From assembly GCA_964519305.1 (NCBI GenBank), contig CAZFHY010000005.1:1-64000 (forward strand): a stretch of 64,000 nt of DNA, written 5' to 3'. Shown here piece after piece: positions 1 to 64,000 of this stretch; position 1 is the first letter of the stretch, and each line of letters begins with the position of its first letter. The translations under genes and the position numbers were made by a program. Source of the stretch: Candidatus Undinarchaeota archaeon (GTDB lineage: Archaea > SpSt-1190 > JASMDC01). Under the pieces are notes generated by a model that saw nothing but the letters and a program-made list of their open reading frames with translations, was not told the DNA's origin and searched no databases.

Positions 1-1309
<1,309 letters not shown>

Positions 1310-1429
1310 ACTAAAGAAACGGGTCCGTATGCAATAAATACCTTTCCCCCCCGAGCCACGAACAGGGGCTCATGCTTATAAGCAAGGACTGCCACCGAAG
1401 TGTCCGGCTCCCTGCCCCGGAAGGTGACC

Positions 1430-2569
1430 ATGGCCCCTATCCCTCCCACATCGCCCCTGGTGCTCATCCCGCTGCTCGCACTGGGCGCCATCGCCTCCTA
1501 CACCGACATCAGGGAAGGAAAGATCAGGAACAAGCACGTGTTCCCATTCATCCTCCTCGGCATCCTCAGGATGCTCGTCCTGGACACGTACGGAGGCCGT
1601 GGCCTGGTGAACACCGGTCTCGCCCTGGCAGCGGGGTTCGGGCTCTGGCACCTCAACCTCTGGAGCGCGGGTGACGCGAAGCTCTTCCTTGCTTTCGCGG
1701 CCCTCGTCCCCCTCAACGAGCTGACCATGCAGTTCAACAACATCTACGGATTCCCCTCTTTCATGGTGCTGGTACACACGTTCGTGCCCATTTTCACGCT
1801 CATGCTCTTCAGGCTGCTGTTCCTCACACCCCTGGGCATGAAGACTATGCTCCTGCGCCGTGTCCTCAAACCGGTACAGGTAGTGAGCGTCGGGCTCGCG
1901 CTCTTTGTGTTTATCTGGCTTGGCCGGGTGCTCCTGGACGCTCTCGGGCTCCCCCAGGTGTTCATCGTCAACCTGCTCATCATGTTCGCCTGTATCGAGA
2001 TCATCGACAGGGTGGCGCCGACAGGTGCGCTACCCGTGTACTTGGTCCTATCTGTAGTCCGACTAGTCGTTGATCCCGGCGTGTGGGACCCGGGTTTCAT
2101 CGCCGCGTTCGGTACCCTCCTCGTCTCCTTCCTCCTGCTGCGCTATTTCGTCATCTACATGGGCCATCACTACTACAGCACCCCTTGTGCCATCGACGAG
2201 CTCAAGCCCGGGATGATGCCGTCAGAAGGCATCGTCGAGAAGGAAGGTAAGTACTACAAGGTGGAGCTCATCACCATCAACATCCTCTCGGCCATGCGCC
2301 TGAAGAAGCTGAATCTGGCCTTCGAGATGAGGTCCGCAGGACTCAACGAGGAAGAGGTCGAGCGCATCAAGACGCTCGCAGAGGAGGACAAGCTCCAGTT
2401 CGACGAGATCCTCGTCCAGCAGACCACGCCTTTTGCCCCCTTCATCTTCCTTGGTGCCCTTATCACCCTGTTGACCGGAGGCGATGCTGTGAGCTACATC
2501 AAAGTGGTCCATCCCGAGCTCGTTCGCAGCGTCCTGCCAACAGTCCTGGCATCCTACATCGGCCTCTAG
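1430..2569 (+). CDS. A24 family prepilin/preflagellin peptidase, long EppA/FlaK-like form
   Basis: YTDIREGKI and SAGDAKL aspartate motifs, many TM segments, C-terminal ELKPGM...PFAPFIFLG; AGGTGA SD before ATG 1430. Confidence 0.85.
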   Translation: MAPIPPTSPLVLIPLLALGAIASYTDIREGKIRNKHVFPFILLGILRMLVLDTYGGRGLVNTGLALAAGFGLWHLNLWSAGDAKLFLAFAALVPLNELTMQFNNIYGFPSFMVLVHTFVPIFTLMLFRLLFLTPLGMKTMLLRRVLKPVQVVSVGLALFVFIWLGRVLLDALGLPQVFIVNLLIMFACIEIIDRVAPTGALPVYLVLSVVRLVVDPGVWDPGFIAAFGTLLVSFLLLRYFVIYMGHHYYSTPCAIDELKPGMMPSEGIVEKEGKYYKVELITINILSAMRLKKLNLAFEMRSAGLNEEEVERIKTLAEEDKLQFDEILVQQTTPFAPFIFLGALITLLTGGDAVSYIKVVHPELVRSVLPTVLASYIGL

Positions 2570-2572
2570 AGG

Positions 2573-3508
2573 CTACGACTTGCCCCCGGGGAGACGTACT
2601 CGCCGTCTCACAGGCCGCAGTTCGTCGGTACCGTAGAGCCGGGCGTACTCATTCCAGACGCCTTCGCACCGTGGCTCGAGCGTGCATTTGCCGCACAGGG
2701 GCCCTTTCGCCTTCTCGCTACGTCGCTCAGGGAGGAAGTCCCTCGACTCGTACCCGGGCTCACGCAGCTCTACCTCGGCGGGAAGGTGGAGCTCGATAGC
2801 GTTTGCCTCCCGGCCCGGAACGGCGCAGAAGGGTACCGCCTCGTAGTAGGCCGTGCGCCCGGCCTGTTCCACCACGTCGATGGCATCTGCCAGAGGACGG
2901 GCCAGCTCGCTCAGGCGCGGTACCACGGCCGGGGCGTCGTCCAAGGCGTTGCCGTCAGGGTGTACGTTGGCGAACTGTATCTGGTGGACGCCCGCTGAGA
3001 CCAGCACACGGGCGATGTCCGGCAGCCGGTCGGCGTTGAGGCGGGTGATTACTGTATTGGTGAGCACACGGGCGCCGGCCTCCACCAGATTGCGAATGCC
3101 GCGCATGGTCTGCTCAAATCCACCGGGCGCGCATGTGATCGTATCATGGAGCGCTGCCGTGTCACCATGTACGGCAACCTCCACCTCATCGACGAGCTCG
3201 GCCACGCTCTTGGCGAGGTCCGGGTAGGCGAGCATGCGCCCGTTGGTCTGGAGGAGCACGCTCAGGTCATGGTCCTTGGCCGCACGCAGTACATCGACAA
3301 TATCGTCGCGCACAGTGGGCTCGCCCCCGGTTATGATGACAAGTGTAGCACCGTTGGCGGCGGCCTCGGCAAGCTCCTTTCTCAGTTCTGCCAGCGTTCG
3401 GTCGGGTACGCCGCGCTGTCGGTGATGTGCGACAACACAGTGCCGGCAGTTGTTGTTGCATGCATAACCAACCTTGACGGCGGCTATCCGTAGGGGGGCG
3501 CTCGCCAC
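2573..3508 (-). CDS. Radical SAM protein, HxsC-like with C-terminal CxxCxxxxxC
   Basis: CNNNCRHC motif, TGGEPT, LQTNG, C-terminal CGKCTLEPRCEG..YARLYG; GTG start at 3508 with GAGGTGA SD, immediately after upstream stop. Confidence 0.8.
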   Translation of the reverse strand: MASAPLRIAAVKVGYACNNNCRHCVVAHHRQRGVPDRTLAELRKELAEAAANGATLVIITGGEPTVRDDIVDVLRAAKDHDLSVLLQTNGRMLAYPDLAKSVAELVDEVEVAVHGDTAALHDTITCAPGGFEQTMRGIRNLVEAGARVLTNTVITRLNADRLPDIARVLVSAGVHQIQFANVHPDGNALDDAPAVVPRLSELARPLADAIDVVEQAGRTAYYEAVPFCAVPGREANAIELHLPAEVELREPGYESRDFLPERRSEKAKGPLCGKCTLEPRCEGVWNEYARLYGTDELRPVRRRVRLPGGKS

Positions 3509-3512
3509 AAGC

Positions 3513-4889
3513 TCACCTCTCTGTGTTCGGGCAGCCCACGGCCGGGCTGTCACCGCCCTCGCGTGCCATAGTACGGATGTTCCGCTCCCGGGCCATGTTG
3601 CCCAGGCACATCCCGACCGTGCCCTTGGTGGTAAGCTGGTGCACTGAGCACCGTCGTGCCCGCTCGTACTCGAAGTTGTCCGGGTTGCACAACGCCCCGA
3701 TCTCAAGGAAGATTATACGGGGCGAGAGGTTGAACGCGCGCAGCGGTCTGCGCAGTAGTATTCCTAATGCGAGCGAAGCGACGTTGAGCAGGAGTCCCAT
3801 GGTACGTGGGCGCAGTGAGTGTGCGATGGCACGCGTCAGGAAGTAGGGTGTGGCGAACCAGCTCCTTCGCTCACGCATGTCCCTGAACCGCTCAAGGGCA
3901 GGCTCTAGCCCGTCCAGTTCGAGCACCTCGTTGATCGTGGAATACCTGTCATCGCTTTCTCTCAGCAGGAAGAACAGGTACTCGTTGGAGCACCAGCGCT
4001 GGGATATCACGTTGAAAAGTGAGTATAGGAGCTTGTGGAACTGTAGTATCGTGCTGTTGGTGATACGTCCGTCGGTCTGCTCAGCGAATATGTCGAGCAG
4101 CTCGTCGCCGCGTAGGCTCTTGGAATGGGCCAGCCCTGCCGAGCCCATTTCCACGTAGGACTTGATGGCGATGCCACGGACGAACGGGTGCTTTACGGCA
4201 TAGTCGATGATACGGGGGATCTCATCCTCGTTAAGGCCTCGGGCGATTGTGGCCTCCAGCACTGTCGGGATGCCCAGCTCGCTCAGGTTCTTCAGCGTCC
4301 TGCGCTTGATCTCGGCCATGTCGCACTTGCGCATCGTTTGATAGACCTTGTCGTCGAAGCCATCGAACTGGAGATGCACTTCCCGGAGTCCCGCCTCGGT
4401 GAGGGAACGAAGGTAGGACATCTCGGCAATGGCCTTCCCGTTCGTGAAGAGCACGGGAACGTTGCCCGCGTCACGGATGACCTGTACGATCTCGGGCAGA
4501 TCGTCACGTACCGTTGGTTCCCCACCGAATAGGCTGATACGCTTACCCTGCATCCCGTCCATCTTCTCCTTGATGAAGTCGAGCGACGGTTCCTCCCACA
4601 ATCCTGCCGACGCGCGGGTGAAGCATATGGGACATGCCATGTTGCACTTTGGCGTTATGTAGAATATGTAGCTGTCGTGGCCGTGCTCGGGAAGGTCCCA
4701 GATGAGCGTGTTGAAGAACCTGTACAGTTCACGGTACTCTTGTGGGTGGCGTGAGAGCACGATGGAGAAGTCGCCGTGCTCGGAGCAGGTCTTCTCCATG
4801 TACACGCCCTCGTCGTCCGCCTTCACAGCGGCGTCCACGGGCTTGCAGCAAACAGGGCATACGCTCTGGACCTCGCGGAGCGTGTCCAC
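3513..4889 (-). CDS. Radical SAM protein, MJ0619/Tes (tetraether synthase, GDGT-MAS)-like family
   Basis: N-terminal SVCPVC...EKTCSEHG metal site, CNMACPIC, GGEPT, LQFDG, C-terminal NFEYERARRCSVH...MCLGN. Confidence 0.7.
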   Translation of the reverse strand: MDTLREVQSVCPVCCKPVDAAVKADDEGVYMEKTCSEHGDFSIVLSRHPQEYRELYRFFNTLIWDLPEHGHDSYIFYITPKCNMACPICFTRASAGLWEEPSLDFIKEKMDGMQGKRISLFGGEPTVRDDLPEIVQVIRDAGNVPVLFTNGKAIAEMSYLRSLTEAGLREVHLQFDGFDDKVYQTMRKCDMAEIKRRTLKNLSELGIPTVLEATIARGLNEDEIPRIIDYAVKHPFVRGIAIKSYVEMGSAGLAHSKSLRGDELLDIFAEQTDGRITNSTILQFHKLLYSLFNVISQRWCSNEYLFFLLRESDDRYSTINEVLELDGLEPALERFRDMRERRSWFATPYFLTRAIAHSLRPRTMGLLLNVASLALGILLRRPLRAFNLSPRIIFLEIGALCNPDNFEYERARRCSVHQLTTKGTVGMCLGNMARERNIRTMAREGGDSPAVGCPNTER

Positions 4890-4911
4890 GGTCGCCAGTG
4901 AGTCTTAGAGG

Positions 4912-4919
4912 TTTAAAAA
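4912..4919 (-). promoter_or_regulatory. Putative archaeal TATA box for the radical SAM pair
   Basis: TTTTTAAA on the minus strand about 23-30 nt upstream of the GTG at 4889. Confidence 0.5.
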
Positions 4920-5020
4920 TGGTTAGGTTAACGGGCCAGCAGGCGCCGGCCTGCACTCTGCTGACGTGGCGCACGTTCTCTTCGGGAACGTTGTTAAACC
5001 TATCGAAAGGCCCCCTATTC

Positions 5021-6166
5021 ATGAAGGTCGACCTCGCCAGAAAGATGAACGGCATCAAGCCTTCCGAGATACGCCGTCTATTCGACCTTGCACAGGGTAT
5101 GCCAGGCGTAATCAGCCTCGGTATAGGCGAGCCCGATTTCGGGACCCCGGACCATGTCCGGGAGGCCGCAAAGCGCGCCATCGACGAGGAGCGGATCTGC
5201 TACACGCCTAACGCAGGCATCGCCGCCCTGCGCGAGGCCCTAGCGGACAAGTATCGTCGTGATGGTCTGACGTACGACTCTTCCAACGAGATACTTATCA
5301 CATCCGGTGCGACCGAGGCCGTGTCCACCGCCATTCTCGGCCACGTCAAGGCCGGAGACGAGGTCGTCGTCCCCGATCCCGCATTCCTCATCTACACGCC
5401 ACTCGTACAACTCGCTGGCGGAACACCGAAGTACCTCCCCCTCCTGGCCGAGGACGGGTACAAGTTCGATGCTGACAGTCTTTCCGAGCAGGTCAACAAG
5501 AAGACCAGGATGATAGTGGTGAACTATCCGTGCAATCCCACGGGCATGACCATGGGCTCCTCCGACCTGCGGGCGATTGCCGAGATCGCTGAGGACAACG
5601 GTGCGATCCTGCTCTCTGACGAGGTGTACGACCGCCTCATCTTCGACGGCAAGCGCCATGTGAGCATGGGCACCATCACCGACAATGCCATTGTCATCAA
5701 CTCGTTCTCCAAGACGTACGCCATGACCGGATTCAGGGTGGGTTACGCCCTGGGCCGTCGGGAGCTCGTCGGGCCAATGCTACGTGTGCACCAGTTCAAC
5801 GTCGCATCGCTCTCCGTCCCCGCACAGCACGCTGCCCTAGCGGCCGCGACCGGTCCCGATGACTGTGTCGAGCACATGCGGGTCGAGTACGAAGCACGGC
5901 GCAATCTCCTGGTGCGCGAGCTAGATAGCTTGCGAGGGGTCACCTACCTCGTCCCCGAGGGCGCATTCTACTTCTACCTGGACGTCAGCGGTACGGGGAT
6001 GACCGGATTGGAATTCTCTGAGCGCATGCTCAAGGAGGCTCTGGTCGTCGTCGTACCGGGAACGGCCTTCGGAGATGTGGGCAGTCATCACGTCCGTATC
6101 TCGTACGCAGCGTCCCGCGAGCGTCTCATGGAAGCTTGCGAGCGTATGCGTCGCGTGCTGGAGTAG
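5021..6166 (+). CDS. PLP-dependent class I/II (aspartate-type) aminotransferase
   Basis: LGIGEPDF, NYPCNPTG, SDEVY, NSFSKTYAMTGFRVG (PLP lysine), VRISYA. Confidence 0.92.
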   Translation: MKVDLARKMNGIKPSEIRRLFDLAQGMPGVISLGIGEPDFGTPDHVREAAKRAIDEERICYTPNAGIAALREALADKYRRDGLTYDSSNEILITSGATEAVSTAILGHVKAGDEVVVPDPAFLIYTPLVQLAGGTPKYLPLLAEDGYKFDADSLSEQVNKKTRMIVVNYPCNPTGMTMGSSDLRAIAEIAEDNGAILLSDEVYDRLIFDGKRHVSMGTITDNAIVINSFSKTYAMTGFRVGYALGRRELVGPMLRVHQFNVASLSVPAQHAALAAATGPDDCVEHMRVEYEARRNLLVRELDSLRGVTYLVPEGAFYFYLDVSGTGMTGLEFSERMLKEALVVVVPGTAFGDVGSHHVRISYAASRERLMEACERMRRVLE

Positions 6167-6216
6167 CCGGCCGACGGCCAAAAGTTGTTAAAGATATACG
6201 CCTTCGGTACAAGGTA

Positions 6217-7272
6217 ATGGTGGCACGTGCCAGCGATGCCAAGGCGATTCTCGGCAGGCTGCGACCCCCGGTGGATGAGGAGCTCAGGACCATCATCGGG
6301 CTCCGACCAGAGGTATCTAGCCTCTACCGCCTCATGCAGTATCACATGCGCTGGCTGGACTATGACAAGGACACGGGCGAGTTCACTGTGTCCACCGCAC
6401 CCGGTGGGAAGCGCTTCAGACCGATTATGTGCCTGCTCACCACATCGGCGCTCGGAGGCGACATTGACACGGCCATCCCCGTTGGTGCTTCACTAGAGCT
6501 TATCCATAACTTCTCGCTCATCTTCGACGATATCCAGGACAATGATGAACTACGTCGGTTCAGGCCCACTATCTGGGCCGTGATCGGGAAGCCCCGCGCT
6601 CTCAACATAGGGGGCGGGATGCACGGTCTGGTGAACGTGTCCTCTCTTCGTCTCCGGGACAAGGGCGTTCCGGCGGACACTATCCTGGAAATCATGGAGA
6701 TGCTCTCTAGTTCCATCCTCGAGCTCTTCGAGGGCCAGGAGATGGACCTGAGCTTCGAGGAAAGGGACGACGTGACGGTCGACGAGTACGTCACAATGGT
6801 GGGCAAGAAGACCGCGGCCTTGGTGGAGGCGTCGTGCGCCACCGGCGCCATGCTCGCCACCGATGACAAGGAGAAGGTCGATCAGCTGGCCACTTTCGGC
6901 CGGTCCATCGGCATAGCGTTCCAGATCCAGGACGACGTGCTCGGCATCTGGAAGGACCCGAAGAAGATGGGCACGCCGCTCGGAAGCGACATCCGCAACC
7001 ACAAGAAGTCCCTGCCCGTGCTCTACGCCCTCAACAACGCAAATAAGAAGGACCGCAAGCTCATCCTCACGGCCTACCACAAGGAACAGATGAGCGACGA
7101 GGACGTCAAGGCCGTAATGGACGTGATGGAGCGCTGCGGTGCCCGAGAGCACGCTGAGAGCGTGGCAGAGGATTACGCGAAGAAGGGAATGGCCGCGCTG
7201 GACGCCGCGGATCTACCCGATGACGCCGAGCTGCGCACCATCGCCCGGTTCCTCATCCACCGCGAGTACTAG
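6217..7272 (+). CDS. idsA: Short-chain polyprenyl diphosphate (probably GGPP) synthase
   Basis: GGKRFRP, FARM FSLIFDDIQDNDELRR, GQEMDL, KT, SARM FQIQDDVL; Phe five residues upstream of FARM. Confidence 0.85.
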   Translation: MVARASDAKAILGRLRPPVDEELRTIIGLRPEVSSLYRLMQYHMRWLDYDKDTGEFTVSTAPGGKRFRPIMCLLTTSALGGDIDTAIPVGASLELIHNFSLIFDDIQDNDELRRFRPTIWAVIGKPRALNIGGGMHGLVNVSSLRLRDKGVPADTILEIMEMLSSSILELFEGQEMDLSFEERDDVTVDEYVTMVGKKTAALVEASCATGAMLATDDKEKVDQLATFGRSIGIAFQIQDDVLGIWKDPKKMGTPLGSDIRNHKKSLPVLYALNNANKKDRKLILTAYHKEQMSDEDVKAVMDVMERCGAREHAESVAEDYAKKGMAALDAADLPDDAELRTIARFLIHREY

Positions 7273-7532
7273 AATCGGGTCATCCGAAAAATGGCATATT
7301 TTCAAGCTATCTTGACGTTTTAGGAATAACTTCGCCTACATGCCAAAAATCTAAAATAATTCTTGTTTTTTGGGATTTTTCTAAAATATTTTTCTTATCT
7401 GATTCTTTTTCCAAAAATACGTCGTTTTTCCCAAGTAATAAAAGGCTGGAGCGTCTAACTCTAGTATAGGCGGATGATTCGCCAAGAATCTCATTCTACC
7501 CTTGTACTCAGAGGGAGTACAATCATGATAAG

Positions 7533-7685
7533 GTGATCAAAATAGCATGTGCATATTGCGAAGGTCAGGGGAAATGCCCTCAGGCATTCATGAACGGCCA
7601 GTGCTACGAGAACGAGTGCGGCTACAAGAAGGATAACTTTTGCACGGCCGGGGGCAGATGTCCCCAATGCAACGGGACCGGCTAA
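7533..7685 (+). CDS. 50-aa Cys-rich microprotein with CxxCxGxG zinc-finger motifs (below ORF-track cutoff)
   Basis: Manual translation (M)IKIACAYCEGQGKCPQAFMNGQCYENECGYKKDNFCTAGGRCPQCNGTG*; 8 Cys; follows an AT-rich promoter-like region. Confidence 0.7.
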   Translation: MIKIACAYCEGQGKCPQAFMNGQCYENECGYKKDNFCTAGGRCPQCNGTG

Positions 7686-7765
7686 TCCGGACAGGCACCG
7701 GCAGTTACGACCGTATAGACCGTCCTACCAATATCCTTATCAAGCCCGCTTCCCTAGCCTAGGCC

Positions 7766-8374
7766 ATGCCACCCGTCAAGGCGGCCCTCTTCGACATGGA
7801 CGGGACGCTGGTCGATTCGTCCGACGCCTGGTTCGCCCTCTTCAACCGCGCCAGGGAGCACTTCGGTAAGGCGCCCGTGACCGCCGAGGTGTTCGACCGC
7901 GACGTGTGGGGATGCCCATTCGAGGAGGAGCTCCGGATGTTCTTCCCCGACGTGGACGAGAAGGATGTGCTAGGATTCTACGAGGAACACTATCTTGATG
8001 CTATCGACCACCTACGCCTCATCGAGGGCGTGGAGGAGTTGCTCGCAGAGCTCGCGAATCGGGACATCCCTGCGGCCGTGGTCACGAACACTCATCGGCC
8101 GCTCGCACTCAAGGTGCTAGGTCGGCTCGGGATCGCGCAATGGTTCACTGACGTTATCGGCGGCGACGAGGTCGAGCACGGGAAGCCTGCGCCGGACATG
8201 GTGCTGCTTGGTTGCGAGCGCGTGGGCGTGAAGCCCGGCGAGGCCTTGTTCGTGGGCGATACTGATGCGGACGTGCAGGCCGGGAAGGCGGCAGAAGTGA
8301 GGACTATGTGCCTAGGACCTCATGGCGAGAAAAGGATATCCCGCCTGATGGACGTACTGGGCCATCTTGAATAA
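7766..8374 (+). CDS. HAD-IA family phosphatase (Gph-like)
   Basis: FDMDGTLVD motif I, VVTN, KPAPD, FVGDTDAD. Confidence 0.9.
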   Translation: MPPVKAALFDMDGTLVDSSDAWFALFNRAREHFGKAPVTAEVFDRDVWGCPFEEELRMFFPDVDEKDVLGFYEEHYLDAIDHLRLIEGVEELLAELANRDIPAAVVTNTHRPLALKVLGRLGIAQWFTDVIGGDEVEHGKPAPDMVLLGCERVGVKPGEALFVGDTDADVQAGKAAEVRTMCLGPHGEKRISRLMDVLGHLE

Positions 8375-8458
8375 GGATAATCGCCCCATTATCCCTCTGA
8401 GTTGAGGGATTGGTACCGGCCCCACGTCAATCCTCAATAATTGAGGGTCAGTGGTGCT

Positions 8459-9199
8459 CTAGGCACCCTCGATTTCCTTATCGATGCGCTGCATGTCCTT
8501 GATTAGGTCGCGGCGCACCTGGCGGGCGTATCGATTGTGGCGGTGTATGTCCAGCATCAGCTCGTGGGAGTCGTTCCGGACGATCGCAACGAGCTTGAGG
8601 AACATATCGTGGGTCGGGGTCTTGAGCTCCACGCACTCAACGTCGATGTCATCCAGGGATTTGCCTAAGAAGTGGACGAGTGTGAGCGAGTGGGCCATCT
8701 GGCGGTCGTGTTCTGCGGCGCCCACCACCATAGGGATGATGCCGAAAGCGCGTAGGAAGTCGATGAAGCGCTCGAGCTCGCCTGGCCGGGTCCGGACAGG
8801 ACAGATGGCCATGAGCCGCCCCTCGAGCGAGGTGGCGGCGCTGTCGGGGCCGAAGAGCGGATGAGTGCCGATGCACGAGCACTGCTCGGGCACGTGCCGT
8901 TCCATTGCCGCAACAGGTTCCTCCTTCACGGAGCATACTTCGATTATGATGGCCCCCTTGGTGAAGTGCGGGGCCAGTGCCTTCAAACTCTCCTCGAACT
9001 TGGAGATGGGAACTGCGAATACCACCGCGTCACAGGCAGCGCACTCCTCCGCAGTCGCCCATTTCACTCCCAGTTCCTTGGCCTCGGCACTAAGGTCCTC
9101 GATGTCGTAGACCAGGATGTCCAGGATACCACGTAGATAGTGGGCCACGAGCTGGCCGAACCGGCCGAAACCTATGATGCCCAGGTGTTGGGGTCTCAC
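8459..9199 (-). CDS. tyrA: Prephenate dehydrogenase
   Basis: GIIGFGRFG Rossmann motif, CSVK, HPLFGP, EHDRQMA; GTG start overlaps the upstream TGA. Confidence 0.85.
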   Translation of the reverse strand: MRPQHLGIIGFGRFGQLVAHYLRGILDILVYDIEDLSAEAKELGVKWATAEECAACDAVVFAVPISKFEESLKALAPHFTKGAIIIEVCSVKEEPVAAMERHVPEQCSCIGTHPLFGPDSAATSLEGRLMAICPVRTRPGELERFIDFLRAFGIIPMVVGAAEHDRQMAHSLTLVHFLGKSLDDIDVECVELKTPTHDMFLKLVAIVRNDSHELMLDIHRHNRYARQVRRDLIKDMQRIDKEIEGA

Positions 9200-9453
9200 T
9201 GGCAGACACCACGCCGGGTCGACGCGGTCGACGGGTCCAGTTCCTCCACGAACTCCCAGAATGACACACAGGGGCAGAGCTCTGAAGTGAAGAGTGAGCA
9301 CTCCTCCAGACAGGCCGCCCGAGCCTCTGTGCCGTCGATATCACGCACGGCAATAACTCGCCGGCCGTCATCGCACGTGCTCTTGAGCACCGTGGGGCAG
9401 GTGGGCGAGCCTAGGACAAGGGAGAAAAGGTCGTCGAGCACGTCGATGATCAT
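9196..9453 (-). CDS. Small hypothetical protein
   Basis: 85-aa ORF fills the gap and overlaps the tyrA start (GTGA); no recognisable motif. Confidence 0.4.
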   Translation of the reverse strand: MIIDVLDDLFSLVLGSPTCPTVLKSTCDDGRRVIAVRDIDGTEARAACLEECSLFTSELCPCVSFWEFVEELDPSTASTRRGVCQ

Positions 9454-9534
9454 CTCAACTGGATAGTGTGCGTTCTCGCTTAATAAGCGTTTGTCCCGCG
9501 TCCGGGACCGCTACAAGGCGCTATGATCGTGCTA

Positions 9535-10449
9535 TTAAGCCCCGTGGACCTTCTCCAGGTCCTTGAAGAGGTCACCGACCTCGTCGTACACAAGGTCCGG
9601 GCGCTGCTCGGGAGCCCACTCGGAGACGACCTCCTTGTAGAAGTCCTCGTGGCGTCCCTTGTATTCCGGGAAGTTCGTGAGAACGAGGATCTTTGTGGTG
9701 TCCTTGTCCCCCACGAGCATGTCGGTCGAGGGTGTGTCGCCCACCATGGCGACCTTCTCGATACCGTCGCCGAGCTTGGCCTTGGCGTGCTCGAAGAAGT
9801 AATCCCCGGGTTTGAGAATGACCTCCTCGTTGTACTCGGTCGAGGTGGCCTTGAGCATGTCGCGGATCCCGTTGGCGATGATACCACAGCTGGCCGTATA
9901 GGCGTCGTTGACACGGTACGCAGTGTCCTCGCCGCACACGAGCAGATCGGCGCCGTAATCGATGACGGCGTTGGCCCCTGCCTCGATGTCCCGGCTGGAC
10001 CACTCACGCTTGTATCCGGTGAGCACGGCATCGACCTTGGGGAGATTGTCGCGCTGGTCGTTATCGGGATGGATGTCCTCGGTCGTGAGGACGTTGTAAC
10101 CCGCATCGCGCATCTGCTGCATGATCATATCGTCCTTCTCGTAGATCGCGAATACGGTCTTGTATCCCTTTTCACTTAGGTAGTTCATAGTGGCCTCGGC
10201 ACCGGTGTATACCTTTTCCTCGGGCACATCGAACTGTTGAGCATAATCTGAAGCCATCTTGGATGTATTGTTGGAAGCGATAGCGAAGGGGACGTCCTTG
10301 TCCTGAAGGTACTTGAGGCCCTCCTTGGCGCCACCGAATATCTCGGTCTTTTCGCCAACGAGCTCGGTAAGAACGCCATCCTTGTCGATAAGATATCCAT
10401 CGACGCCCTTCAACAGAGCCAGTCTCTCGCTTTCAGGAATCTCATACAC
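9535..10449 (-). CDS. HAD-IIA (NagD-like) phosphatase
   Basis: LIDKDGVL, SNN, KP, MVGDTPSTDM; GTG start at 10449 inferred. Confidence 0.85.
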   Translation of the reverse strand: MYEIPESERLALLKGVDGYLIDKDGVLTELVGEKTEIFGGAKEGLKYLQDKDVPFAIASNNTSKMASDYAQQFDVPEEKVYTGAEATMNYLSEKGYKTVFAIYEKDDMIMQQMRDAGYNVLTTEDIHPDNDQRDNLPKVDAVLTGYKREWSSRDIEAGANAVIDYGADLLVCGEDTAYRVNDAYTASCGIIANGIRDMLKATSTEYNEEVILKPGDYFFEHAKAKLGDGIEKVAMVGDTPSTDMLVGDKDTTKILVLTNFPEYKGRHEDFYKEVVSEWAPEQRPDLVYDEVGDLFKDLEKVHGA

Positions 10450-10513
10450 GATAGTGTACCCCCGCACCCTATTACATGTTATTAATGTCGTTTGATGTTT
10501 ATATAGTTTACTA

Positions 10514-11248
10514 CTATTCAGGGGTAACATTGGTGTCAGGAGTGCCGATCGCAGACGATTGCAGGCATTGTGCCTTGTAGTAGGAGTGCTCGCTCATCTC
10601 CTCGCATATCGCGGGGTCCTTTCTGGACGTGGCCACGTTGAAGAGGCACACGTCACGGGGTCCGATGTCCGTGATAGCACGGCATACAGCGGGATCGCTC
10701 GCGCCCGCGACGAGGTTGGTAATGCATAGATCGCGTTTTGCCGCCCGTTCGATGGAAGAGCACATGGACAGGTCCCTGGTGACGAAGGCCCTGCACTCAA
10801 CTCGATCGTCCTGGCCCTCCATCTTGTCGCACGTCGTGAGGTCGCCGGTCCGGTTGGCCACCCGCCGGATGCATGCGGTCCGCTCGTGGAGGATGTCATG
10901 TCCCAGACACTCTGATATGTCACCCTCGCCGAGCGGGGGGGACGCTGTTGCCGAGGCATCCGTACCGTTCCCTTCTTCAATAGCCCAGTCGTCGTCCGGG
11001 AGCGTGGCATCGCTCCCGGGGGCGTTATCCCCGGTAGGAAAGAAGAACCAGGTGGCCAGGAATCCCACGGCGATTAGCCAGACTATCACGACCACGGCGG
11101 CCTTCAGTGACGTGTCGGAGGATTTGCCACCCAGGGCCGCCTCGACCTCAGCGGGATCGTATCCCTGGGACGTGAGGTTCTCGCGGAGGTTATCATCGGT
11201 ATAGCCCTGCTCGCGCCAGTACCTGACATAGTCCTCCAGTTGGCCCAT
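10514..11248 (-). CDS. Single-pass membrane protein with extracellular C-x2-I-x5/6-RD-x-C repeats
   Basis: N-terminal helical YVRYWREQGY...QGY domain, one TM helix, repeats such as CSSIERAAKRDLC and CRAITDIGPRDVC. Confidence 0.8.
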   Translation of the reverse strand: MGQLEDYVRYWREQGYTDDNLRENLTSQGYDPAEVEAALGGKSSDTSLKAAVVVIVWLIAVGFLATWFFFPTGDNAPGSDATLPDDDWAIEEGNGTDASATASPPLGEGDISECLGHDILHERTACIRRVANRTGDLTTCDKMEGQDDRVECRAFVTRDLSMCSSIERAAKRDLCITNLVAGASDPAVCRAITDIGPRDVCLFNVATSRKDPAICEEMSEHSYYKAQCLQSSAIGTPDTNVTPE

Positions 11249-11281
11249 CCGAATGGTAGATGGCGCCCAAGATAGATAAGA

Positions 11282-12841
11282 TTACTCTTCACGGCCGAGG
11301 CGTTCGATGGCAGCAGTTACCAGTGCTGCACTGTCACGGACGTCACGCACGTCCCCGGTCTCGGGGATATTGTGCATGTTCTCGATGGGGATCGAGAGCA
11401 CGGCCGTGTCCACATCAGCTTCGAAGTATGGCAGACCGTCAGTGGTCCTGATATCGAACCGGTACGAGTAGGGTGATACCTGGGTGGCCATACCGAGTTC
11501 CTCACCCGCGGCGAACAGAGCATCGGTCGCCTCGTGCGCAACGGACTTCGGGGCCTTAGTGATGACTGGACCGCCGCCCATCTCTACGCGGTCAAGGTAC
11601 GTCACGTCCACGGCTATGGCATAGTCAGGGTGGATCTTCTCAGCTATGTGACCTGCACCGACCTGCCCGATCTCCTCCATGGAGGCACCGACAATGTAGA
11701 CCGTTGGACCATCGCTGCCACGCTCCCCGAGGTTGCGGGCAACGTCCATGAGCACGGCCACGCCAGCGCGGTCGTCCAGGGCCTTGGTGGTGATGCGGGT
11801 CCCGTCGAGCTGTGGTTCATAGTCGTGGTTCCAGTGAGGTACCTCGTCAATGTGGGCGTCCACGAGCACCGATGGACCGGTGCCGTGCTTGACCCCCACG
11901 AAGTTGTTGTGCTCGTCTATGTAGCACTCGTCGAGGTGCTGAGAGAGGTTCTCCACCAGGTACTCGGCCACGGGACGTTCACGTCGGCTGGGCGCGTACA
12001 TGCTCGTGAGCTCGATGAGGTCCTGGGTGACCTGGTCAGCGGGTTGCGGAGGGAGCATCTCCGGCCAAGTGGTCGTAGGATTCCGGTCGATCTGCTCGAG
12101 CGCACCCTTCACGACCTCGGCGGTGGCCCGAACATCGCGCACATCACCCACTTCAGGTACGCGGTGCATGTTCGCGATAGGTATGCACACTACTGCAGTG
12201 TCCATGCCCAGTTCCCTGTAGGGAAGAGCATCAGTGGTCTCCACATCGAAATCGTAATCATAAGGTGATACCTGAACAGGGATGCTGTGCGCCTTCCCAG
12301 CAGCAAAGAGAGCGTCGGTGGACTTGTGCGGTACGTTATCCGGTGCCTTCGTGATAACAGGTCCGTCGCCACGTCGCACATCGTGCATGTAGGTGACGTC
12401 AACAGATATGGCGTAATCAGCCAGCACCTCGGCCGCGACCTCACCGGCGCCTATCTGGCCGATCTCCTCCTTTGTGGCACCCACAAGGTACACTGTGGGC
12501 CCATCACTGCCCTGCTCATTAAGATAACGGGCGACGTCCAAGAGCACCGCCACACCGGTCCGGTCGTCCAGACCCTTTGCACGGATTGTGGTCCCGTCCA
12601 GCTGGGGCTCGAACTCACGGTACTCCTGCTTCCGGCGGGAGATCTCGTCGATGTGGGCGTCCACGATCACCGTGGGTCCAGTTCCGTACTTCACACCGAC
12701 GACGTTGTCGTTCATATCGATGTAGACATCGTCGAGGAGCGGTTCGAAACGATTGAAGAGGTACTCGGCCATCTCCGCCTCATGGCCGCTTGGTGCATAC
12801 ATGCCCGTAAGTTCAAGTAGATCTTCGACGATCTCATCCAT
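11282..12841 (-). CDS. M42/M20-clan metallopeptidase with two tandem catalytic domains
   Basis: Each half carries DAHIDE, LDDR, EEIG, VDVT and NMH metal-ligand motifs. Confidence 0.85.
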   Translation of the reverse strand: MDEIVEDLLELTGMYAPSGHEAEMAEYLFNRFEPLLDDVYIDMNDNVVGVKYGTGPTVIVDAHIDEISRRKQEYREFEPQLDGTTIRAKGLDDRTGVAVLLDVARYLNEQGSDGPTVYLVGATKEEIGQIGAGEVAAEVLADYAISVDVTYMHDVRRGDGPVITKAPDNVPHKSTDALFAAGKAHSIPVQVSPYDYDFDVETTDALPYRELGMDTAVVCIPIANMHRVPEVGDVRDVRATAEVVKGALEQIDRNPTTTWPEMLPPQPADQVTQDLIELTSMYAPSRRERPVAEYLVENLSQHLDECYIDEHNNFVGVKHGTGPSVLVDAHIDEVPHWNHDYEPQLDGTRITTKALDDRAGVAVLMDVARNLGERGSDGPTVYIVGASMEEIGQVGAGHIAEKIHPDYAIAVDVTYLDRVEMGGGPVITKAPKSVAHEATDALFAAGEELGMATQVSPYSYRFDIRTTDGLPYFEADVDTAVLSIPIENMHNIPETGDVRDVRDSAALVTAAIERLGREE

Positions 12842-13223
12842 TCCTATGTACCCCTGGCACCGTTTAGCAGGGTCCGCTGTTTAAAAACGTTTCGATTTTG
12901 GCCGGAACCCGGAAAGTAGAATACAGGCACGTATATCGTTCGTAGAGGACGAATCACTCCGGAAACGTAGATCGTCCACTCATCTTTATAACCCATGAAG
13001 GTAGGTAGAATTGCATGCTCGATCAGGGCATACCTACGTTCGACGGGCGGCTCTCCCACTATCAGGATTCCGAGGGGTGCGCTAGACAGTTGGACGAACG
13101 CGATCCCGAGATGGATGACCTCTCAGGCCTTCTCTGGGAGGACCTTTTCGCCATGCCATAGTGCCGCATGAGCCAATAGAATTTAAGCAATGACTCCGTT
13201 CTCTGGTGGCAGCAGGTAGACCC

Positions 13224-16200
13224 ATGGCCACAAAGCCGCCAATCGCAGGTCCTCGTCGCGCCCAGCGACTGCGCCAGCGGGACGAGCATATCGCTTCGGC
13301 CCAGGACCACGAGGACGCTGAGCGGTGGGTCAAGGCCGCCCGTGATTGGCTCCATGCCGGTCTACCTCTCCGAGCTGCATCTGCGTTCGCGAGGGTAGAG
13401 CGGTGGAGCGATGCTGCAGAGGCATATGAGGAGGCCGAGGAGTGGACCGACGCCGCCCGGGCCTGGTCGAAGGCCGGAGAGGCGATGGAGGCCGACGGTC
13501 AGTGGTACGAAGCATCACAGGCCCTCGACCGCGAGAGCGTCTGCCGCGAGCGTGTCCGGGAGGAGACCGAGACCCGTCGCAAGCTCCATGAAGCGACATC
13601 ACTCGAGGCCAAGGGTGAACCGGCAGAGGCCGCCAAGGCCTTCGAGGAGGCCGGGGAGCTCGTGCGCGCCGCGGAGAACTGGGAGGAGGCCGGACGTGAG
13701 CCCGAGGCAGCACGATGCCTCGAACGGGCCGGTGATAACGCTCGGGCCGCAGCTCTTTATGAGCATGCAGGGATGTGGCGGGAGGCCGCCGAGTGCCATC
13801 TCAGGGACGAGCGATGGACCTCCGCTGCCGAGGTCTTCGAGAGGGCCAAGGACCATCCTGCCGCCGCGACCTACTTCGAGCGCAGCGGGAACCTGGAGCA
13901 GGCCGCTGAGAACCGGGAACGTGGCGGTGACTGGGACGGTGCCGCCGCACTCTGGGAGCGGGTCGGGGAGCGTGCCCGGGAGGTCAAGGCCCTTGAGAAG
14001 GCCGGTCGTTGGGCAAAGGCGGCCAGCATCCACGAGGACCTCGGTGACCAGCGGAAGGCATCCGCCGCCTGGCGTAAGGGCATGCGCCCCGACCGGAGCG
14101 GCCGGAGCAGGGGCCTGGCCATGGAGGAGGCCGAGCGCTGGGACGACGCCGCCGAGGCCTGGGCCGAGATCGGTGAAGCGGAACGGGCCGCCCAGGACTG
14201 GGAAAAGGCCGAACGATGGGAACGGGCTGCTGAAGCCTGGCTCGTCGCCAGGTCGTACGCCCGTGCAGCGCGGGCCTTCGAGAAGGACCGGGACTGGTTC
14301 AATGCCGCGCTCAACTTCGGTGAAGCTGAGGCGTGGGACGACGCTGGAAGGAATTGGGAAAAGGTAGAGGAATGGAGCCGGGCCGCACGTGCATGGTCGA
14401 ACGCTAATGACCGGGCCGCTGCCGCACGTTGCTGGGGCCGGGCAGGCGAGTGGGAACGGGCCGCAGGCCACTACGAGGCCGCGGATGACCACGCTGCTGC
14501 AGGCGAGGCCTGGCGTCGAGCGTCACGGTGGTCCGAGGCCGCGCGTGAGCTGGAGGCCGCCCAGCAATGGAAGGACTCTGCTGAGGCCTATCAGAAGGCT
14601 GAACGCTGGTGGAAGGCCGCCATGTTGTTCGAGCGTGTCCGTGAATGGCCCACGGCCGCCGAGTGCTTCGAGAAGGCCAGGGACCTTCCCAAGGCCGCAC
14701 TGTACTATGAGCGTGCTGAGCGCTGGGCTGACGCTGCTCGTTGCCAGCTGGCCGTTAAGCGTTACCCGGACGCTGCTACTGCCCTAGAGCGCGCCGGTGA
14801 TCTGGAGAAAGCAGCGGCGGCCTGGGAGAAGGCCAAAGATTTCGCCAAGGCCGGTCGGGCGTGGGAGCGCCTCAAGCGATGGAGCCGGGCCGCTGCCGCG
14901 TTCCAGCGTGCAGGGATGCTCGCGGACGCCGCGTCGTCATGGGAGCGTGCCGAGAAGTTCAACAAGGCAGCAAAACTTTACGAAGGGAACGAGAACTGGC
15001 CTGCCGCGGCGCGCATGCTCAAGGCGGCCGGGAAGCCAGCGGCCGCCGCGTTCGAGAAGGCCAAGGACCTTGAAGCAGCGGCAAGCTGCTACGAGGATGA
15101 AGGTAACACTCTCCGGTCCGCCGAACTGTGGAAGGAGCTGGGGAACCTCCAGCACGCAGGCACCCTGTTCCTCGAATCGGGGCGGCCAGAGGATGCCGCC
15201 GCTGTCTTCGAGGAGAAGCTCCTTTGGAGCGATGCGGGTGATGCGTGGCGTTCTGCGGGACGGCTCGAGGATGCCGCACGGGCTTATCAGAAGGCCGAGC
15301 GTCAGGATGACGCTGCGACCTGCCTGGAAGAGGCGGGCAAGTACACCAAGGCCGGGCGTCTTCGAGAGGAACTGAAAGCCTACGTCACCGCCGCAGAGGA
15401 TTTCGAGCGGGATGCAAAGTGGGACCGCGCAGCTGCCGACTGGGAGCGCGCTGGACGATGGGAGGAGGCCGGACATGCCTGGGAACAGGCCAAGGATTCC
15501 GGCCGGGCTGCCGAAGCGTTCTCGCGGGCAGGCGATCCCTTGAGAGCGGCGTCCCTGTTCGCCAATGCAGCCCTCCACGAGCAGGCCGCCAAGTCCTATG
15601 AGAAGGGAGGGGACTGGGAGCACGCGGCCCTTTCCTGGGAGCACGTAGGCGAGCATGCCAAGGCCGCCCTGGCTTTGGAGAGAGCGACCGCTTGGGACCG
15701 TGCGGCTCGACGCTGGGAGGCCGCCGAGGAGCCCGCGCGAGCTGCAGCGGCGGCCGAGCGGGCTGGTCTTTTCGACGATGCTGCCCGTCTCTGGGAGGAG
15801 GCCGAGGAACTTGAGCAGGCGGCCGAAGCGAGCCAGCGCACGGATGACGCGGCCCGCACCGCACGTCTCTGGGATGCTGTAGGGAAGGGCGAGCACGCAG
15901 CACGCTTCCACCTTGCAGCGGGCGATCCCGAGAAGGCGGCACCGCTGCTCGAGCTTGCAGGGCGTACCAAGGACGCTGCTGCCGCATACGAGGACGCTCA
16001 CGACATCGCCAAGGCGGCCCAGCTCTACGAAGCGGCCGGGGACGTTACCAAGGCGGCCAGTCTCTACGAACGACTGGGCGAGCATGCTAAGGCCGCCAAG
16101 CTCCACGCCAGTCAGGCCAACGCACCCGAAGCTGCCCGGTTATACGAGTCCATGGGCGAGTTCGGGGACGCTGCCAAGTACTTCGAGGCCAGCGGAGACT

Positions 16201-17129
16201 TCTCCCGGGCAGGGGATAGCTACGAAAAAGGCGGTAAGTTCACCGAAGCGGCCATGAACTTCGCCCGTTCCGGGGACATGGCACGAGCGGGAGCAAGCTT
16301 CGCTGCCGCGAACGACTTCGCCCGGGCGGCGGAGGCGTTCACTGAGAACGGCGACCACATCCTGGCGGCCGAGCAATGGGATATGGCAGAGGAACCTGCC
16401 AAAGCGGCCGAGGCTTACGAGCGTGCCGAAGCGTTCGACAAGGCCGCCGAGGCATATGAACGTGCGGACGAACTTGAGAAGGCCGCACGTTTCTTCACTC
16501 TGGTCCGCTCCTTCGAGCACGCGGCAGAACTCTTCACAAAGCTCGGTCAGCATCGGGAAGCCGGCGTTTGTCTTGAGCGAGCTGAGCATTGGGACGATGC
16601 GGCGGAATCCATGGAACTGGCCGAGGACTGGGAGCGGGCTTTAGAGGATCACAAGCGGGCAGGTCAATGGGAGCGGGCCGCCAGCGTGTGCTTCAAACAG
16701 AACAGGCTCATGGACGGCGTGGACCTCCTGCTCAAGGCCGGGAAGAACGAGGACGCCGCGCGTCACCTATTCGAAAAGGCATCCCATACCATCATGGACC
16801 TTGACGACACCCGAACGCTCCTGGAACGCGCACAACGGATACACCGCACCGGCTCCATTGACGGTGCCCACCGCGTCGTCGCCGGCGCGCTCAAAGGCCG
16901 GCTCGCGGACATCCATAAAGGCACGTCCATGATGACCGACGACGCCGAGTTCGCCTTCCACGCCTCCAAGCGCTTCCTCCAGTTCGCGCGAGAAGAGGAA
17001 CACAAGCTCGCTGCGAAGGCGCCTCGTAAGGTCCAGCACGCGGTACGTATCTGCCCGGAGTGCGGCGAGGAGATACGGCTCGCTAAGGTGCCGAAGTTCT
17101 GTCCGTTCTGTTCCAAGCCGCTCGCGTAA
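13224..17129 (+). CDS. Giant alpha-solenoid repeat protein (13-aa SNAP/TPR-like repeats) with C-terminal zinc ribbon
   Basis: Continuous W/F-x-x-A-A-x-x-W/F/Y-E-x-A-G-x periodicity; terminal CPECG...CPFC. Confidence 0.85.
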   Translation: MATKPPIAGPRRAQRLRQRDEHIASAQDHEDAERWVKAARDWLHAGLPLRAASAFARVERWSDAAEAYEEAEEWTDAARAWSKAGEAMEADGQWYEASQALDRESVCRERVREETETRRKLHEATSLEAKGEPAEAAKAFEEAGELVRAAENWEEAGREPEAARCLERAGDNARAAALYEHAGMWREAAECHLRDERWTSAAEVFERAKDHPAAATYFERSGNLEQAAENRERGGDWDGAAALWERVGERAREVKALEKAGRWAKAASIHEDLGDQRKASAAWRKGMRPDRSGRSRGLAMEEAERWDDAAEAWAEIGEAERAAQDWEKAERWERAAEAWLVARSYARAARAFEKDRDWFNAALNFGEAEAWDDAGRNWEKVEEWSRAARAWSNANDRAAAARCWGRAGEWERAAGHYEAADDHAAAGEAWRRASRWSEAARELEAAQQWKDSAEAYQKAERWWKAAMLFERVREWPTAAECFEKARDLPKAALYYERAERWADAARCQLAVKRYPDAATALERAGDLEKAAAAWEKAKDFAKAGRAWERLKRWSRAAAAFQRAGMLADAASSWERAEKFNKAAKLYEGNENWPAAARMLKAAGKPAAAAFEKAKDLEAAASCYEDEGNTLRSAELWKELGNLQHAGTLFLESGRPEDAAAVFEEKLLWSDAGDAWRSAGRLEDAARAYQKAERQDDAATCLEEAGKYTKAGRLREELKAYVTAAEDFERDAKWDRAAADWERAGRWEEAGHAWEQAKDSGRAAEAFSRAGDPLRAASLFANAALHEQAAKSYEKGGDWEHAALSWEHVGEHAKAALALERATAWDRAARRWEAAEEPARAAAAAERAGLFDDAARLWEEAEELEQAAEASQRTDDAARTARLWDAVGKGEHAARFHLAAGDPEKAAPLLELAGRTKDAAAAYEDAHDIAKAAQLYEAAGDVTKAASLYERLGEHAKAAKLHASQANAPEAARLYESMGEFGDAAKYFEASGDFSRAGDSYEKGGKFTEAAMNFARSGDMARAGASFAAANDFARAAEAFTENGDHILAAEQWDMAEEPAKAAEAYERAEAFDKAAEAYERADELEKAARFFTLVRSFEHAAELFTKLGQHREAGVCLERAEHWDDAAESMELAEDWERALEDHKRAGQWERAASVCFKQNRLMDGVDLLLKAGKNEDAARHLFEKASHTIMDLDDTRTLLERAQRIHRTGSIDGAHRVVAGALKGRLADIHKGTSMMTDDAEFAFHASKRFLQFAREEEHKLAAKAPRKVQHAVRICPECGEEIRLAKVPKFCPFCSKPLA

Positions 17130-17135
17130 GCAGTA

Positions 17136-17771
17136 TCACTGACCCGGCTGGAGGTTCATCGCTCCGCAGCGCTTGCAGCAGCGGTACTCCGTAGGGCCTC
17201 GGTACACGATGGTGAAATCGGTGAGCTCCCGCTCGCAATGCCCACATTTCAGAGCACGCGAATCCTCGACCTGCTGAGCGTATACGATGATGCCGCTCTT
17301 GCCAGGGGGCATGGACGCCGTACCGGCGTGTGGGCCAGTCAACTCCTTCCGCGGTTCTCGCCGCCCTTCGTCACGTTTCCTGCGATGATGCTGCCGCGAT
17401 CCTGGTCGATCGCCCTTTGCGGGGGCTGGTGACGGAGCGGGAGTTCGCTCGATCCCCTCACGGGGAGCCGAGTCATTCTTCCTTCCCCTCCGTCGCCGGC
17501 GCCGCTTCGGACGCTCACCGGACCGCTCGAAGTAGACCTTTTGTCCCTCGAGGTCGACCTCGGCCACCTTCCAGCTCGCGGTGAGCCAGGCGTTGGCAGG
17601 GGACCGGGGACCTTTGGTCTCGTTGGTCCACCACTCGGACTTCTCCAGTGCGCGCGCCGGGAGATCTGCGCCGAGGATACGCCGTTCGATTGTGGAGAAC
17701 TTCAGGCACAGTTTCCGGCGGCCTTCCTTGGCCAGGAAATCGGTCAGCGGCTGGTATTTATTGCCAGTCAA
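17136..17771 (-). CDS. DUF7662-like N-terminal domain, basic linker and zinc ribbon
   Basis: KYQPLTDFL...FSTIE..LP..A...WWTN...AW pattern; RRRRRR linker; CGHC...CKRC. Confidence 0.7.
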   Translation of the reverse strand: MTGNKYQPLTDFLAKEGRRKLCLKFSTIERRILGADLPARALEKSEWWTNETKGPRSPANAWLTASWKVAEVDLEGQKVYFERSGERPKRRRRRRGRKNDSAPREGIERTPAPSPAPAKGDRPGSRQHHRRKRDEGRREPRKELTGPHAGTASMPPGKSGIIVYAQQVEDSRALKCGHCERELTDFTIVYRGPTEYRCCKRCGAMNLQPGQ

Positions 17772-17822
17772 CGATCAGTGGATGGAGGGACAGGTTTATC
17801 AAGTCTTCCCCCCGGCAGCGAC

Positions 17823-18740
17823 CTATCGACCCTCGAACTCGCGGTGCGATGTCGCGATTGCCCCTGCGGCGGATGCGAGCACCATCGCCCCCCCAAGGCC
17901 CTGTAACGGCACGACAGGTTGGGCAAAGAAGAGCGCGGCCCACGTGGTCGTGAGCACAGGGTCGAGCAGGAGCACGATACCTTCCTCCGTAGGATCCACC
18001 TCGTCGGTGTCCACCATGGTCAGGAGTGTGTAGGGCCCCGTAGTGGCCACCAATGCGAACAAGAGGCCGATGATCACCGCGCGCCCGGTGGGCCAGGCAA
18101 GCCCTACGACCTCGACCGGGAGCGATGAGGAAGAGAGCGCCAGAGCAAGAACCACCAGGGACGGCAGGCTGAGCAGGAACACGGCCAGCTGGGCCCGTAG
18201 CGGTGGGTAGTCCCGTCGGGAGAGAGCGCGCTTGCCCCTGAGATAGAGCGCGTACATGAGTCCGGAGACGGCGGCCAGGATGACACCTGTACGGGTGGAG
18301 GGATCACCGGCGGGCTCACCGGCCACCAGTACTACCCCCACCATCGCCACAAGGACCAGACCGAGGCGGGATGGCCGGAATTCCTCCTCTCCGGCGACCA
18401 TGGCCATGATCATCGTCCAGAGGGGTTGTGTGTAGAGGAGGGCGACAGCAACAAGAGCGGAGGCGCCAAGGGCAAGGCAGGCGAGAAAGTCCAGCAGGAA
18501 CACGGAGAACAGGGTGCCCAGGCCAAGGAACAGTGGTAGGTCCTCGCGGTGTACCAATGGTCCCTCCAGACCGCGGAGGGCAGGAAGGAGAAGTAACACC
18601 GAGAAGCTCGAACGGAACGCTACCTGGATCAGAGACGATACGCCCTCTGCCTCGAGCATTTTTGCGAACACGAAGATGAACGAGAAACCGAAGGCCGCGG
18701 CCAGCACCAGCACATGACCTCGGGACAAGTGGTGCCTCAT
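17823..18740 (-). CDS. EamA/DMT family transporter
   Basis: About 10 TM helices in two repeats, LLYTQPLW, LLDPV. Confidence 0.85.
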   Translation of the reverse strand: MRHHLSRGHVLVLAAAFGFSFIFVFAKMLEAEGVSSLIQVAFRSSFSVLLLLPALRGLEGPLVHREDLPLFLGLGTLFSVFLLDFLACLALGASALVAVALLYTQPLWTMIMAMVAGEEEFRPSRLGLVLVAMVGVVLVAGEPAGDPSTRTGVILAAVSGLMYALYLRGKRALSRRDYPPLRAQLAVFLLSLPSLVVLALALSSSSLPVEVVGLAWPTGRAVIIGLLFALVATTGPYTLLTMVDTDEVDPTEEGIVLLLDPVLTTTWAALFFAQPVVPLQGLGGAMVLASAAGAIATSHREFEGR

Positions 18741-18860
18741 GCCATCTCACTCCCCATTCCTCGTACCAAAATAGCGCCTTCTGTCACCGTGCGACCGGGT
18801 GGCGGCACCGAGAGGAGGCTATTTATACTTTTCCGTCAGCTGAATTTCTCGGGGTACGAC

Positions 18861-19922
18861 ATGGACGTCGAATATGTAGATACCATTATCCTTCTTGAGG
18901 ACGAGCGCCCGGAGGACTACCTTGGGGTCTTCTCCAACTACGGTGGAGAGGTCACCCGTGAGTTCCACCTAATCAACGCGGTAGCGGTCAGGATGCCCGA
19001 GAACGAGCTCTACAAGCTCGAGGGCTACGACTTCATCCGCAAGGTCGAGCTGGACGGCGAGGTCCACGCGCTGAAGACCGAGACCGCCAACGCCTATGAG
19101 GGCTTCGGCTCCGGCCAGTGGGATATGGACAACATCCATGCCCCGGAGGCCTGGGAAGCTGGATACACCGGTAAGGGCGTCAAGGTGGCCGTAATCGACA
19201 CTGGTATCAATCATAAGCACGCCGACCTCGCCCCCAACTACAAGGGCGGGTACGACTTCGTCAACAATGACGACGACCCCCTCGATGACAATGGTCACGG
19301 CACACACTGCGCCGGCTCCATCGCCGCTAACGGCAAGATCAAGGGTGTCGCCTACGAGGCCGAACTCTACGGCGTGAAGGTGCTCAATGCCTGGGGCTCC
19401 GGTTCCTACTCCGGCGTCATCGCTGGCATCGAATGGGCCGTGGACAATGGCATGGACATCGCCTCGATGAGCCTCGGTGGCTCCTCTGGAACGGACGCCC
19501 TCCTCGAAGCGTGCGATGCTGCTCGCGAGAACGGCACCGTCATCGTAGCTGCCTCGGGTAACTCCGGCGGTTCTGTCGGGTTCCCGGCCGCGTACGATTC
19601 GTGCATCACCGTGGGCGCGGTGGACAAGCGCAACAACCTTGCGTCATTCTCCTCCCGCGGTCCGGAGATGGACGTCGTGGCACCCGGTGTCGACGTCTAC
19701 TCTACCTACAAGGACGGCTACAGGAAGCTCTCTGGCACCTCCATGGCAACACCCCACGTGGCTGGCTTCGTGGCCCTGCTCAAGCAGCAGGACATGTCCC
19801 GCGGGTTCGACGACATCCGCACCATCCTCCACGAGACCTCGACGGACAGGGGCGAGCCTGGCTTCGACGAGAAGTACGGTTACGGCCTCATCGACGCCAT
19901 CAAGGCCCTGGGCTTGGAGTAG
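18861..19922 (+). CDS. Subtilisin-like S8 serine protease with I9 propeptide, no obvious signal peptide
   Basis: VAVIDTG, HGTHCAG and SGTSMATPHVAG catalytic triad motifs. Confidence 0.93.
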   Translation: MDVEYVDTIILLEDERPEDYLGVFSNYGGEVTREFHLINAVAVRMPENELYKLEGYDFIRKVELDGEVHALKTETANAYEGFGSGQWDMDNIHAPEAWEAGYTGKGVKVAVIDTGINHKHADLAPNYKGGYDFVNNDDDPLDDNGHGTHCAGSIAANGKIKGVAYEAELYGVKVLNAWGSGSYSGVIAGIEWAVDNGMDIASMSLGGSSGTDALLEACDAARENGTVIVAASGNSGGSVGFPAAYDSCITVGAVDKRNNLASFSSRGPEMDVVAPGVDVYSTYKDGYRKLSGTSMATPHVAGFVALLKQQDMSRGFDDIRTILHETSTDRGEPGFDEKYGYGLIDAIKALGLE

Positions 19923-19934
19923 TCCGCTCTCCCC

Positions 19935-20486
19935 ATGTGGGAGGTCGAGCTGAAGGCATGGGCAGATCCCGCTCTAGAGAGCAGACTTGAGGCGCTCGGT
20001 GCCACCATGCTCAGGCGTGAGGTCATCGAGGACCTCTACTTCCACCACCCGGGCCGCTCCTTCGCCGAGACCGACGAGGAGCTGCGGGTGCGGACCGTGG
20101 ACGGGAAGTCGGGTTTCATCACCTACAAAGGCCCAAGCACCGACTCGACACGCCAGGCCAAGGAAGAACTGGAGACCCCCGTCCCCGACCCTAATGCCGT
20201 AAAGGTCGTGCTGCGTCGGCTCGGGTTCACCGATGCGATCTACAAGTGCAAGCGTTGCTCCCACTGGCGTATCGATGACGCCATCCTCACCGTTGGAGAG
20301 GTGGAAGGACTGGGTCTCTTCGTAGAGGTCGAGATCCCCACCGAGCGGGAGGGGGACGTAGCGGCCAACCGCGCGCGTTTACTCGGCTTCCTTGACCGGA
20401 TCGGCATCCCACGGGACAAGGTCGAGACCCGGTACTTCACCGAGATGCTCGCGGAGAAGGGATTGGGACGTCCGCCAAAGGCTTAA
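19935..20486 (+). CDS. cyaB: CYTH-domain protein (class IV adenylate cyclase family)
   Basis: EVELK, DLYF, LRVR, TYKGP, EELE, FVEVE. Confidence 0.85.
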   Translation: MWEVELKAWADPALESRLEALGATMLRREVIEDLYFHHPGRSFAETDEELRVRTVDGKSGFITYKGPSTDSTRQAKEELETPVPDPNAVKVVLRRLGFTDAIYKCKRCSHWRIDDAILTVGEVEGLGLFVEVEIPTEREGDVAANRARLLGFLDRIGIPRDKVETRYFTEMLAEKGLGRPPKA

Positions 20487-20509
20487 AAGAGGAGAACCCC
20501 TTCACTGGA

Positions 20510-21478
20510 TTGATGGCCGCACCCATCGACGAGCTCATGCCCGTGGCAATAGGTGGGCTCGCTATCGCCGCCCTCAGCGTCATTGGGACGCATGCCATGA
20601 AGGACAGGTTCGGCACCGACCGGCGGGGATATGGCGTAGAGGGCGCGGTGTTCGGCATCTGGACCAACCTGCTCCTCAGTGCGTTCAAGGTGTGGGCCGG
20701 ATTGGCCAGCGGCAGTATCGCTGTGCTCGCTGATGCGGTACATTCACTCTCGGACGTCCTCACCAGCGTCGTCGTGGTCGCCGGCATCTACGTCAGTGGC
20801 AAGGAGCCTGACCACGGTCACCCGCTCGGTCATGGGGATGCCGAGCCCATCGCAGGGCTCATCGTGTCCATCCTGCTCGTCGTCGTTGGAGTGGAGTTCG
20901 CCCGCACAGCTGTCGAACGTCTGCTCGAACCCGATATCCCGCAGGTCACGGTAGTGGCCATCGCCGCCACGCTGGTGGCCCTCGCCTACAAGTGGTGGGT
21001 CACCGTGTGGGTGAAGGGGATAGTGGAGAAGGTGCACAGCCCTGCCCTCAAGGCCGACGCTGAGCACCACGCCAGCGATGTCCTATCCTCGGGTGTCGTG
21101 CTCGTGGGCGTCACCGGCTCGTACATAGGCTATTCGCACCTGGACTGCGCGGCCGGCCTTATCGTGTCCGCCTGGGTGTGCTGGGTGGGTTTCTCCATAG
21201 GTCGTTCCAACATCCGGATGCTCATGGGCACGGTCGAGGACCCGGCGGTGCGTCAGCGCATCAAGGACATCGCCCTAGCGGAGGAGAATGTGGATAACGT
21301 GCACAAGGTCCTCATCCATTACACGGGTGTCGAGTTCTCCGTGGCCCTTCACGTGCGGTTCAAACAGGACATGCTCCTCAGTAAGGCCCACGATATTGCC
21401 CGTCGCATCGAGAATGCCATCCTGGCAGACTGTGCCGAGTGCAGGTACGCCACGGTCCACATGGACCCTGCCCGGTAA
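20510..21478 (+). CDS. Cation diffusion facilitator (CDF) transporter
   Basis: GSIAVLADAVHSLSD, HPLGHG, ADAEHHASD, C-terminal HMDP. Confidence 0.9.
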   Translation: MMAAPIDELMPVAIGGLAIAALSVIGTHAMKDRFGTDRRGYGVEGAVFGIWTNLLLSAFKVWAGLASGSIAVLADAVHSLSDVLTSVVVVAGIYVSGKEPDHGHPLGHGDAEPIAGLIVSILLVVVGVEFARTAVERLLEPDIPQVTVVAIAATLVALAYKWWVTVWVKGIVEKVHSPALKADAEHHASDVLSSGVVLVGVTGSYIGYSHLDCAAGLIVSAWVCWVGFSIGRSNIRMLMGTVEDPAVRQRIKDIALAEENVDNVHKVLIHYTGVEFSVALHVRFKQDMLLSKAHDIARRIENAILADCAECRYATVHMDPAR

Positions 21479-21482
21479 GTGA

Positions 21483-21848
21483 CTAGAGAATCACCTTGAT
21501 CTTTTCCGTGGCCCTGTTCATCTCTACCAGGATGAGGCCGAGCGCAAAGGTGGGGCCCGTCATCGCAACGAGGATCGCCATGGGGCCCGCGCCCATGGCC
21601 ACGATGTTCCCGTCCTTGGACTCGACGATGATCTTGGCGTGCGTACCACGATGAAGTTCGTTGATGACTATCTCCGAGGAGCCGACCATCGTGGCGGCGA
21701 CGGCAGCGAACGTCTCGGCCTGGACAGATCCGGGGATGTCCTTGGCCATGAGCAGACCATCACGGGAGACCACCGCCGATGCCTCGACACCACCATGGTG
21801 TCGCAGTTCATGGAGGACCTCTTCCAACCGCTCGCGCACAGACGACAT
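21483..21848 (-). CDS. Roadblock/LC7 domain protein
   Basis: GVEASAVVSRDGLLM, ETFAAVAATMVG, LGLILVEM. Confidence 0.9.
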   Translation of the reverse strand: MSSVRERLEEVLHELRHHGGVEASAVVSRDGLLMAKDIPGSVQAETFAAVAATMVGSSEIVINELHRGTHAKIIVESKDGNIVAMGAGPMAILVAMTGPTFALGLILVEMNRATEKIKVIL

Positions 21849-21858
21849 GACCGCACCC

Positions 21859-22791
21859 TCACGCTGCCGGAACCCGTGCCTCAAGTATGTTGACGACCAG
21901 GAACAGTATGTAGACAATCACCAATGCCATGCTCTCACGCCGCGTCAGTCGTTGCTCCGTATGGAAGTAACAGATAGCAAGGACATAGGAGAGGAGCGTG
22001 AGCGGGATGTTGAACTCGATGATGCCATGCTCGACGGTCAGGTCCCTTATCGCCGCACCCGAACCTAGGGAGAGGAGCGGATCGGTTATGTTGGAGCCGA
22101 TGAGGTTGCCCACGGAGAGGGAGGTCGCGCCACGGCGGAGCGCTATCACGGACACTGCGAGCTCGGGGAGCGATGTGCCTACTGATACGAGAGTGAGGCC
22201 GATGAGGGTCTCTGACACGCTGAAGTACTTGGCGATCGCAACAGCGCTCTTCACGAATAGGTCAGCACCGATGGGAACTGCTAGGAGCCCGGGGACCAGC
22301 CACCACGTGGAAGCAAGTTCCTCATTCCCCTCCTCCTTATCAGGTGTCCGCCCCCATAGGAAGAGGGCAAAGAGGTAGCCCGTGTAGATGAGGACAAGGA
22401 CAATCCCTTCCATCCGGCTCACCACGCGGTCCGCCATGGTGGCCGCCAATATCATCATAGCGAGGATCATTATGGGTCCGTCGCGTTGCACGGCCGTCCT
22501 CTCCACATCCATCTCACGAATAAGACCAACAACTCCCAGGATGAGAGTTATCTGGACGAAGCAGGAGCCGACAATATTGCCCACTGCGATCCCTGGCGCT
22601 CCGTTCCACGCAGCGATCATGGAGGTGGCGATCTCGGGGATGGAGGTGCCCACGGAGGTGATGGTGAGCCCGACGAACATCTGAGGTAAAGAGAAGCGGC
22701 GTGCCAAGGCCTTGGCTCCATCAACGATCCAGTCGCTCCCCTTGATGAGGATCGCCACACCAATGATGAAGTATGCTATGTTCTCGAGCAT
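21859..22791 (-). CDS. Na+/Ca2+ antiporter (YrbG/NCX_Mj family)
   Basis: Two alpha repeats: GTSIPE...GNIVGS and GTSLPE...GNLIGSN. Confidence 0.92.
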   Translation of the reverse strand: MLENIAYFIIGVAILIKGSDWIVDGAKALARRFSLPQMFVGLTITSVGTSIPEIATSMIAAWNGAPGIAVGNIVGSCFVQITLILGVVGLIREMDVERTAVQRDGPIMILAMMILAATMADRVVSRMEGIVLVLIYTGYLFALFLWGRTPDKEEGNEELASTWWLVPGLLAVPIGADLFVKSAVAIAKYFSVSETLIGLTLVSVGTSLPELAVSVIALRRGATSLSVGNLIGSNITDPLLSLGSGAAIRDLTVEHGIIEFNIPLTLLSYVLAICYFHTEQRLTRRESMALVIVYILFLVVNILEARVPAA

Positions 22792-22806
22792 GGCCTTCCC
22801 GTCCGC

Positions 22807-23763
22807 TCACGCCTGGTCGAAGCCGACCTCGGCAGGTTCCTTTTGTCGTGCGTGCAATAAAAAGGTTTTCACACCATCCTGTGTGGGGAAGGCGGTGATC
22901 GCCCCACGTCGGGTGGTCACGAGCGCACCCACGGCGCACGCGAACCGCCCTGCCTCCTCCAGTGAGGAGCCATGTGCGAGCGAGGACATCAGACCTGCGG
23001 CGAAACCGTCCCCGGCACCTGTGGCGTCCTTTGGTTCCACCTCGAATGCAGGTACGAACGTCGTCCGCTGGTCCTCGCACAGCAAGGCCCCCTTGGATCC
23101 AAGAGTAACTACCGCCTTTTTGGGTCCGCGCCGAGTGATGAGGCGCGCCGCCATGGCAGGATCGTCCTGGCCCGAGAGCATCTGGGCCTCCTCATCGCTC
23201 GCCAGCAAGATGTCGACGTGCGGGAGGAACTTCTCGAAAACCTTCAACGCCTCGGGCTTGGTCCATGCGTCCGGGCGGTAGTTCACCGCGAACGATACAG
23301 TGAGCCCGTGTTTCTTGGCGATCCTCACGGCCCGGTACACGGCCCGCATGGGCTTCTTCGCCGAGAGAGTAAAACCCGAGAAGTGGAGGAAGCGTGCGTT
23401 CGCGATGTAGGGTTCGGAAAGGTCCTTCTCGTTCAGTTCCACGTCCGCTCCGCGGTAGAAAAGGTAATCGGGCTCTGCCGTGACGAATGCGAGCGAGGTG
23501 CGTTCTTTGCACATCGTCACCTGTGATACATCCACTCCTTCTCCTTCGAGCGTGTGTGTGAGGAATTGACCGAAGGGGTCTGCACCCACCTTGGCGATGA
23601 CCCCTGCCTTGCAGCCGAGGCGTTGCACGCCAACTGCGAAGTTGCCCGGAGCGCCGCCAAAACACTTCTTGAACCCGCTGACCTGATCGAGACCTGAGGC
23701 CTCGTCAACGACCATGTCGATGAGGATATCTCCAATGGCCAGGAAGTCCACGGACGGTGGCAT
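22807..23763 (-). CDS. PfkB family carbohydrate kinase
   Basis: GGAPGN, VGADPFG, VTLGSKG, DATGAGDGF. Confidence 0.92.
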   Translation of the reverse strand: MPPSVDFLAIGDILIDMVVDEASGLDQVSGFKKCFGGAPGNFAVGVQRLGCKAGVIAKVGADPFGQFLTHTLEGEGVDVSQVTMCKERTSLAFVTAEPDYLFYRGADVELNEKDLSEPYIANARFLHFSGFTLSAKKPMRAVYRAVRIAKKHGLTVSFAVNYRPDAWTKPEALKVFEKFLPHVDILLASDEEAQMLSGQDDPAMAARLITRRGPKKAVVTLGSKGALLCEDQRTTFVPAFEVEPKDATGAGDGFAAGLMSSLAHGSSLEEAGRFACAVGALVTTRRGAITAFPTQDGVKTFLLHARQKEPAEVGFDQA

Positions 23764-23890
23764 CAGACCTCACCCCCCTTTCCAAGGCATCCGGGCGAGG
23801 AGAAGAATAGATGGAGAACCATCGAATGAGTCTTTCCGCCGTTTGATTTATCAAGGTTTGGTCTCCCCACAAGAGCACAAGGTGCCGAAT

Positions 23891-24580
23891 ATGGAGTCCT
23901 CCGACGCGAGCAGTCCCGCCGGTCGCCGGCTTGCCGAACCCCCCTACCTACAGGTGGCCCTGGACATGGTGGATGACGATGTGCTTCGACGTGTTGTCGA
24001 GGCCACTCCTGCAGACGGACGGATCATCCTGGAGGCGGGCACACCCCTGATCAAGCGTTTCGGCGTTGGCGTGATGCGCAAGATCAGTGCCATCCGGCCC
24101 CAAGCTTTCATCATCGCGGACCTCAAGACACTTGACGTGGGCAGGCTCGAGGTTGCCATCGCTGCTGAGCAGGGAGCTCACGCCGCGGCGGTATCCGCCC
24201 TTGCACCGGTCGAGACCGTGGAGGCCTTCATCGACGAGTGTCGGGACCGTGGGCTCCGCTCGTACGTGGACATGATGAACGTGCCCGATCCGGCCGCTCT
24301 AGTGAGCGGGCTCCCTGTAAAGCCCGACGTAGTGCTCCTTCACAGGGGCATCGACGCCGAGCTAGGGGGCACCACGTCAACGGGATGGGAGGCCATCCCC
24401 GCGATAAAACGCGCTGGCGGCGAGGGAATGCTCGTGGCCGTGGCCGGGGGGATCAACCCCGGGACCGCACCCGATGCTCTCGCTGCGGGTGCTGATGTCC
24501 TCGTCATCGGACGTGCCATAACTGCCGCAGATGACGTCAACGATGCCGCGCAGGGATTCCTGCGCATTCTAGGAGTGTGA
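23891..24580 (+). CDS. hxlA: 3-hexulose-6-phosphate synthase (HPS/OMPDC superfamily; resembles the Hps domain of Fae-Hps)
   Basis: PYLQVALD, LEAGTPLIK, ADLKTLDVG, LHRGID, AVAGGI, IGRAIT. Confidence 0.8.
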   Translation: MESSDASSPAGRRLAEPPYLQVALDMVDDDVLRRVVEATPADGRIILEAGTPLIKRFGVGVMRKISAIRPQAFIIADLKTLDVGRLEVAIAAEQGAHAAAVSALAPVETVEAFIDECRDRGLRSYVDMMNVPDPAALVSGLPVKPDVVLLHRGIDAELGGTTSTGWEAIPAIKRAGGEGMLVAVAGGINPGTAPDALAAGADVLVIGRAITAADDVNDAAQGFLRILGV

Positions 24581-24586
24581 GATATT

Positions 24587-25573
24587 ATGACCCCAAAGAA
24601 GAAGACAGATGATCTTGATGAGGAGATACTCGAACGCCTTGAAGGAGGCGATATCGTGACCAGTAACGGCGGACCCGGTGCAGGAGTGCTCGCTCTCGCG
24701 GGCCTGCTACCGCTACTTGCCATGGGTGCCGTGTTCGTGTTCCTGTTCTGCATCGCCCGGGTCCCTGCTGGCCACGTGGGCGTGGCATACAGCGTGTTCG
24801 GGGGAGTGCTACCTGTCGAGTACGATATGGGCTGGCACCTCAAGTGGCCCTGGATCGACATCACCCTCTACTCAATCCAGACCCAGGACTACACCATGTC
24901 CATCATGCAGGGCGAGGGCAAGCGCACAGGCGACGACCGCATCACGGCCCTCACCTCCGAGGGTCTGAACGTGGACCTGGACCTCACCGTGCTGTACAAG
25001 ATCGAGCCCGACAAGGCCGATGTGATCCACACCACACTTGGCGAGACGTATGACGAGAAGGTCATCCGGACCAACATCCGCTCGACGATCCGCAAGGTGG
25101 CGGCCGTCCACACAGCCAAGGGGATATACTCCGAGAAGCGCAAGCAGGTGGAGCAGGAGATCCGCGACGATATCACGGCCATCCTCAAACCCTACCACAT
25201 CCTGGTGACGGACCTCCTGTTACGCAACGTGGAGCTCCCGCCCCAGCTCAAGTCCTCCATCGAGGCGAAGCAGGTGGCCGAGCAGAGTGCCCTGAGGATG
25301 GAGTACGTGCTCAACGAGGAGCGCAAGAAGGCCACTCAGCGTATGATCGAGGCCGAGGGTATCGCAAACGCCACGGTCATCAAGGCCGATGGAGAGGCAC
25401 GAGCCATCCAGCGTATCCAGGAGCAGTTCGGTAGCCAGGACCCGAAATCGGTGCTCGGATACTACTACATCAAGACCCTGGACCGCACTGACCTCCAGAC
25501 GGTCATCGTGCCCACGGACTCGGGCGTACCAATCTTCCTACCGGCCGGTGCCGTAGGGAAGGGCGTGGCCTGA
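24587..25573 (+). CDS. SPFH/prohibitin (band 7) family protein
   Basis: TM helix, VPAGHVGV, GWHLKWPW, LRNVELP, IEAKQVAEQ, EAEG. Confidence 0.9.
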   Translation: MTPKKKTDDLDEEILERLEGGDIVTSNGGPGAGVLALAGLLPLLAMGAVFVFLFCIARVPAGHVGVAYSVFGGVLPVEYDMGWHLKWPWIDITLYSIQTQDYTMSIMQGEGKRTGDDRITALTSEGLNVDLDLTVLYKIEPDKADVIHTTLGETYDEKVIRTNIRSTIRKVAAVHTAKGIYSEKRKQVEQEIRDDITAILKPYHILVTDLLLRNVELPPQLKSSIEAKQVAEQSALRMEYVLNEERKKATQRMIEAEGIANATVIKADGEARAIQRIQEQFGSQDPKSVLGYYYIKTLDRTDLQTVIVPTDSGVPIFLPAGAVGKGVA

Positions 25574-25598
25574 GCGTCATAACACTCCTGTGGTAACT

Positions 25599-26387
25599 AT
25601 GATGAGACGCGCGCTGGCCGTCCTTGCGGTCCTCGCCCTACTGGTAGGGTGCACTGGTCCCGGCTGGGGGGGCGCCGCCACTCCCCCGGCCACCGGTCCC
25701 CCCCGGCAGCTCCTGCCCGACGGGACGATCTGTTCCTCGTCATCAGAGTGCGCTGGAGGCAACTGCAGGTACGGAGTGTGCTGTCCATCGGGAGAGCGCT
25801 GCTGCACCACGGGTGAGCACTGCCCGCCCTCCCAGGAGTGCGGTCCTGGATCCTACTGCGTACCGGGAAGTGCTATGGCTGACACCCCCATCGGACCGAC
25901 AGACATACCAGCGGGGATTGACCCCCTGAAGGTCCGGGAGGGTGACCAGGTCCTGGTCGACTACATTGGTTGGACCACCGACGACCGGGTGGTGTTCGAC
26001 GCGTCCGTCGAGGCGGAGGCGCGGAAGGCAGGACTCCCGCCCAGGGACCGCTACGAACCGCTCGCGGTAAGAGTCGGCGCAGGCCAGGTGATCCGGGGAT
26101 TCGATCGCGGGCTCGTGGGGATGGCCAAGGACGAGACCAAGGAGATCATCATCCCGCCCGAGGATGGGTACGGACCAAAGGACCCCTCCCTCTTCAGACC
26201 TATCCCGGTGGACTCACTGCGCGCTCAGGGCTTCGAGCCCGAGGAGGGGGGCCAGCTCATAACTGCGGGCGGCGCGTTCCCCATCCTCAATGTCAGTGAC
26301 GGGATCGCATGGGTGGACATGAACCACATGCTCGCGGGCCGCGAGATCGCGTTCAGAGTGACCATCAGGACCATCGACAGGACCTGA
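25599..26387 (+). CDS. Lipoprotein: Cys-rich domain fused to an FKBP/SlyD-type peptidyl-prolyl isomerase
   Basis: Lipobox LLVGC; Cys block CSSSSEC...CC...CC...; FKBP motifs VDYIG, GAGQVIRGF, PPEDGYG, DMNHMLAG. Confidence 0.85.
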   Translation: MMRRALAVLAVLALLVGCTGPGWGGAATPPATGPPRQLLPDGTICSSSSECAGGNCRYGVCCPSGERCCTTGEHCPPSQECGPGSYCVPGSAMADTPIGPTDIPAGIDPLKVREGDQVLVDYIGWTTDDRVVFDASVEAEARKAGLPPRDRYEPLAVRVGAGQVIRGFDRGLVGMAKDETKEIIIPPEDGYGPKDPSLFRPIPVDSLRAQGFEPEEGGQLITAGGAFPILNVSDGIAWVDMNHMLAGREIAFRVTIRTIDRT

Positions 26388-26441
26388 TCGTGCGCCCCCC
26401 CACCCAAAAGTTTAACTAGCGGGAGTGTCCGAACCCCCCTT

Positions 26442-26801
26442 ATGCTCGTGTACGCGTCATACGTCCTCCTCGGCCTTACCGCAGGTGTGCTCAGCGGCCT
26501 CCTGGGGATCGGTGGTGGCATCCTTCTCGTCCCCGTCATGTTGTACGGATTCGGCCTCACCCAGCACGAAGCCCAGGGCACGACCCTCGCCCTTATGGTA
26601 CCCCCGATCGGGCTCCTAGGTGCTTACAAGTACTACATAGAGGACAACGTGAACGTCACCATGGCGGCCTTCATCTGCGTCGGGTTCTTCTTCGGCGGAT
26701 ACCTGGGTGCCAATTTCGCGAACGACATCGAGCCTGCCGTGCTCCGACGCGTGTTCGGTGTGGCACTGATGGCGACCTCGCTGAAAATGATCTTCAGCTA
26801 G
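26442..26801 (+). CDS. TauE/SafE (TSUP) family membrane protein, half-size
   Basis: AGVLSGLLGIGGG, AQGTTL, GGYLGA. Confidence 0.85.
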   Translation: MLVYASYVLLGLTAGVLSGLLGIGGGILLVPVMLYGFGLTQHEAQGTTLALMVPPIGLLGAYKYYIEDNVNVTMAAFICVGFFFGGYLGANFANDIEPAVLRRVFGVALMATSLKMIFS

Positions 26802-26833
26802 ATGCTTTCGAGCCGCTTCGTTTCCAAACCCCA

Positions 26834-26839
26834 TTTAAA
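26834..26839 (+). promoter_or_regulatory. Putative TATA box
   Basis: TTTAAA about 27-32 nt upstream of ATG 26866. Confidence 0.45.
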
Positions 26840-26865
26840 GTTATAGTTCTAAATGGGGATTCGTC

Positions 26866-27405
26866 ATGAGCGGAGGACTAGAGCCGTTCCATATCTGGTT
26901 CGGGGTGTGCCTTGCCAGCTTCACCGCCTACTCCTACATTCGCGTTGTCGAGAGCTGGGGGAAGGTCAATCCCCAGAAGCGCATCATGGAACCGTCCACC
27001 GCCTTCGCGGGCATCCTTGCATGGATCAACATGATCGCCAATGATCTCATGATCGGTGATTTCGGCATCGGTTCAATAATCGGACTTGTCGGTGCATGTG
27101 TAGGCATCTTTCTCATCGTCACGGCCGTCTTCCATGTCCCGCCAAAGCGAGGTGATGTCGGACCTGAGCACAAGAAGATGACATTCCCCACCTCAGGGGT
27201 CTATGCTTACCTGCGTCATCCGCACTACGATGGTCTCGTCCTCGTCCTCCTCGGGTTCCCCCTGGCAGCAGGCGCCGTCTACTCCCTGTTCGCTGCTGTG
27301 TTGTGGGCCCTGTTCGTGCTATTCTGGGGTATGCTCGAGGACCAGATGCTCACCGAGGAGCACGGCTCCGAGTACATGGATTACCAGGCCCGCACGTTCT
27401 TCTAG
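26866..27405 (+). CDS. ICMT/PEMT family integral membrane methyltransferase
   Basis: TSGVYAYLRHPHY, EDQML..EHG.EY..Y. Confidence 0.8.
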   Translation: MSGGLEPFHIWFGVCLASFTAYSYIRVVESWGKVNPQKRIMEPSTAFAGILAWINMIANDLMIGDFGIGSIIGLVGACVGIFLIVTAVFHVPPKRGDVGPEHKKMTFPTSGVYAYLRHPHYDGLVLVLLGFPLAAGAVYSLFAAVLWALFVLFWGMLEDQMLTEEHGSEYMDYQARTFF

Positions 27406-27435
27406 AACGCTCGCGGGAACGCGAGGGCAACCTTC

Positions 27436-27575
27436 GTGAACTACCCATCTCCAAGTAGAGGGGCTTCCCGCTTCGACGCTATTTCCAGCTCCACGGGCGC
27501 ATCGGGTGGTCCCCACCCTGAGCGATCCTGAATGTTAATCGCATCGTCCAGGTCGCAGTCTATCGTCAGCCCGAG
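27436..27575 (-). pseudogene. Remnant of an IS200/IS605 tnpB 3' end plus right end (omegaRNA scaffold region)
   Basis: Translates as LGLTIDCDLDDAINIQDRSGWGPPDAPVE...KREAP, a degenerate CG..DRD.NAA.NI; ends GAAG-hairpin-GGGTAGTTCAC like an IS605-group right end. Confidence 0.7.
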
Positions 27576-28142
27576 GGCGATTCGGCCAGACCATCGATGG
27601 CAACGTTCAGAAGTCCTTCCGTTATCAGACAGGATCGAGGCATCTGCTCATCCACATACACGTGAACCTCTTTATGAACGCCCCGTGTTATGAGCAGCCC
27701 TCACCTTGCCCATGGACGACCCCTACTCCGACCGATTAGTCAGCATTCTCAGCTTCACTCATCGTTGACCGGATGTGGGTTCTCTGGGACGCGATCGATG
27801 TCGACATTATTCAGTGATCGTCCTTGACATCCACCTCCAATAAATAGTAGGTTGTTCATCATTATATATGCCATGACGGTGGCGTGCCAGTATTCCACAT
27901 TATACTGAAATAATAATTAGTAATTAATACTATTTTAGTACTAATTTTAGGGTCGCCCGTTTATTATATACGTGTTCGCCCACCTTCGGCGGTACGCGAT
28001 CAATCCCATGGTTGAAAACGCTGGGATTTCTCGAACACGTTCAAAATTACACCGGGACCATCCCTTCTCTCTCGGAAGGGGACTTCCCACCGAAATAAAA
28101 AAAGAGTTAAAACATTGTCGGCTGTCCCCGTTCAGGATCGTC

Positions 28143-30704
28143 ATGCTCTCTGACAAGGAGATCAAGAAGCAGTACAGGCCTAAATTCTGGGCCGAACCTG
28201 ATAAGTTCTACGCCAGTGAGGTCCTGCGCGAGGAGGGATACTCCCGCGGCATCTGTACCAAGTGCGGCAAGCCCTTCTGGGCCATGGACGCCGACCGGCC
28301 GGTGTGCGGCGATCCCGCATGTAGTCCCGGAGAGAGCTTCGCCTTCATCGGGAACACTCCCGCGGGCCGCTCCATGGACTACATCGAGATATGGACGCGC
28401 TTCGCCAAGATGTTCGAGGGCTTCGGCTATGCGCCCATTGCCCGGTATCCAGCTGTGGCCCGATGGAATCCCACCATGGAGTACACCAACGCCTCGATCG
28501 CCGCGTTCCAGCCCTTCGTCATCGCGGGGGAGATGGACCCTCCGGCCAATCCCCTTGTCATCCCTCAGTTCTGTCTCCGATTCTCAGACATAGACAACGT
28601 AGGCATCACCATGTCCCACAACACAGGGTTCGTGATGATAGGTCAGCACATGTTCGTCCCGCCCGATCAGTGGGACCAGAACGCCGTGTTCCGCCACATC
28701 CAGACCTGGATCAAGGACGGCCTGAAGCTCCCCAACGAGGAGGTCGTTTTCTCCGAGGACGCCTGGGCCGGAGGCGGCAACTTCGGCTGCTGTATGGAGT
28801 TCTTCTCCCGCGGCTGCGAGCTGGGGAACCAGGTGTACATGCTCTATGAGCAGACCCCTGCGGGTGTCCGTGAGCTCAATCTCAAGGTGCTGGACATGGG
28901 CATGGGCATGGAACGCAATGCCTGGTTCTCCCAGGGCTGCAACACCATGTACGACGCCCAGTTCCCTACGGTCATGAAAAAGCTACTGAAGCGGACCGGT
29001 GTGGAGTACGACGACGACCTGCTGCGCCGGTACGTGCCGTATGCGGGCTTGCTGAACCTTGACGAAGTGGACGATATCGCGGTCGCTTGGCGCACCGTGG
29101 GTCAGAAGGTGGGCGTGGATGACAAGGAGCTGCGTCAGAATATCATCCCGCTCTCGGGTGTGTACTCGATTGCCGAGCACACACGCTCGCTGCTGGTCAC
29201 GCTCAGCGACGGGGCGCTACCATCCAACGTGGGAGGTGGCTACAACCTGCGCATGCTCGCCCGGCGGGCACTGGGCTTCATCATCCAGCAGGGCTGGGAC
29301 CTGCACCTCGCCGAGGTGTGCGCCTGGCATGCTGACTACCTCAAACCCGTCTTCCCAGAGCTCTCGGAGAACCTCGACGAGGTGGAGAAGATACTCGATG
29401 TGGAACGGACCAAGTACGAGGCCATGCGTCGCAAGACCGCCTCGCTGGTGGCCCGCATCGTCAAGGAGGATGTCACCACCGAACGGCTGCTGGAGCTGTA
29501 CGACTCAAACGGCATCCCTCCCGATCTGGTGTCCGCGGAAGCCAAGAAACTGGAAAGGACCATCAATGTTCCCGAGGACTTCTACGCCCGTGTGGCCGAG
29601 CTCCACGAGACCCGCGAGCAGGTCCACGCCACCAAGAAGGAAGAGGTGCCGGGAATGGAAGGCCTTCCCGACACTCGTGCCGAGTACTTCGGCGACTGGA
29701 AGGAACTGGATTTCACAGCGAAGGTCCTGCGCGTCAAGGACCTCTTCGTCGTCCTCGACACCACCAGATTCTATCCTACATCTGGAGGACAGATACACGA
29801 TATCGGCACCATCGGCAGCGAGGAGGTCGTGGGCGTACAGAAACAAGGCGGCCTCATAGTCCACGTCATGAAGGACCAGCCTTCCTTCTCGGAGGGCGAC
29901 TCTGTGAAGTGTCATGTGGACGAGGAGCGACGTCGCCAGCTATCCCAGCATCACACCGCGGCCCATATCATCAACGCTGCTGCTCGCCGCGTTCTCGGTC
30001 GACATATCAACCAGGCCGGTGCCAAGAAGACCCTGGAGCGTGCTCATCTGGACGTCACCCACTTCCAGGCCATCACCGACGAAGAGCTCGCGCGCATCGA
30101 GGAGGAGGCCAACAGCATCGTGGGCGAGGACATCATCGTCAAGAAGGACTTCTACGCTCGCGACCAAGCGGAGCAGAAGTACGGTATGGCCATCTACCAG
30201 GGCGGAGCTGTGCCCGGTAAGAGCGTGCGCGTGGTCGAGGTACCCAGCGTGGACATCGAGGCCTGCGGCGGGACGCATCTCAACTCCACAGGCGAGGTCG
30301 GGCCGATCCACATACTCAAGACGAAGAAGATCCAGGACGGGGTCGTACGCATCCTTTTCACCGCCGGTGGAGCCGCTAGCCACACCGCGTCCCAGGAGGA
30401 GACGTTGCTGGCCGAGATCGCAGAGATCCTTGACGTCGATGGCGACCAGGTACCGGCCCGAGCGGACGAACTGTTCCGCAAGTGGAAGAAGGTGCGCAAG
30501 TCCATGAAGAAACGCAGGCCGGTGGCAGAAGAGCAGTTCATGCTCACCGCGGACGACCGCTTCGACGGCGACGCCCTGGCACGGACGGCCGAGATATTCC
30601 GGGTCCAATCCGAGTATGTACCCAAGACCGCCAAGCGGTTCCTCGATGAACTCAGGTCCATGCGTGAAAAGGTCACAATAGCTCCTCCGGACGAAGAAGA
30701 GTGA
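28143..30704 (+). CDS. alaS: Alanine--tRNA ligase, archaeal type
   Basis: CTKC...C Zn site, YPAVARW, ASIAAFQP, QFCLRF, WAGGGN, DMGMGMER, editing motifs HTAAH and CGGTH. Confidence 0.95.
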   Translation: MLSDKEIKKQYRPKFWAEPDKFYASEVLREEGYSRGICTKCGKPFWAMDADRPVCGDPACSPGESFAFIGNTPAGRSMDYIEIWTRFAKMFEGFGYAPIARYPAVARWNPTMEYTNASIAAFQPFVIAGEMDPPANPLVIPQFCLRFSDIDNVGITMSHNTGFVMIGQHMFVPPDQWDQNAVFRHIQTWIKDGLKLPNEEVVFSEDAWAGGGNFGCCMEFFSRGCELGNQVYMLYEQTPAGVRELNLKVLDMGMGMERNAWFSQGCNTMYDAQFPTVMKKLLKRTGVEYDDDLLRRYVPYAGLLNLDEVDDIAVAWRTVGQKVGVDDKELRQNIIPLSGVYSIAEHTRSLLVTLSDGALPSNVGGGYNLRMLARRALGFIIQQGWDLHLAEVCAWHADYLKPVFPELSENLDEVEKILDVERTKYEAMRRKTASLVARIVKEDVTTERLLELYDSNGIPPDLVSAEAKKLERTINVPEDFYARVAELHETREQVHATKKEEVPGMEGLPDTRAEYFGDWKELDFTAKVLRVKDLFVVLDTTRFYPTSGGQIHDIGTIGSEEVVGVQKQGGLIVHVMKDQPSFSEGDSVKCHVDEERRRQLSQHHTAAHIINAAARRVLGRHINQAGAKKTLERAHLDVTHFQAITDEELARIEEEANSIVGEDIIVKKDFYARDQAEQKYGMAIYQGGAVPGKSVRVVEVPSVDIEACGGTHLNSTGEVGPIHILKTKKIQDGVVRILFTAGGAASHTASQEETLLAEIAEILDVDGDQVPARADELFRKWKKVRKSMKKRRPVAEEQFMLTADDRFDGDALARTAEIFRVQSEYVPKTAKRFLDELRSMREKVTIAPPDEEE

Positions 30705-30711
30705 GCTTACC

Positions 30712-31650
30712 ATGGCAAGCGATATCGCCATCGAGACGAAGGGGCTCACCAAGCGGTACGACACGCTCACGGCCCTTGACGGGCTTTCGCTCTCGGTGAA
30801 CGAGGGCGAAGTGTACGGTATCCTGGGCCCCAACGGCGCGGGTAAGTCGACCCTCATCCGTATAACCTGTGGCCTGCTCAATCCTTCCGGCGGGACGGTG
30901 CTCGTGCGGGGCATCGACGTGCGCGAGCGTCCCGAGGCAGTGAAGGCCCTCATCGGCTACCTCCCGGAAGAGACATCGCTATACGAGCACATGACAGTGC
31001 TCGAGTACCTCACTTTCTTTGCTGACCTATACGGTCTGGGACGGGAAGAGGGAGGCAAGCGGGCCCACAAGCTCGTCGAACGCCTGGACCTTGGTGACAA
31101 GCGAACGGACAGGATCGACACCCTGTCCAAGGGGCTCAAGCGCCGGGTCGCCATAGCCCGTGCACTGGTCCATGACCCGTCCATCCTCATACTGGACGAA
31201 CCCACTAGCGGCCTCGACCCTGTGGCGTCCCTTGAGATCCGGGAGCTCATCGCATCCCTTGCCGAGGAGGAGGGGAAGACCGTGCTCCTTTCGACCCACC
31301 TTGTATGGATGGCGGAACGACTGTGCCATCGCATCGGGATCCTCAGTAAGGGCAATCTGCTGCTCTCCGGGACCACCGACGAGGTGTGCGGTAGGCTCGA
31401 TGCCCGCCAGACATCCGTGGAGGTGGTCGTGGAGTGCCCCCCTGGTAAGAAAATGCCAAGTGATCCACACGCCAAGGTCGAACGAAAGGGAAAGGTGGCC
31501 GTGCTCACCTTCCCCGGAGTGGAGCTCGCGGCCAAGGCCCTGGACGAGCTCAGACGCTCATATCCCGTGGTCTCGATCACTACAGCCCAGCGCTCGCTGG
31601 AGGACGTGTTCCTCGAGCGCTTCTCGCGTAGCGAGGAAGGCCGGGAGTGA
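30712..31650 (+). CDS. ABC-2 type transporter ATP-binding protein
   Basis: GPNGAGKS, LSKG, LDEPTSGLD, STH, SLEDVF. Confidence 0.93.
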   Translation: MASDIAIETKGLTKRYDTLTALDGLSLSVNEGEVYGILGPNGAGKSTLIRITCGLLNPSGGTVLVRGIDVRERPEAVKALIGYLPEETSLYEHMTVLEYLTFFADLYGLGREEGGKRAHKLVERLDLGDKRTDRIDTLSKGLKRRVAIARALVHDPSILILDEPTSGLDPVASLEIRELIASLAEEEGKTVLLSTHLVWMAERLCHRIGILSKGNLLLSGTTDEVCGRLDARQTSVEVVVECPPGKKMPSDPHAKVERKGKVAVLTFPGVELAAKALDELRRSYPVVSITTAQRSLEDVFLERFSRSEEGRE

Positions 31651-31654
31651 GACC

Positions 31655-32734
31655 ATGCACAGGACCGCCGTGCTCGCTCTGCGATGGCTGCGCGAGCTGG
31701 TGCTTCGCCCATCGTTCGCGTTCATGTTCACTTTCATGGTGGCCGCGGTCATCATGGTGCTCGCATTCCTCGGCCCGTTCTCCCCCTTCCTGGACGCTAA
31801 TGTCCACTCCAGGGCGACCGACCGCTCGTTGCGTCTCGCGCTGGTAGGGGACGAGGTAGTTCTCCGCGATTCCCTATTAGCCCGTGCCTTGAGCACTCGC
31901 AAAGAGGTCCGGTCTGTACATCACGCGACCACTCTTGAAGAGGCTCTTGCATCTCCTGAGCGGATGGACGCCGTCGTTGTGATCCCTCCGGGTGCAGGTG
32001 GGACCGTACGCCTTCTAGTCGCCCAGGAGGGATTACGAGGTCCTCTCGCCGTGTCCATGGTACGGACAGTGCTCGCCGATAGCGATCCGGCACAACGTCG
32101 ACTGGCACTGGCGGACGAGCGGAAGCTCGTAGTGGGAGGGCTTCGTGTGCAGGACGACTACGGTTCGTGGGAGGTCCCACCGCTCCTCGTGGACGCAGTG
32201 CTGCTCTTCCTGGTCCCCTTCCTTGTACTCTTTCCAGCCTTCGCCGTCGCCATGTTCACGACCAACCTCGTCCGCGAGGAGTTCACGACACGTACCCTGG
32301 ACTCCCTTCTCATGGCCTGCCCACGACCGCGTACTCTGGCCGGGGGTCTGGCGGCGCCCACGGTGCTCCTCACCGCGGTCGCTTCGGGAACGGTCCTCCT
32401 CCTGAGCACCCGTCTGTTCCCCGTGCTCGGCGTGGCACCGCTCGTGGCCATCTCCGCTGTCACAGCCCTTTTCTTTTGCGGTGTAGGTTCCGCTGTTGCG
32501 GTGCGTACGCGGGGCGCCGAGACGTCCCAGTCAGCAGTATGGATCGCGGTCGCTATGGTGGGTGCGACGGTGATGCTCCCTCGTCCGCTCTCTCCGCCTA
32601 GGCTGGCGGTCGCGCTCGGTACGGGCCCCGTGCCATTCTGGGAAGTAGGTACGTGCATCTCAGGTCTCATCGTTCTTGCGATGCTGGCGTGGAGTCTGTT
32701 CGAGACGTCAATCGCAGGCTTGGCGGAAGGTTAG
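31655..32734 (+). CDS. ABC-2 type permease
   Basis: N-terminal TM, extracellular loop, REEFTTRTLDSLL motif, further TMs; directly follows the ATPase. Confidence 0.8.
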   Translation: MHRTAVLALRWLRELVLRPSFAFMFTFMVAAVIMVLAFLGPFSPFLDANVHSRATDRSLRLALVGDEVVLRDSLLARALSTRKEVRSVHHATTLEEALASPERMDAVVVIPPGAGGTVRLLVAQEGLRGPLAVSMVRTVLADSDPAQRRLALADERKLVVGGLRVQDDYGSWEVPPLLVDAVLLFLVPFLVLFPAFAVAMFTTNLVREEFTTRTLDSLLMACPRPRTLAGGLAAPTVLLTAVASGTVLLLSTRLFPVLGVAPLVAISAVTALFFCGVGSAVAVRTRGAETSQSAVWIAVAMVGATVMLPRPLSPPRLAVALGTGPVPFWEVGTCISGLIVLAMLAWSLFETSIAGLAEG

Positions 32735-32746
32735 TCCAGGCCAGTA

Positions 32747-33529
32747 TCACGGATGCGGGCCGGTCCTTGCGGTCGTGCGTGGCGTCTGTGCCAGACGCTG
32801 TGAGCGTCGGTGGAGGGAGAGGTACTCACCCAAAAGCTCGCTCACAACATCCCGGGAACCAAGGCCGATTGCGAGCCCCATGCCCAGAGAGAGACCAAGG
32901 CCGAGAGAGCACAGGACGACGATGAGCGGCATTGCCAGCACCAACGTGACGATGCTCCTCTCGACGCCCATGACCAGCAACGGCAGCGCCAGGACCACGG
33001 CGACGTACACGATCAGTATGTTGGTCAGCACACCGAGTATCTTTGCCTGGGGTAGTTCAAGGGTACCCAACCGTCGTGCCACGTACTCGCCAACGACTAC
33101 GCCAAGGAGCACGATGAGTGCGGACTGGACGATCCGTGGCGAGAACTCGACCAGGACCAGGCGCATCAGCGCGTCGACCGTCGGTACACCGAATGTACCC
33201 ACGGCCACTGTGAGGAATATGAGGTAGACGTACCAGCGGATGGCGATGGACACGATCTCAGCGAGCCCGAGGCCCTGGAACTCCACCTTGACTTCCGCCC
33301 GCTCGAGCATGTGCTCCAGCTGGATGAGCCGGAATATCCGGACTGCTACTGCAGAGATTGCTCGCCCGAGCACGTACCCTGCGGCCACCACGAGGGCGGC
33401 CACGAAGAACCGGGGGACGAAGAAGTGGGCCTTCCCATATGCCTGGGTAACGCTCTCCTGGAAGATGTCACCCATAACACCGGTGGCGTTCATCACCCCT
33501 GCCATCGCCGTGTGGGGGTTGTGCATCAT
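32747..33529 (-). CDS. Membrane protein with conserved TM-helix repeats (CmpX/MscS N-terminal-like)
   Basis: PRFFVAALVV..GY and PRIVQSALIVLLG repeats, GLAIGLGSRDVV. Confidence 0.7.
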   Translation of the reverse strand: MMHNPHTAMAGVMNATGVMGDIFQESVTQAYGKAHFFVPRFFVAALVVAAGYVLGRAISAVAVRIFRLIQLEHMLERAEVKVEFQGLGLAEIVSIAIRWYVYLIFLTVAVGTFGVPTVDALMRLVLVEFSPRIVQSALIVLLGVVVGEYVARRLGTLELPQAKILGVLTNILIVYVAVVLALPLLVMGVERSIVTLVLAMPLIVVLCSLGLGLSLGMGLAIGLGSRDVVSELLGEYLSLHRRSQRLAQTPRTTARTGPHP

Positions 33530-33560
33530 TTAAATATCGTTCGCGTATCAATAGAAAGCG

Positions 33561-33746
33561 ATGGAGTGGCCGGAACAGGGCACGCTCGAAGGTCTGGCAC
33601 TGGCGGCCTTGGTGCTCGTCATCACCTTCCATGGCTACTTCGTGTTCTTCTGGGGGGCCGTAGGTCTGGTGAACTGCGTCGTGTTCGTTGTGGTGGCGGG
33701 ACTGCTGGCCCAGGAGATCGTCCCCTGGATCGAGGAGGACGACTGA
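33561..33746 (+). CDS. Small 2-TM hypothetical membrane protein
   Basis: Two hydrophobic segments, TTTAAA upstream, stop 1 nt before the next ATG. Confidence 0.55.
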   Translation: MEWPEQGTLEGLALAALVLVITFHGYFVFFWGAVGLVNCVVFVVVAGLLAQEIVPWIEEDD

Positions 33747-33747
33747 G

Positions 33748-34086
33748 ATGCTCCGCACCGAACTCGAGAAATCGCTCGCCCATTACCTGGCCGCGGACGG
33801 CTGGCAGGCCCGCGAGGCCGTACCCTTTGGCGTTCCTTCTGTCCTGCGCCTCCTGGCTGCACAAAGGGAGGGGAAGATGGCGCTGTTCCATCCGCTGGAC
33901 GCGGGGAAGCAGAAGAAGCTCAAGCTCGACGCAGATCAGCTCGCGGACCTTAAGGACTGGTCTGAACGTAACGATCTCAGAACATATATCGCCGTGCTCT
34001 TCGGGGACAACTGGGTCATCAAGAAAGTGAGCAGGATCCACTCCACCTGGATCGAACGTATGACCTTTAGCGACGACGGTCTCTGA
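33748..34086 (+). CDS. Hjc-like PD-(D/E)xK fold protein, apparently lacking catalytic residues
   Basis: EKSL..YL..DGW, LLAAQREGKMALF, DQLADLKDWS...YIAVLF..W parallels the Hjc layout. Confidence 0.55.
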   Translation: MLRTELEKSLAHYLAADGWQAREAVPFGVPSVLRLLAAQREGKMALFHPLDAGKQKKLKLDADQLADLKDWSERNDLRTYIAVLFGDNWVIKKVSRIHSTWIERMTFSDDGL

Positions 34087-34136
34087 ACCCCTCCCAAGAA
34101 GGAGGGTTTTTATTATTTCCCGGCCATCATCGCTCC

Positions 34137-35771
34137 ATGCGGTCGCTGGGTGCCCTCTTGCTCGTATTCATTCTACTCGCTTCGGTACAGGCAGCTGAGC
34201 CGGTGATCAAGTACAGTGGAACATCCTTCGATGACAGCCTTTACACGGGAGAGACGAGCGTGATGGAGGTAAAGATCACCTCCACATACGACACCGGTAA
34301 CGCGCCCAGTGTGAACGTGATCCTGGACGCCGCTGAATCCGGTGGTAAGCTCAAGCTCTACCGGATCACGTCGCGCTCGTTCACCAAGCGCACCATCCCG
34401 TGCTCGGACGCCGCGTACAATCGTCACGAGAACTTGAACGTTGCGGTCACCAAGGGTCTAAACTCCTTCCTGTACGCCATTCAGCCATGCGAGAACGTTC
34501 TGCCCGGCACCTATGCCCTGGAGTTCAAGGTGGACGGTACGGCCGTTGTGGAAGAGATAACGGCCAAGGTGCAGTCCCCCGTACGGATATCTGTATCATC
34601 CGGTACCGTCAGACTGGGCGCTGCCAAGACCCTGACCGTCACCGTCGCCAATCGCGGGATCGAGCTCCTAGAGAACGTTGGGGTCGACTTCTCGAGCCCG
34701 CTGCCCGGAAAGATCACGATCAAGCCTACACGCATACGACTGGACGAGAACCTGCCCCTCAAGGCATCCACCAAGTTCGAGGTAACGGTGAACGCTACAC
34801 TTGACACACCCGCCGTTGAATACCCGCTCAACGTGTACACGTCGTACAGGACCTTCGAGACCGTTACCACGGTACGCGAACCCGTCCCCGATAAGAGCAT
34901 CACGGTGGTCCAGGGGGACAATCCCAAGCTGGAGCTGGCCGTACGGGACCCTGCCGACATCAACGTGGAGGATGCCCGGTTCGCCTCAGTGCTCGGGAAG
35001 GAGTTCAACGTGGCGTTCCCTCTCAAGAACACGGGGAACGGGCATGCAGAGAAGTGCACCGTGGAGCTCACCATGCCCCATGGTGTTTTCCTACCCGCCA
35101 ACGTCACACGGCCGTTCGAGTTCCGGGAGCTCGTCACCGAGGACGTGCTCGTCATCGACATGGGAACCCTGATAGGTGGGGACGAGGGGAACGTCGAGGT
35201 CATCTTCCTTCCCCTTCTGGTCGATACCACTCCTGAGGGCACCACCGAGGTCGACGTCCTGGCCCGGTGCCTGAACATGGCAGGGAAAGATATCACGAGC
35301 CGGAGCATGACCATGAAGGTCGACCTTGAGTTCCCGAAGCCGGTGTTCGAGCTGGGCACGAACGTACCGGACACGGTAATCGAGCCCGAGAGCTTCATAA
35401 CCGCAAAGGTCTCTCTTAAGACACTGGAAGCCCAGAAGTGCTCAGTCCGTGTGAAGTGGCCAATATACCTCCATTACATGGACACGCTGGGCAAGTTCCA
35501 GTGGAGCGCCAATCCCGAGGTGAACGGTACATACGAGAAGACGCTGCGGCTCAAGAGCTCCGCAGAGCATCGCTCGACGTCGGACCATGACATTCTGGTC
35601 ACCGCCACCTGCAAGAACAGTCTGGATGTGACCGCGTCCCAGGAACGACGGATCGCTCTCCAATACGTCTCGCCGGGGGGACAACAGGACATGATCGTCT
35701 ACGGCATCGTTGGACTGGGCGCCGTACTGGTCGTTCTCATCGTGCTCTTCCAGCTAACCAAGAATAGCTAG
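34137..35771 (+). CDS. Surface protein with Ig-like/COG1361 S-layer-type domains
   Basis: Signal peptide (VQA|AE), repeated V.N.G beta-sandwich motifs, NxT/S sequons, C-terminal TM anchor. Confidence 0.75.
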   Translation: MRSLGALLLVFILLASVQAAEPVIKYSGTSFDDSLYTGETSVMEVKITSTYDTGNAPSVNVILDAAESGGKLKLYRITSRSFTKRTIPCSDAAYNRHENLNVAVTKGLNSFLYAIQPCENVLPGTYALEFKVDGTAVVEEITAKVQSPVRISVSSGTVRLGAAKTLTVTVANRGIELLENVGVDFSSPLPGKITIKPTRIRLDENLPLKASTKFEVTVNATLDTPAVEYPLNVYTSYRTFETVTTVREPVPDKSITVVQGDNPKLELAVRDPADINVEDARFASVLGKEFNVAFPLKNTGNGHAEKCTVELTMPHGVFLPANVTRPFEFRELVTEDVLVIDMGTLIGGDEGNVEVIFLPLLVDTTPEGTTEVDVLARCLNMAGKDITSRSMTMKVDLEFPKPVFELGTNVPDTVIEPESFITAKVSLKTLEAQKCSVRVKWPIYLHYMDTLGKFQWSANPEVNGTYEKTLRLKSSAEHRSTSDHDILVTATCKNSLDVTASQERRIALQYVSPGGQQDMIVYGIVGLGAVLVVLIVLFQLTKNS

Positions 35772-36404
35772 ACTGAATGGGTCCCCGAGCAGCAGGTTCG
35801 CGATCACCGACACAAGGAGGAACGGCGCCATCGGTATCCTTAGTTCCTGTCCCTCCAGCCTAAAGAGCATGAGGAGCGCAGTGGCCGCGGCGAAGAGCAC
35901 AGGGACCAGTGCGGTCGTGACATCACCGTGCAGGAGTAGGAAGAGCGCTGCCCCCAGGAGCATGCCCAAGGGAGCGTCCCGTCGGCGGAAGGTGGGCCGC
36001 TGTCCTTCGCGCACGACATGCCAGACGTACCATCCCATACCGACTACCTGAGCGAGGAGGACGGCGAGCACCAGCACCGCTACGGGGAAGGGAAGGATTG
36101 CAGGGAAACGTGTCGCCACACCATCGTGGACGAATCCCTGGGCCCTCAGTGGTGAGAGGAGGCAAAGGGCACAAACTAGCTTCACGTCGGCGCCGCCGAT
36201 GCACCGGGCCCGGTACCACAGGAACACTAGGCCGAGCACCAGGAGGTTCACGGAGAACTGGTCCGGGTCATGCCCGATAATCAGGTAAGCGATCGCGCCT
36301 ATGACCAGGAGCACGTCGGTGATGAGCGGATGCACCTCGCCAGTCCGCAGGTCGTCGAGGGAGGCCGCGGCCAGGCCGGCCACGAGCACGTACAGACGCC
36401 ACAC
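35754..36404 (-). CDS. A24 family prepilin peptidase (short form), last gene of the pilin operon
   Basis: DDLRTGEV and IGGADVKL aspartates, IPMAPFL; GTG start 1 nt after upstream TAG. Confidence 0.85.
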   Translation of the reverse strand: MWRLYVLVAGLAAASLDDLRTGEVHPLITDVLLVIGAIAYLIIGHDPDQFSVNLLVLGLVFLWYRARCIGGADVKLVCALCLLSPLRAQGFVHDGVATRFPAILPFPVAVLVLAVLLAQVVGMGWYVWHVVREGQRPTFRRRDAPLGMLLGAALFLLLHGDVTTALVPVLFAAATALLMLFRLEGQELRIPMAPFLLVSVIANLLLGDPFSLAILG

Positions 36405-36405
36405 G

Positions 36406-38667
36406 CTACTTCCACACCTCGAGGTTGAGCACGCCCACACCCCTGCCACCCCGGGGCGCTACGACACGGTTGACGGACACAATACCGTACTTTGCCTGGG
36501 TGGAAGATATGCAACCGAAGTCCGGGCTCTGGCAGTTGGCCAGTCCCTCGGGCGGTTCATCCTCCCCCTCCTGATCGGGGTTTGGATCGGTCATGAAGGG
36601 TTCGGCCTGATACTGTGGATTGAAGCAGAAGGTCTCACAACTCCCTTTGTCCTCGATATCGCGGATCACGCATACTGGAGGGATCGCCTCCGCGTCCCAC
36701 TCACCGCTGACTTCCTCGCCCTCGCAGAACGCCGAGTCCATCCCTATTGACGAGACAGCACACCGGCCGCCAGGGCCTTCACCGGGATCGTTCCAAACCC
36801 ACGCGGTCGTTAGGTGCTCACATGCTTGCAGATCTCCTGCGGCGAGCACGCACTCGTCGTTCACCCAGGTACCGCCCACGTCGGGATCCAGGCAGTCCAC
36901 GTCATTATCGATTCCAACGGCCACACATCGCGGATCGGGCTGGTCCTCGGTCCATTCCGTGTTGCCCGCGGCCTCGCAGGTCTGCTCGTCGGATATGAGC
37001 CAGATGAAGCAGTCCGGATCGTTCCAGACGCCGTTGATGTCCTCGCACGCTGCCTGGTCAGGCACTGCAGCAGGATCGGTCCGACAGAGCTCGGTAGGGA
37101 GCCATTCGGCATCCACGAGAGCACCCTCGCACGTTGTCTGATCAGGAACTATCGGGAGCAGGCACTCGCCCCGCTCGTCGTCCCAGAAGGTAAGGTACTG
37201 TCCTTGATCATCTCCCCAGAAGGTGGCCTCGCCATCGAAGGTCGAATCCGCCTGGACGACAAAACCGTAAGTGCGTGTGGGGATGTCCCCGGTGAACGTG
37301 TCCGTGTGCTGTAGAGCGAGACGGCAGTCGTTGGTAAGGATGAAATTGGCTACGATAGTGGCGCCGGGGAATGTATCCTCACCTTGTCTGAAGGTCGTGT
37401 ACGTGATAGTGGCAGTAGCACTGTTCGCGTCCTGTGTGGTGATGATTGTTGGTTCCTCGCCGGGCAGGCAGACGTTCCCTACATAGCAGTACACGGTGCC
37501 TGCCTGGCAAGCGACCGGGAGTTCGTGCTTGAACACGGGCCGCCACGTCGGGGTTCCGGGTGTAGCGGGATCGCTATCCACGTCGCCATCCGAAGCGACA
37601 TAATAATCGATAAAGCTGACGATACCACCGTCACACGCCGTTCCGGCATGGACGCGGAGCCTAGATTCCACTGTACCGCAGTCGGCCGTGTAGACCTCTG
37701 ACGTCCCGTCCATGGTCTGCTGGATAGAGCCTGCAGGGTGCTGGCCGCCCCCTACCGGGAAGCCGCGGTTGGAGGTCAGATACGTGGCTGCCGCTGCTCC
37801 GATTGTGTCGGAGGCAATATTGCTCTCATCAGGGATAATATCGAAGACGACGGTCCCGCTGTCGTATGTGTCCGGACAGTTACCTGCTTTACAGGCAACG
37901 ATCCCTATTTGGAGAGAGTCACCGTTAGCATCGACTTTCACCTGGGTGAGACCAAGAGCACCTGGCGTGTAATCATCCGCCGTCGTCACATGGAGGCACA
38001 TCCCCCCCGGATCCTCCCGGTTACATGTACCCGTCGAATGACCAGCTTCATTTATCTGGAATACCGCCGGATTCCTGAGAATTATCCTTGTCAGTTCATC
38101 ATCTTCGTAGTAGAAGCTGCCATCCATCTCACGATATCCTGCGGATAATATCCGACAATCATTCCCATTATCCGTCACCGGATCAGTGACAACGCATCGA
38201 GGGACAGGCGCGTCCTCGAACCATTGGGTATTGACGGGTAGAGTAATGTCCCGGTCCACACCCATGTCCTCGTCCTTGCACACGTACATGTTCACACGCC
38301 AGCCATAGCCCAGAGAACCCTCTGTACTCATCAGGCGCGAGAAGAATGTCGGCCCTACCAAAAAGGGAGCTAGTCCACCTGCCGCCTCGACATCGATAGC
38401 GTTCAACCGGTCGATGCCCATACCCTCGTCATAGTACGAAACACCGTACTGATAGCCGTTCGGTGTGGAGTCGACCATGGCGGTCATGAAGTCATCGGAG
38501 ACCATCTTGAGGTCATAAACCGTCTGCCACTCCACACGGTCCTTCTCCACTTCTGTTCCCATTCTTTCCATGGCCGTGAATAGCAGGCCGAAGATGGCAA
38601 GAGCTATGATTATGTCGATGGAGAATGTCTGGCCACGACGTCGCCCTCCGAGCTTCACGGCCCGCAC
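36406..38667 (-). CDS. Large class III signal peptide pilin-like protein with Cys/Trp repeats
   Basis: RRRG|QTFSIDIIIALAIF; repeated C...G.W...C modules; C-terminal LNLEVWK. Confidence 0.8.
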   Translation of the reverse strand: MRAVKLGGRRRGQTFSIDIIIALAIFGLLFTAMERMGTEVEKDRVEWQTVYDLKMVSDDFMTAMVDSTPNGYQYGVSYYDEGMGIDRLNAIDVEAAGGLAPFLVGPTFFSRLMSTEGSLGYGWRVNMYVCKDEDMGVDRDITLPVNTQWFEDAPVPRCVVTDPVTDNGNDCRILSAGYREMDGSFYYEDDELTRIILRNPAVFQINEAGHSTGTCNREDPGGMCLHVTTADDYTPGALGLTQVKVDANGDSLQIGIVACKAGNCPDTYDSGTVVFDIIPDESNIASDTIGAAAATYLTSNRGFPVGGGQHPAGSIQQTMDGTSEVYTADCGTVESRLRVHAGTACDGGIVSFIDYYVASDGDVDSDPATPGTPTWRPVFKHELPVACQAGTVYCYVGNVCLPGEEPTIITTQDANSATATITYTTFRQGEDTFPGATIVANFILTNDCRLALQHTDTFTGDIPTRTYGFVVQADSTFDGEATFWGDDQGQYLTFWDDERGECLLPIVPDQTTCEGALVDAEWLPTELCRTDPAAVPDQAACEDINGVWNDPDCFIWLISDEQTCEAAGNTEWTEDQPDPRCVAVGIDNDVDCLDPDVGGTWVNDECVLAAGDLQACEHLTTAWVWNDPGEGPGGRCAVSSIGMDSAFCEGEEVSGEWDAEAIPPVCVIRDIEDKGSCETFCFNPQYQAEPFMTDPNPDQEGEDEPPEGLANCQSPDFGCISSTQAKYGIVSVNRVVAPRGGRGVGVLNLEVWK

Positions 38668-39131
38668 CTCCAGTCCTGAGTGTCAATGCACAGATGCATG
38701 GTCTTCCCTATGCAACGCATTCGGAGGCTCCGCTCATATACGATCTTGTTCGACGATGGACGGAAGTGGAGCGGGGCATAGGCCTCGTAAGGTCCGAAGT
38801 ACTGCATCTTCGTGTCGTACACTACATGCACGTAGAAGCGGACCGGCCCGATCTCCGCCTCCCGCAACTCGTAGGTGTACATGGAACCGTCACAAGTGAT
38901 GGTCTTGTTGAGCCGCCCTATTGCGAAGTACGGGTTCATGGCGGCAGCCACGCGCTCCGCCTCATCGACAGCGCGCTGCTCGAGGGTCTCCTCACGACGA
39001 TCGTTCCGATGACCCATGAACTGAGCGGCGAGCGCACTGATGAGCACCATATAGATGGCGAAGATGGTCATGAGCTCCAGCGCCACCTGGCCACGACATG
39101 ACCTGAGATCGCGTCCCCTAATCATCTTCAT
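38655..39131 (-). CDS. Class III signal peptide (type IV pilin-like) protein
   Basis: RG|QVALELMTIFAIYMVLI (Gln +1, Glu +5); start may be 39125. Confidence 0.8.
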   Translation of the reverse strand: MKMIRGRDLRSCRGQVALELMTIFAIYMVLISALAAQFMGHRNDRREETLEQRAVDEAERVAAAMNPYFAIGRLNKTITCDGSMYTYELREAEIGPVRFYVHVVYDTKMQYFGPYEAYAPLHFRPSSNKIVYERSLRMRCIGKTMHLCIDTQDWRCGP

Positions 39132-39660
39132 CCTCCTGGGGTACGCCACCTTCTGCGAATAACCGCACACGCCCGTGACGACATTGCACCTTGAGCTGGA
39201 CTGATCCGCAGATTAGGTTGCCGCAGGTGACCTCCATCTTATATCGCTCCGCGGGCTCATCCTTCCATTCTCCCACGGACGATGCACTGAAATGTCGCCC
39301 ATTGACATAGGCAGAACCGGTCGGCGGTGCCGGATCGAACTGGGAGCGAGGTACCTCCACCTCTATCCCCTGCACCCGCCCGCTGCCGAAATCCTCTTCA
39401 CGGTAGCGGACGGTGATATGGCGCGACCATGTATAGACCTGGAGGTGCTCGGTGTTGTGTGAACCACCGTCACAAGCGTGCTCCAGAGAGAATGCGAGCT
39501 TGTTCGCGATGATCTGCGCCCGCTTTGCTGAGTTCCGGTCCGCAAGGCGCTGGTTCTCCATCTTGGCCGTGAACAGAAGCATGGAGAACATCACGAGCAC
39601 CGCTGACATGAGCGCAAGTGTCTCGAGAGGGACCTGACCCCGCCTCACGCGCGCTGTCAT
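39118..39660 (-). CDS. Class III signal peptide (type IV pilin-like) protein
   Basis: RRG|QVPLETLALMSAVLVMF; GGAGG SD; ATGA overlap with the upstream gene. Confidence 0.82.
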   Translation of the reverse strand: MTARVRRGQVPLETLALMSAVLVMFSMLLFTAKMENQRLADRNSAKRAQIIANKLAFSLEHACDGGSHNTEHLQVYTWSRHITVRYREEDFGSGRVQGIEVEVPRSQFDPAPPTGSAYVNGRHFSASSVGEWKDEPAERYKMEVTCGNLICGSVQLKVQCRHGRVRLFAEGGVPQEDEDD

Positions 39661-42542
39661 GTCGCACCTCCCGCAATCTTGCTCACTACGACCATACCCT
39701 GACCTGACTGCCCTGAGGTAATGGGGAGGCTCTGACACCTCACACCGATGGTACCCATCCCCTTGAACACGAGATCGAAGGGCTCGGTCCGTTCCATAAA
39801 GGTGATGGGGACAACTGACGATGCCAAAGGATCATATGCATCGAACCGCTTGAATCCTTTCTCACGACGTACTTCAACAAGAGAGTCCTGGCCGATGTCA
39901 AGGTCTATCGTCTCGAAGATCTCCTCTCCTATGTAGAACTGGTACTCGGTCCCTGTACCCCATTCAGTCGCAGGGAACAGGACGCTTTTACTTAGACCCG
40001 CACCGATAGGGGCCTTAAACCGTGCGTTCCAACCGTCAGCGTTGCCCCCGGTCTCACATGTGTTCTGATTCAGCCGGCTGAGGATATAGCAGGCCCCCGC
40101 TCCAGCATTGGCATCCGGATCCCAGAAGCCGTCACCCTTGGTGCATAGGCGTTCGCTGTTCAGGGAAGGATATATGCAGCGTGGCGGATCGTCCGCCGGC
40201 CACACTCCGTTGGCGGTGCAGGCCCAGAGGGACCGGTCCCCGGTCAGGACATCTGTAGGCGTCTTGCACGTACCGTCATCCGACACGACCGTGAGCACCT
40301 GCTCGTCCCTGTTGACGAAGGAGGTCCGTCGCAGTTCCCTGGGACTGTTGAGCTGCTCGGCGCCGAGCATGACTTGGCTGAAGACCGTGCTAACAGTCAG
40401 GATCACGTTCTCATCATCACCAAGACGGAACTTGTATGTCCCGGGATGCGGGAAAGGCACCTCGACCACATCGTCCGGTTCGAGGTCCAGAGAGAGTACC
40501 GGGGCCCACATCACGTTCTCATCTTCCTCGATGACGCATAGGTCCTGAGTTACCCGAAGATTATCAATACAGCCCTGCTCGTCATGCCAGTGGTAGTAAC
40601 CATCCTGCGTCCAAGTCCCGCTGGCCGACCCACATGCATCCCGGGTGAACTCACAGCTATCAGTGAAGCTATACCATGTCCCATCGGCATCCTCGCACGT
40701 CGTCGGAGTTAGCACGCATCCTAGCAGTTCCTCCCACTTGCCTCCGATGTCCTTGCACGTCTCCTCGATGAACGTGCACGAGCCGGGACCTACCTCGCAC
40801 TCCTCTTGTGAGCCCACGTCGGAGAGCGTGCAGAAATCGATGGGGAGACCCTGATCGTCCTGCGGATCGTTCCACTCACCGTTGAGTGAGCAGAGGCTCT
40901 CAGCGGTGTCTACTTCGTTGGAGCATCCATACTCCTCGGATACTACGGATGCTGACGTCACGTCGGGATTGCGGAAGACGATGACGCCGCCCACGGGTAG
41001 ATCGAGGACCGATGTTGGATCGAACATCAAAGGATGGACATCGACGTCGCGGGTATCCACATATACCTCGAGCACGTCGTCAGGAACGACATCGGGATCG
41101 CCTGCGATACTGAAGCGGTGGACGCCCGATACTGTGAAGGTCACCACGTCGCTGTCCACTCCACATGTTAGTATTTCCTCGTTCCATGCACCATCAACGT
41201 CCTCACAGTCATCGGAGGACAGGATAGCTGCAAGAACTGGGTTCTTTGGGAGGTAGATGCGGTCGTACTCGGAAACCCACCCTCCGTCGTCGCGCTCGCA
41301 GACCTCACGAGAGACAGCACGCTCGGCGATATGACAACCGGCACCGTTCACTTCTTCTCCACCACTGTCCGTGCACAGGTCGGTCACATCGCATGTGGCC
41401 GTACCGGCGTCCCACGAACCAGCGGTTCCTATGAGCACATCGCAGGCATCCTCGGTGCCTATATCAGCGAAGAACACGCACAGGTCCACGCCATCGGCCC
41501 CTGCGCCAGGTCTGTACCGTCCTGCACGGTCACGGACAAGCGCGGGATCGCCCGCCCCGCAACGGTCCTGGCTCACGGCACGATGGGGCAGGTTGCACAC
41601 GGTTCCATCGTCACCGAGGTCTACGATCTCCCCACCCACGGCCACGCACGGAACGCGGATATTGCACATGGGCTCATCGCCTTCGACCCACTCCCCGCCC
41701 ATGGTCTCGCACGATTCCTGCGTATCGAGACCGTCGAAGAACACGCACAGGTTACCGGCTTCGCCCGCTTGCATGTAAGTCCCCTGGAGCCCGCACATGG
41801 GCTCGCTGTCGCCGTAGTCGCTTGAACACTTGCCACTTTCGGACACGATCCTGATGCCGCAGGAGCCGCTCTCGTCATGCCAGGCACCCCCTGCATCACG
41901 ACAGGCAACCGGCGTCATATCGCAGCCGCCGAGATCGTTGTTCCACACACCATGCCCATTCCCACACCCTGTCCGGGCAAGCTCGCATGTGTTATCAGCC
42001 TCTGTCCATGTGCCGCCCGCGGCACGACACTCGTCCTCAGCGAGGGTGCAGTCCAAAGGATCCCCCTCCCAGGCACCGCCTGCGACAAGGCATGCACGCT
42101 CGGCGAGCTCGCAGACACCGTCTGCACCGTTCCACGTTCCCCCCGCGCCAACCTCGCACGCCGCTTCGGTATCAAGGTCGGCGAACCAGTCGTGGCTCTC
42201 GATGATGACACGGTCGTTCAAAGATAGATCCGTGATCCGTGCTGGCCAGAACCCTTCACGCAGTAGCTGGACATTTCGTACCTTGGCCGTTGCGTGTATG
42301 CGTGTATATGGAGCCGCGGGGACCTTCACTTGGACCATGTCGGGGGTCGCTGGTTCACACACGGTCTCGATCGCCGAAGCGAGCTCGTACCCCATGGCGG
42401 TCATCTTCTTCTCGTCTGCGAGGCGGTCGAAGGAGATGTACTTGAGCTGTGCCTGATAGAGCACGTAGCCGAACACCATGAATATGGCAGTGGCAAGGAC
42501 CATGAACTCCAGTGCGACCTGACCTCGGAAGCGCCTCCTCAC
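39657..42542 (-). CDS. 961-aa class III signal peptide pilin-like protein with many Cys/Trp repeats
   Basis: FRG|QVALEFMVLATAIF; tandem C..AGG.W.....C repeats; GTGA overlap and GAGGTG SD. Confidence 0.85.
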   Translation of the reverse strand: MRRRFRGQVALEFMVLATAIFMVFGYVLYQAQLKYISFDRLADEKKMTAMGYELASAIETVCEPATPDMVQVKVPAAPYTRIHATAKVRNVQLLREGFWPARITDLSLNDRVIIESHDWFADLDTEAACEVGAGGTWNGADGVCELAERACLVAGGAWEGDPLDCTLAEDECRAAGGTWTEADNTCELARTGCGNGHGVWNNDLGGCDMTPVACRDAGGAWHDESGSCGIRIVSESGKCSSDYGDSEPMCGLQGTYMQAGEAGNLCVFFDGLDTQESCETMGGEWVEGDEPMCNIRVPCVAVGGEIVDLGDDGTVCNLPHRAVSQDRCGAGDPALVRDRAGRYRPGAGADGVDLCVFFADIGTEDACDVLIGTAGSWDAGTATCDVTDLCTDSGGEEVNGAGCHIAERAVSREVCERDDGGWVSEYDRIYLPKNPVLAAILSSDDCEDVDGAWNEEILTCGVDSDVVTFTVSGVHRFSIAGDPDVVPDDVLEVYVDTRDVDVHPLMFDPTSVLDLPVGGVIVFRNPDVTSASVVSEEYGCSNEVDTAESLCSLNGEWNDPQDDQGLPIDFCTLSDVGSQEECEVGPGSCTFIEETCKDIGGKWEELLGCVLTPTTCEDADGTWYSFTDSCEFTRDACGSASGTWTQDGYYHWHDEQGCIDNLRVTQDLCVIEEDENVMWAPVLSLDLEPDDVVEVPFPHPGTYKFRLGDDENVILTVSTVFSQVMLGAEQLNSPRELRRTSFVNRDEQVLTVVSDDGTCKTPTDVLTGDRSLWACTANGVWPADDPPRCIYPSLNSERLCTKGDGFWDPDANAGAGACYILSRLNQNTCETGGNADGWNARFKAPIGAGLSKSVLFPATEWGTGTEYQFYIGEEIFETIDLDIGQDSLVEVRREKGFKRFDAYDPLASSVVPITFMERTEPFDLVFKGMGTIGVRCQSLPITSGQSGQGMVVVSKIAGGAT

Positions 42543-44233
42543 GGACAGCACCTCTTTCCGTTGCATGTGCGCATAGCGCGCCTGATGAGCGGGTATGCCC
42601 GCAGTACGCGCAGGAGACACTCGTCGTCGTCGGGACACCTTGTGAGGACCTGATACCCGGAATCGATATACGCATCGTCCGTGGCCCATTTGTGCATGAT
42701 GCTGGTGAAATTGTGGATGCCCCGCTGGTCCGGGAGGTCCTCGGCCAGTACCTGGGCAAGAGTTATTATGCTCCCGTCGGCCAGGTTGACATCGTGGTAG
42801 TCCGTAGGATAGAAATCTGTGGCTTCCATACGGCAGGCGATATTGTAGAAGGCCCATACGTCGAAATCAGCGAGATGATAGTCGCACGCAGTCTCTCCCG
42901 ATGACTGGTACTCATCGCCCACTCCCAGATGGACGGGAAGCTTCGTCACCATGTTACCATCCTCGTCAAGGAGCTCCATCTCACCGTCGTACATGGCCGT
43001 GGGTAGAAGGCTGCTCAGTCCGCTCTCCACGATGGTCTGGGAGGTGCATCGGGAGCGCATGACGACGCCCTCTGCTGCGGCGAACGTGTCGGGGTCGTTA
43101 CCGTCGATATCCGGGGAGTAAACGCATGGATAGCAGGTGTCGACGGGGTATATCTCGTCGTAATCGTTCCTACCGGGCGAACACGCTCCGCAGGGTGTTC
43201 CTTCTGCCTCCTCTGGCTCCTGGACTCCGCTGTAGAGACCGTACCAGCTCTGAGGATAGGTGCGTCCCGTATCCTCGTCCACAGCGAAGAAACCATCGAT
43301 GTACTCGTCATGGTCAGGGTCCGTGTACCGCGAGCATGTGTTGCTTATATGGACCCCGAACGTCCGGCGAAGGATATCCCGCGGGTCCGGTGGTTCTGCT
43401 CCTTCTTCAGCTTCCCCCCCATCGAGCTCACAGAACTCCTCGAAGGAATGGCCTCGAGGTATACCATATGGGCCGAGCGTCGTATGGTCACTGAGCACGC
43501 ACATCCCGAGCTCCACTGCTGCACAGAGCGACCGGGCAGGACCGCAGGCCTTCCCCGCCTCCCGTGCGTACGTGGCGAGGTTCTGCATGTCCACCGCATA
43601 GTCGAGGTTGACGTCCGGCAGCTCCATATCACAGCACCCGAGGTTGTACCCCGTCTGGATAATGAAGGTACCGAACTGCTCGATATCGATCTCTTCAAGT
43701 GTGAGCACGGGCTCGGGATCGGTCTCGGGCGGTGGTGGATCGCCCGGTTCGGTAGGTGCTGCAGCGTCGTCGGATGGTTCGAACCGTAGCCTCAGCCGCG
43801 ACATGGTCCTGAGACGAGCGGCCATCTTACCCTTCCAATCGTCATCACCGGGACCATCGATCAAGGGGGGATATTGGGCACGGACGGCTCCGATGACGGG
43901 CGAGTTTTGACTGGGACAGTTCGTCCCAGTATTCATGAGATCAAATCGATTATTGAGCATGAGTTGCAGGTCCACGATACTGTGGCCGAAGAGCTCGCCA
44001 GGCACTCCGCTCCAAGCACCGACAGCAGCATATCCGCCATCGACGAGCCCTATCTCGAGGGCGGTCTTGTGATACCGGAGGAGATTGATGGCAGCGCGCT
44101 CTTCAAGGTCGATGGTGGCCCGCGCCGAGCGTGCCTGGTTGATCGTAGCTACTTCCAGGACACCGTACGCGATGACGATGAATATAGCCAGAGATATGAA
44201 CCCCTGCTGCTCACGTCGGTCTACTCGCGCCAT
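42539..44233 (-). CDS. Class III signal peptide-like Cys-rich protein
   Basis: RREQQG|FISLAIFIVIAYGVL; acidic, Cys-rich body; overlaps both neighbours. Confidence 0.72.
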   Translation of the reverse strand: MARVDRREQQGFISLAIFIVIAYGVLEVATINQARSARATIDLEERAAINLLRYHKTALEIGLVDGGYAAVGAWSGVPGELFGHSIVDLQLMLNNRFDLMNTGTNCPSQNSPVIGAVRAQYPPLIDGPGDDDWKGKMAARLRTMSRLRLRFEPSDDAAAPTEPGDPPPPETDPEPVLTLEEIDIEQFGTFIIQTGYNLGCCDMELPDVNLDYAVDMQNLATYAREAGKACGPARSLCAAVELGMCVLSDHTTLGPYGIPRGHSFEEFCELDGGEAEEGAEPPDPRDILRRTFGVHISNTCSRYTDPDHDEYIDGFFAVDEDTGRTYPQSWYGLYSGVQEPEEAEGTPCGACSPGRNDYDEIYPVDTCYPCVYSPDIDGNDPDTFAAAEGVVMRSRCTSQTIVESGLSSLLPTAMYDGEMELLDEDGNMVTKLPVHLGVGDEYQSSGETACDYHLADFDVWAFYNIACRMEATDFYPTDYHDVNLADGSIITLAQVLAEDLPDQRGIHNFTSIMHKWATDDAYIDSGYQVLTRCPDDDECLLRVLRAYPLIRRAMRTCNGKRCCP

Positions 44234-45522
44234 ACGCACACCTTCACCGTGACGATCTGCGGACAAGCCAGGGGTTGGACCTGTGGTGAATCGAGGGCTT
44301 CACCGCAACTGTTCCGGTCCAGATTGAGCCCGCACAGCATCACCTCTCGCTCCACACAGTACACGGTCCTTGGGGGTATTTGCTCAGGGATGTGGCAGGA
44401 GCAGAAGAAGCCGAAAGGATTGTCGCAGTCGTTACTGGGATCGTCATCGTACCTACTGTTGTCGAAGCATCGTCGGAACTTGATGAACCGGGAAGGATCG
44501 TCATCGTCAGTGATATCATTAATGCCATTAGGCAGGTTGAGTACGGTATCGATTATGTCCCTAGAGTGGTCCGCTATACTCTCTGCGCCTTCCAACGCTT
44601 CTCTTACAGTGCGCGCAGCATAGGTACGGGGTGTCGGCGGATTCGCCTCGGGAGGATCCTTCTCGGGAGGGAACACCTCGGGGAAGAGCTTTGGCAATAG
44701 CCGATCCAGCTCGCGGTCCTCGGCCATCTGGTCAGGCGTCGCTAGTTCAGGATTGTCCGCGAAAAAGTTGATACCATAGGTGCTCACATACCTGATGGTG
44801 GGATCCTCGGCGTCCTCGTTGATACTCTGTTCGAACCGTCCGAGGCTGGGCGGGTCCATGCGCCATTCGGTGGCGTAGCCCAGGGGGGGATCTGGTGTAC
44901 AGTCATCACTGGTCGTGATGGTCATGAGAACGCATTCTCCTTCACCGGCGTCCCACGCGGCACCGTTGGCGTCGTAGGGTGGGACCTCGCAGGTCCCAAG
45001 ATCGATCACGTCCGCTTCCGTGACCACGCATCGCGGATTCGGGTCCTCAATCTCAACGAGGTCCTGGCGGGCATAGCCGAGGTACTGCTGGAACGCACCT
45101 GCCCGTGCGTCATCGATCTCTCCTGCATCGATGGCCTCGCGATTGGACTCGTACCACGCAGCGTAGCTCATACCGCCAGCACCGTCGTCCACCGCATCCG
45201 GCAGCAACCCCAGTAGCCACGGGTCCTCGTACTGAATATAGAACCGATACGCCGGGTACATACCGGCGATCGTGTCCAGTGCCATGCTCCCGCAGCTGCG
45301 TTCGGGCGGGAACGCGAATGGGCAGCTCTGGACATGCTCGGCCGACTGGCTGCAGGCGTTGATTATGTCATGGGCAAGACGCTGGGCGTTGAGCGCCTCT
45401 GCGTTGGGATAAGGAAAGTGATGGACCGCGACCGACGATAGGATGAGCACCGATAGCGTCATGGTGAGAAGGGCGTCCATCGTGAATATGAATCCCGCAC
45501 GCTCACGTCGCTCCACGTTCAC
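44221..45522 (-). CDS. Class III signal peptide pilin-like protein
   Basis: RAG|FIFTMDALLTMTLSVLIL; Cys/Trp module; C-terminal VKVCVWRE. Confidence 0.8.
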   Translation of the reverse strand: MNVERRERAGFIFTMDALLTMTLSVLILSSVAVHHFPYPNAEALNAQRLAHDIINACSQSAEHVQSCPFAFPPERSCGSMALDTIAGMYPAYRFYIQYEDPWLLGLLPDAVDDGAGGMSYAAWYESNREAIDAGEIDDARAGAFQQYLGYARQDLVEIEDPNPRCVVTEADVIDLGTCEVPPYDANGAAWDAGEGECVLMTITTSDDCTPDPPLGYATEWRMDPPSLGRFEQSINEDAEDPTIRYVSTYGINFFADNPELATPDQMAEDRELDRLLPKLFPEVFPPEKDPPEANPPTPRTYAARTVREALEGAESIADHSRDIIDTVLNLPNGINDITDDDDPSRFIKFRRCFDNSRYDDDPSNDCDNPFGFFCSCHIPEQIPPRTVYCVEREVMLCGLNLDRNSCGEALDSPQVQPLACPQIVTVKVCVWRE

Positions 45523-48500
45523 TCTTCCTCCTCCTCCTCTTCAGGAATGGGTACTATCAGAGCGCTGTCCAGCTCCTCCAGCGTTGGTGGTGGGTCCACA
45601 GGCGTAAGACAGGATGTGAAGCCGATGGAGTTGAAGAAATTATTACATAAGGAGGTCGAGATCGGCTCACGGACGGTGCAGTACGTCTCCATGTTCTCGC
45701 GCATGGAGATAGCCAGGTCCGCCAGCGGTGCGAAGCTGTTCTCGCCGTCCTCGTACGAGCACTCGAGCTCTGCTTGTGTCATGGGCGGGTATAGAGCACG
45801 TAGCAGGTAGTTGTCCTGATCTATACCGCACTGTGCGAGGTTCTCTGTGATCTCGCACTGGTCATCCTCATCAGGCGCCGGGTATGTGATAAGGTCATTA
45901 AAGAACACGTCCAGATCGCGTCCGAGACAGACGTTCTCCTCGCAGTCGCCGTGACCGGGAAGGGTGGCGAAGGTGGCGCACTCCTTTACGTTGTTGCACT
46001 CGCTCCCGGCCCGCTTCCCTAAGGCGCACCAGTGCGTGTTGACACCAGCAGTGGGATCGGGCTCTTCAGGGTTCAGGCAATAATAGGGTGTGGGGAACGA
46101 GCCGTCGTTGATGGCGGTCGCGTACTGGTCAGCGAGCCAGTAGCAGCAGTCATTGGCCGGCAGCTCGGACGTCGGCGCATCAGGATCATCACTACATATC
46201 ATCAGGTCCGATACGGTCCCCGTCAGATCATCGAACACCAGATCCCAGCCATCACCTAGAGCGTAGAGGATGGTCACCTTGCTGAGCGCCGATGTGTCGA
46301 TCGTTAAATCACAATCTCTAGAGGCCTGGTCCAGTTCGACGTTGCAATAATCGATTGCGTTAGGGAACCATCCGTCTGTGAGAGACAATGAGACACCGTC
46401 CTCGGTGCAGATGTCGCGGTCCCCGTTGTCGCAGACCACATCACCGTCATATACGGCAATGAACGAGTGGTAATCCCTGTCGATGGCCGGTTCGGACGTG
46501 ATCGTTGCTGTTAATTGGAATGAATTCGTGTTAGTGACATCGAACTCCTTTACAGCGACACCGGTCCACTGGGCCGACATATGCTCGCACTTCAATCGTA
46601 TCTCTGACCTTATTGCCAGGTTGCCCCAGGAGTTGCAGGGATAGGAAGCATCGGCACCGAAGTAGACATCGAAATCCGTCAGGTCAGGATAGGAGCAACC
46701 CTCAACGCCCACGCTGTCGCAGCATGAGAAGGGCGGGGGCTGTACCATGTGGCCCTCGCAAATGGCGGTCTCGTCACAGTCCTCCGCGGGCAGGAACAGG
46801 GCGTGAGTGCATCCCTGGAAGCAGTTATCTGCAAGGTCGTCAAGGTCCCGGCATTGCGTATCGGGGCAATCGGACCCGGGACAGTCCGGATCGAAGCAGT
46901 CGGTGGCCACGCAGTCGGCGTTCGGGTCGTCCAGGTCATCAGTGAGACTGAACACACGACAGAACTTGCAATGATCCGCCTCCGAGCCGGGACAGCACAT
47001 CCCCAGATCGAGGTCGATGCACATGGATGATCCATCGCACTGATGGGTCCGGTTCCCTTCGTCCCCCCACCGCTCAGCAAGTTCCTGCTGGAACAGACTG
47101 TCGTCTATCGAGTCCGGTGCCCATGGATCGTTCACGGGATCGGGCGCCATGGCGTTCATCTCATCTGAGTAAGGAGCGCGAATGACATATGGCAGGTCAG
47201 TTTCCTGGCACGCGTAGACACGGGGAAGCTCGTCCTCGTCGGTCCCGAGGATCGTCCGCGTCACGATTTCCAGGGTCTCAAGGAACTCAGTAGCACAGCA
47301 CTGGCCGTCCTCACCCGGGAGCCCGTCATCGATCTCCTCGGCGATGAGCGTGGCATTGAGATTCACGTAATACGATTCTTTCTGAGCCCGGTACGTTGGG
47401 TCCAGAGGGTCCCCTCCTGCGTCAGCAAGGACCTGAAGGGTGACGTCCTCGAACTCCTGTGGATGGACGCAGGAATACCACGCTCCGCCCATGCAGTAGT
47501 GGTAGCGATAATCACGGTCATCGTTCCATCCAAAACCCGGTGGGTCCTCGTCTATGCGGCCATCGCCATCGTCATCTACATCGTTGTCGGGGTCCTCATC
47601 GTAGAGCGGGAATATCGCGGTCCCCGCGAGCGTGTCTTGGACGCCATTGGCCCCATCGCTCAGGACCTCTTCTGTCCCATCATAAAGTCCGTTATCCCCG
47701 TCATCGGTGGCGAATATCTCGTCCACGCCAGGATCGAAAACTTCTGCCGTCCCCCCTGGTTCGTCTCCGAAGTAATCGGTATCTGCGGGACCGAACACGT
47801 CCGCTATGTTCTGCGTGAGCGTCGTGTCCGGGAGGCACATGGGCAGCGGATCGCCGAACCACTCCACATCGAAAGCGAGCCCGGCGCAGTCATCCTCGAC
47901 AATAATCCCCGGGACCACGCAGTGCAGGAAGCCTGCATCCCACTGGCCATCGTAGGGTGCGCTCTCACAGGTCTCCCGGTCCTCGACGGCCTCGGTGTCC
48001 GCGAGGATGCAGCGGGGATCGGGGTCCGCGCACGTGAACTGTAGCAGCCGGAGATGGTCGGGATCGGTATAGGCGTCCAGAGAACTGTTCCACGAGCAGC
48101 GGGAGAACCCACCACATCCCACGTCTTGTCGATCGCATGTCGCGGTATGTGCATCGGCATCGTAATTGCATCGCTGGACGCGCCACACGCTGTTCTCCTC
48201 CGCGTCCAGCCGGCACCGGTCGCAGTTCTTGCTGAACGTATCAGCACCCTCAGCGTCAAGCATTACGCGACATTCATCGAGATCGTCGGGATCGTTGTCA
48301 GGATCGTTGCATGCGTAGTGCCACTGAGCATCCTCCAAACACTCGTCCTCGACCTCTAGGTCCTCAGGGAGCGGGAGGGGCTCGTCCGAGCAAACGACGG
48401 AGCCCGAGGCCATTTCGACATCACATCGTGCGTCCCGGGCAACGCCGCTGATAGAGCAGTACTGACAGGTAATACCGCCGTTCTCGCCCTCCAAGTCTTC

Positions 48501-49655
48501 GATGCATGCATTCTCGATGGCCGGGGCACCGGGAGGCGGTCCTAGAGCCGGTGGATCACCGGACTCGACGAGATAGCACTGGGTCTCGGGTGCAACAATT
48601 TCCGGTAGCGGATCGCAGGTGATAGGGTCGCCGTACGCAGCGGGCATCACGCACCTGCGAGTCTCGCCAACAGCGAATCGCGCGTTATCTACATCGTTGA
48701 TGCAGCGTGAGCACTGGATGGATCCGCCGTCCTGCGAACCGCACTGGAAGGTAGTCTGTCCTTCGGCGAGCTCGGGGAGGCAGTCGCCCGATTCCGCTGA
48801 TTCGTCACAAGTAGCCTGACCGTCCTGCCTCGTGCAACCCGAGGTCACGATACTACCATCGCTCTCGCAGAACTCACAGTTGATGTCTTCGGCGTTAGTT
48901 GCGTCACATGCCGCTTCCAGCGGTGCGTTCCCGGAGTAGCATGAGTCGGTGGATTGCTGGCACTTGTGCAGGTTGCCATTGCACCGGGCCTGCACTGCTT
49001 CCACGCCTTCATCGACGCTGCACAGGTCACAGTAGACTATGTTGTTATCAACGTCCACCTGACAGGGATTCGCGTCCGGATTGCAGTCCTTCTGCAGCTC
49101 CCCGACCGCCGTGAATACCTTACCTGTGACATCGGACACCAGACAAGTGTCCGCCATCAGCTTGCCTGTCACGTCGCAGTAAAAGCAAAGCCGCTTGTCC
49201 TCGTCCCCGCCGCTACAGGCCACGGCCGCGTCAACGGGGCCGGTGTAGTACTGCACCTGGTCCTCGATGCACTGGCGGGCCTGAGCATCGCACCTGCGCC
49301 GCTGGACAGCACCTGTATCCAGGCACGCCTCCTCGCAGTAGGCGCTCCCAGTGCCCGAGTCCCGCTTGCACGATTCCGCGAATCCGCAGTCGGTCGTGAC
49401 GGGTGGTGAACAGCCACACGTGCCATCACCCTCGTTTATGACACAATCCCATTCATTGAGGACACCGTCCAGCGTGCATCCCGCACAGGTGATCGGTGGG
49501 CCGACGTCGTAGTCACAGGTTACGGGATTACCGTCGACCAGCTGGATAGTGTTCCCCTGACCGAGAACGCATGCCGCGCTGGCAGGTGTGAGGATAATCA
49601 GAAATAGTAGAAGTAGGGTGATGACTGGCGAATCTCGCACGCCATCACCCTTCAT
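45519..49655 (-). CDS. 1378-aa secreted Cys/Asp-rich protein (putative pilus-associated adhesin)
   Basis: Sec signal ITLLLLFLIILTPASA|A, very high Cys density, DDDGDGRIDED Ca-binding-like motif, poly-E tail, no C-terminal TM; start may be GTG 49640. Confidence 0.82.
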   Translation of the reverse strand: MKGDGVRDSPVITLLLLFLIILTPASAACVLGQGNTIQLVDGNPVTCDYDVGPPITCAGCTLDGVLNEWDCVINEGDGTCGCSPPVTTDCGFAESCKRDSGTGSAYCEEACLDTGAVQRRRCDAQARQCIEDQVQYYTGPVDAAVACSGGDEDKRLCFYCDVTGKLMADTCLVSDVTGKVFTAVGELQKDCNPDANPCQVDVDNNIVYCDLCSVDEGVEAVQARCNGNLHKCQQSTDSCYSGNAPLEAACDATNAEDINCEFCESDGSIVTSGCTRQDGQATCDESAESGDCLPELAEGQTTFQCGSQDGGSIQCSRCINDVDNARFAVGETRRCVMPAAYGDPITCDPLPEIVAPETQCYLVESGDPPALGPPPGAPAIENACIEDLEGENGGITCQYCSISGVARDARCDVEMASGSVVCSDEPLPLPEDLEVEDECLEDAQWHYACNDPDNDPDDLDECRVMLDAEGADTFSKNCDRCRLDAEENSVWRVQRCNYDADAHTATCDRQDVGCGGFSRCSWNSSLDAYTDPDHLRLLQFTCADPDPRCILADTEAVEDRETCESAPYDGQWDAGFLHCVVPGIIVEDDCAGLAFDVEWFGDPLPMCLPDTTLTQNIADVFGPADTDYFGDEPGGTAEVFDPGVDEIFATDDGDNGLYDGTEEVLSDGANGVQDTLAGTAIFPLYDEDPDNDVDDDGDGRIDEDPPGFGWNDDRDYRYHYCMGGAWYSCVHPQEFEDVTLQVLADAGGDPLDPTYRAQKESYYVNLNATLIAEEIDDGLPGEDGQCCATEFLETLEIVTRTILGTDEDELPRVYACQETDLPYVIRAPYSDEMNAMAPDPVNDPWAPDSIDDSLFQQELAERWGDEGNRTHQCDGSSMCIDLDLGMCCPGSEADHCKFCRVFSLTDDLDDPNADCVATDCFDPDCPGSDCPDTQCRDLDDLADNCFQGCTHALFLPAEDCDETAICEGHMVQPPPFSCCDSVGVEGCSYPDLTDFDVYFGADASYPCNSWGNLAIRSEIRLKCEHMSAQWTGVAVKEFDVTNTNSFQLTATITSEPAIDRDYHSFIAVYDGDVVCDNGDRDICTEDGVSLSLTDGWFPNAIDYCNVELDQASRDCDLTIDTSALSKVTILYALGDGWDLVFDDLTGTVSDLMICSDDPDAPTSELPANDCCYWLADQYATAINDGSFPTPYYCLNPEEPDPTAGVNTHWCALGKRAGSECNNVKECATFATLPGHGDCEENVCLGRDLDVFFNDLITYPAPDEDDQCEITENLAQCGIDQDNYLLRALYPPMTQAELECSYEDGENSFAPLADLAISMRENMETYCTVREPISTSLCNNFFNSIGFTSCLTPVDPPPTLEELDSALIVPIPEEEEEEE

Positions 49656-49668
49656 ACGTACAGCCCGA

Positions 49669-50259
49669 TCAACACGACGGCATACGCTGGGCGGCAGCAT
49701 TACCCATGATGATGTTCGGTCTGCCTCCCGTGTAGTCGAAGGAGATGTACAACGTGGTACACTGGGGACCCATAGTGCCGCCGGAGTCATGGGCGTGGCA
49801 CTCTCCATCCTGGAGGTTCGTGTAGTCGTCGGCAATATTATCCGGCTCCGTCTGGGTCTGGATCTGGAATCCTAGGGTCTCGGCACCGTCGGCAGCTATC
49901 TTACCGGCCAGGCCGTTGGGCGGGTCACCGCCACCCTGATCGAACAGGTCGTCGTCGCAGGAAGTGGGCATAGGGATCGTGAAGCAGGTGAAATCCCTAC
50001 CCAGCCCCTTACCGCGTGCCACGCACTGCCGGATGGCCCGGTCAATATCATCCGCGCACCCGAAGGCCGGGTCCACAGCGTACTGCTCGGACTGGGGCAG
50101 TGAACGGAGGCAGAGCCACCGCTTCATCTGGAACGCGACGAAGGCCGCGATCGCTAGACCTGCAGTTGCGATAATGAGGTACTCGAGCGGGATGGCACCA
50201 CGCTCATCGCTGGCCATCCTCCTGAGAAGCAACTTCTTGTTCAATTTGTACTTTCTCAT
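49669..50259 (-). CDS. Class III signal peptide pilin, first gene of the operon (candidate major pilin)
   Basis: DERG|AIPLEYLIIATAGLAIAAFVAF (Glu +5); small Cys-containing globular domain; start may be ATG 50217. Confidence 0.8.
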   Translation of the reverse strand: MRKYKLNKKLLLRRMASDERGAIPLEYLIIATAGLAIAAFVAFQMKRWLCLRSLPQSEQYAVDPAFGCADDIDRAIRQCVARGKGLGRDFTCFTIPMPTSCDDDLFDQGGGDPPNGLAGKIAADGAETLGFQIQTQTEPDNIADDYTNLQDGECHAHDSGGTMGPQCTTLYISFDYTGGRPNIIMGNAAAQRMPSC

Positions 50260-50295
50260 ACGTATTTTAAGACACGTATGCTTTTTATCTGTTAC

Positions 50296-51786
50296 GTGAC
50301 ATCCTCCCAAGGCTATAGTCTTGGGCTTCCAGCAGCGGCCACACGTGTGTGTGGACGACCGCGTATAGTTCCTGCTTCCGCGACCTCACTTACCCCTGCC
50401 TCAGTAGCGGGAGTAGAGGTGTGATCTCCACAGGCGTAACTTCGGGCTCGTCCAGCCCTAGCTCTCCTAAGTATATTCCGTGCAGCGTTCACGTCCCGAT
50501 GCGCCTCGAATCCACAGTGCGGGCATCGATGAACACGAACGCTCAATCTCTTGGGGACTAAGTTCCCGCACCGACTGCACATCTGCGACGTGTTTCTCGG
50601 GTCCGCCTCGAACAGCTCCGCCCCGGCCGTTACAGCCTTGTAACGGAGCATTCTGATGAAGGTATCCCACGATGCGTCCTGTATGTGCTTGGCGAGACTG
50701 TGGTTCTTGAGCATGTTGGATTCATTGAGCTTTTCGACGGCTATGGTACCGTATCGGTCGACGAGCGCCCGACTCGTCCGATGTAGAAAATCACGCCTCT
50801 GGTCGGCGACATGAGCGTGATGTTGTGCGAGCCGGCGAACGGCGTTCCTCCGGTTCCGGAATCCCTTCTTCTTCCTAGATACCCTGCGCTGGAGCCGTTT
50901 CAACCGTTTCTCGCTCCTGAGCAGATGTCGCGGATTATCGATGACGGTGCCGTCGGACAGCGTAGCGAAGTGCTCGATACCTACATCGATACCGATCTCG
51001 ACATTGTTCGGTGTACCCACAACCTCATTGACCTCGCACGAGAAGCATGCGAACCACCGGCCGGCCCGGTCACGCTTGATGGTGAGCGTCTTGATCTTCC
51101 CCCGGGGTACGCGATGGAGAACGATTGGAATGTTGCCGATTCTGGAGACATGGAGCCGGGTCTCGCTCCTGAACCTGAATCCATATTGCGGGTAGGTGAT
51201 GCTTGTAACACGGTTCTTGACGCGAGGGAAGCCAACCTTCACCTGCTTACCCGCCTTCCTCTCCTTCACCCTCCGGAAGAAGTGTTGATACGCCTTGGCG
51301 AGCCTGTCGGCGACGTTCTGGAGCGCTTGTGAGTAGACGGCGTTGAACCTCGGCTCATTATCCTTGATCACCTTGATGATATGGCAGAGATCGGCCTTCC
51401 TATTGATTGAAGTGCAACTCGTCCTATACTCCTCCCGACACCGTCCTAGGAGAGTGTTATACATCTCCCGACAGAGCGAGAGATGATTGTCGAGCCTGAC
51501 TAGCTGCTTCCGGGAGGGATAAAGACGGTACTTAAACGTCCGCAGGATCGGACGAGCGTTCTGGAAAACGGACCGTGACATCTTTGCATGACTCAGATTT
51601 TCGGTGTCCTGCGTCACCTGCGCACACTCCCAAAGAATAGTAGATTGCGCTTCAACATAAACAAAGGGTGAGTGGCAGACCGGTATTCATGTGGTCCTTC
51701 TACCTGACTAGGTTAAACCACCCACGGGCGGATACTGCCTTCATCCCACTCACGAATGAAGGTGGGCTTTCTGCTCCAAAGCCGTT
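50296..51786 (-). mobile_element. IS200/IS605-family element carrying tnpB only (IS1341-like)
   Basis: Minus strand: TTAC target (51790-51787), AAAG guide before the left-end hairpin GCCCACC...GTGGG; right end GAAG-CCCAAG..CTTGGG-AGGATG-TCAC ending at 50296. Confidence 0.8.
50313..51617 (-). CDS. tnpB: RNA-guided endonuclease TnpB
   Basis: FKYRLYP HTH, RuvC I GIDVG, RuvC II AVEKL, Zn finger CSRCG...CPHCG, RuvC III HRDVNAARNI. Confidence 0.95.
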   Translation of the reverse strand: MTQDTENLSHAKMSRSVFQNARPILRTFKYRLYPSRKQLVRLDNHLSLCREMYNTLLGRCREEYRTSCTSINRKADLCHIIKVIKDNEPRFNAVYSQALQNVADRLAKAYQHFFRRVKERKAGKQVKVGFPRVKNRVTSITYPQYGFRFRSETRLHVSRIGNIPIVLHRVPRGKIKTLTIKRDRAGRWFACFSCEVNEVVGTPNNVEIGIDVGIEHFATLSDGTVIDNPRHLLRSEKRLKRLQRRVSRKKKGFRNRRNAVRRLAQHHAHVADQRRDFLHRTSRALVDRYGTIAVEKLNESNMLKNHSLAKHIQDASWDTFIRMLRYKAVTAGAELFEADPRNTSQMCSRCGNLVPKRLSVRVHRCPHCGFEAHRDVNAARNILRRARAGRARSYACGDHTSTPATEAGVSEVAEAGTIRGRPHTRVAAAGSPRL

Positions 51787-51961
51787 GTAAGGCGCTGCGC
51801 CCCGATCAATCGAAGGCGGGAGAGCTTATACTAGTGCAAAGGTCCGTGCCCAGCGCAGGATAGAGCTCTAGTGATGCGCTCAAGGGTTCGTGTCCTGACT
51901 GGGCGAGGGGGAAGAGTCCCCCGACTGCTCGGGGAGTTCGCCGATAGGTCGATCCGAACGC

Positions 51962-52354
51962 TCAGCCCTGGACGATGCTCTGCAGGGCCTCCATCATATC
52001 CAGGGGCGACACATAACCCAGCACGTCCCCGGACGAGGAGTCGCAGACGACGACGGCCGAAGGCCGCACGCGGCGGATGTCCTGGTCCACGTTCTTGATG
52101 TCTGTCTCAGGGTTGACCTTGACGACGTTCTCGTCCATGATGTCCTGTGCGGTGGCGACCGTGGGGTCCTTTGCCTCGACGACCGTCTTTGCGACGATGA
52201 TGTCCATCGTTATGGCACCCACGATTTCCTTACCGGCCCTCACGAGGGCGGTACCGTAGTAGCCCTGGAGCAGCCGCTTGGCCACCTGCTGCACGGTCTC
52301 GTCGGGTCCGACGATGATATATTCGTCATCCACCTTAAGGTCAGATACTAACAT
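51962..52354 (-). CDS. CBS domain pair protein
   Basis: VGPDETV...VGAIT..DI; DIMDENVVKVNPETD...LGYVS..D. Confidence 0.88.
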   Translation of the reverse strand: MLVSDLKVDDEYIIVGPDETVQQVAKRLLQGYYGTALVRAGKEIVGAITMDIIVAKTVVEAKDPTVATAQDIMDENVVKVNPETDIKNVDQDIRRVRPSAVVVCDSSSGDVLGYVSPLDMMEALQSIVQG

Positions 52355-52424
52355 AGCGCATCACTTACCAGCCGGCGATACACGTTGAGTTTTAAAAAAG
52401 TTTAGCATGGGATGCGGCCCGAAC

Positions 52425-52886
52425 TCAGATGGTCTGGTTGCGTCGCACCTCGTAGAGGATGATGGCCGCAAGCCCGATCTCCGAGAGGCCTTTGGTCGAC
52501 GGTAGATGGACGGACACACCGCTCTCGGCCTGGCCTTTGAGCCCGGGCGGATCAACGCCACTGAACACGAACATGACCTCTCCTTCGCCCTTGAGCTCAC
52601 CAGCAATTGCCTCCGTATCGATCTCTGTGCTCCCCTTCGTATGCTCGATGAGGTAGGCCTTGTCGGGACCGAAGAGGTTAACGGCCTCGAGGAGCTCGTC
52701 GACGACCATCACCGTTCGCCCCTCCGTCCATGCAAGATGCTGGACCTCTTTCACACCGCGTGTCTTGGCGTCGGTCATGGCTCGTGAGATTATGAGGATG
52801 TCCACGTTGAAAGCAAAGACCGTCTTTGCGAACTCCTCAAGCTTTCGGGCGTTGGCCACGTCATGGTAGACGACGATGAGGGTCAA
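52425..52886 (-). CDS. DUF2122 family (SPOUT-like; often labelled RecB-family nuclease) archaeal protein
   Basis: VVYHDV..ARKL.EFAK.VF, GV.EV, EL.EAVNLFGPDKAYLI, FSG.D, IG.AAIILY. Confidence 0.7.
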   Translation of the reverse strand: MTLIVVYHDVANARKLEEFAKTVFAFNVDILIISRAMTDAKTRGVKEVQHLAWTEGRTVMVVDELLEAVNLFGPDKAYLIEHTKGSTEIDTEAIAGELKGEGEVMFVFSGVDPPGLKGQAESGVSVHLPSTKGLSEIGLAAIILYEVRRNQTI

Positions 52887-52910
52887 TGACCATCCATGTG
52901 CTGCCCAAGG

Positions 52911-52916
52911 TATAAA
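52911..52916 (+). promoter_or_regulatory. Putative TATA box for the DUF2877-fdrA-DUF1116 operon
   Basis: TATAAA about 28-33 nt upstream of ATG 52944. Confidence 0.5.
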
Positions 52917-52943
52917 TCTTCATCAGTGAACGGAAGGATGTGT

Positions 52944-53840
52944 ATGGCGGAGGACGTGGAGAGGATATCGATCAAGCTCCTTTCTGCGGGCGAGTCCGCA
53001 CTGCGCGCCGTGAACGGGCTCAAGGGGACCGGTCGTGTGGTGGCCGTGTTCCGCCGGGCCGTGCACCTTGAACTGCCTCCTGCTCATCTGGCCGCTGTGT
53101 GCGTGCGGGATGTATCACCGGCCCCTCTCAACCTTGTGGCCGACCTCGATGACATGACGGACCTCAGTACTATCGTTGCCCTGGACGACACGGTGCGTCT
53201 GGAAGGGACATCGCTATTGGTCGGTGAGCTAAGGTTCGGATTGGAGAGTGCTCCGGTGTGGCGATCCCTTCCCCCTCCGTCGGCTATCGACTGGCAGGGC
53301 CTTCTGGGACGCGCGCACCACTGTGCGTCGGTGGCCGCGGGTGTGCGGGAGGGGCTCGGTCCCTTGACGTGCGCAATTATCAACGGGGAGAAGCCCGACG
53401 TGCTCGATACGCTCACCCGGACGGCCCATGGACCTGTCCTGCTCCTGAGGGAAGGGGTGCTGACCAAGGATACTACGCTCGTATGCCAGGGTGCCCGGCA
53501 GCTGGTCGGCCTAGGGCCGGGGCTCACACCATCGGGCGACGATCTGTTGGTGGGGATGCTGGCTGTTCTCTCGCTAGCTGGTGATACGTGGGTCGGCGAG
53601 GCCGTGGCACCCGCGGTTCGTGACACGCCCGATTTCTCCCGGGCCGTGCTACTGGAAGCGTGCAGAGGCGGATTCGCAGCGGACGTGGACGCGCTGGTAC
53701 GTGCGCTCCTCGCGGGCGAGACTGACGAAGTAGATGCCGCGTCGGGAGAGCTTCTTGAACAGGGGGCCACATCGGGCTCCGACCTCTGTGCGGGGGCCGC
53801 ACTCGGGGCCGTGCTCGCGGCGGCCCGCCATAACACATAA
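52944..53840 (+). CDS. DUF2877 (YlbF/AllH-like) protein
   Basis: LVGLGPGLTPSGDD.LVG and GATSGSD motifs. Confidence 0.88.
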   Translation: MAEDVERISIKLLSAGESALRAVNGLKGTGRVVAVFRRAVHLELPPAHLAAVCVRDVSPAPLNLVADLDDMTDLSTIVALDDTVRLEGTSLLVGELRFGLESAPVWRSLPPPSAIDWQGLLGRAHHCASVAAGVREGLGPLTCAIINGEKPDVLDTLTRTAHGPVLLLREGVLTKDTTLVCQGARQLVGLGPGLTPSGDDLLVGMLAVLSLAGDTWVGEAVAPAVRDTPDFSRAVLLEACRGGFAADVDALVRALLAGETDEVDAASGELLEQGATSGSDLCAGAALGAVLAAARHNT

Positions 53841-53878
53841 ATCATTTCAGCAGCTCCCCCCGACGTTCCGTGATCACC

Positions 53879-55456
53879 ATGGTCGTACGCGCTATCATCC
53901 AGAAGAACGCCTACCGCGATTCCGTGTTCCTAATGAACCTCTCCCGCCGTCTGGGGGAGATGGACGGGGTAGGGAAGGCACACGCCCTCATGGGCACACC
54001 AACTAACATCCGGCTGCTCAAAGAGGACGGCCTCCTTGTGCCCGAGCTGGAGGATGCAGGACCTAATGACCTTATCGTCGTTGTCGAGGCGGAGAGCGAC
54101 GACGTTGCGGACGCTGCCGTGAAGGCCGCGACAAGCACCGCAACGGCGCCCCGGGACGCAGGTGAACGAGCGTTCGCGTCCACCGTGGCCGCTCTGGAAG
54201 GATCTCCGGGCGCGAACCTTGCGCTCATCTCCATCCCCGGTCAATTTGTCCGCCGCGAGGCCATGCGTGTCCTGGACGAAGGACTGAACATATTCCTCTT
54301 CTCCGACAATGTATCTCTCGAGGACGAGGTCGCTCTCAAGCAACGGGCGAAGGAGAAAGGCCTTATCGTCATGGGCCCCGGCGCAGGGACGGCGATCGTC
54401 GGCGGTACCGCCGTCGCCTTCGCCAACAGCATCCGGCCCGGCCCTGTGGGGGTTGTTGGAGCGTCCGGTACCGGTATCCAGGAGATCACTGTCCAGCTCC
54501 ACCGCAGGGGCGGGGGCATCACTCATGCCATTGGGACGGGAGGTAGGGACCTCTATCGCGACGTGGGGGGCATCTCCTTCCTGACCGGGATGGACGCCCT
54601 CATCTCGGACAAGGACACCAGAGCGCTCGTGCTCGTGTCCAAGCCCGCCCATCCAGAGGTGGAGGCGCTGGTGCTCGAACGGGCAAAGGCAGCCAAAGCG
54701 GCCGGTAAGCCGGTCGTAGTCCACTTCATCGGCGGGGACCCTGCCGCTGTGGAGGATGCCGGGCTCGTGCCCGCAGCCACCCTGGAGGACGCGGCGGCCG
54801 CCGCCTTGGCCCTCCTCCGTGGTAAGGAGCCCTCACCCATCATATTCTCCGCTCCGCGAGATGAGATCCTGACCATGGCACGACAGGCCCAAGAGGGCCT
54901 AACCGATGGCCAGACCGATATCCGCGGCCTATACTCCGGTGGGACGCTGTGCGGCGAAACGCTCCTGGTTCTGGGGCCGGTCCTCGGCCCGGTCCGCTCC
55001 AATGCGACCAAGGACCCTGCACTCAAGATGACCGATCCCAATGTCAGCGAGGGTAATACCTGTGTGGACCTGGGCGAGGAGGAGTTCACCCAGGGACGCC
55101 CCCACCCCATGATAGACCATACGCTCCGCTGTCAACGCCTGGTGCAGGAAGCCCGCGATCCGGCCACGGCGGTCATACTCCTAGATGTCGTACTGGGGTA
55201 CGGTTCCTCCGAGGACCCGGCCGGCGCCCTCGTCCCTGCGATCCAAGATGCGAAAGCGATCGCCGCTGCCGAGGGACGGTCGCTGGTTATCGTTGCCTCT
55301 GTATGTGGTACCGACCTGGATCCCCAGGACCTGGACAATCAGGAGGCCACCCTCCGTGAGTCGGGTGTCGTGGTACTTCCCTCCAACGCACAGGCCGCGC
55401 GTATGGCAGCTCTAATCGTCACGCGCGGAGGGGCTGAGGACAAAATTTTCGGGTGA
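53879..55456 (+). CDS. fdrA: Acyl-CoA synthetase-like FdrA (AllF-like)
   Basis: YRDSVFLM, ALISIPG, FSDNV, MGPGAGT, ASGTGIQE, GTGGRDL, GRPHPMID, DVVLGYG. Confidence 0.92.
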   Translation: MVVRAIIQKNAYRDSVFLMNLSRRLGEMDGVGKAHALMGTPTNIRLLKEDGLLVPELEDAGPNDLIVVVEAESDDVADAAVKAATSTATAPRDAGERAFASTVAALEGSPGANLALISIPGQFVRREAMRVLDEGLNIFLFSDNVSLEDEVALKQRAKEKGLIVMGPGAGTAIVGGTAVAFANSIRPGPVGVVGASGTGIQEITVQLHRRGGGITHAIGTGGRDLYRDVGGISFLTGMDALISDKDTRALVLVSKPAHPEVEALVLERAKAAKAAGKPVVVHFIGGDPAAVEDAGLVPAATLEDAAAAALALLRGKEPSPIIFSAPRDEILTMARQAQEGLTDGQTDIRGLYSGGTLCGETLLVLGPVLGPVRSNATKDPALKMTDPNVSEGNTCVDLGEEEFTQGRPHPMIDHTLRCQRLVQEARDPATAVILLDVVLGYGSSEDPAGALVPAIQDAKAIAAAEGRSLVIVASVCGTDLDPQDLDNQEATLRESGVVVLPSNAQAARMAALIVTRGGAEDKIFG

Positions 55457-55461
55457 TTCTA

Positions 55462-56862
55462 ATGGACCTGCTGAACAATGACCTATCGGTGCTCAACATC
55501 GGCCTCAAAGGGTTCGCTTCGGACCTGAATGCCCAGGGAACTGCGGTCTCGCACGTTGACTGGCGCCCTCCCGCCGGGGGCGATCCTGCCCTCTTGGACG
55601 CGCTCGATGCGCTCCGGGGCGAGCAACTCGATGAAGCGAACCGCACGGCTGTGGAACGTCTTATGGCGGCTCAACCCACTCTCGTCGGTGTGGGGATCGC
55701 CCGGGACATCATCCCCGGGATGAACGACACCACCATCCTCCATGCGGGACCTCCCATCACATGGGACCGCATGTGCGGTCCGACACGCGGCGCCATCATG
55801 GGCGCGCTCGTGTACGAGGGGCTCGCCCAGGACTATGACGAGGCCGCACGGCTCGGTGCTTCAGGGGATATCACGTTCGATCCATGCCACCATCACAGTA
55901 CTGTTGGGCCCATGACGGGTGTCGTATCCCCCTCCATGCCCGTGTGGATCGTCGAGAACCGTGCAGAGGGCACGGGGAACCGGGCGTTCTGTACGCTCAA
56001 CGAGGGCCTGGGCAAGGTACTGCGTTTCGGCGCTTACGGCGATGATATCATCGCTCATCTCAAGTGGATGGAAGAAGTGCTGGGCCCAGGGCTAACAGAG
56101 ACCATGGAACTGGCGGAGCCCATAGACCTGGGCACGGTCATCTCCCAGGCACTCCAGATGGGTGACGAGTGCCACAATCGCAACAAGGCCGCGACTTCGC
56201 TACTGGTCCGCGCGCTCGCACCATCCCTCGCGGAGACTAATCTGCCCAAGTCCGACGTTGTGCGCATCCTACGGTTCATCGACTCGAACGACCATTTCTT
56301 CCTCAACATCTCCATGCCGGCATGCAAGTGCGCTACGGACGCGGCCCACGGTATCAAGGGTTCGTCTATGGTAACGGCGATGGCGAGGAACGGCACGGAC
56401 TTCGGCGTGCGCGTGTCCGGATGCGATGACGCCTGGTTCGTCGCTCCTGCCCCCGAGGTCAAGGGACTGTACTTCCCCGGCTACTCGGCCAAGGATGCAA
56501 ACCCTGACCTGGGCGACTCCACCATCACGGAGAGCGCTGGTATCGGAGGGTTCGCCATGGCCGCCGCTCCAGCCATAGTGCAGTTCGTGGGCGGTGTCGC
56601 CGAGGATTCACTGAGGTATACGCGGGAGATGCTCACTATCACTCTGGCCCAGAATCCAGATCACGCAATCCCGTCGCTGGACTTCGCCGGGAGCCCCACA
56701 GGCATCGACGTGTGCAAGGTAGTGGAGTCGGGCGTGGCGCCCTTCATCAACACAGGCATCGCGCATAAGGAACCCGGTATCGGCCAGGTAGGAGCCGGGA
56801 TCGTCCGCGCACCCATGGAGTGCTTCCATCAGGCGCTCAGGCATCTCGCAGGACGCGTATAG
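55462..56862 (+). CDS. DUF1116 (YlbE/YahG/AllG-like) protein
   Basis: WRPPAGG, LHAGPP, NEGLGKVLRFGA, MGDECHNRN, GDSTITE, INTGIAH. Confidence 0.9.
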   Translation: MDLLNNDLSVLNIGLKGFASDLNAQGTAVSHVDWRPPAGGDPALLDALDALRGEQLDEANRTAVERLMAAQPTLVGVGIARDIIPGMNDTTILHAGPPITWDRMCGPTRGAIMGALVYEGLAQDYDEAARLGASGDITFDPCHHHSTVGPMTGVVSPSMPVWIVENRAEGTGNRAFCTLNEGLGKVLRFGAYGDDIIAHLKWMEEVLGPGLTETMELAEPIDLGTVISQALQMGDECHNRNKAATSLLVRALAPSLAETNLPKSDVVRILRFIDSNDHFFLNISMPACKCATDAAHGIKGSSMVTAMARNGTDFGVRVSGCDDAWFVAPAPEVKGLYFPGYSAKDANPDLGDSTITESAGIGGFAMAAAPAIVQFVGGVAEDSLRYTREMLTITLAQNPDHAIPSLDFAGSPTGIDVCKVVESGVAPFINTGIAHKEPGIGQVGAGIVRAPMECFHQALRHLAGRV

Positions 56863-56865
56863 GTC

Positions 56866-58764
56866 ATGGGCACGTTCCGGGACCTGCGCGCGCTGGTGGC
56901 CCTCGAGCACCTTCACAACCGCGGCGAGCGGTCATTGGCATCCTTGGGTGCCGTTCTCCTGGTGCTCGGCGCACTCGCTGTGCTCCCGATGGTCGTGGGC
57001 AGGGGACCTCTCATCTCGCAGGAGAGGTTCGCGGTCCTCGTGCTCGCGAACGGCCCCTCGTCCTTCGAGGACATGCTCGTCAGGGACGGCAGGTTCGCCG
57101 TCCATCGTGCTCCTGGAAATTCCCTTGAGGAAGTTCATTTAGGATCGTACGATGCGGCCATCCGCATCCAGACCGAGTTGGATGCCGCCGCGTTCAGTCG
57201 GGACCTCACAATCGGTATGAAGGTGGCAGAACGTCCCTCGTCAATCCCGCTGGTATCTGCTGTACGCGAGCTGGCAGCCCTGTACTCCGAGGGCGTTCTG
57301 CGTGCAAGTCTGGAGGTGCACGGACTCGACCGCTCGGACGTTGCACCACCGGCCCGGCTGGTGGTCGAACCATCCCGGGCATTGGGAACCCCAGGAGGTC
57401 CGGGCAACCCTTTGAAATCAGCACGGGAGGTGCTTGGAGCTCCCTCGTTGGGCGACACCCTCACCGCTGCTGCTAACGATGTGAAGGTGGACGACTACAC
57501 ACAGCTTGATGAGATGGGTGCAGAGGCACCGGCGGGCGCCCTCGACCATTTGCGTGAACAACTGTCCACCGGGACAGAGGGTGCTGACGATTCGGGTGTC
57601 CCCTGGGAGACGACTCCGCTAAGGCGGTACCTGATCCCCACCCTCCTGCTCCTCCCGGCTTTCGTGCTCTCCTCCGCCCTCTCACAAAGCGTGGCCCGGG
57701 AGAAGGCAAGGCGCTCGGGAGAAGTGCTTCTCTCCTGTCCGGTGTCACCCTCCCTCGTGCTCATTGCCAAGGCGGTCTACTATCTCGCCCCATCTCTGGG
57801 CCTGGCCGCTCTTCTACTTGTGATCTCATCCCCCGGCATCGGAGCTGGAGCGCTGGCAGCTGCAGCGCTCGCTGTTGCGGGGATCCATGTACTCGTGTTC
57901 TCGGTTGACCTTGCGATAGGTGTGTGGTTCACCCGCCTCAGTGAACTCATGTCCGCTCTTGTTGTCGTTCATATGGGCCTAGTAATGCTCATCTTCGTAC
58001 CCGCCGCAGCTCCTGCCATATCGCCGATCCATGACCTTTCCCCTCTCACGCTCCTGGCCGACGTGCTTGAGGGCGCCCCTGTGGAAGGATACCGGCTCGC
58101 ATTCGCGCTGGCAATTCCCGGCATGCTGGTGCTCGCGGCCCTTCCTCTGGCCCTCGTGCTCTTTGGCGGTAGCGCCCTATCGGGCACTCCCTCGCTCTCC
58201 GAGGAGATTGCCTTCACCCTCTGGAGGAGCACGGTCCATCACGGCCGATGGACCCTTTACCTTGCAGGATTCCTCTCCCAGGCAGTGGGCGTGGCCGCGT
58301 CCCTGATAGCGCAGCTGGCGCTCATGTTGATGCTGTTCGTGTTCCGCTCGTACGTTGCATTCCTAGTCTGCCTCCTGGCGTGGGTGACCATCGAGGAGGT
58401 GTCCAAGGTATACATAGGGTGGAGCCTGCGTCAACGGTACGACCTGGACGTTGGCGGGAAGAGGACTATCGTCACGGTGTGCATCATATCCGCCCTGGGC
58501 TTCTGGTGTTTCGAGCTTGTCACTAAGATCGTGTTCCTCTTACCGGCGATCTCCTCCGCTGGCGGGCTCATTGCGGTGGGGGCCGCTGGGATGCTGGGCG
58601 GGTACATGCGTCTCCTTGCTTTATCATCAGTAGCCCACATCGTGCTGACGTCCATCGCCGCCATCGGAGTCGTCCAGGGCACGAAACAGGCCTTTGTAGG
58701 CTACATCGCCGCCTCATCACTCCTGCACCTGGTGTTCAACATGTGGGTGCTGGGCGGCATCTGA
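56866..58764 (+). CDS. ABC-2 type permease fused to a PrsW-like intramembrane protease domain
   Basis: REKARRSGEVLLSCP permease motif; C-terminal IEEVSK, E, AH and LHLVFN PrsW-like motifs. Confidence 0.7.
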   Translation: MGTFRDLRALVALEHLHNRGERSLASLGAVLLVLGALAVLPMVVGRGPLISQERFAVLVLANGPSSFEDMLVRDGRFAVHRAPGNSLEEVHLGSYDAAIRIQTELDAAAFSRDLTIGMKVAERPSSIPLVSAVRELAALYSEGVLRASLEVHGLDRSDVAPPARLVVEPSRALGTPGGPGNPLKSAREVLGAPSLGDTLTAAANDVKVDDYTQLDEMGAEAPAGALDHLREQLSTGTEGADDSGVPWETTPLRRYLIPTLLLLPAFVLSSALSQSVAREKARRSGEVLLSCPVSPSLVLIAKAVYYLAPSLGLAALLLVISSPGIGAGALAAAALAVAGIHVLVFSVDLAIGVWFTRLSELMSALVVVHMGLVMLIFVPAAAPAISPIHDLSPLTLLADVLEGAPVEGYRLAFALAIPGMLVLAALPLALVLFGGSALSGTPSLSEEIAFTLWRSTVHHGRWTLYLAGFLSQAVGVAASLIAQLALMLMLFVFRSYVAFLVCLLAWVTIEEVSKVYIGWSLRQRYDLDVGGKRTIVTVCIISALGFWCFELVTKIVFLLPAISSAGGLIAVGAAGMLGGYMRLLALSSVAHIVLTSIAAIGVVQGTKQAFVGYIAASSLLHLVFNMWVLGGI

Positions 58765-58932
58765 AGCACGCTTAACATCCGGCGGATTATTACGTCATAT
58801 AAGACCCGGAAAAGGTCATCTCGCCTTTTCTAGGCCTAAACATGATTAATTAGGCGATTTAATGTTCAAGGGTTACAATTTAGCCTATTTATTGAGAAAA
58901 ATGTCGAGATTGCCCTTCCCCTCACCACAAAC

Positions 58933-58940
58933 TATAAATA
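58933..58940 (+). promoter_or_regulatory. Putative TATA box upstream of a structured leader
   Basis: TATAAATA about 22-29 nt before the hairpin starting at 58961. Confidence 0.55.
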
Positions 58941-59034
58941 GTAGAGTTTTCCCCTTCCCCCGGGATGTCCCGCCGCGTCCCCCGAATAGGGGATGTGTGA
59001 TCAGGACGTCTCGTGTAAAGGAGTAAGAGAAATC

Positions 59035-59274
59035 ATGGATGGATATGCGACACAGGAGAAGGTTCAGTGCCCTTCCTGCGGGGCCCTCGGAACCCCTGAG
59101 ATGGTCGTCGGAAAGACCGAGGTGAACAAGCGCGGTGTGCGCGAGATCCACAATGTGGTCCGTTGCACTTGCGGCAAGGTCTATCGAGGAAAGGTCATCA
59201 AGAGCATCAAGTTCACTGACCGTCCCAGAGGCCCTCCCGGTAGAGGCCCTTCTCGTGGCCCGCCTCGACGATGA
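59035..59274 (+). CDS. Small basic zinc-finger protein with RGP-rich tail
   Basis: CPSCG...CTCG; tail RPRGPPGRGPSRGPPRR; AAGGAG SD. Confidence 0.7.
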   Translation: MDGYATQEKVQCPSCGALGTPEMVVGKTEVNKRGVREIHNVVRCTCGKVYRGKVIKSIKFTDRPRGPPGRGPSRGPPRR

Positions 59275-59629
59275 TCACCTAACTACCCGTTGTTAGAACC
59301 TAATCGATCAAGAGGTAGCGGGCCTAGGGGAGCCCGTGCTATTCTAACATAGCAAATCTTGGACCGGTCCGTTCCATCCCGATTGATGAACAGATTCCAA
59401 GTTCGGGCATAGAAATGATGTGTTGAACATTATCGATATAAATTGTGCGCATTTCACCCCAATACGGCTTAAACCCATAAATATACGGATTGGAAAGGTC
59501 ATAAGAGTAATCCGCGGTCATCTACGGTAATGGCGGGCATCCCCCGGGATTAAAACAACCAGTCCGGAATCGTTCTAGATAAGTCATTTAATAAATGAAC
59601 TCCAAGTTGATTATTGACGAACCCAGGAC

Positions 59630-60376
59630 ATGGAGATGTATGCTATGAGAATCCGATTGAAGCGACTTGTGCGGTCCAAGCGCGGTGTGACACCTGTTAT
59701 TGCCATTATTCTGTTGCTCATGATGACGGTAGCAGCAGCAGGTGCTGCCTATCTATGGATCACTAAGATTCAGAAGACAATCACTACACAGGCTGAGAAG
59801 CAGATCATGACCAGCTTCCAGCAGGGAACACTGCAGGTCATCTCTGCCTATGCGTGTGAATCGAACTGCACGACCAACGGTGAAAGGGGCTGTGACGACA
59901 GGTCCAAGGTCAGTGGTGAAGTGTTCAAATACCATGGTAATGCCCCCGAGTCGACGTGGGGTGGAAACCTGACGGACGAGGGATGTTCGCTTGGAGGCGC
60001 ATTGTGCCTTCTTGTACGCAATACAGGGAACACAGTGGTACGCATGACCGATCTCGGATCGGCTCAGGTAGTCTACGAGCTGCCCGAGGCGCCCGAACTC
60101 GGTGAGCGCCCGCTGATGAGCAAGACCATCGGTGCGACCTTCAGCAGTGGCGGCTCGGACATGTGCTGCAAGTTCTCAGAGATCGCCGGCGAGGGTAAGT
60201 GCGGAAACCAGAAGTCTGTGGCCAGCCGCGAGACATTCATCCTTAGCTTCTTCGGGAAGTTCAAGACCGCGAATGGCGAGTCTCGGAGGATGTGGTACAG
60301 CGACGTGAAGGACCAGCGTATCATCGTGGGTCTGAACCTGCCCAGCGGGTTCAAGGTATCGCACCAGGTCGTGTGA
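59630..60376 (+). CDS. Archaeal type IV pilin/archaellin-like protein (PibD/FlaK-type class III signal)
   Basis: KRG|VTPVIAIILLLMMTVAAAGAAYLWI; VRNTG motif; several Cys. Confidence 0.88.
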   Translation: MEMYAMRIRLKRLVRSKRGVTPVIAIILLLMMTVAAAGAAYLWITKIQKTITTQAEKQIMTSFQQGTLQVISAYACESNCTTNGERGCDDRSKVSGEVFKYHGNAPESTWGGNLTDEGCSLGGALCLLVRNTGNTVVRMTDLGSAQVVYELPEAPELGERPLMSKTIGATFSSGGSDMCCKFSEIAGEGKCGNQKSVASRETFILSFFGKFKTANGESRRMWYSDVKDQRIIVGLNLPSGFKVSHQVV

Positions 60377-60404
60377 TCCGGGCGTCAATTGGAAGGGCGG
60401 AGGC

Positions 60405-61244
60405 CTAGGCCCCGCCCTTCCTGAACGCCGCTGCTGCGCAGTAACCAACCGTGTATTGTCCGATCATTTTCTGGCCGGTGACCTCGGCTGAGTTGGTATA
60501 GCTCAGCACATCGATGGCGTCGGCCCCAAGCTCCTTGGCGGCAGTGAGCGCTGCCATGATAGGAACCCTGCCGCACACCGAGCAGTCGCGGGGCGATAGC
60601 ACCTTCTTTATACGTTCCAGGTCAAATGTAGCAAGGGCATCGGTAACAGTCTTGTCGCGTGTCGCCACCTCCTCGAAGTCCTCGATGTGATGGAGGTCGG
60701 AGCTGGCCACGATGAGGGCATTGCGATCACCGAGCACCTTAGCTAGGACCTTGCCCAGTTCGGCGCCATCGTCCAGGGAGCTCGTACCGAGCATTACCGG
60801 GAGGATAGGGATGTTCCCGAGGACATACTGGAGAAGGGGCAATTGTATCTCGAGCGAGTGCTCGCCGTCGTACCCCGAGCGGTTGATGGGAATCTCTTTC
60901 TCCAGTGCTTCGACAAGTTCCCGGTCAACGGGGACCTCCCCCAAGGGCGTCTCGTATGCCCGGGACTTGGTCACCACATATTTCCCGAGAGGGAGCCTGT
61001 GGAGGGGCGATAGTATCACGATGGCATCATAGCTCTTCCCCTTCAGCGTGTGATAGGCATAGGCGGCCGTGGGTCCTGAGAAGGAATAACCAGCGTGTGG
61101 GCTGATGAGGGCGATCGGGTCCTTTACCTTTCCTTCTTTCGTATCAACGTCTTCGAAGTACTCATCGAGCGTCGCTCGCAGACCCTTCTCTGAACCGGGG
61201 TACCACGAACCGGCGATGACCGAACGTCTGACCTCTTCTGCCAT
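60405..61244 (-). CDS. amrB: AmmeMemoRadiSam system protein B (MEMO1 family)
   Basis: AGSWYP, SPHAGYSFSG, EHSLEIQLP, SSDLHH, CG, VGY. Confidence 0.92.
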   Translation of the reverse strand: MAEEVRRSVIAGSWYPGSEKGLRATLDEYFEDVDTKEGKVKDPIALISPHAGYSFSGPTAAYAYHTLKGKSYDAIVILSPLHRLPLGKYVVTKSRAYETPLGEVPVDRELVEALEKEIPINRSGYDGEHSLEIQLPLLQYVLGNIPILPVMLGTSSLDDGAELGKVLAKVLGDRNALIVASSDLHHIEDFEEVATRDKTVTDALATFDLERIKKVLSPRDCSVCGRVPIMAALTAAKELGADAIDVLSYTNSAEVTGQKMIGQYTVGYCAAAAFRKGGA

Positions 61245-61405
61245 AGCGAATCCCTACTCAGGAGGGTACGGGTCCAAGCTTGAAAAAGATTGGTATCGGC
61301 CTGGACGCGTTCCCCCTTTGTTAATCTCGCGATATCGATGGTTTGAAGAAATGGACCTGAAGCTTGCTTTAGTACCTCTGACACCCTCGTTCCATCTGTT
61401 CACGA

Positions 61406-61945
61406 TCACTTCTCGCTGGGCAGCAGGTCCTCGCGCGTGAGCACTGAGAGTACCGGAGCACCCATGTCACCGAGGTTCTCCAGACCACCCTCCTTGCGGT
61501 CGACAAGGACGAGTACGCCTGCGATCTCGAGCCCCTCTTCCACGAGGGTGTCCACGGCCTCGCGGAGGCTACCGCCCGTGGTGAGGACGTCGTCCACGAC
61601 CAGGACACGCTCGCCAACGACGCCTTCCACTCTCTTACGGGTGCCGTGCTTCTTGGCCTCCTTGCGGAGATATCCGAAGGGGACGTCCAAGCGCTGACTG
61701 AGCAGCACTGCCGGCGGGACGCCTCCTAGGGGCACACCCACCACGGCATCGAACCGCAGTCCTGCGTCCTGGATGAGCCCTGCACCAAGGTCGGCGAACG
61801 ATGCGGCTATGTCGGGGAAGGACTGGCCCCTACGCAGGTCGATGTAGTAGGAGCTCGTCCGACCGGAGCTGAGGGTGAACTCCCCGAATAACAGTGCCTC
61901 GCGCTCCTGAAGGAGACCGACCAGACGCTCTCGTGTGCAGGCCAT
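61406..61945 (-). CDS. pyrE: Orotate phosphoribosyltransferase
   Basis: FTLSSGRTSSYYID, RKEAKKHG, VVDDVLTTGGS. Confidence 0.95.
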   Translation of the reverse strand: MACTRERLVGLLQEREALLFGEFTLSSGRTSSYYIDLRRGQSFPDIAASFADLGAGLIQDAGLRFDAVVGVPLGGVPPAVLLSQRLDVPFGYLRKEAKKHGTRKRVEGVVGERVLVVDDVLTTGGSLREAVDTLVEEGLEIAGVLVLVDRKEGGLENLGDMGAPVLSVLTREDLLPSEK

Positions 61946-62643
61946 CAGACCATCTCCGCGAGCCGTCGCGCTGCAGCCTTCGGATCGTCGGCACCGTAGA
62001 TGGAGCGGCCCACGATGAGGGCGTCGGCACCGGCCTCCAACGTATCCTGCGCCTTTCCACCCTGGGCACCCACGCCAGGGGAGAGTATCAGCGTGTTCTC
62101 GCCCACGGTACGCCGGATGGCCGCCACCTCCTCGGTGCGTGTTGCCGGGGCTATGACGCCGTCCACTTCCAGATCCCTGGCGAACCGCGCCGTGTCCTCA
62201 TAGGGAGGCATGAACTCCTTCGCACCGGGATGGGACATGCTTGTCACGAGTATGACGCCCCGCTCATGGCGGGATGCAGCTTCGAGCACTGCGTCAAGCG
62301 CCCCCTGTCTACCCACGACGCTGTGAGCGATGAGGGCATCGAACCCGACATCGTACATGATCTCGCATATCTTCGCGTTGGTGGCGTCGATGTCAGCGAT
62401 CTTGAAATCACCGATGAAGGGAAGGTCATAACGTTCGATCATCCGTCGGACCACCTCCCTGCCCACAGATAGGAAAAGTGGATAGTTCACCTTCACGGCG
62501 GCCAGGTGTGGATGGACCGCGTCCAGCACTCGATAGGCCTCTTGCTCGTCGAGCACATCCAGGGCGAGCACCACCCGGCTGCCTCGTTCCCGTATCGATT
62601 CACGCATTCTTCGTCCGAAGTTACTCGAGTAGTCCTTTGACAT
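61945..62643 (-). CDS. pyrF: Orotidine-5'-phosphate decarboxylase
   Basis: LALD, DFKIADIDAT, MSHPG, PGVGAQGG, VGRSIY. Confidence 0.95.
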   Translation of the reverse strand: MSKDYSSNFGRRMRESIRERGSRVVLALDVLDEQEAYRVLDAVHPHLAAVKVNYPLFLSVGREVVRRMIERYDLPFIGDFKIADIDATNAKICEIMYDVGFDALIAHSVVGRQGALDAVLEAASRHERGVILVTSMSHPGAKEFMPPYEDTARFARDLEVDGVIAPATRTEEVAAIRRTVGENTLILSPGVGAQGGKAQDTLEAGADALIVGRSIYGADDPKAAARRLAEMV

Positions 62644-63823
62644 TTCTTCCGCCTCCCGATGACGTTATATGACCATGAAGATAGACGACCTCCCCGCGTC
62701 GGACGGTGGCCAGCACCGATCCGGCGGTCCTGTGGCCGTCGAAGGGCGTCGAACGAGCCATGGTGTACAGGTCCTCCGCCCGGACCCGCCCCTCTTCCTT
62801 GCGCACCACGACTACGTCAGCAAAGCTCCCCTCGCGCAGGACCCCCTTGGCAGGATAGAGCCCGAGGAGCCGGGCGGGGTTCTCGGAGGTCAGACGCGCT
62901 AGCAGAGCCAGTGGCAGCCTCCGCTGGAGGAACGCTGTAAAGAGGAGAGGAAGCATGGTGGGGGCCCCGGGGATACCGCAGGGAGGATCGTCGCCCTCCT
63001 TCTCGGCCCGTGAATGTGGAGCATGGTCCGAACCTATGGTCGTCACCGTGCCATCGGCCACTCCGTGCCACAGAGCGCTCAGGTCAGGAGAGCGTCTGAG
63101 AGGGGGCCGGACCCGATAGAGGGGATCGTCGGTCTTCTTTGTGAGCAGTAGGTGGTGCGGAGTTACCTCGCACGTGGTCCCGGGATGGTCGCGGACGGCG
63201 TCCAGAGCGGCCGCTGTTGAGATATGGCAGAGGTGGACAGGATTGGAGAGCTCGCGACGGCGCAGGTCCGTCAGAAGGTCGGGTAGGCATTCGCGTTCCC
63301 CCTCGTCGGTCTGGTCGGACTCGGCGTGGAACATCAGCAGGCTCTCCGGTGGCGGCGGTGTATCGAGCATCGCCGCAGTCCCGTGCTGATAGCAGAACAG
63401 TTCTCCAAAAGCTGGGACATCAGGCGGGGGCCCTCCATGGAACGGTAAGGCAGGATTGATGAGGAAATCTACACGACTTGAGTTGGCCGCAGCGACCTCA
63501 CGCGCCTCGAGCGCTTCGATAGAGTCTGTGGGGGGATCGTTGTTGGGCATGTCCACAGCGGTCGTGATGCCGCCCTGAGCACATGCGGCGCTGCCGGTGG
63601 CGAAGGTCTCCTTGTGTGCAAGACCTCCATCCCGCAGGTGGACGTGGAGGTCGACAAGACCGGGGAGCAGGATACATTCCCGGGCATCTATCGCGCGGTC
63701 GGCAGGCAGTGATTGCCGTGCTATGCGGGCGATCCTACCATCACGTGTGTACAGGTCAGCTCGTACGAGGCGACCACCCATCAGACAGCGCCCTCCGATT
63801 ATGGCGAGGTCGTACGACTCCAT
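62621..63823 (-). CDS. pyrC: Dihydroorotase
   Basis: PGLVDLHVHLRD, DMPN, HAE, HLCHIS, EVTPHHL, GSDHAPH; lies in the pyr operon. Confidence 0.88.
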   Translation of the reverse strand: MESYDLAIIGGRCLMGGRLVRADLYTRDGRIARIARQSLPADRAIDARECILLPGLVDLHVHLRDGGLAHKETFATGSAACAQGGITTAVDMPNNDPPTDSIEALEAREVAAANSSRVDFLINPALPFHGGPPPDVPAFGELFCYQHGTAAMLDTPPPPESLLMFHAESDQTDEGERECLPDLLTDLRRRELSNPVHLCHISTAAALDAVRDHPGTTCEVTPHHLLLTKKTDDPLYRVRPPLRRSPDLSALWHGVADGTVTTIGSDHAPHSRAEKEGDDPPCGIPGAPTMLPLLFTAFLQRRLPLALLARLTSENPARLLGLYPAKGVLREGSFADVVVVRKEEGRVRAEDLYTMARSTPFDGHRTAGSVLATVRRGEVVYLHGHITSSGGGRNVKGLLE

Positions 63824-63827
63824 GATG

Positions 63828-64000
63828 TTACACCGGTACCCTCCGCCCAGCACCATCCCGCGTCGTCCGCCCGAACCCGGTACCCTTCAGTCGCTCGCCT
63901 GGGAGCACAGGACCCTCGGTGCATGCACATATATCGCCCACATGACAGGAACCGCACAGCCCCACACCGCACTTCATGTATCGCTCCACGCACAGCTCGC
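63828..64000 (-). CDS. pyrK: Dihydroorotate dehydrogenase electron transfer subunit, C-terminal fragment (not in ORF track)
   Basis: Manual translation ...VERYMKCGVGLCGSCHVGDICACTEGPV...*, the [2Fe-2S] motif of PyrK, directly upstream of pyrC. Confidence 0.85.
   Translation of the reverse strand, partial: ELCVERYMKCGVGLCGSCHVGDICACTEGPVLPGERLKGTGFGRTTRDGAGRRVPV

Follow-up and report, generated by a model that had tools for sequence, protein, structure and literature searches.

The question raised by this stretch of DNA (64,000 nucleotides of a Candidatus Undinarchaeota contig, referred to here as the window) is what kind of structure would be built by an operon that encodes both small and giant cysteine-rich proteins with pilin-type N termini. 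The initial annotation read it as an EppA-type pilin operon with its own peptidase, expanded into a Ca2+-stabilized, disulfide-bonded complex that might serve a symbiont. On a narrow balance of probability, we consider that the locus supplies the pilins and the minor pilins or adhesins of an archaeal type IV filament (T4F), whose assembly would depend on an ATPase and platform from other loci. The pilin operon, its own peptidase and the disulfides held up in our analysis, while the EppA form, the Ca2+ and the symbiont idea fared poorly.

A conserved operon of nine coupled genes

The operon comprises nine translationally coupled genes, g1 to g9 (positions 35754 to 50259), all on the minus strand among the open reading frames of the window; their co-orientation and coupling were seen correctly at first, although the count was given as eight. 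Seven of the products begin with class III (prepilin-type) N termini, and they are accompanied by one Sec-type, Cys/Asp-rich protein of 1378 aa and an A24 peptidase. With start codons refined by upstream context and orthologues, the gene junctions range from a 13-nt gap to a 28-nt overlap, four of them being overlaps of 4 or 13/14 nt. In the sister species (genome G001), all nine genes are present in identical order, with amino acid identities of 75 to 98%. The dN/dS values against this species are 0.04 to 0.16 for g1 to g9 and 0.06 to 0.14 for three flanking genes, at a dS of about 0.4 to 1.3, and diversifying selection was not detected, dN/dS never exceeding 0.24 in any 100-codon window. The whole locus is covered by contigs of two studies with zero differences between them. 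The nine genes are thus real and under purifying selection, and the ordered set that had been noticed in the window is confirmed as such.

The first gene, g1 (49669 to 50259, minus strand), encodes a small pilin of the RG/A type, a 196-aa precursor with the leader MRKYKLNKK...DERG↓AIPLEY (the arrow marks the cleavage site) followed by a 19-residue hydrophobic stretch, and with a mature part of about 175 aa containing 8 Cys. Its start was placed at 50259 because the homologue P0014 has no internal Met. Four homologues were found (65 to 98% identity), in which all 8 Cys and the first ~60 residues are invariant, and its dN/dS of 0.04 is the lowest of the locus. By analogy with known pili, g1 is the candidate filament-forming subunit. 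An AF2 model from five sequences had a mean pLDDT of 42.3, helix 11-39 alone being moderately confident.

Just upstream of g1, and outside the pilin system, lies an IS200/IS605-type element (50296 to 51788, minus strand) that includes tnpB (50313 to 51617, minus strand; NCBIfam guided_TnpB, 308 bits). The sister species lacks these ~1.49 kb, although the site is collinear in all other respects. The insertion point is located behind TTAC, 35 nt upstream of the g1 ATG, and a TATA-like ATAAAAAG remains at -29 to -22 from g1 after the insertion; g1 is probably leaderless. At the other end, the operon converges with a gene for a 544-aa surface protein (34137 to 35771, plus strand) that has a Sec signal and a C-terminal membrane anchor, with matches just below the cut-off to NPCBM_assoc (24.2 bits, cut-off 24.4) and CARDB (19.6 bits). 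It holds the same position in the sister species (dN/dS of 0.14) and is possibly associated with the pilin system.

Pilin-like subunits, their putative exported partner and the peptidase

A short basic leader, Gly at -1 and a hydrophobic helix of ~20 residues characterize seven of the eight nonpeptidase products (g1 and g3 to g8). A rule-based class III signal scan picks g1, g5, g6 and g7, the four that have Glu at +5; g3 and g8 have Asp at +6, and g4 has no acidic residue at +5 or +6. The +1 residue is Gln in four of the seven substrates and Ala or Phe in the other three. None of the curated pilin N-terminus models (Class_IIIsignal, N_methyl, Flp_Fap and TadE) scored above its cut-off for any operon protein. 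Pfam Class_IIIsignal fell short on g5 (residues 14 to 28, 16.1 bits, cut-off 23.7) and on g7 (E value of 0.36), with no match at an E value of ≤10 in the 60 N-terminal residues of the other five; the remaining three models gave no match at that threshold for the same region of all seven proteins.

Two of these proteins are small, namely, g6 (39118 to 39660, minus strand; 180 aa, RG↓QVPLE, 4 Cys) and g7 (38655 to 39131, minus strand; 158 aa, RG↓QVALE, 4 Cys in the mature part). The other four, also on the minus strand, are g3 (44221 to 45522; 433 aa, RAG↓FIFTMD, 16 Cys), g4 (42539 to 44233; 564 aa, QQG↓FISL, 20 Cys, all 20 kept in the sister species), g5 (39657 to 42566; 969 aa, RG↓QVALEF, 46 Cys) and g8 (36406 to 38667; 753 aa, RG↓QTFSID, 30 Cys). 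A C-terminal V-W strand, initially taken as a common feature, is present in only two of the seven pilin-like proteins, g3 (...VCVWRE) and g8 (...LEVWK). A complex prediction with the globular parts of g6 and g7 speaks neither for nor against their contact (score of 0.00; mark, 0.34), the partner fold being uncertain.

The N-terminal ~70 to 125 residues of g5 resemble the small pilin g6, most clearly the g6 orthologue of the sister species (33% identity, E value of 1.5e-7) and weakly the g6 of its own genome (E value of 0.02). This resemblance fits a small pilin scaffold to which modules (~840 further residues) have been added, in line with the scaffold expansion proposed in the initial annotation. 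The protein carries ten C-x3-GG-x-W-x6-C repeats, a motif shared with g8 and with the bacterial prepilin P0007 (N_methyl above cut-off). Among 1.84 billion representatives, g5 has only one other full-length relative (47% identity). A search of genome contigs with g5 returned no relative locus, that of metagenome contigs with its family alignment returned one (76% identical, essentially the sister species), and a PDB sequence search gave nothing meaningful. For g8, only three matches were found among 5.8 billion proteins (itself and two at 82% and 66%), and the AF2 model from four sequences had a pLDDT of 31.8, which, like that of g1, is too low to reveal a pilin fold (a long alpha-1 helix packed on a beta sheet). 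A Sec-type protein encoded by the sister genome contains a counterpart of the central domain of g8 (residues 307 to 487; 45% identity). The contig concerned (C44) was considered as a second full locus and discarded, since gyrase-like and other genes occupy its minus strand and the domain is found in a single Sec-type ORF. A relationship of g8 to DUF7287, a weak ESM Atlas lead to archaeal clusters (0.83), was also rejected, with no Pfam support. Apart from the A24 domain of g9, no part of the operon has Pfam, NCBIfam or PDB relatives, and homologues of its proteins are confined to a handful of close marine lineages.

The putative partner of these subunits is g2 (45519 to 49655, minus strand), a Sec-exported nonpilin of 1378 aa whose signal peptide (...TPASA↓AC) is kept, with A or V before the SA↓AC, in homologues of 1115 to 1972 aa. 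It contains 100 Cys (7.3%) and 12.7% Asp, with a net charge of -222 and an acidic poly-Glu tail; its N-terminal ~600 aa are made of recurring C-x10-C-x2-C-x11-C spacings, and it differs from the sister protein by two indels. We found no Pfam or NCBIfam family at an E value of ≤0.1, no PDB relative by sequence search and no usable ESM Atlas match. PilY1-type tip adhesins are propeller proteins, and in g2 neither the C-terminal propeller of PilY1/PilC nor a DUF2341 domain was detected with any of these four resources. On contig C35, in a paralogous partial locus, pilins like g3 and g4 accompany a Sec-type, Cys-rich protein of 1465 aa that does hold a WD40 propeller, and both termini of g3 resemble those of a 295-aa paralogue found there.

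These comparisons bear on a quite improbable alternative, that the operon encodes unrelated surface proteins which are co-transcribed and share an export route but no joint structure, g9 being a local copy of a general peptidase. The products do share almost no sequence beyond their N termini, and the genome has four A24 peptidases. Against it, g2 and g3 have a module in common (residues 508 to 603 and 109 to 224, respectively; 32% identity, E value of 4e-8), the combination of g3-like, g4-like and giant Sec-type proteins is repeated on C35, and order, overlaps and content are fully kept between species despite the synonymous divergence given above.

Mature g1 to g8 contain 8, 100, 16, 20, 46, 4, 4 and 30 Cys, all even numbers. 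Of 229 Cys, the sister species retains 219; nine of the others lie opposite indels, and one, in the leader of g7, is substituted. Disulfide bonding, as initially proposed, is therefore well supported. A heme or metal role of the cysteines was rejected, as there is no CxxCH motif and neither 46 nor 30 is divisible by four. VKOR had no match in the genome; a DsbA-like protein of 760 aa and a CcdA/DsbD-like protein are encoded near two pilus loci. The suggested Ca2+ stabilization appears doubtful, the net charge and a single DxDxDG-like site in g2 being what points to it. The contrast drawn at first with archaeal subunits that are mostly small and not Cys-rich was overstated, as large adhesin-like components and conserved cysteines are among the features described for archaeal T4P loci (PMC4858521).

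The last gene, g9 (35754 to 36404, minus strand), encodes a short-form A24 prepilin (class III signal) peptidase of 216 aa that matches Pfam PF01478 (Peptidase_A24) above the cut-off of 26.5 bits (31.6 bits, and 33.7 bits in the genome-wide search). Its motifs ...LDDLRTGE... and ...GGADVKL... align with both Asp motifs of FlaK (PDB 3S0X; profile E value of 1.8e-6), although a PDB sequence search with g9 alone gave nothing meaningful. D18 (in the 216-aa numbering) and D73 are invariant in a five-sequence alignment of the four A24 peptidases of the genome and the g9 of the sister species. The Pfam score and the two Asp motifs support the dedicated A24 peptidase of the original description. In g9, six hydrophobic segments exceed the threshold, and Arc_PepC is absent; two longer peptidases (389 and 421 aa) are encoded elsewhere in the genome, the 421-aa one with Arc_PepC.

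Assembly machinery and genomic distribution

The window had been described as containing no assembly ATPase or TadC, and this extends to its whole contig, where neither T2SSE nor T2SSF was matched. T4P ATPases do exist in the genome, with six T2SSE and seven T2SSF matches above the Pfam cut-off. Three sets of an ATPase with two platforms (T2SSF) are found on contigs C1, C12 and C18, none of them linked to the locus. In DPANN archaea, pilin genes are described as scattered, as a rule, away from adjacent ATPase and platform genes, and an ATPase with two platform genes is given as defining "system 1"/Epd (PMC13705601).

On the reading that we prefer, a type IV filament, g9 would remove the class III leaders, and the freed N-terminal helices would be polymerized by an ATPase and platform from another locus of the genome. 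The shaft might be built by the small, ultraconserved g1, while g6 and g7 together with g3, g4, g5 and g8 would form a low-abundance priming/tip set, the latter four as "modular pilins" in which a pilin module carries large acidic, probably disulfide-bonded modules. The Sec-exported g2 could join this set as a nonpilin adhesin, by analogy with PilY1 joining FimU-PilVWX in bacteria, and the role, on the same analogy, may be adhesion to a surface, a particle or another cell in sea water. An adhesive pilus or tip complex, of known plan and with parts that have no known relatives, is the most likely product.

A crude genome scan found 49 [KR][GA]↓Q class III candidates, 26 of them with at least 400 aa, and some 20 class III paralogues of ~600 aa; across the genome, class III proteins of large size abound, as do giant Cys-rich proteins. 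Because class III N termini on large proteins are so common here, the signal may be a general surface-display route in this organism and not a mark of filaments. It is conceivable, if somewhat unlikely, that the operon displays its Cys-rich modules and g2 on a short pseudopilus or a membrane-anchored (bindosome-like) array with no long filament. Four of the seven subunits seem too large to fit side by side in a shaft, the locus has no linked ATPase, and class III substrate-binding proteins "functionalizing" T4F machineries are described as widespread (PMC13705601). However, no substrate-binding or enzyme domain was detected with Pfam or NCBIfam in any product other than the peptidase, the small and extremely conserved g1 occupies the usual shaft-subunit position at the start of the operon, and a dedicated peptidase with two small minor-pilin-like genes fits a pilus set.

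The missing linkage to an ATPase or platform also speaks against a type II secretion-like device, whose pseudopilus would act as a piston to release g2. One major-like pilin, several minor-like ones, a peptidase and a Sec protein superficially recall gsp operons, but four pilin-like proteins of 433 to 969 aa are unlike pseudopilins, and neither a secretin nor an outer membrane is known for the lineage, which leaves this scheme highly improbable.

The genome (3.63 Mb, 99.8% complete, 4.3% contaminated) and that of the sister (3.8 Mb, labeled Candidatus Undinarchaeales) stand apart from 15 other species of the phylum, with genomes of 0.6 to 1.2 Mb. This label and the small genomes of those relatives, together with large adhesin-like modules compatible with cell-cell contact, might suggest the same machine holding a host or partner cell of a DPANN-type symbiont, as had been proposed. 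We give this use a slim probability. Neither genome is reduced as in a symbiont, searches of the 15 small-genome relatives did not turn up the locus (the g1 family occurs in 2 of 17 genomes of the phylum and g8 in 2 of 41 relatives, all of the same genus), and no sequence pointer to a cellular target was seen.

Comparison with known systems and significance

The closest described system is the Epd pilus of Methanococcus maripaludis ("system 1"), with an eppA-epdA/B/C minor-pilin locus, a dedicated peptidase, and the major pilin, ATPase and two platforms encoded elsewhere. Both loci combine several pilin-like genes with their own class III peptidase, and the EppA-type sites described (KGQV/KGQI, with Gln at +1 and Glu at +5; PMC4371748) are matched by the RG↓Q...E(+5) sites of g5 to g7. 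Adhesin-like large proteins in the cluster (PMC4858521) and assembly genes and some pilins located elsewhere (PMC13705601) are further common traits. The initial designation as EppA type stands for these sites but not for the peptidase, since EppA is described as a much larger, 9-TM form (PMC4371748, PMC4858521) and g9, with 216 aa, is FlaK/PibD sized. Other differences are the three signals with Ala or Phe at +1, the lack of detectable homology to any described pilin family (Pfam and NCBIfam models), and the four subunits of 433 to 969 aa with their 1378-aa partner, Cys-rich and strongly acidic.

In bacteria, the priming/tip complex of Pseudomonas is formed by FimU-PilVWX-PilY1-PilE. Here too, about five pilin-like proteins are encoded with one large Sec-exported nonpilin, a putative tip protein, and the propeller reappears in the Sec-type protein of C35; unlike PilY1, g2 has neither propeller, PilY1 nor DUF2341 signature, and the likeness is one of gene content only. 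Proposed archaeal analogues of the PilY1-type tip complex have DUF2341 (PMC4858521). The modular pilins of Streptococcus sanguinis, PilB with a vWA module and PilC with a lectin module (PMC8179133), likewise have bulky modules grafted behind a small pilin module and are expected at the tip with a role in adhesion. However, that survey covers bacteria and InterPro-recognizable modules (PMC8179133), whereas the archaeal modules are acidic domains and Cys-rich repeats that match nothing recognized, and a single operon encodes four pilins of this kind.

In the T4P loci of Thermoproteales (subclade 4G of Makarova et al. 2016), almost all components are described as having multiple conserved cysteines with expected disulfides, large signal-peptide proteins are read as adhesins or minor pilins, and S-layer-like neighbors have a C-terminal anchor (PMC4858521), as does the 544-aa convergent protein. 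Compared by description, 4G loci belong to another lineage, have other pilin types and include the ATPase and platform.

Bacterial Tad/Flp pili are made with Flp, TadE, TadF, TadG and TadV. The operon resembles them in its small first-gene pilin G↓A..(L/I)EY, its small RGQ..(V/L)E pseudopilins, the presence of a large one, and an A24 peptidase that is short and lacks the methyltransferase domain; the Tad system is considered a descendant of the Epd pili of archaea (PMC13705601). It differs from them in having no Flp_Fap or TadE Pfam match at an E value of ≤10 and no tadZ, tadA, tadB or tadC at the locus.

As far as the openings of abstracts tell, literature searches gave no description of such a locus in Undinarchaeota or DPANN. 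It is unlikely, yet worth stating, that the four giant modular pilins and their 1378-aa partner, in a large-genome marine lineage inside a DPANN phylum, form an undescribed appendage, a thin pilus whose tip or surface bears a covalently stabilized multi-megadalton assembly that seizes cells or particles. If so, the surface of these archaea would be built mainly of giant Cys-rich proteins with class III anchors.

What is known of type IV filaments in archaea comes largely from a few model organisms, whose subunits are small. The plan found here (pilins, peptidase and a motor elsewhere) is already known, and the gain is in breadth, not in principle. Read as an adhesive pilus, the locus would be an extreme archaeal case of the "modular pilin" strategy of bacteria, and its modules are recognized by no database. 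Because the operon encodes a short peptidase together with signals of two cleavage classes (Gln at +1 versus Ala or Phe), peptidase specificity can be tested directly. Since the organism has a 3.6-Mb genome, against 0.6 to 1.2 Mb in the other known members of its phylum, its surface machinery may offer insight into the way in which DPANN-related archaea deal with their environment when genome reduction has not yet occurred or does not occur at all.

Nine conserved genes in one operon

The operon occupies positions 50259 to 35754 of the minus strand and comprises nine genes, with coordinates from an ORF listing, start codons being checked in their upstream context and against orthologues. The initial annotation described it correctly except for the gene count, given as eight although its own list named nine. 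The first gene, g1 (49669-50259, 196 aa), begins ...DERG/AIPLEY (the slash marks the putative cleavage site) and is followed by g2 (45519-49655, 1378 aa), which has a Sec-type signal (...TPASA/AC). Then come g3 (44221-45522, 433 aa, RAG/FIFTMD), g4 (42539-44233, 564 aa, QQG/FISL), g5 (39657-42566, 969 aa, RG/QVALEF), two small pilin-like genes, g6 (39118-39660, 180 aa, RG/QVPLE) and g7 (38655-39131, 158 aa, RG/QVALE), g8 (36406-38667, 753 aa, RG/QTFSID) and, last, the A24 peptidase gene g9 (35754-36404, 216 aa). Successive genes lie at most 13 nt apart or overlap by 4 to 28 nt, and the GC content of the operon (0.56 to 0.61) is the same as in the remainder of the window.

Comparison of the locus across relatives, which had been proposed as a check, showed all nine genes in identical order in the 3.8-Mb genome of a sister species (G001), with amino acid identities from 75.5% (g5) to 97.8% (g1). 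Collinearity of the DNA is interrupted solely by two indels in g2 and a 1.49-kb insertion 5' of g1 in the genome studied here (G000). Pairwise dN/dS ranged from 0.04 (g1) to 0.16 (g5), against 0.06 to 0.14 for three flanking genes, and no 100-codon window exceeded 0.24. Positions 35000 to 52500 were spanned in one piece and with zero differences by public marine metagenome contigs from two studies (runs X2 and X5, which may include the assembly's own source). The organism reaches a depth of 9 to 42x in oxygen-deficient marine samples. The nine genes are real and conserved.

Upstream of g1 lies an IS200/IS605-type element with tnpB (approximately 50296-51788; 434-aa TnpB, guided_TnpB 308 bits), which the sister species lacks at the collinear position. 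It is inserted after TTAC, a target preferred by this family, 35 nt 5' of the g1 ATG. Between element and ATG, a TATA-like ATAAAAAG at -29 to -22 suggests that the g1 message is leaderless.

The distribution of these genes is very restricted. Three matches to g8 were found among 5.8 billion proteins (itself and two others at 82% and 66%), and seven to g5 (E ≤ 1e-3) among 1.84 billion representatives, with one other full-length relative (47%). Four homologues of g1 (65 to 98% identity) and three of g2 (1115 to 1972 aa) were recovered. The gene g8 was found in 2 of 41 related genomes. Among the 17 species genomes of the phylum, the g1 family was found in two, which both belong to the window's own genus. 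No relatives of g1 to g8 were found in Pfam, NCBIfam or PDB.

Pilin-like N-termini on cysteine-rich acidic proteins

Seven products (g1 and g3 to g8) have the features of a class III (prepilin-type) N-terminus, namely, a leader that is basic and ends in Gly (-1), followed by a hydrophobic helix. The sites of g5 to g7 (RG/QV.LE) resemble EppA substrates in their Gln at +1 and Glu at +5, the published sites tabulated being KGQV, KGQL, KGQI and RAQI (PMC4371748, Table 1). The others vary, with Gln at +1 and Asp at +6 in g8, Ala at +1 and Glu-Tyr at +5/+6 in g1, and Phe at +1 in g3 and g4. No curated pilin model passed its cut-off for any of the seven: Class_IIIsignal matched g5 (residues 14 to 28, 16.1 bits against a cut-off of 23.7) and g7 (E = 0.36) below threshold, and the other five gave no match even at E ≤ 10. 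The N-terminus of g1 resembles Flp and those of g5 to g7 resemble the TadE type, although Pfam did not bear out either resemblance. The N-terminal ~70 to 125 residues of g5 align with the g6 orthologue of the sister species (33% identity, E = 1.5e-7) and with g6 of the same genome (E = 0.02), which fits a small pilin module extended by about 840 further residues. The C-terminal V-W strand initially ascribed to the pilin-like proteins, a hydrophobic-x-hydrophobic-Trp ending, was found in g3 and g8 and not in the remaining five. It also terminates three large class III proteins encoded at one locus on contig C2, and overall the pattern matches 21 of the 6794 ORF segments of at least 150 aa.

Two further pilin-like genes with identical N-termini (...KRG/VTPVIAIILL...), one at 59630-60376 on the plus strand of the window and the other at ~109.3 kb on contig C11, represent a class III type other than that of the operon; Pfam returned nothing for them at E ≤ 0.01.

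The mature products of g1 to g8 contain 8, 100, 16, 20, 46, 4, 4 and 30 cysteines, every count being even. Compared with G001, 219 of the 229 cysteines encoded by g1 to g8 are identical, 9 lie opposite indels and 1 is substituted, in the leader of g7 and hence outside the mature protein. In g1, all eight are invariant over five sequences with identities down to 65%. No CxxCH motif was found. The simplest reading is that the cysteines form extracellular disulfides, and the description of the operon as disulfide rich appears well founded. The large proteins are also far above the genome background in acidity, with (D+E)/(K+R) ratios of 2.3 to 4.6 (1.31 in a crude ORF set) and net charges of -222 (g2) and -101 (g5); the charge of the two small pilins is close to neutral. 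A single DxDxDG-like site was found, in g2, so that the Ca2+ stabilization initially considered probable is still inferred from charge.

A unit of approximately 21 residues, C-x3-GG-x-W-x6-C, occurs in ten copies in g5 and two in g8, and the first ~600 residues of g2 have a recurring C-x10-C-x2-C-x11-C spacing. A module is shared between g2 and g3. The repeat of g5 and g8, so far unnamed and covered by no Pfam model, also recurs outside this genome in Cys-repeat proteins; among P0007 to P0010, which have it, P0007 is a bacterial prepilin that scores above the N_methyl cut-off. Within the genome it appears in 16 large ORFs, some of 2,000 to 5,000 residues with 100 to 639 cysteines; the longest has 5,262 codons, and a single ORF reaches 639 cysteines.

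N-glycosylation sequons (N-X-S/T) are scarce in g1 to g8 (36406-50259): 5 occur across roughly 4,600 residues, and g1, g3, g5, g6 and g8 have none. Archaeal pilins are commonly glycosylated, and such scarcity is unusual for them.

Peptidase and assembly genes

The last gene matches Pfam Peptidase_A24 (31.6 bits; gathering score, 26.5). In an alignment that added the G001 orthologue and the genome's three further A24 genes, D18 (...DLRTGE...), D73 (...GGAD...), a proline of the P-x-x-P-F type and a C-terminal GD were invariant in the five sequences. The resulting profile retrieved FlaK of Methanococcus maripaludis (PDB 3S0X, E = 1.8e-6) with both Asp motifs aligned. The predicted peptidase has six hydrophobic segments over threshold in its 216 aa and no Arc_PepC domain in Pfam searches; its nearest paralogue is a 214-aa gene on contig C15 that has CetZ and a weak T2SSF-like gene as neighbors. 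EppA is described as a "much larger," 9-TM form in the sections of PMC4371748 and PMC4858521 that deal with it, and because g9 is short by comparison, it is FlaK/PibD sized and not EppA type. The match to EppA-type loci that was initially noted holds for the cleavage sites of g5 to g7 but not for the form of the peptidase. Long A24 genes exist elsewhere, one of 421 aa with Arc_PepC on C2 and one of 389 aa in the window (1400-2569, plus strand; PF01478, 28.9 bits). The latter may serve the many RG/Q and RA/Q proteins of this genome as an EppA-like enzyme.

As initially noted, the window has no assembly ATPase or TadC, and none was found on its whole contig. The genome-wide search that had been recommended located ATPase (T2SSE) and platform (T2SSF) genes on contigs C1, C2, C12, C16 and C18. 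On C1, an ATPase bearing a 4Fe-4S domain at its N-terminus stands with two T2SSF genes, and there is a lone Fer4-ATPase. C12 has a short ATPase (frame of 440 aa) with two T2SSF genes, C16 a lone PilB3_C-type ATPase, C18 a PilB3_C-type ATPase with two T2SSF and three small class III genes, and C2 a weaker ATPase. Separate pilin loci are known for the Epd pilus, and in DPANN archaea pilin genes away from adjacent ATPase and platform genes are usual (both from PMC13705601, the latter in section 7). The motor of this operon may be encoded by any of these ATPase loci in trans.

The two T2SSE-family ATPases of C1, both with ferredoxin (4Fe-4S) domains at the N-terminus, lie at 44.4 to 46.7 kb (L107:8462-10678) and 136 to 139 kb (L108:9436-11892), the one accompanied by two platform genes being near a gene for the tubulin homologue CetZ. 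Two paralogous SNAP/TPR-type repeat proteins of ~1,300 aa are encoded at 13206-17129 (plus strand) of the window and on C16 (L110:1046-4885), the latter adjoining the lone PilB3_C-type ATPase. The C18 pilus locus has nearby a gene for a 760-aa protein that contains two DsbA/thioredoxin domains (L111:16984-19266), and the C12 locus has one for a DsbD/CcdA-like membrane protein (L109:8759-10504); a search of the genome for VKOR gave no match. Both proteins may be parts of the extracytoplasmic disulfide machinery that a cysteine-rich surface proteome requires.

A probable filament plan in a large-genome lineage

The plan of g1 to g9 appears to be that of known archaeal type IV filaments, closest to the Epd locus of M. 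maripaludis, with which it shares pilin genes, a dedicated class III peptidase and a motor in trans. We lean, by a little, toward a pilus in which g1 would be the shaft subunit, accompanied by a tip or adhesin set. The main rival, surface display lacking a filament, seems rather improbable, the two differing in whether g1 polymerizes. What was first observed in this operon stands, and its interpretation is partly supported.

The host-attachment role first proposed presupposed a DPANN-type symbiont. The genome has 3.63 Mb (completeness, 99.83%; contamination, 4.29%) against 0.6 to 1.2 Mb in the other 15 species of the phylum examined, which does not fit a reduced symbiont. Its alanyl-tRNA synthetase is 91% identical to that of G001 and 47 to 68% identical to DPANN-labeled records; the two species are a large-genome lineage within a DPANN phylum.

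Related genes recur in this genome. An 8.7-kb contig, C35, carries a partial paralogous set on its minus strand (L117:916-8401), consisting of g3-like (295-aa) and g4-like (745-aa) class III genes followed by a Sec-type protein of 1465 aa with 91 cysteines and a WD40 beta-propeller. On C2, one locus encodes two ~1,200-aa ERG/F-type proteins and a 431-aa RG/Q protein a few kilobases from the 421-aa peptidase. A crude count gave 49 [KR][GA]/Q candidates (26 of at least 400 aa and 3 of at least 900 aa), next to 16 to 47 by FlaFind, a different method, in three model archaea (PMC4371748, Table 1). Large class III proteins, like giant cysteine-rich ones, are thus habitual in this lineage and not peculiar to the operon.

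Parts of the picture have precedents. The account of archaeal type IV pilus loci in PMC4858521 already notes large adhesin-like proteins, with a PilY-like reading, S-layer-like neighbors anchored at the C-terminus and, for components from Thermoproteales, conserved cysteines. In bacteria, pilins of modular build are an established class (PMC8179133). Our literature search found no paper describing this locus. What is new is the combination in a single operon of a 1378-aa Sec partner with four pilin-like proteins that are large and modular, the composition of all its large proteins from unrecognized cysteine-rich acidic modules, a short peptidase together with EppA-type cleavage sites, and a very narrow lineage range.
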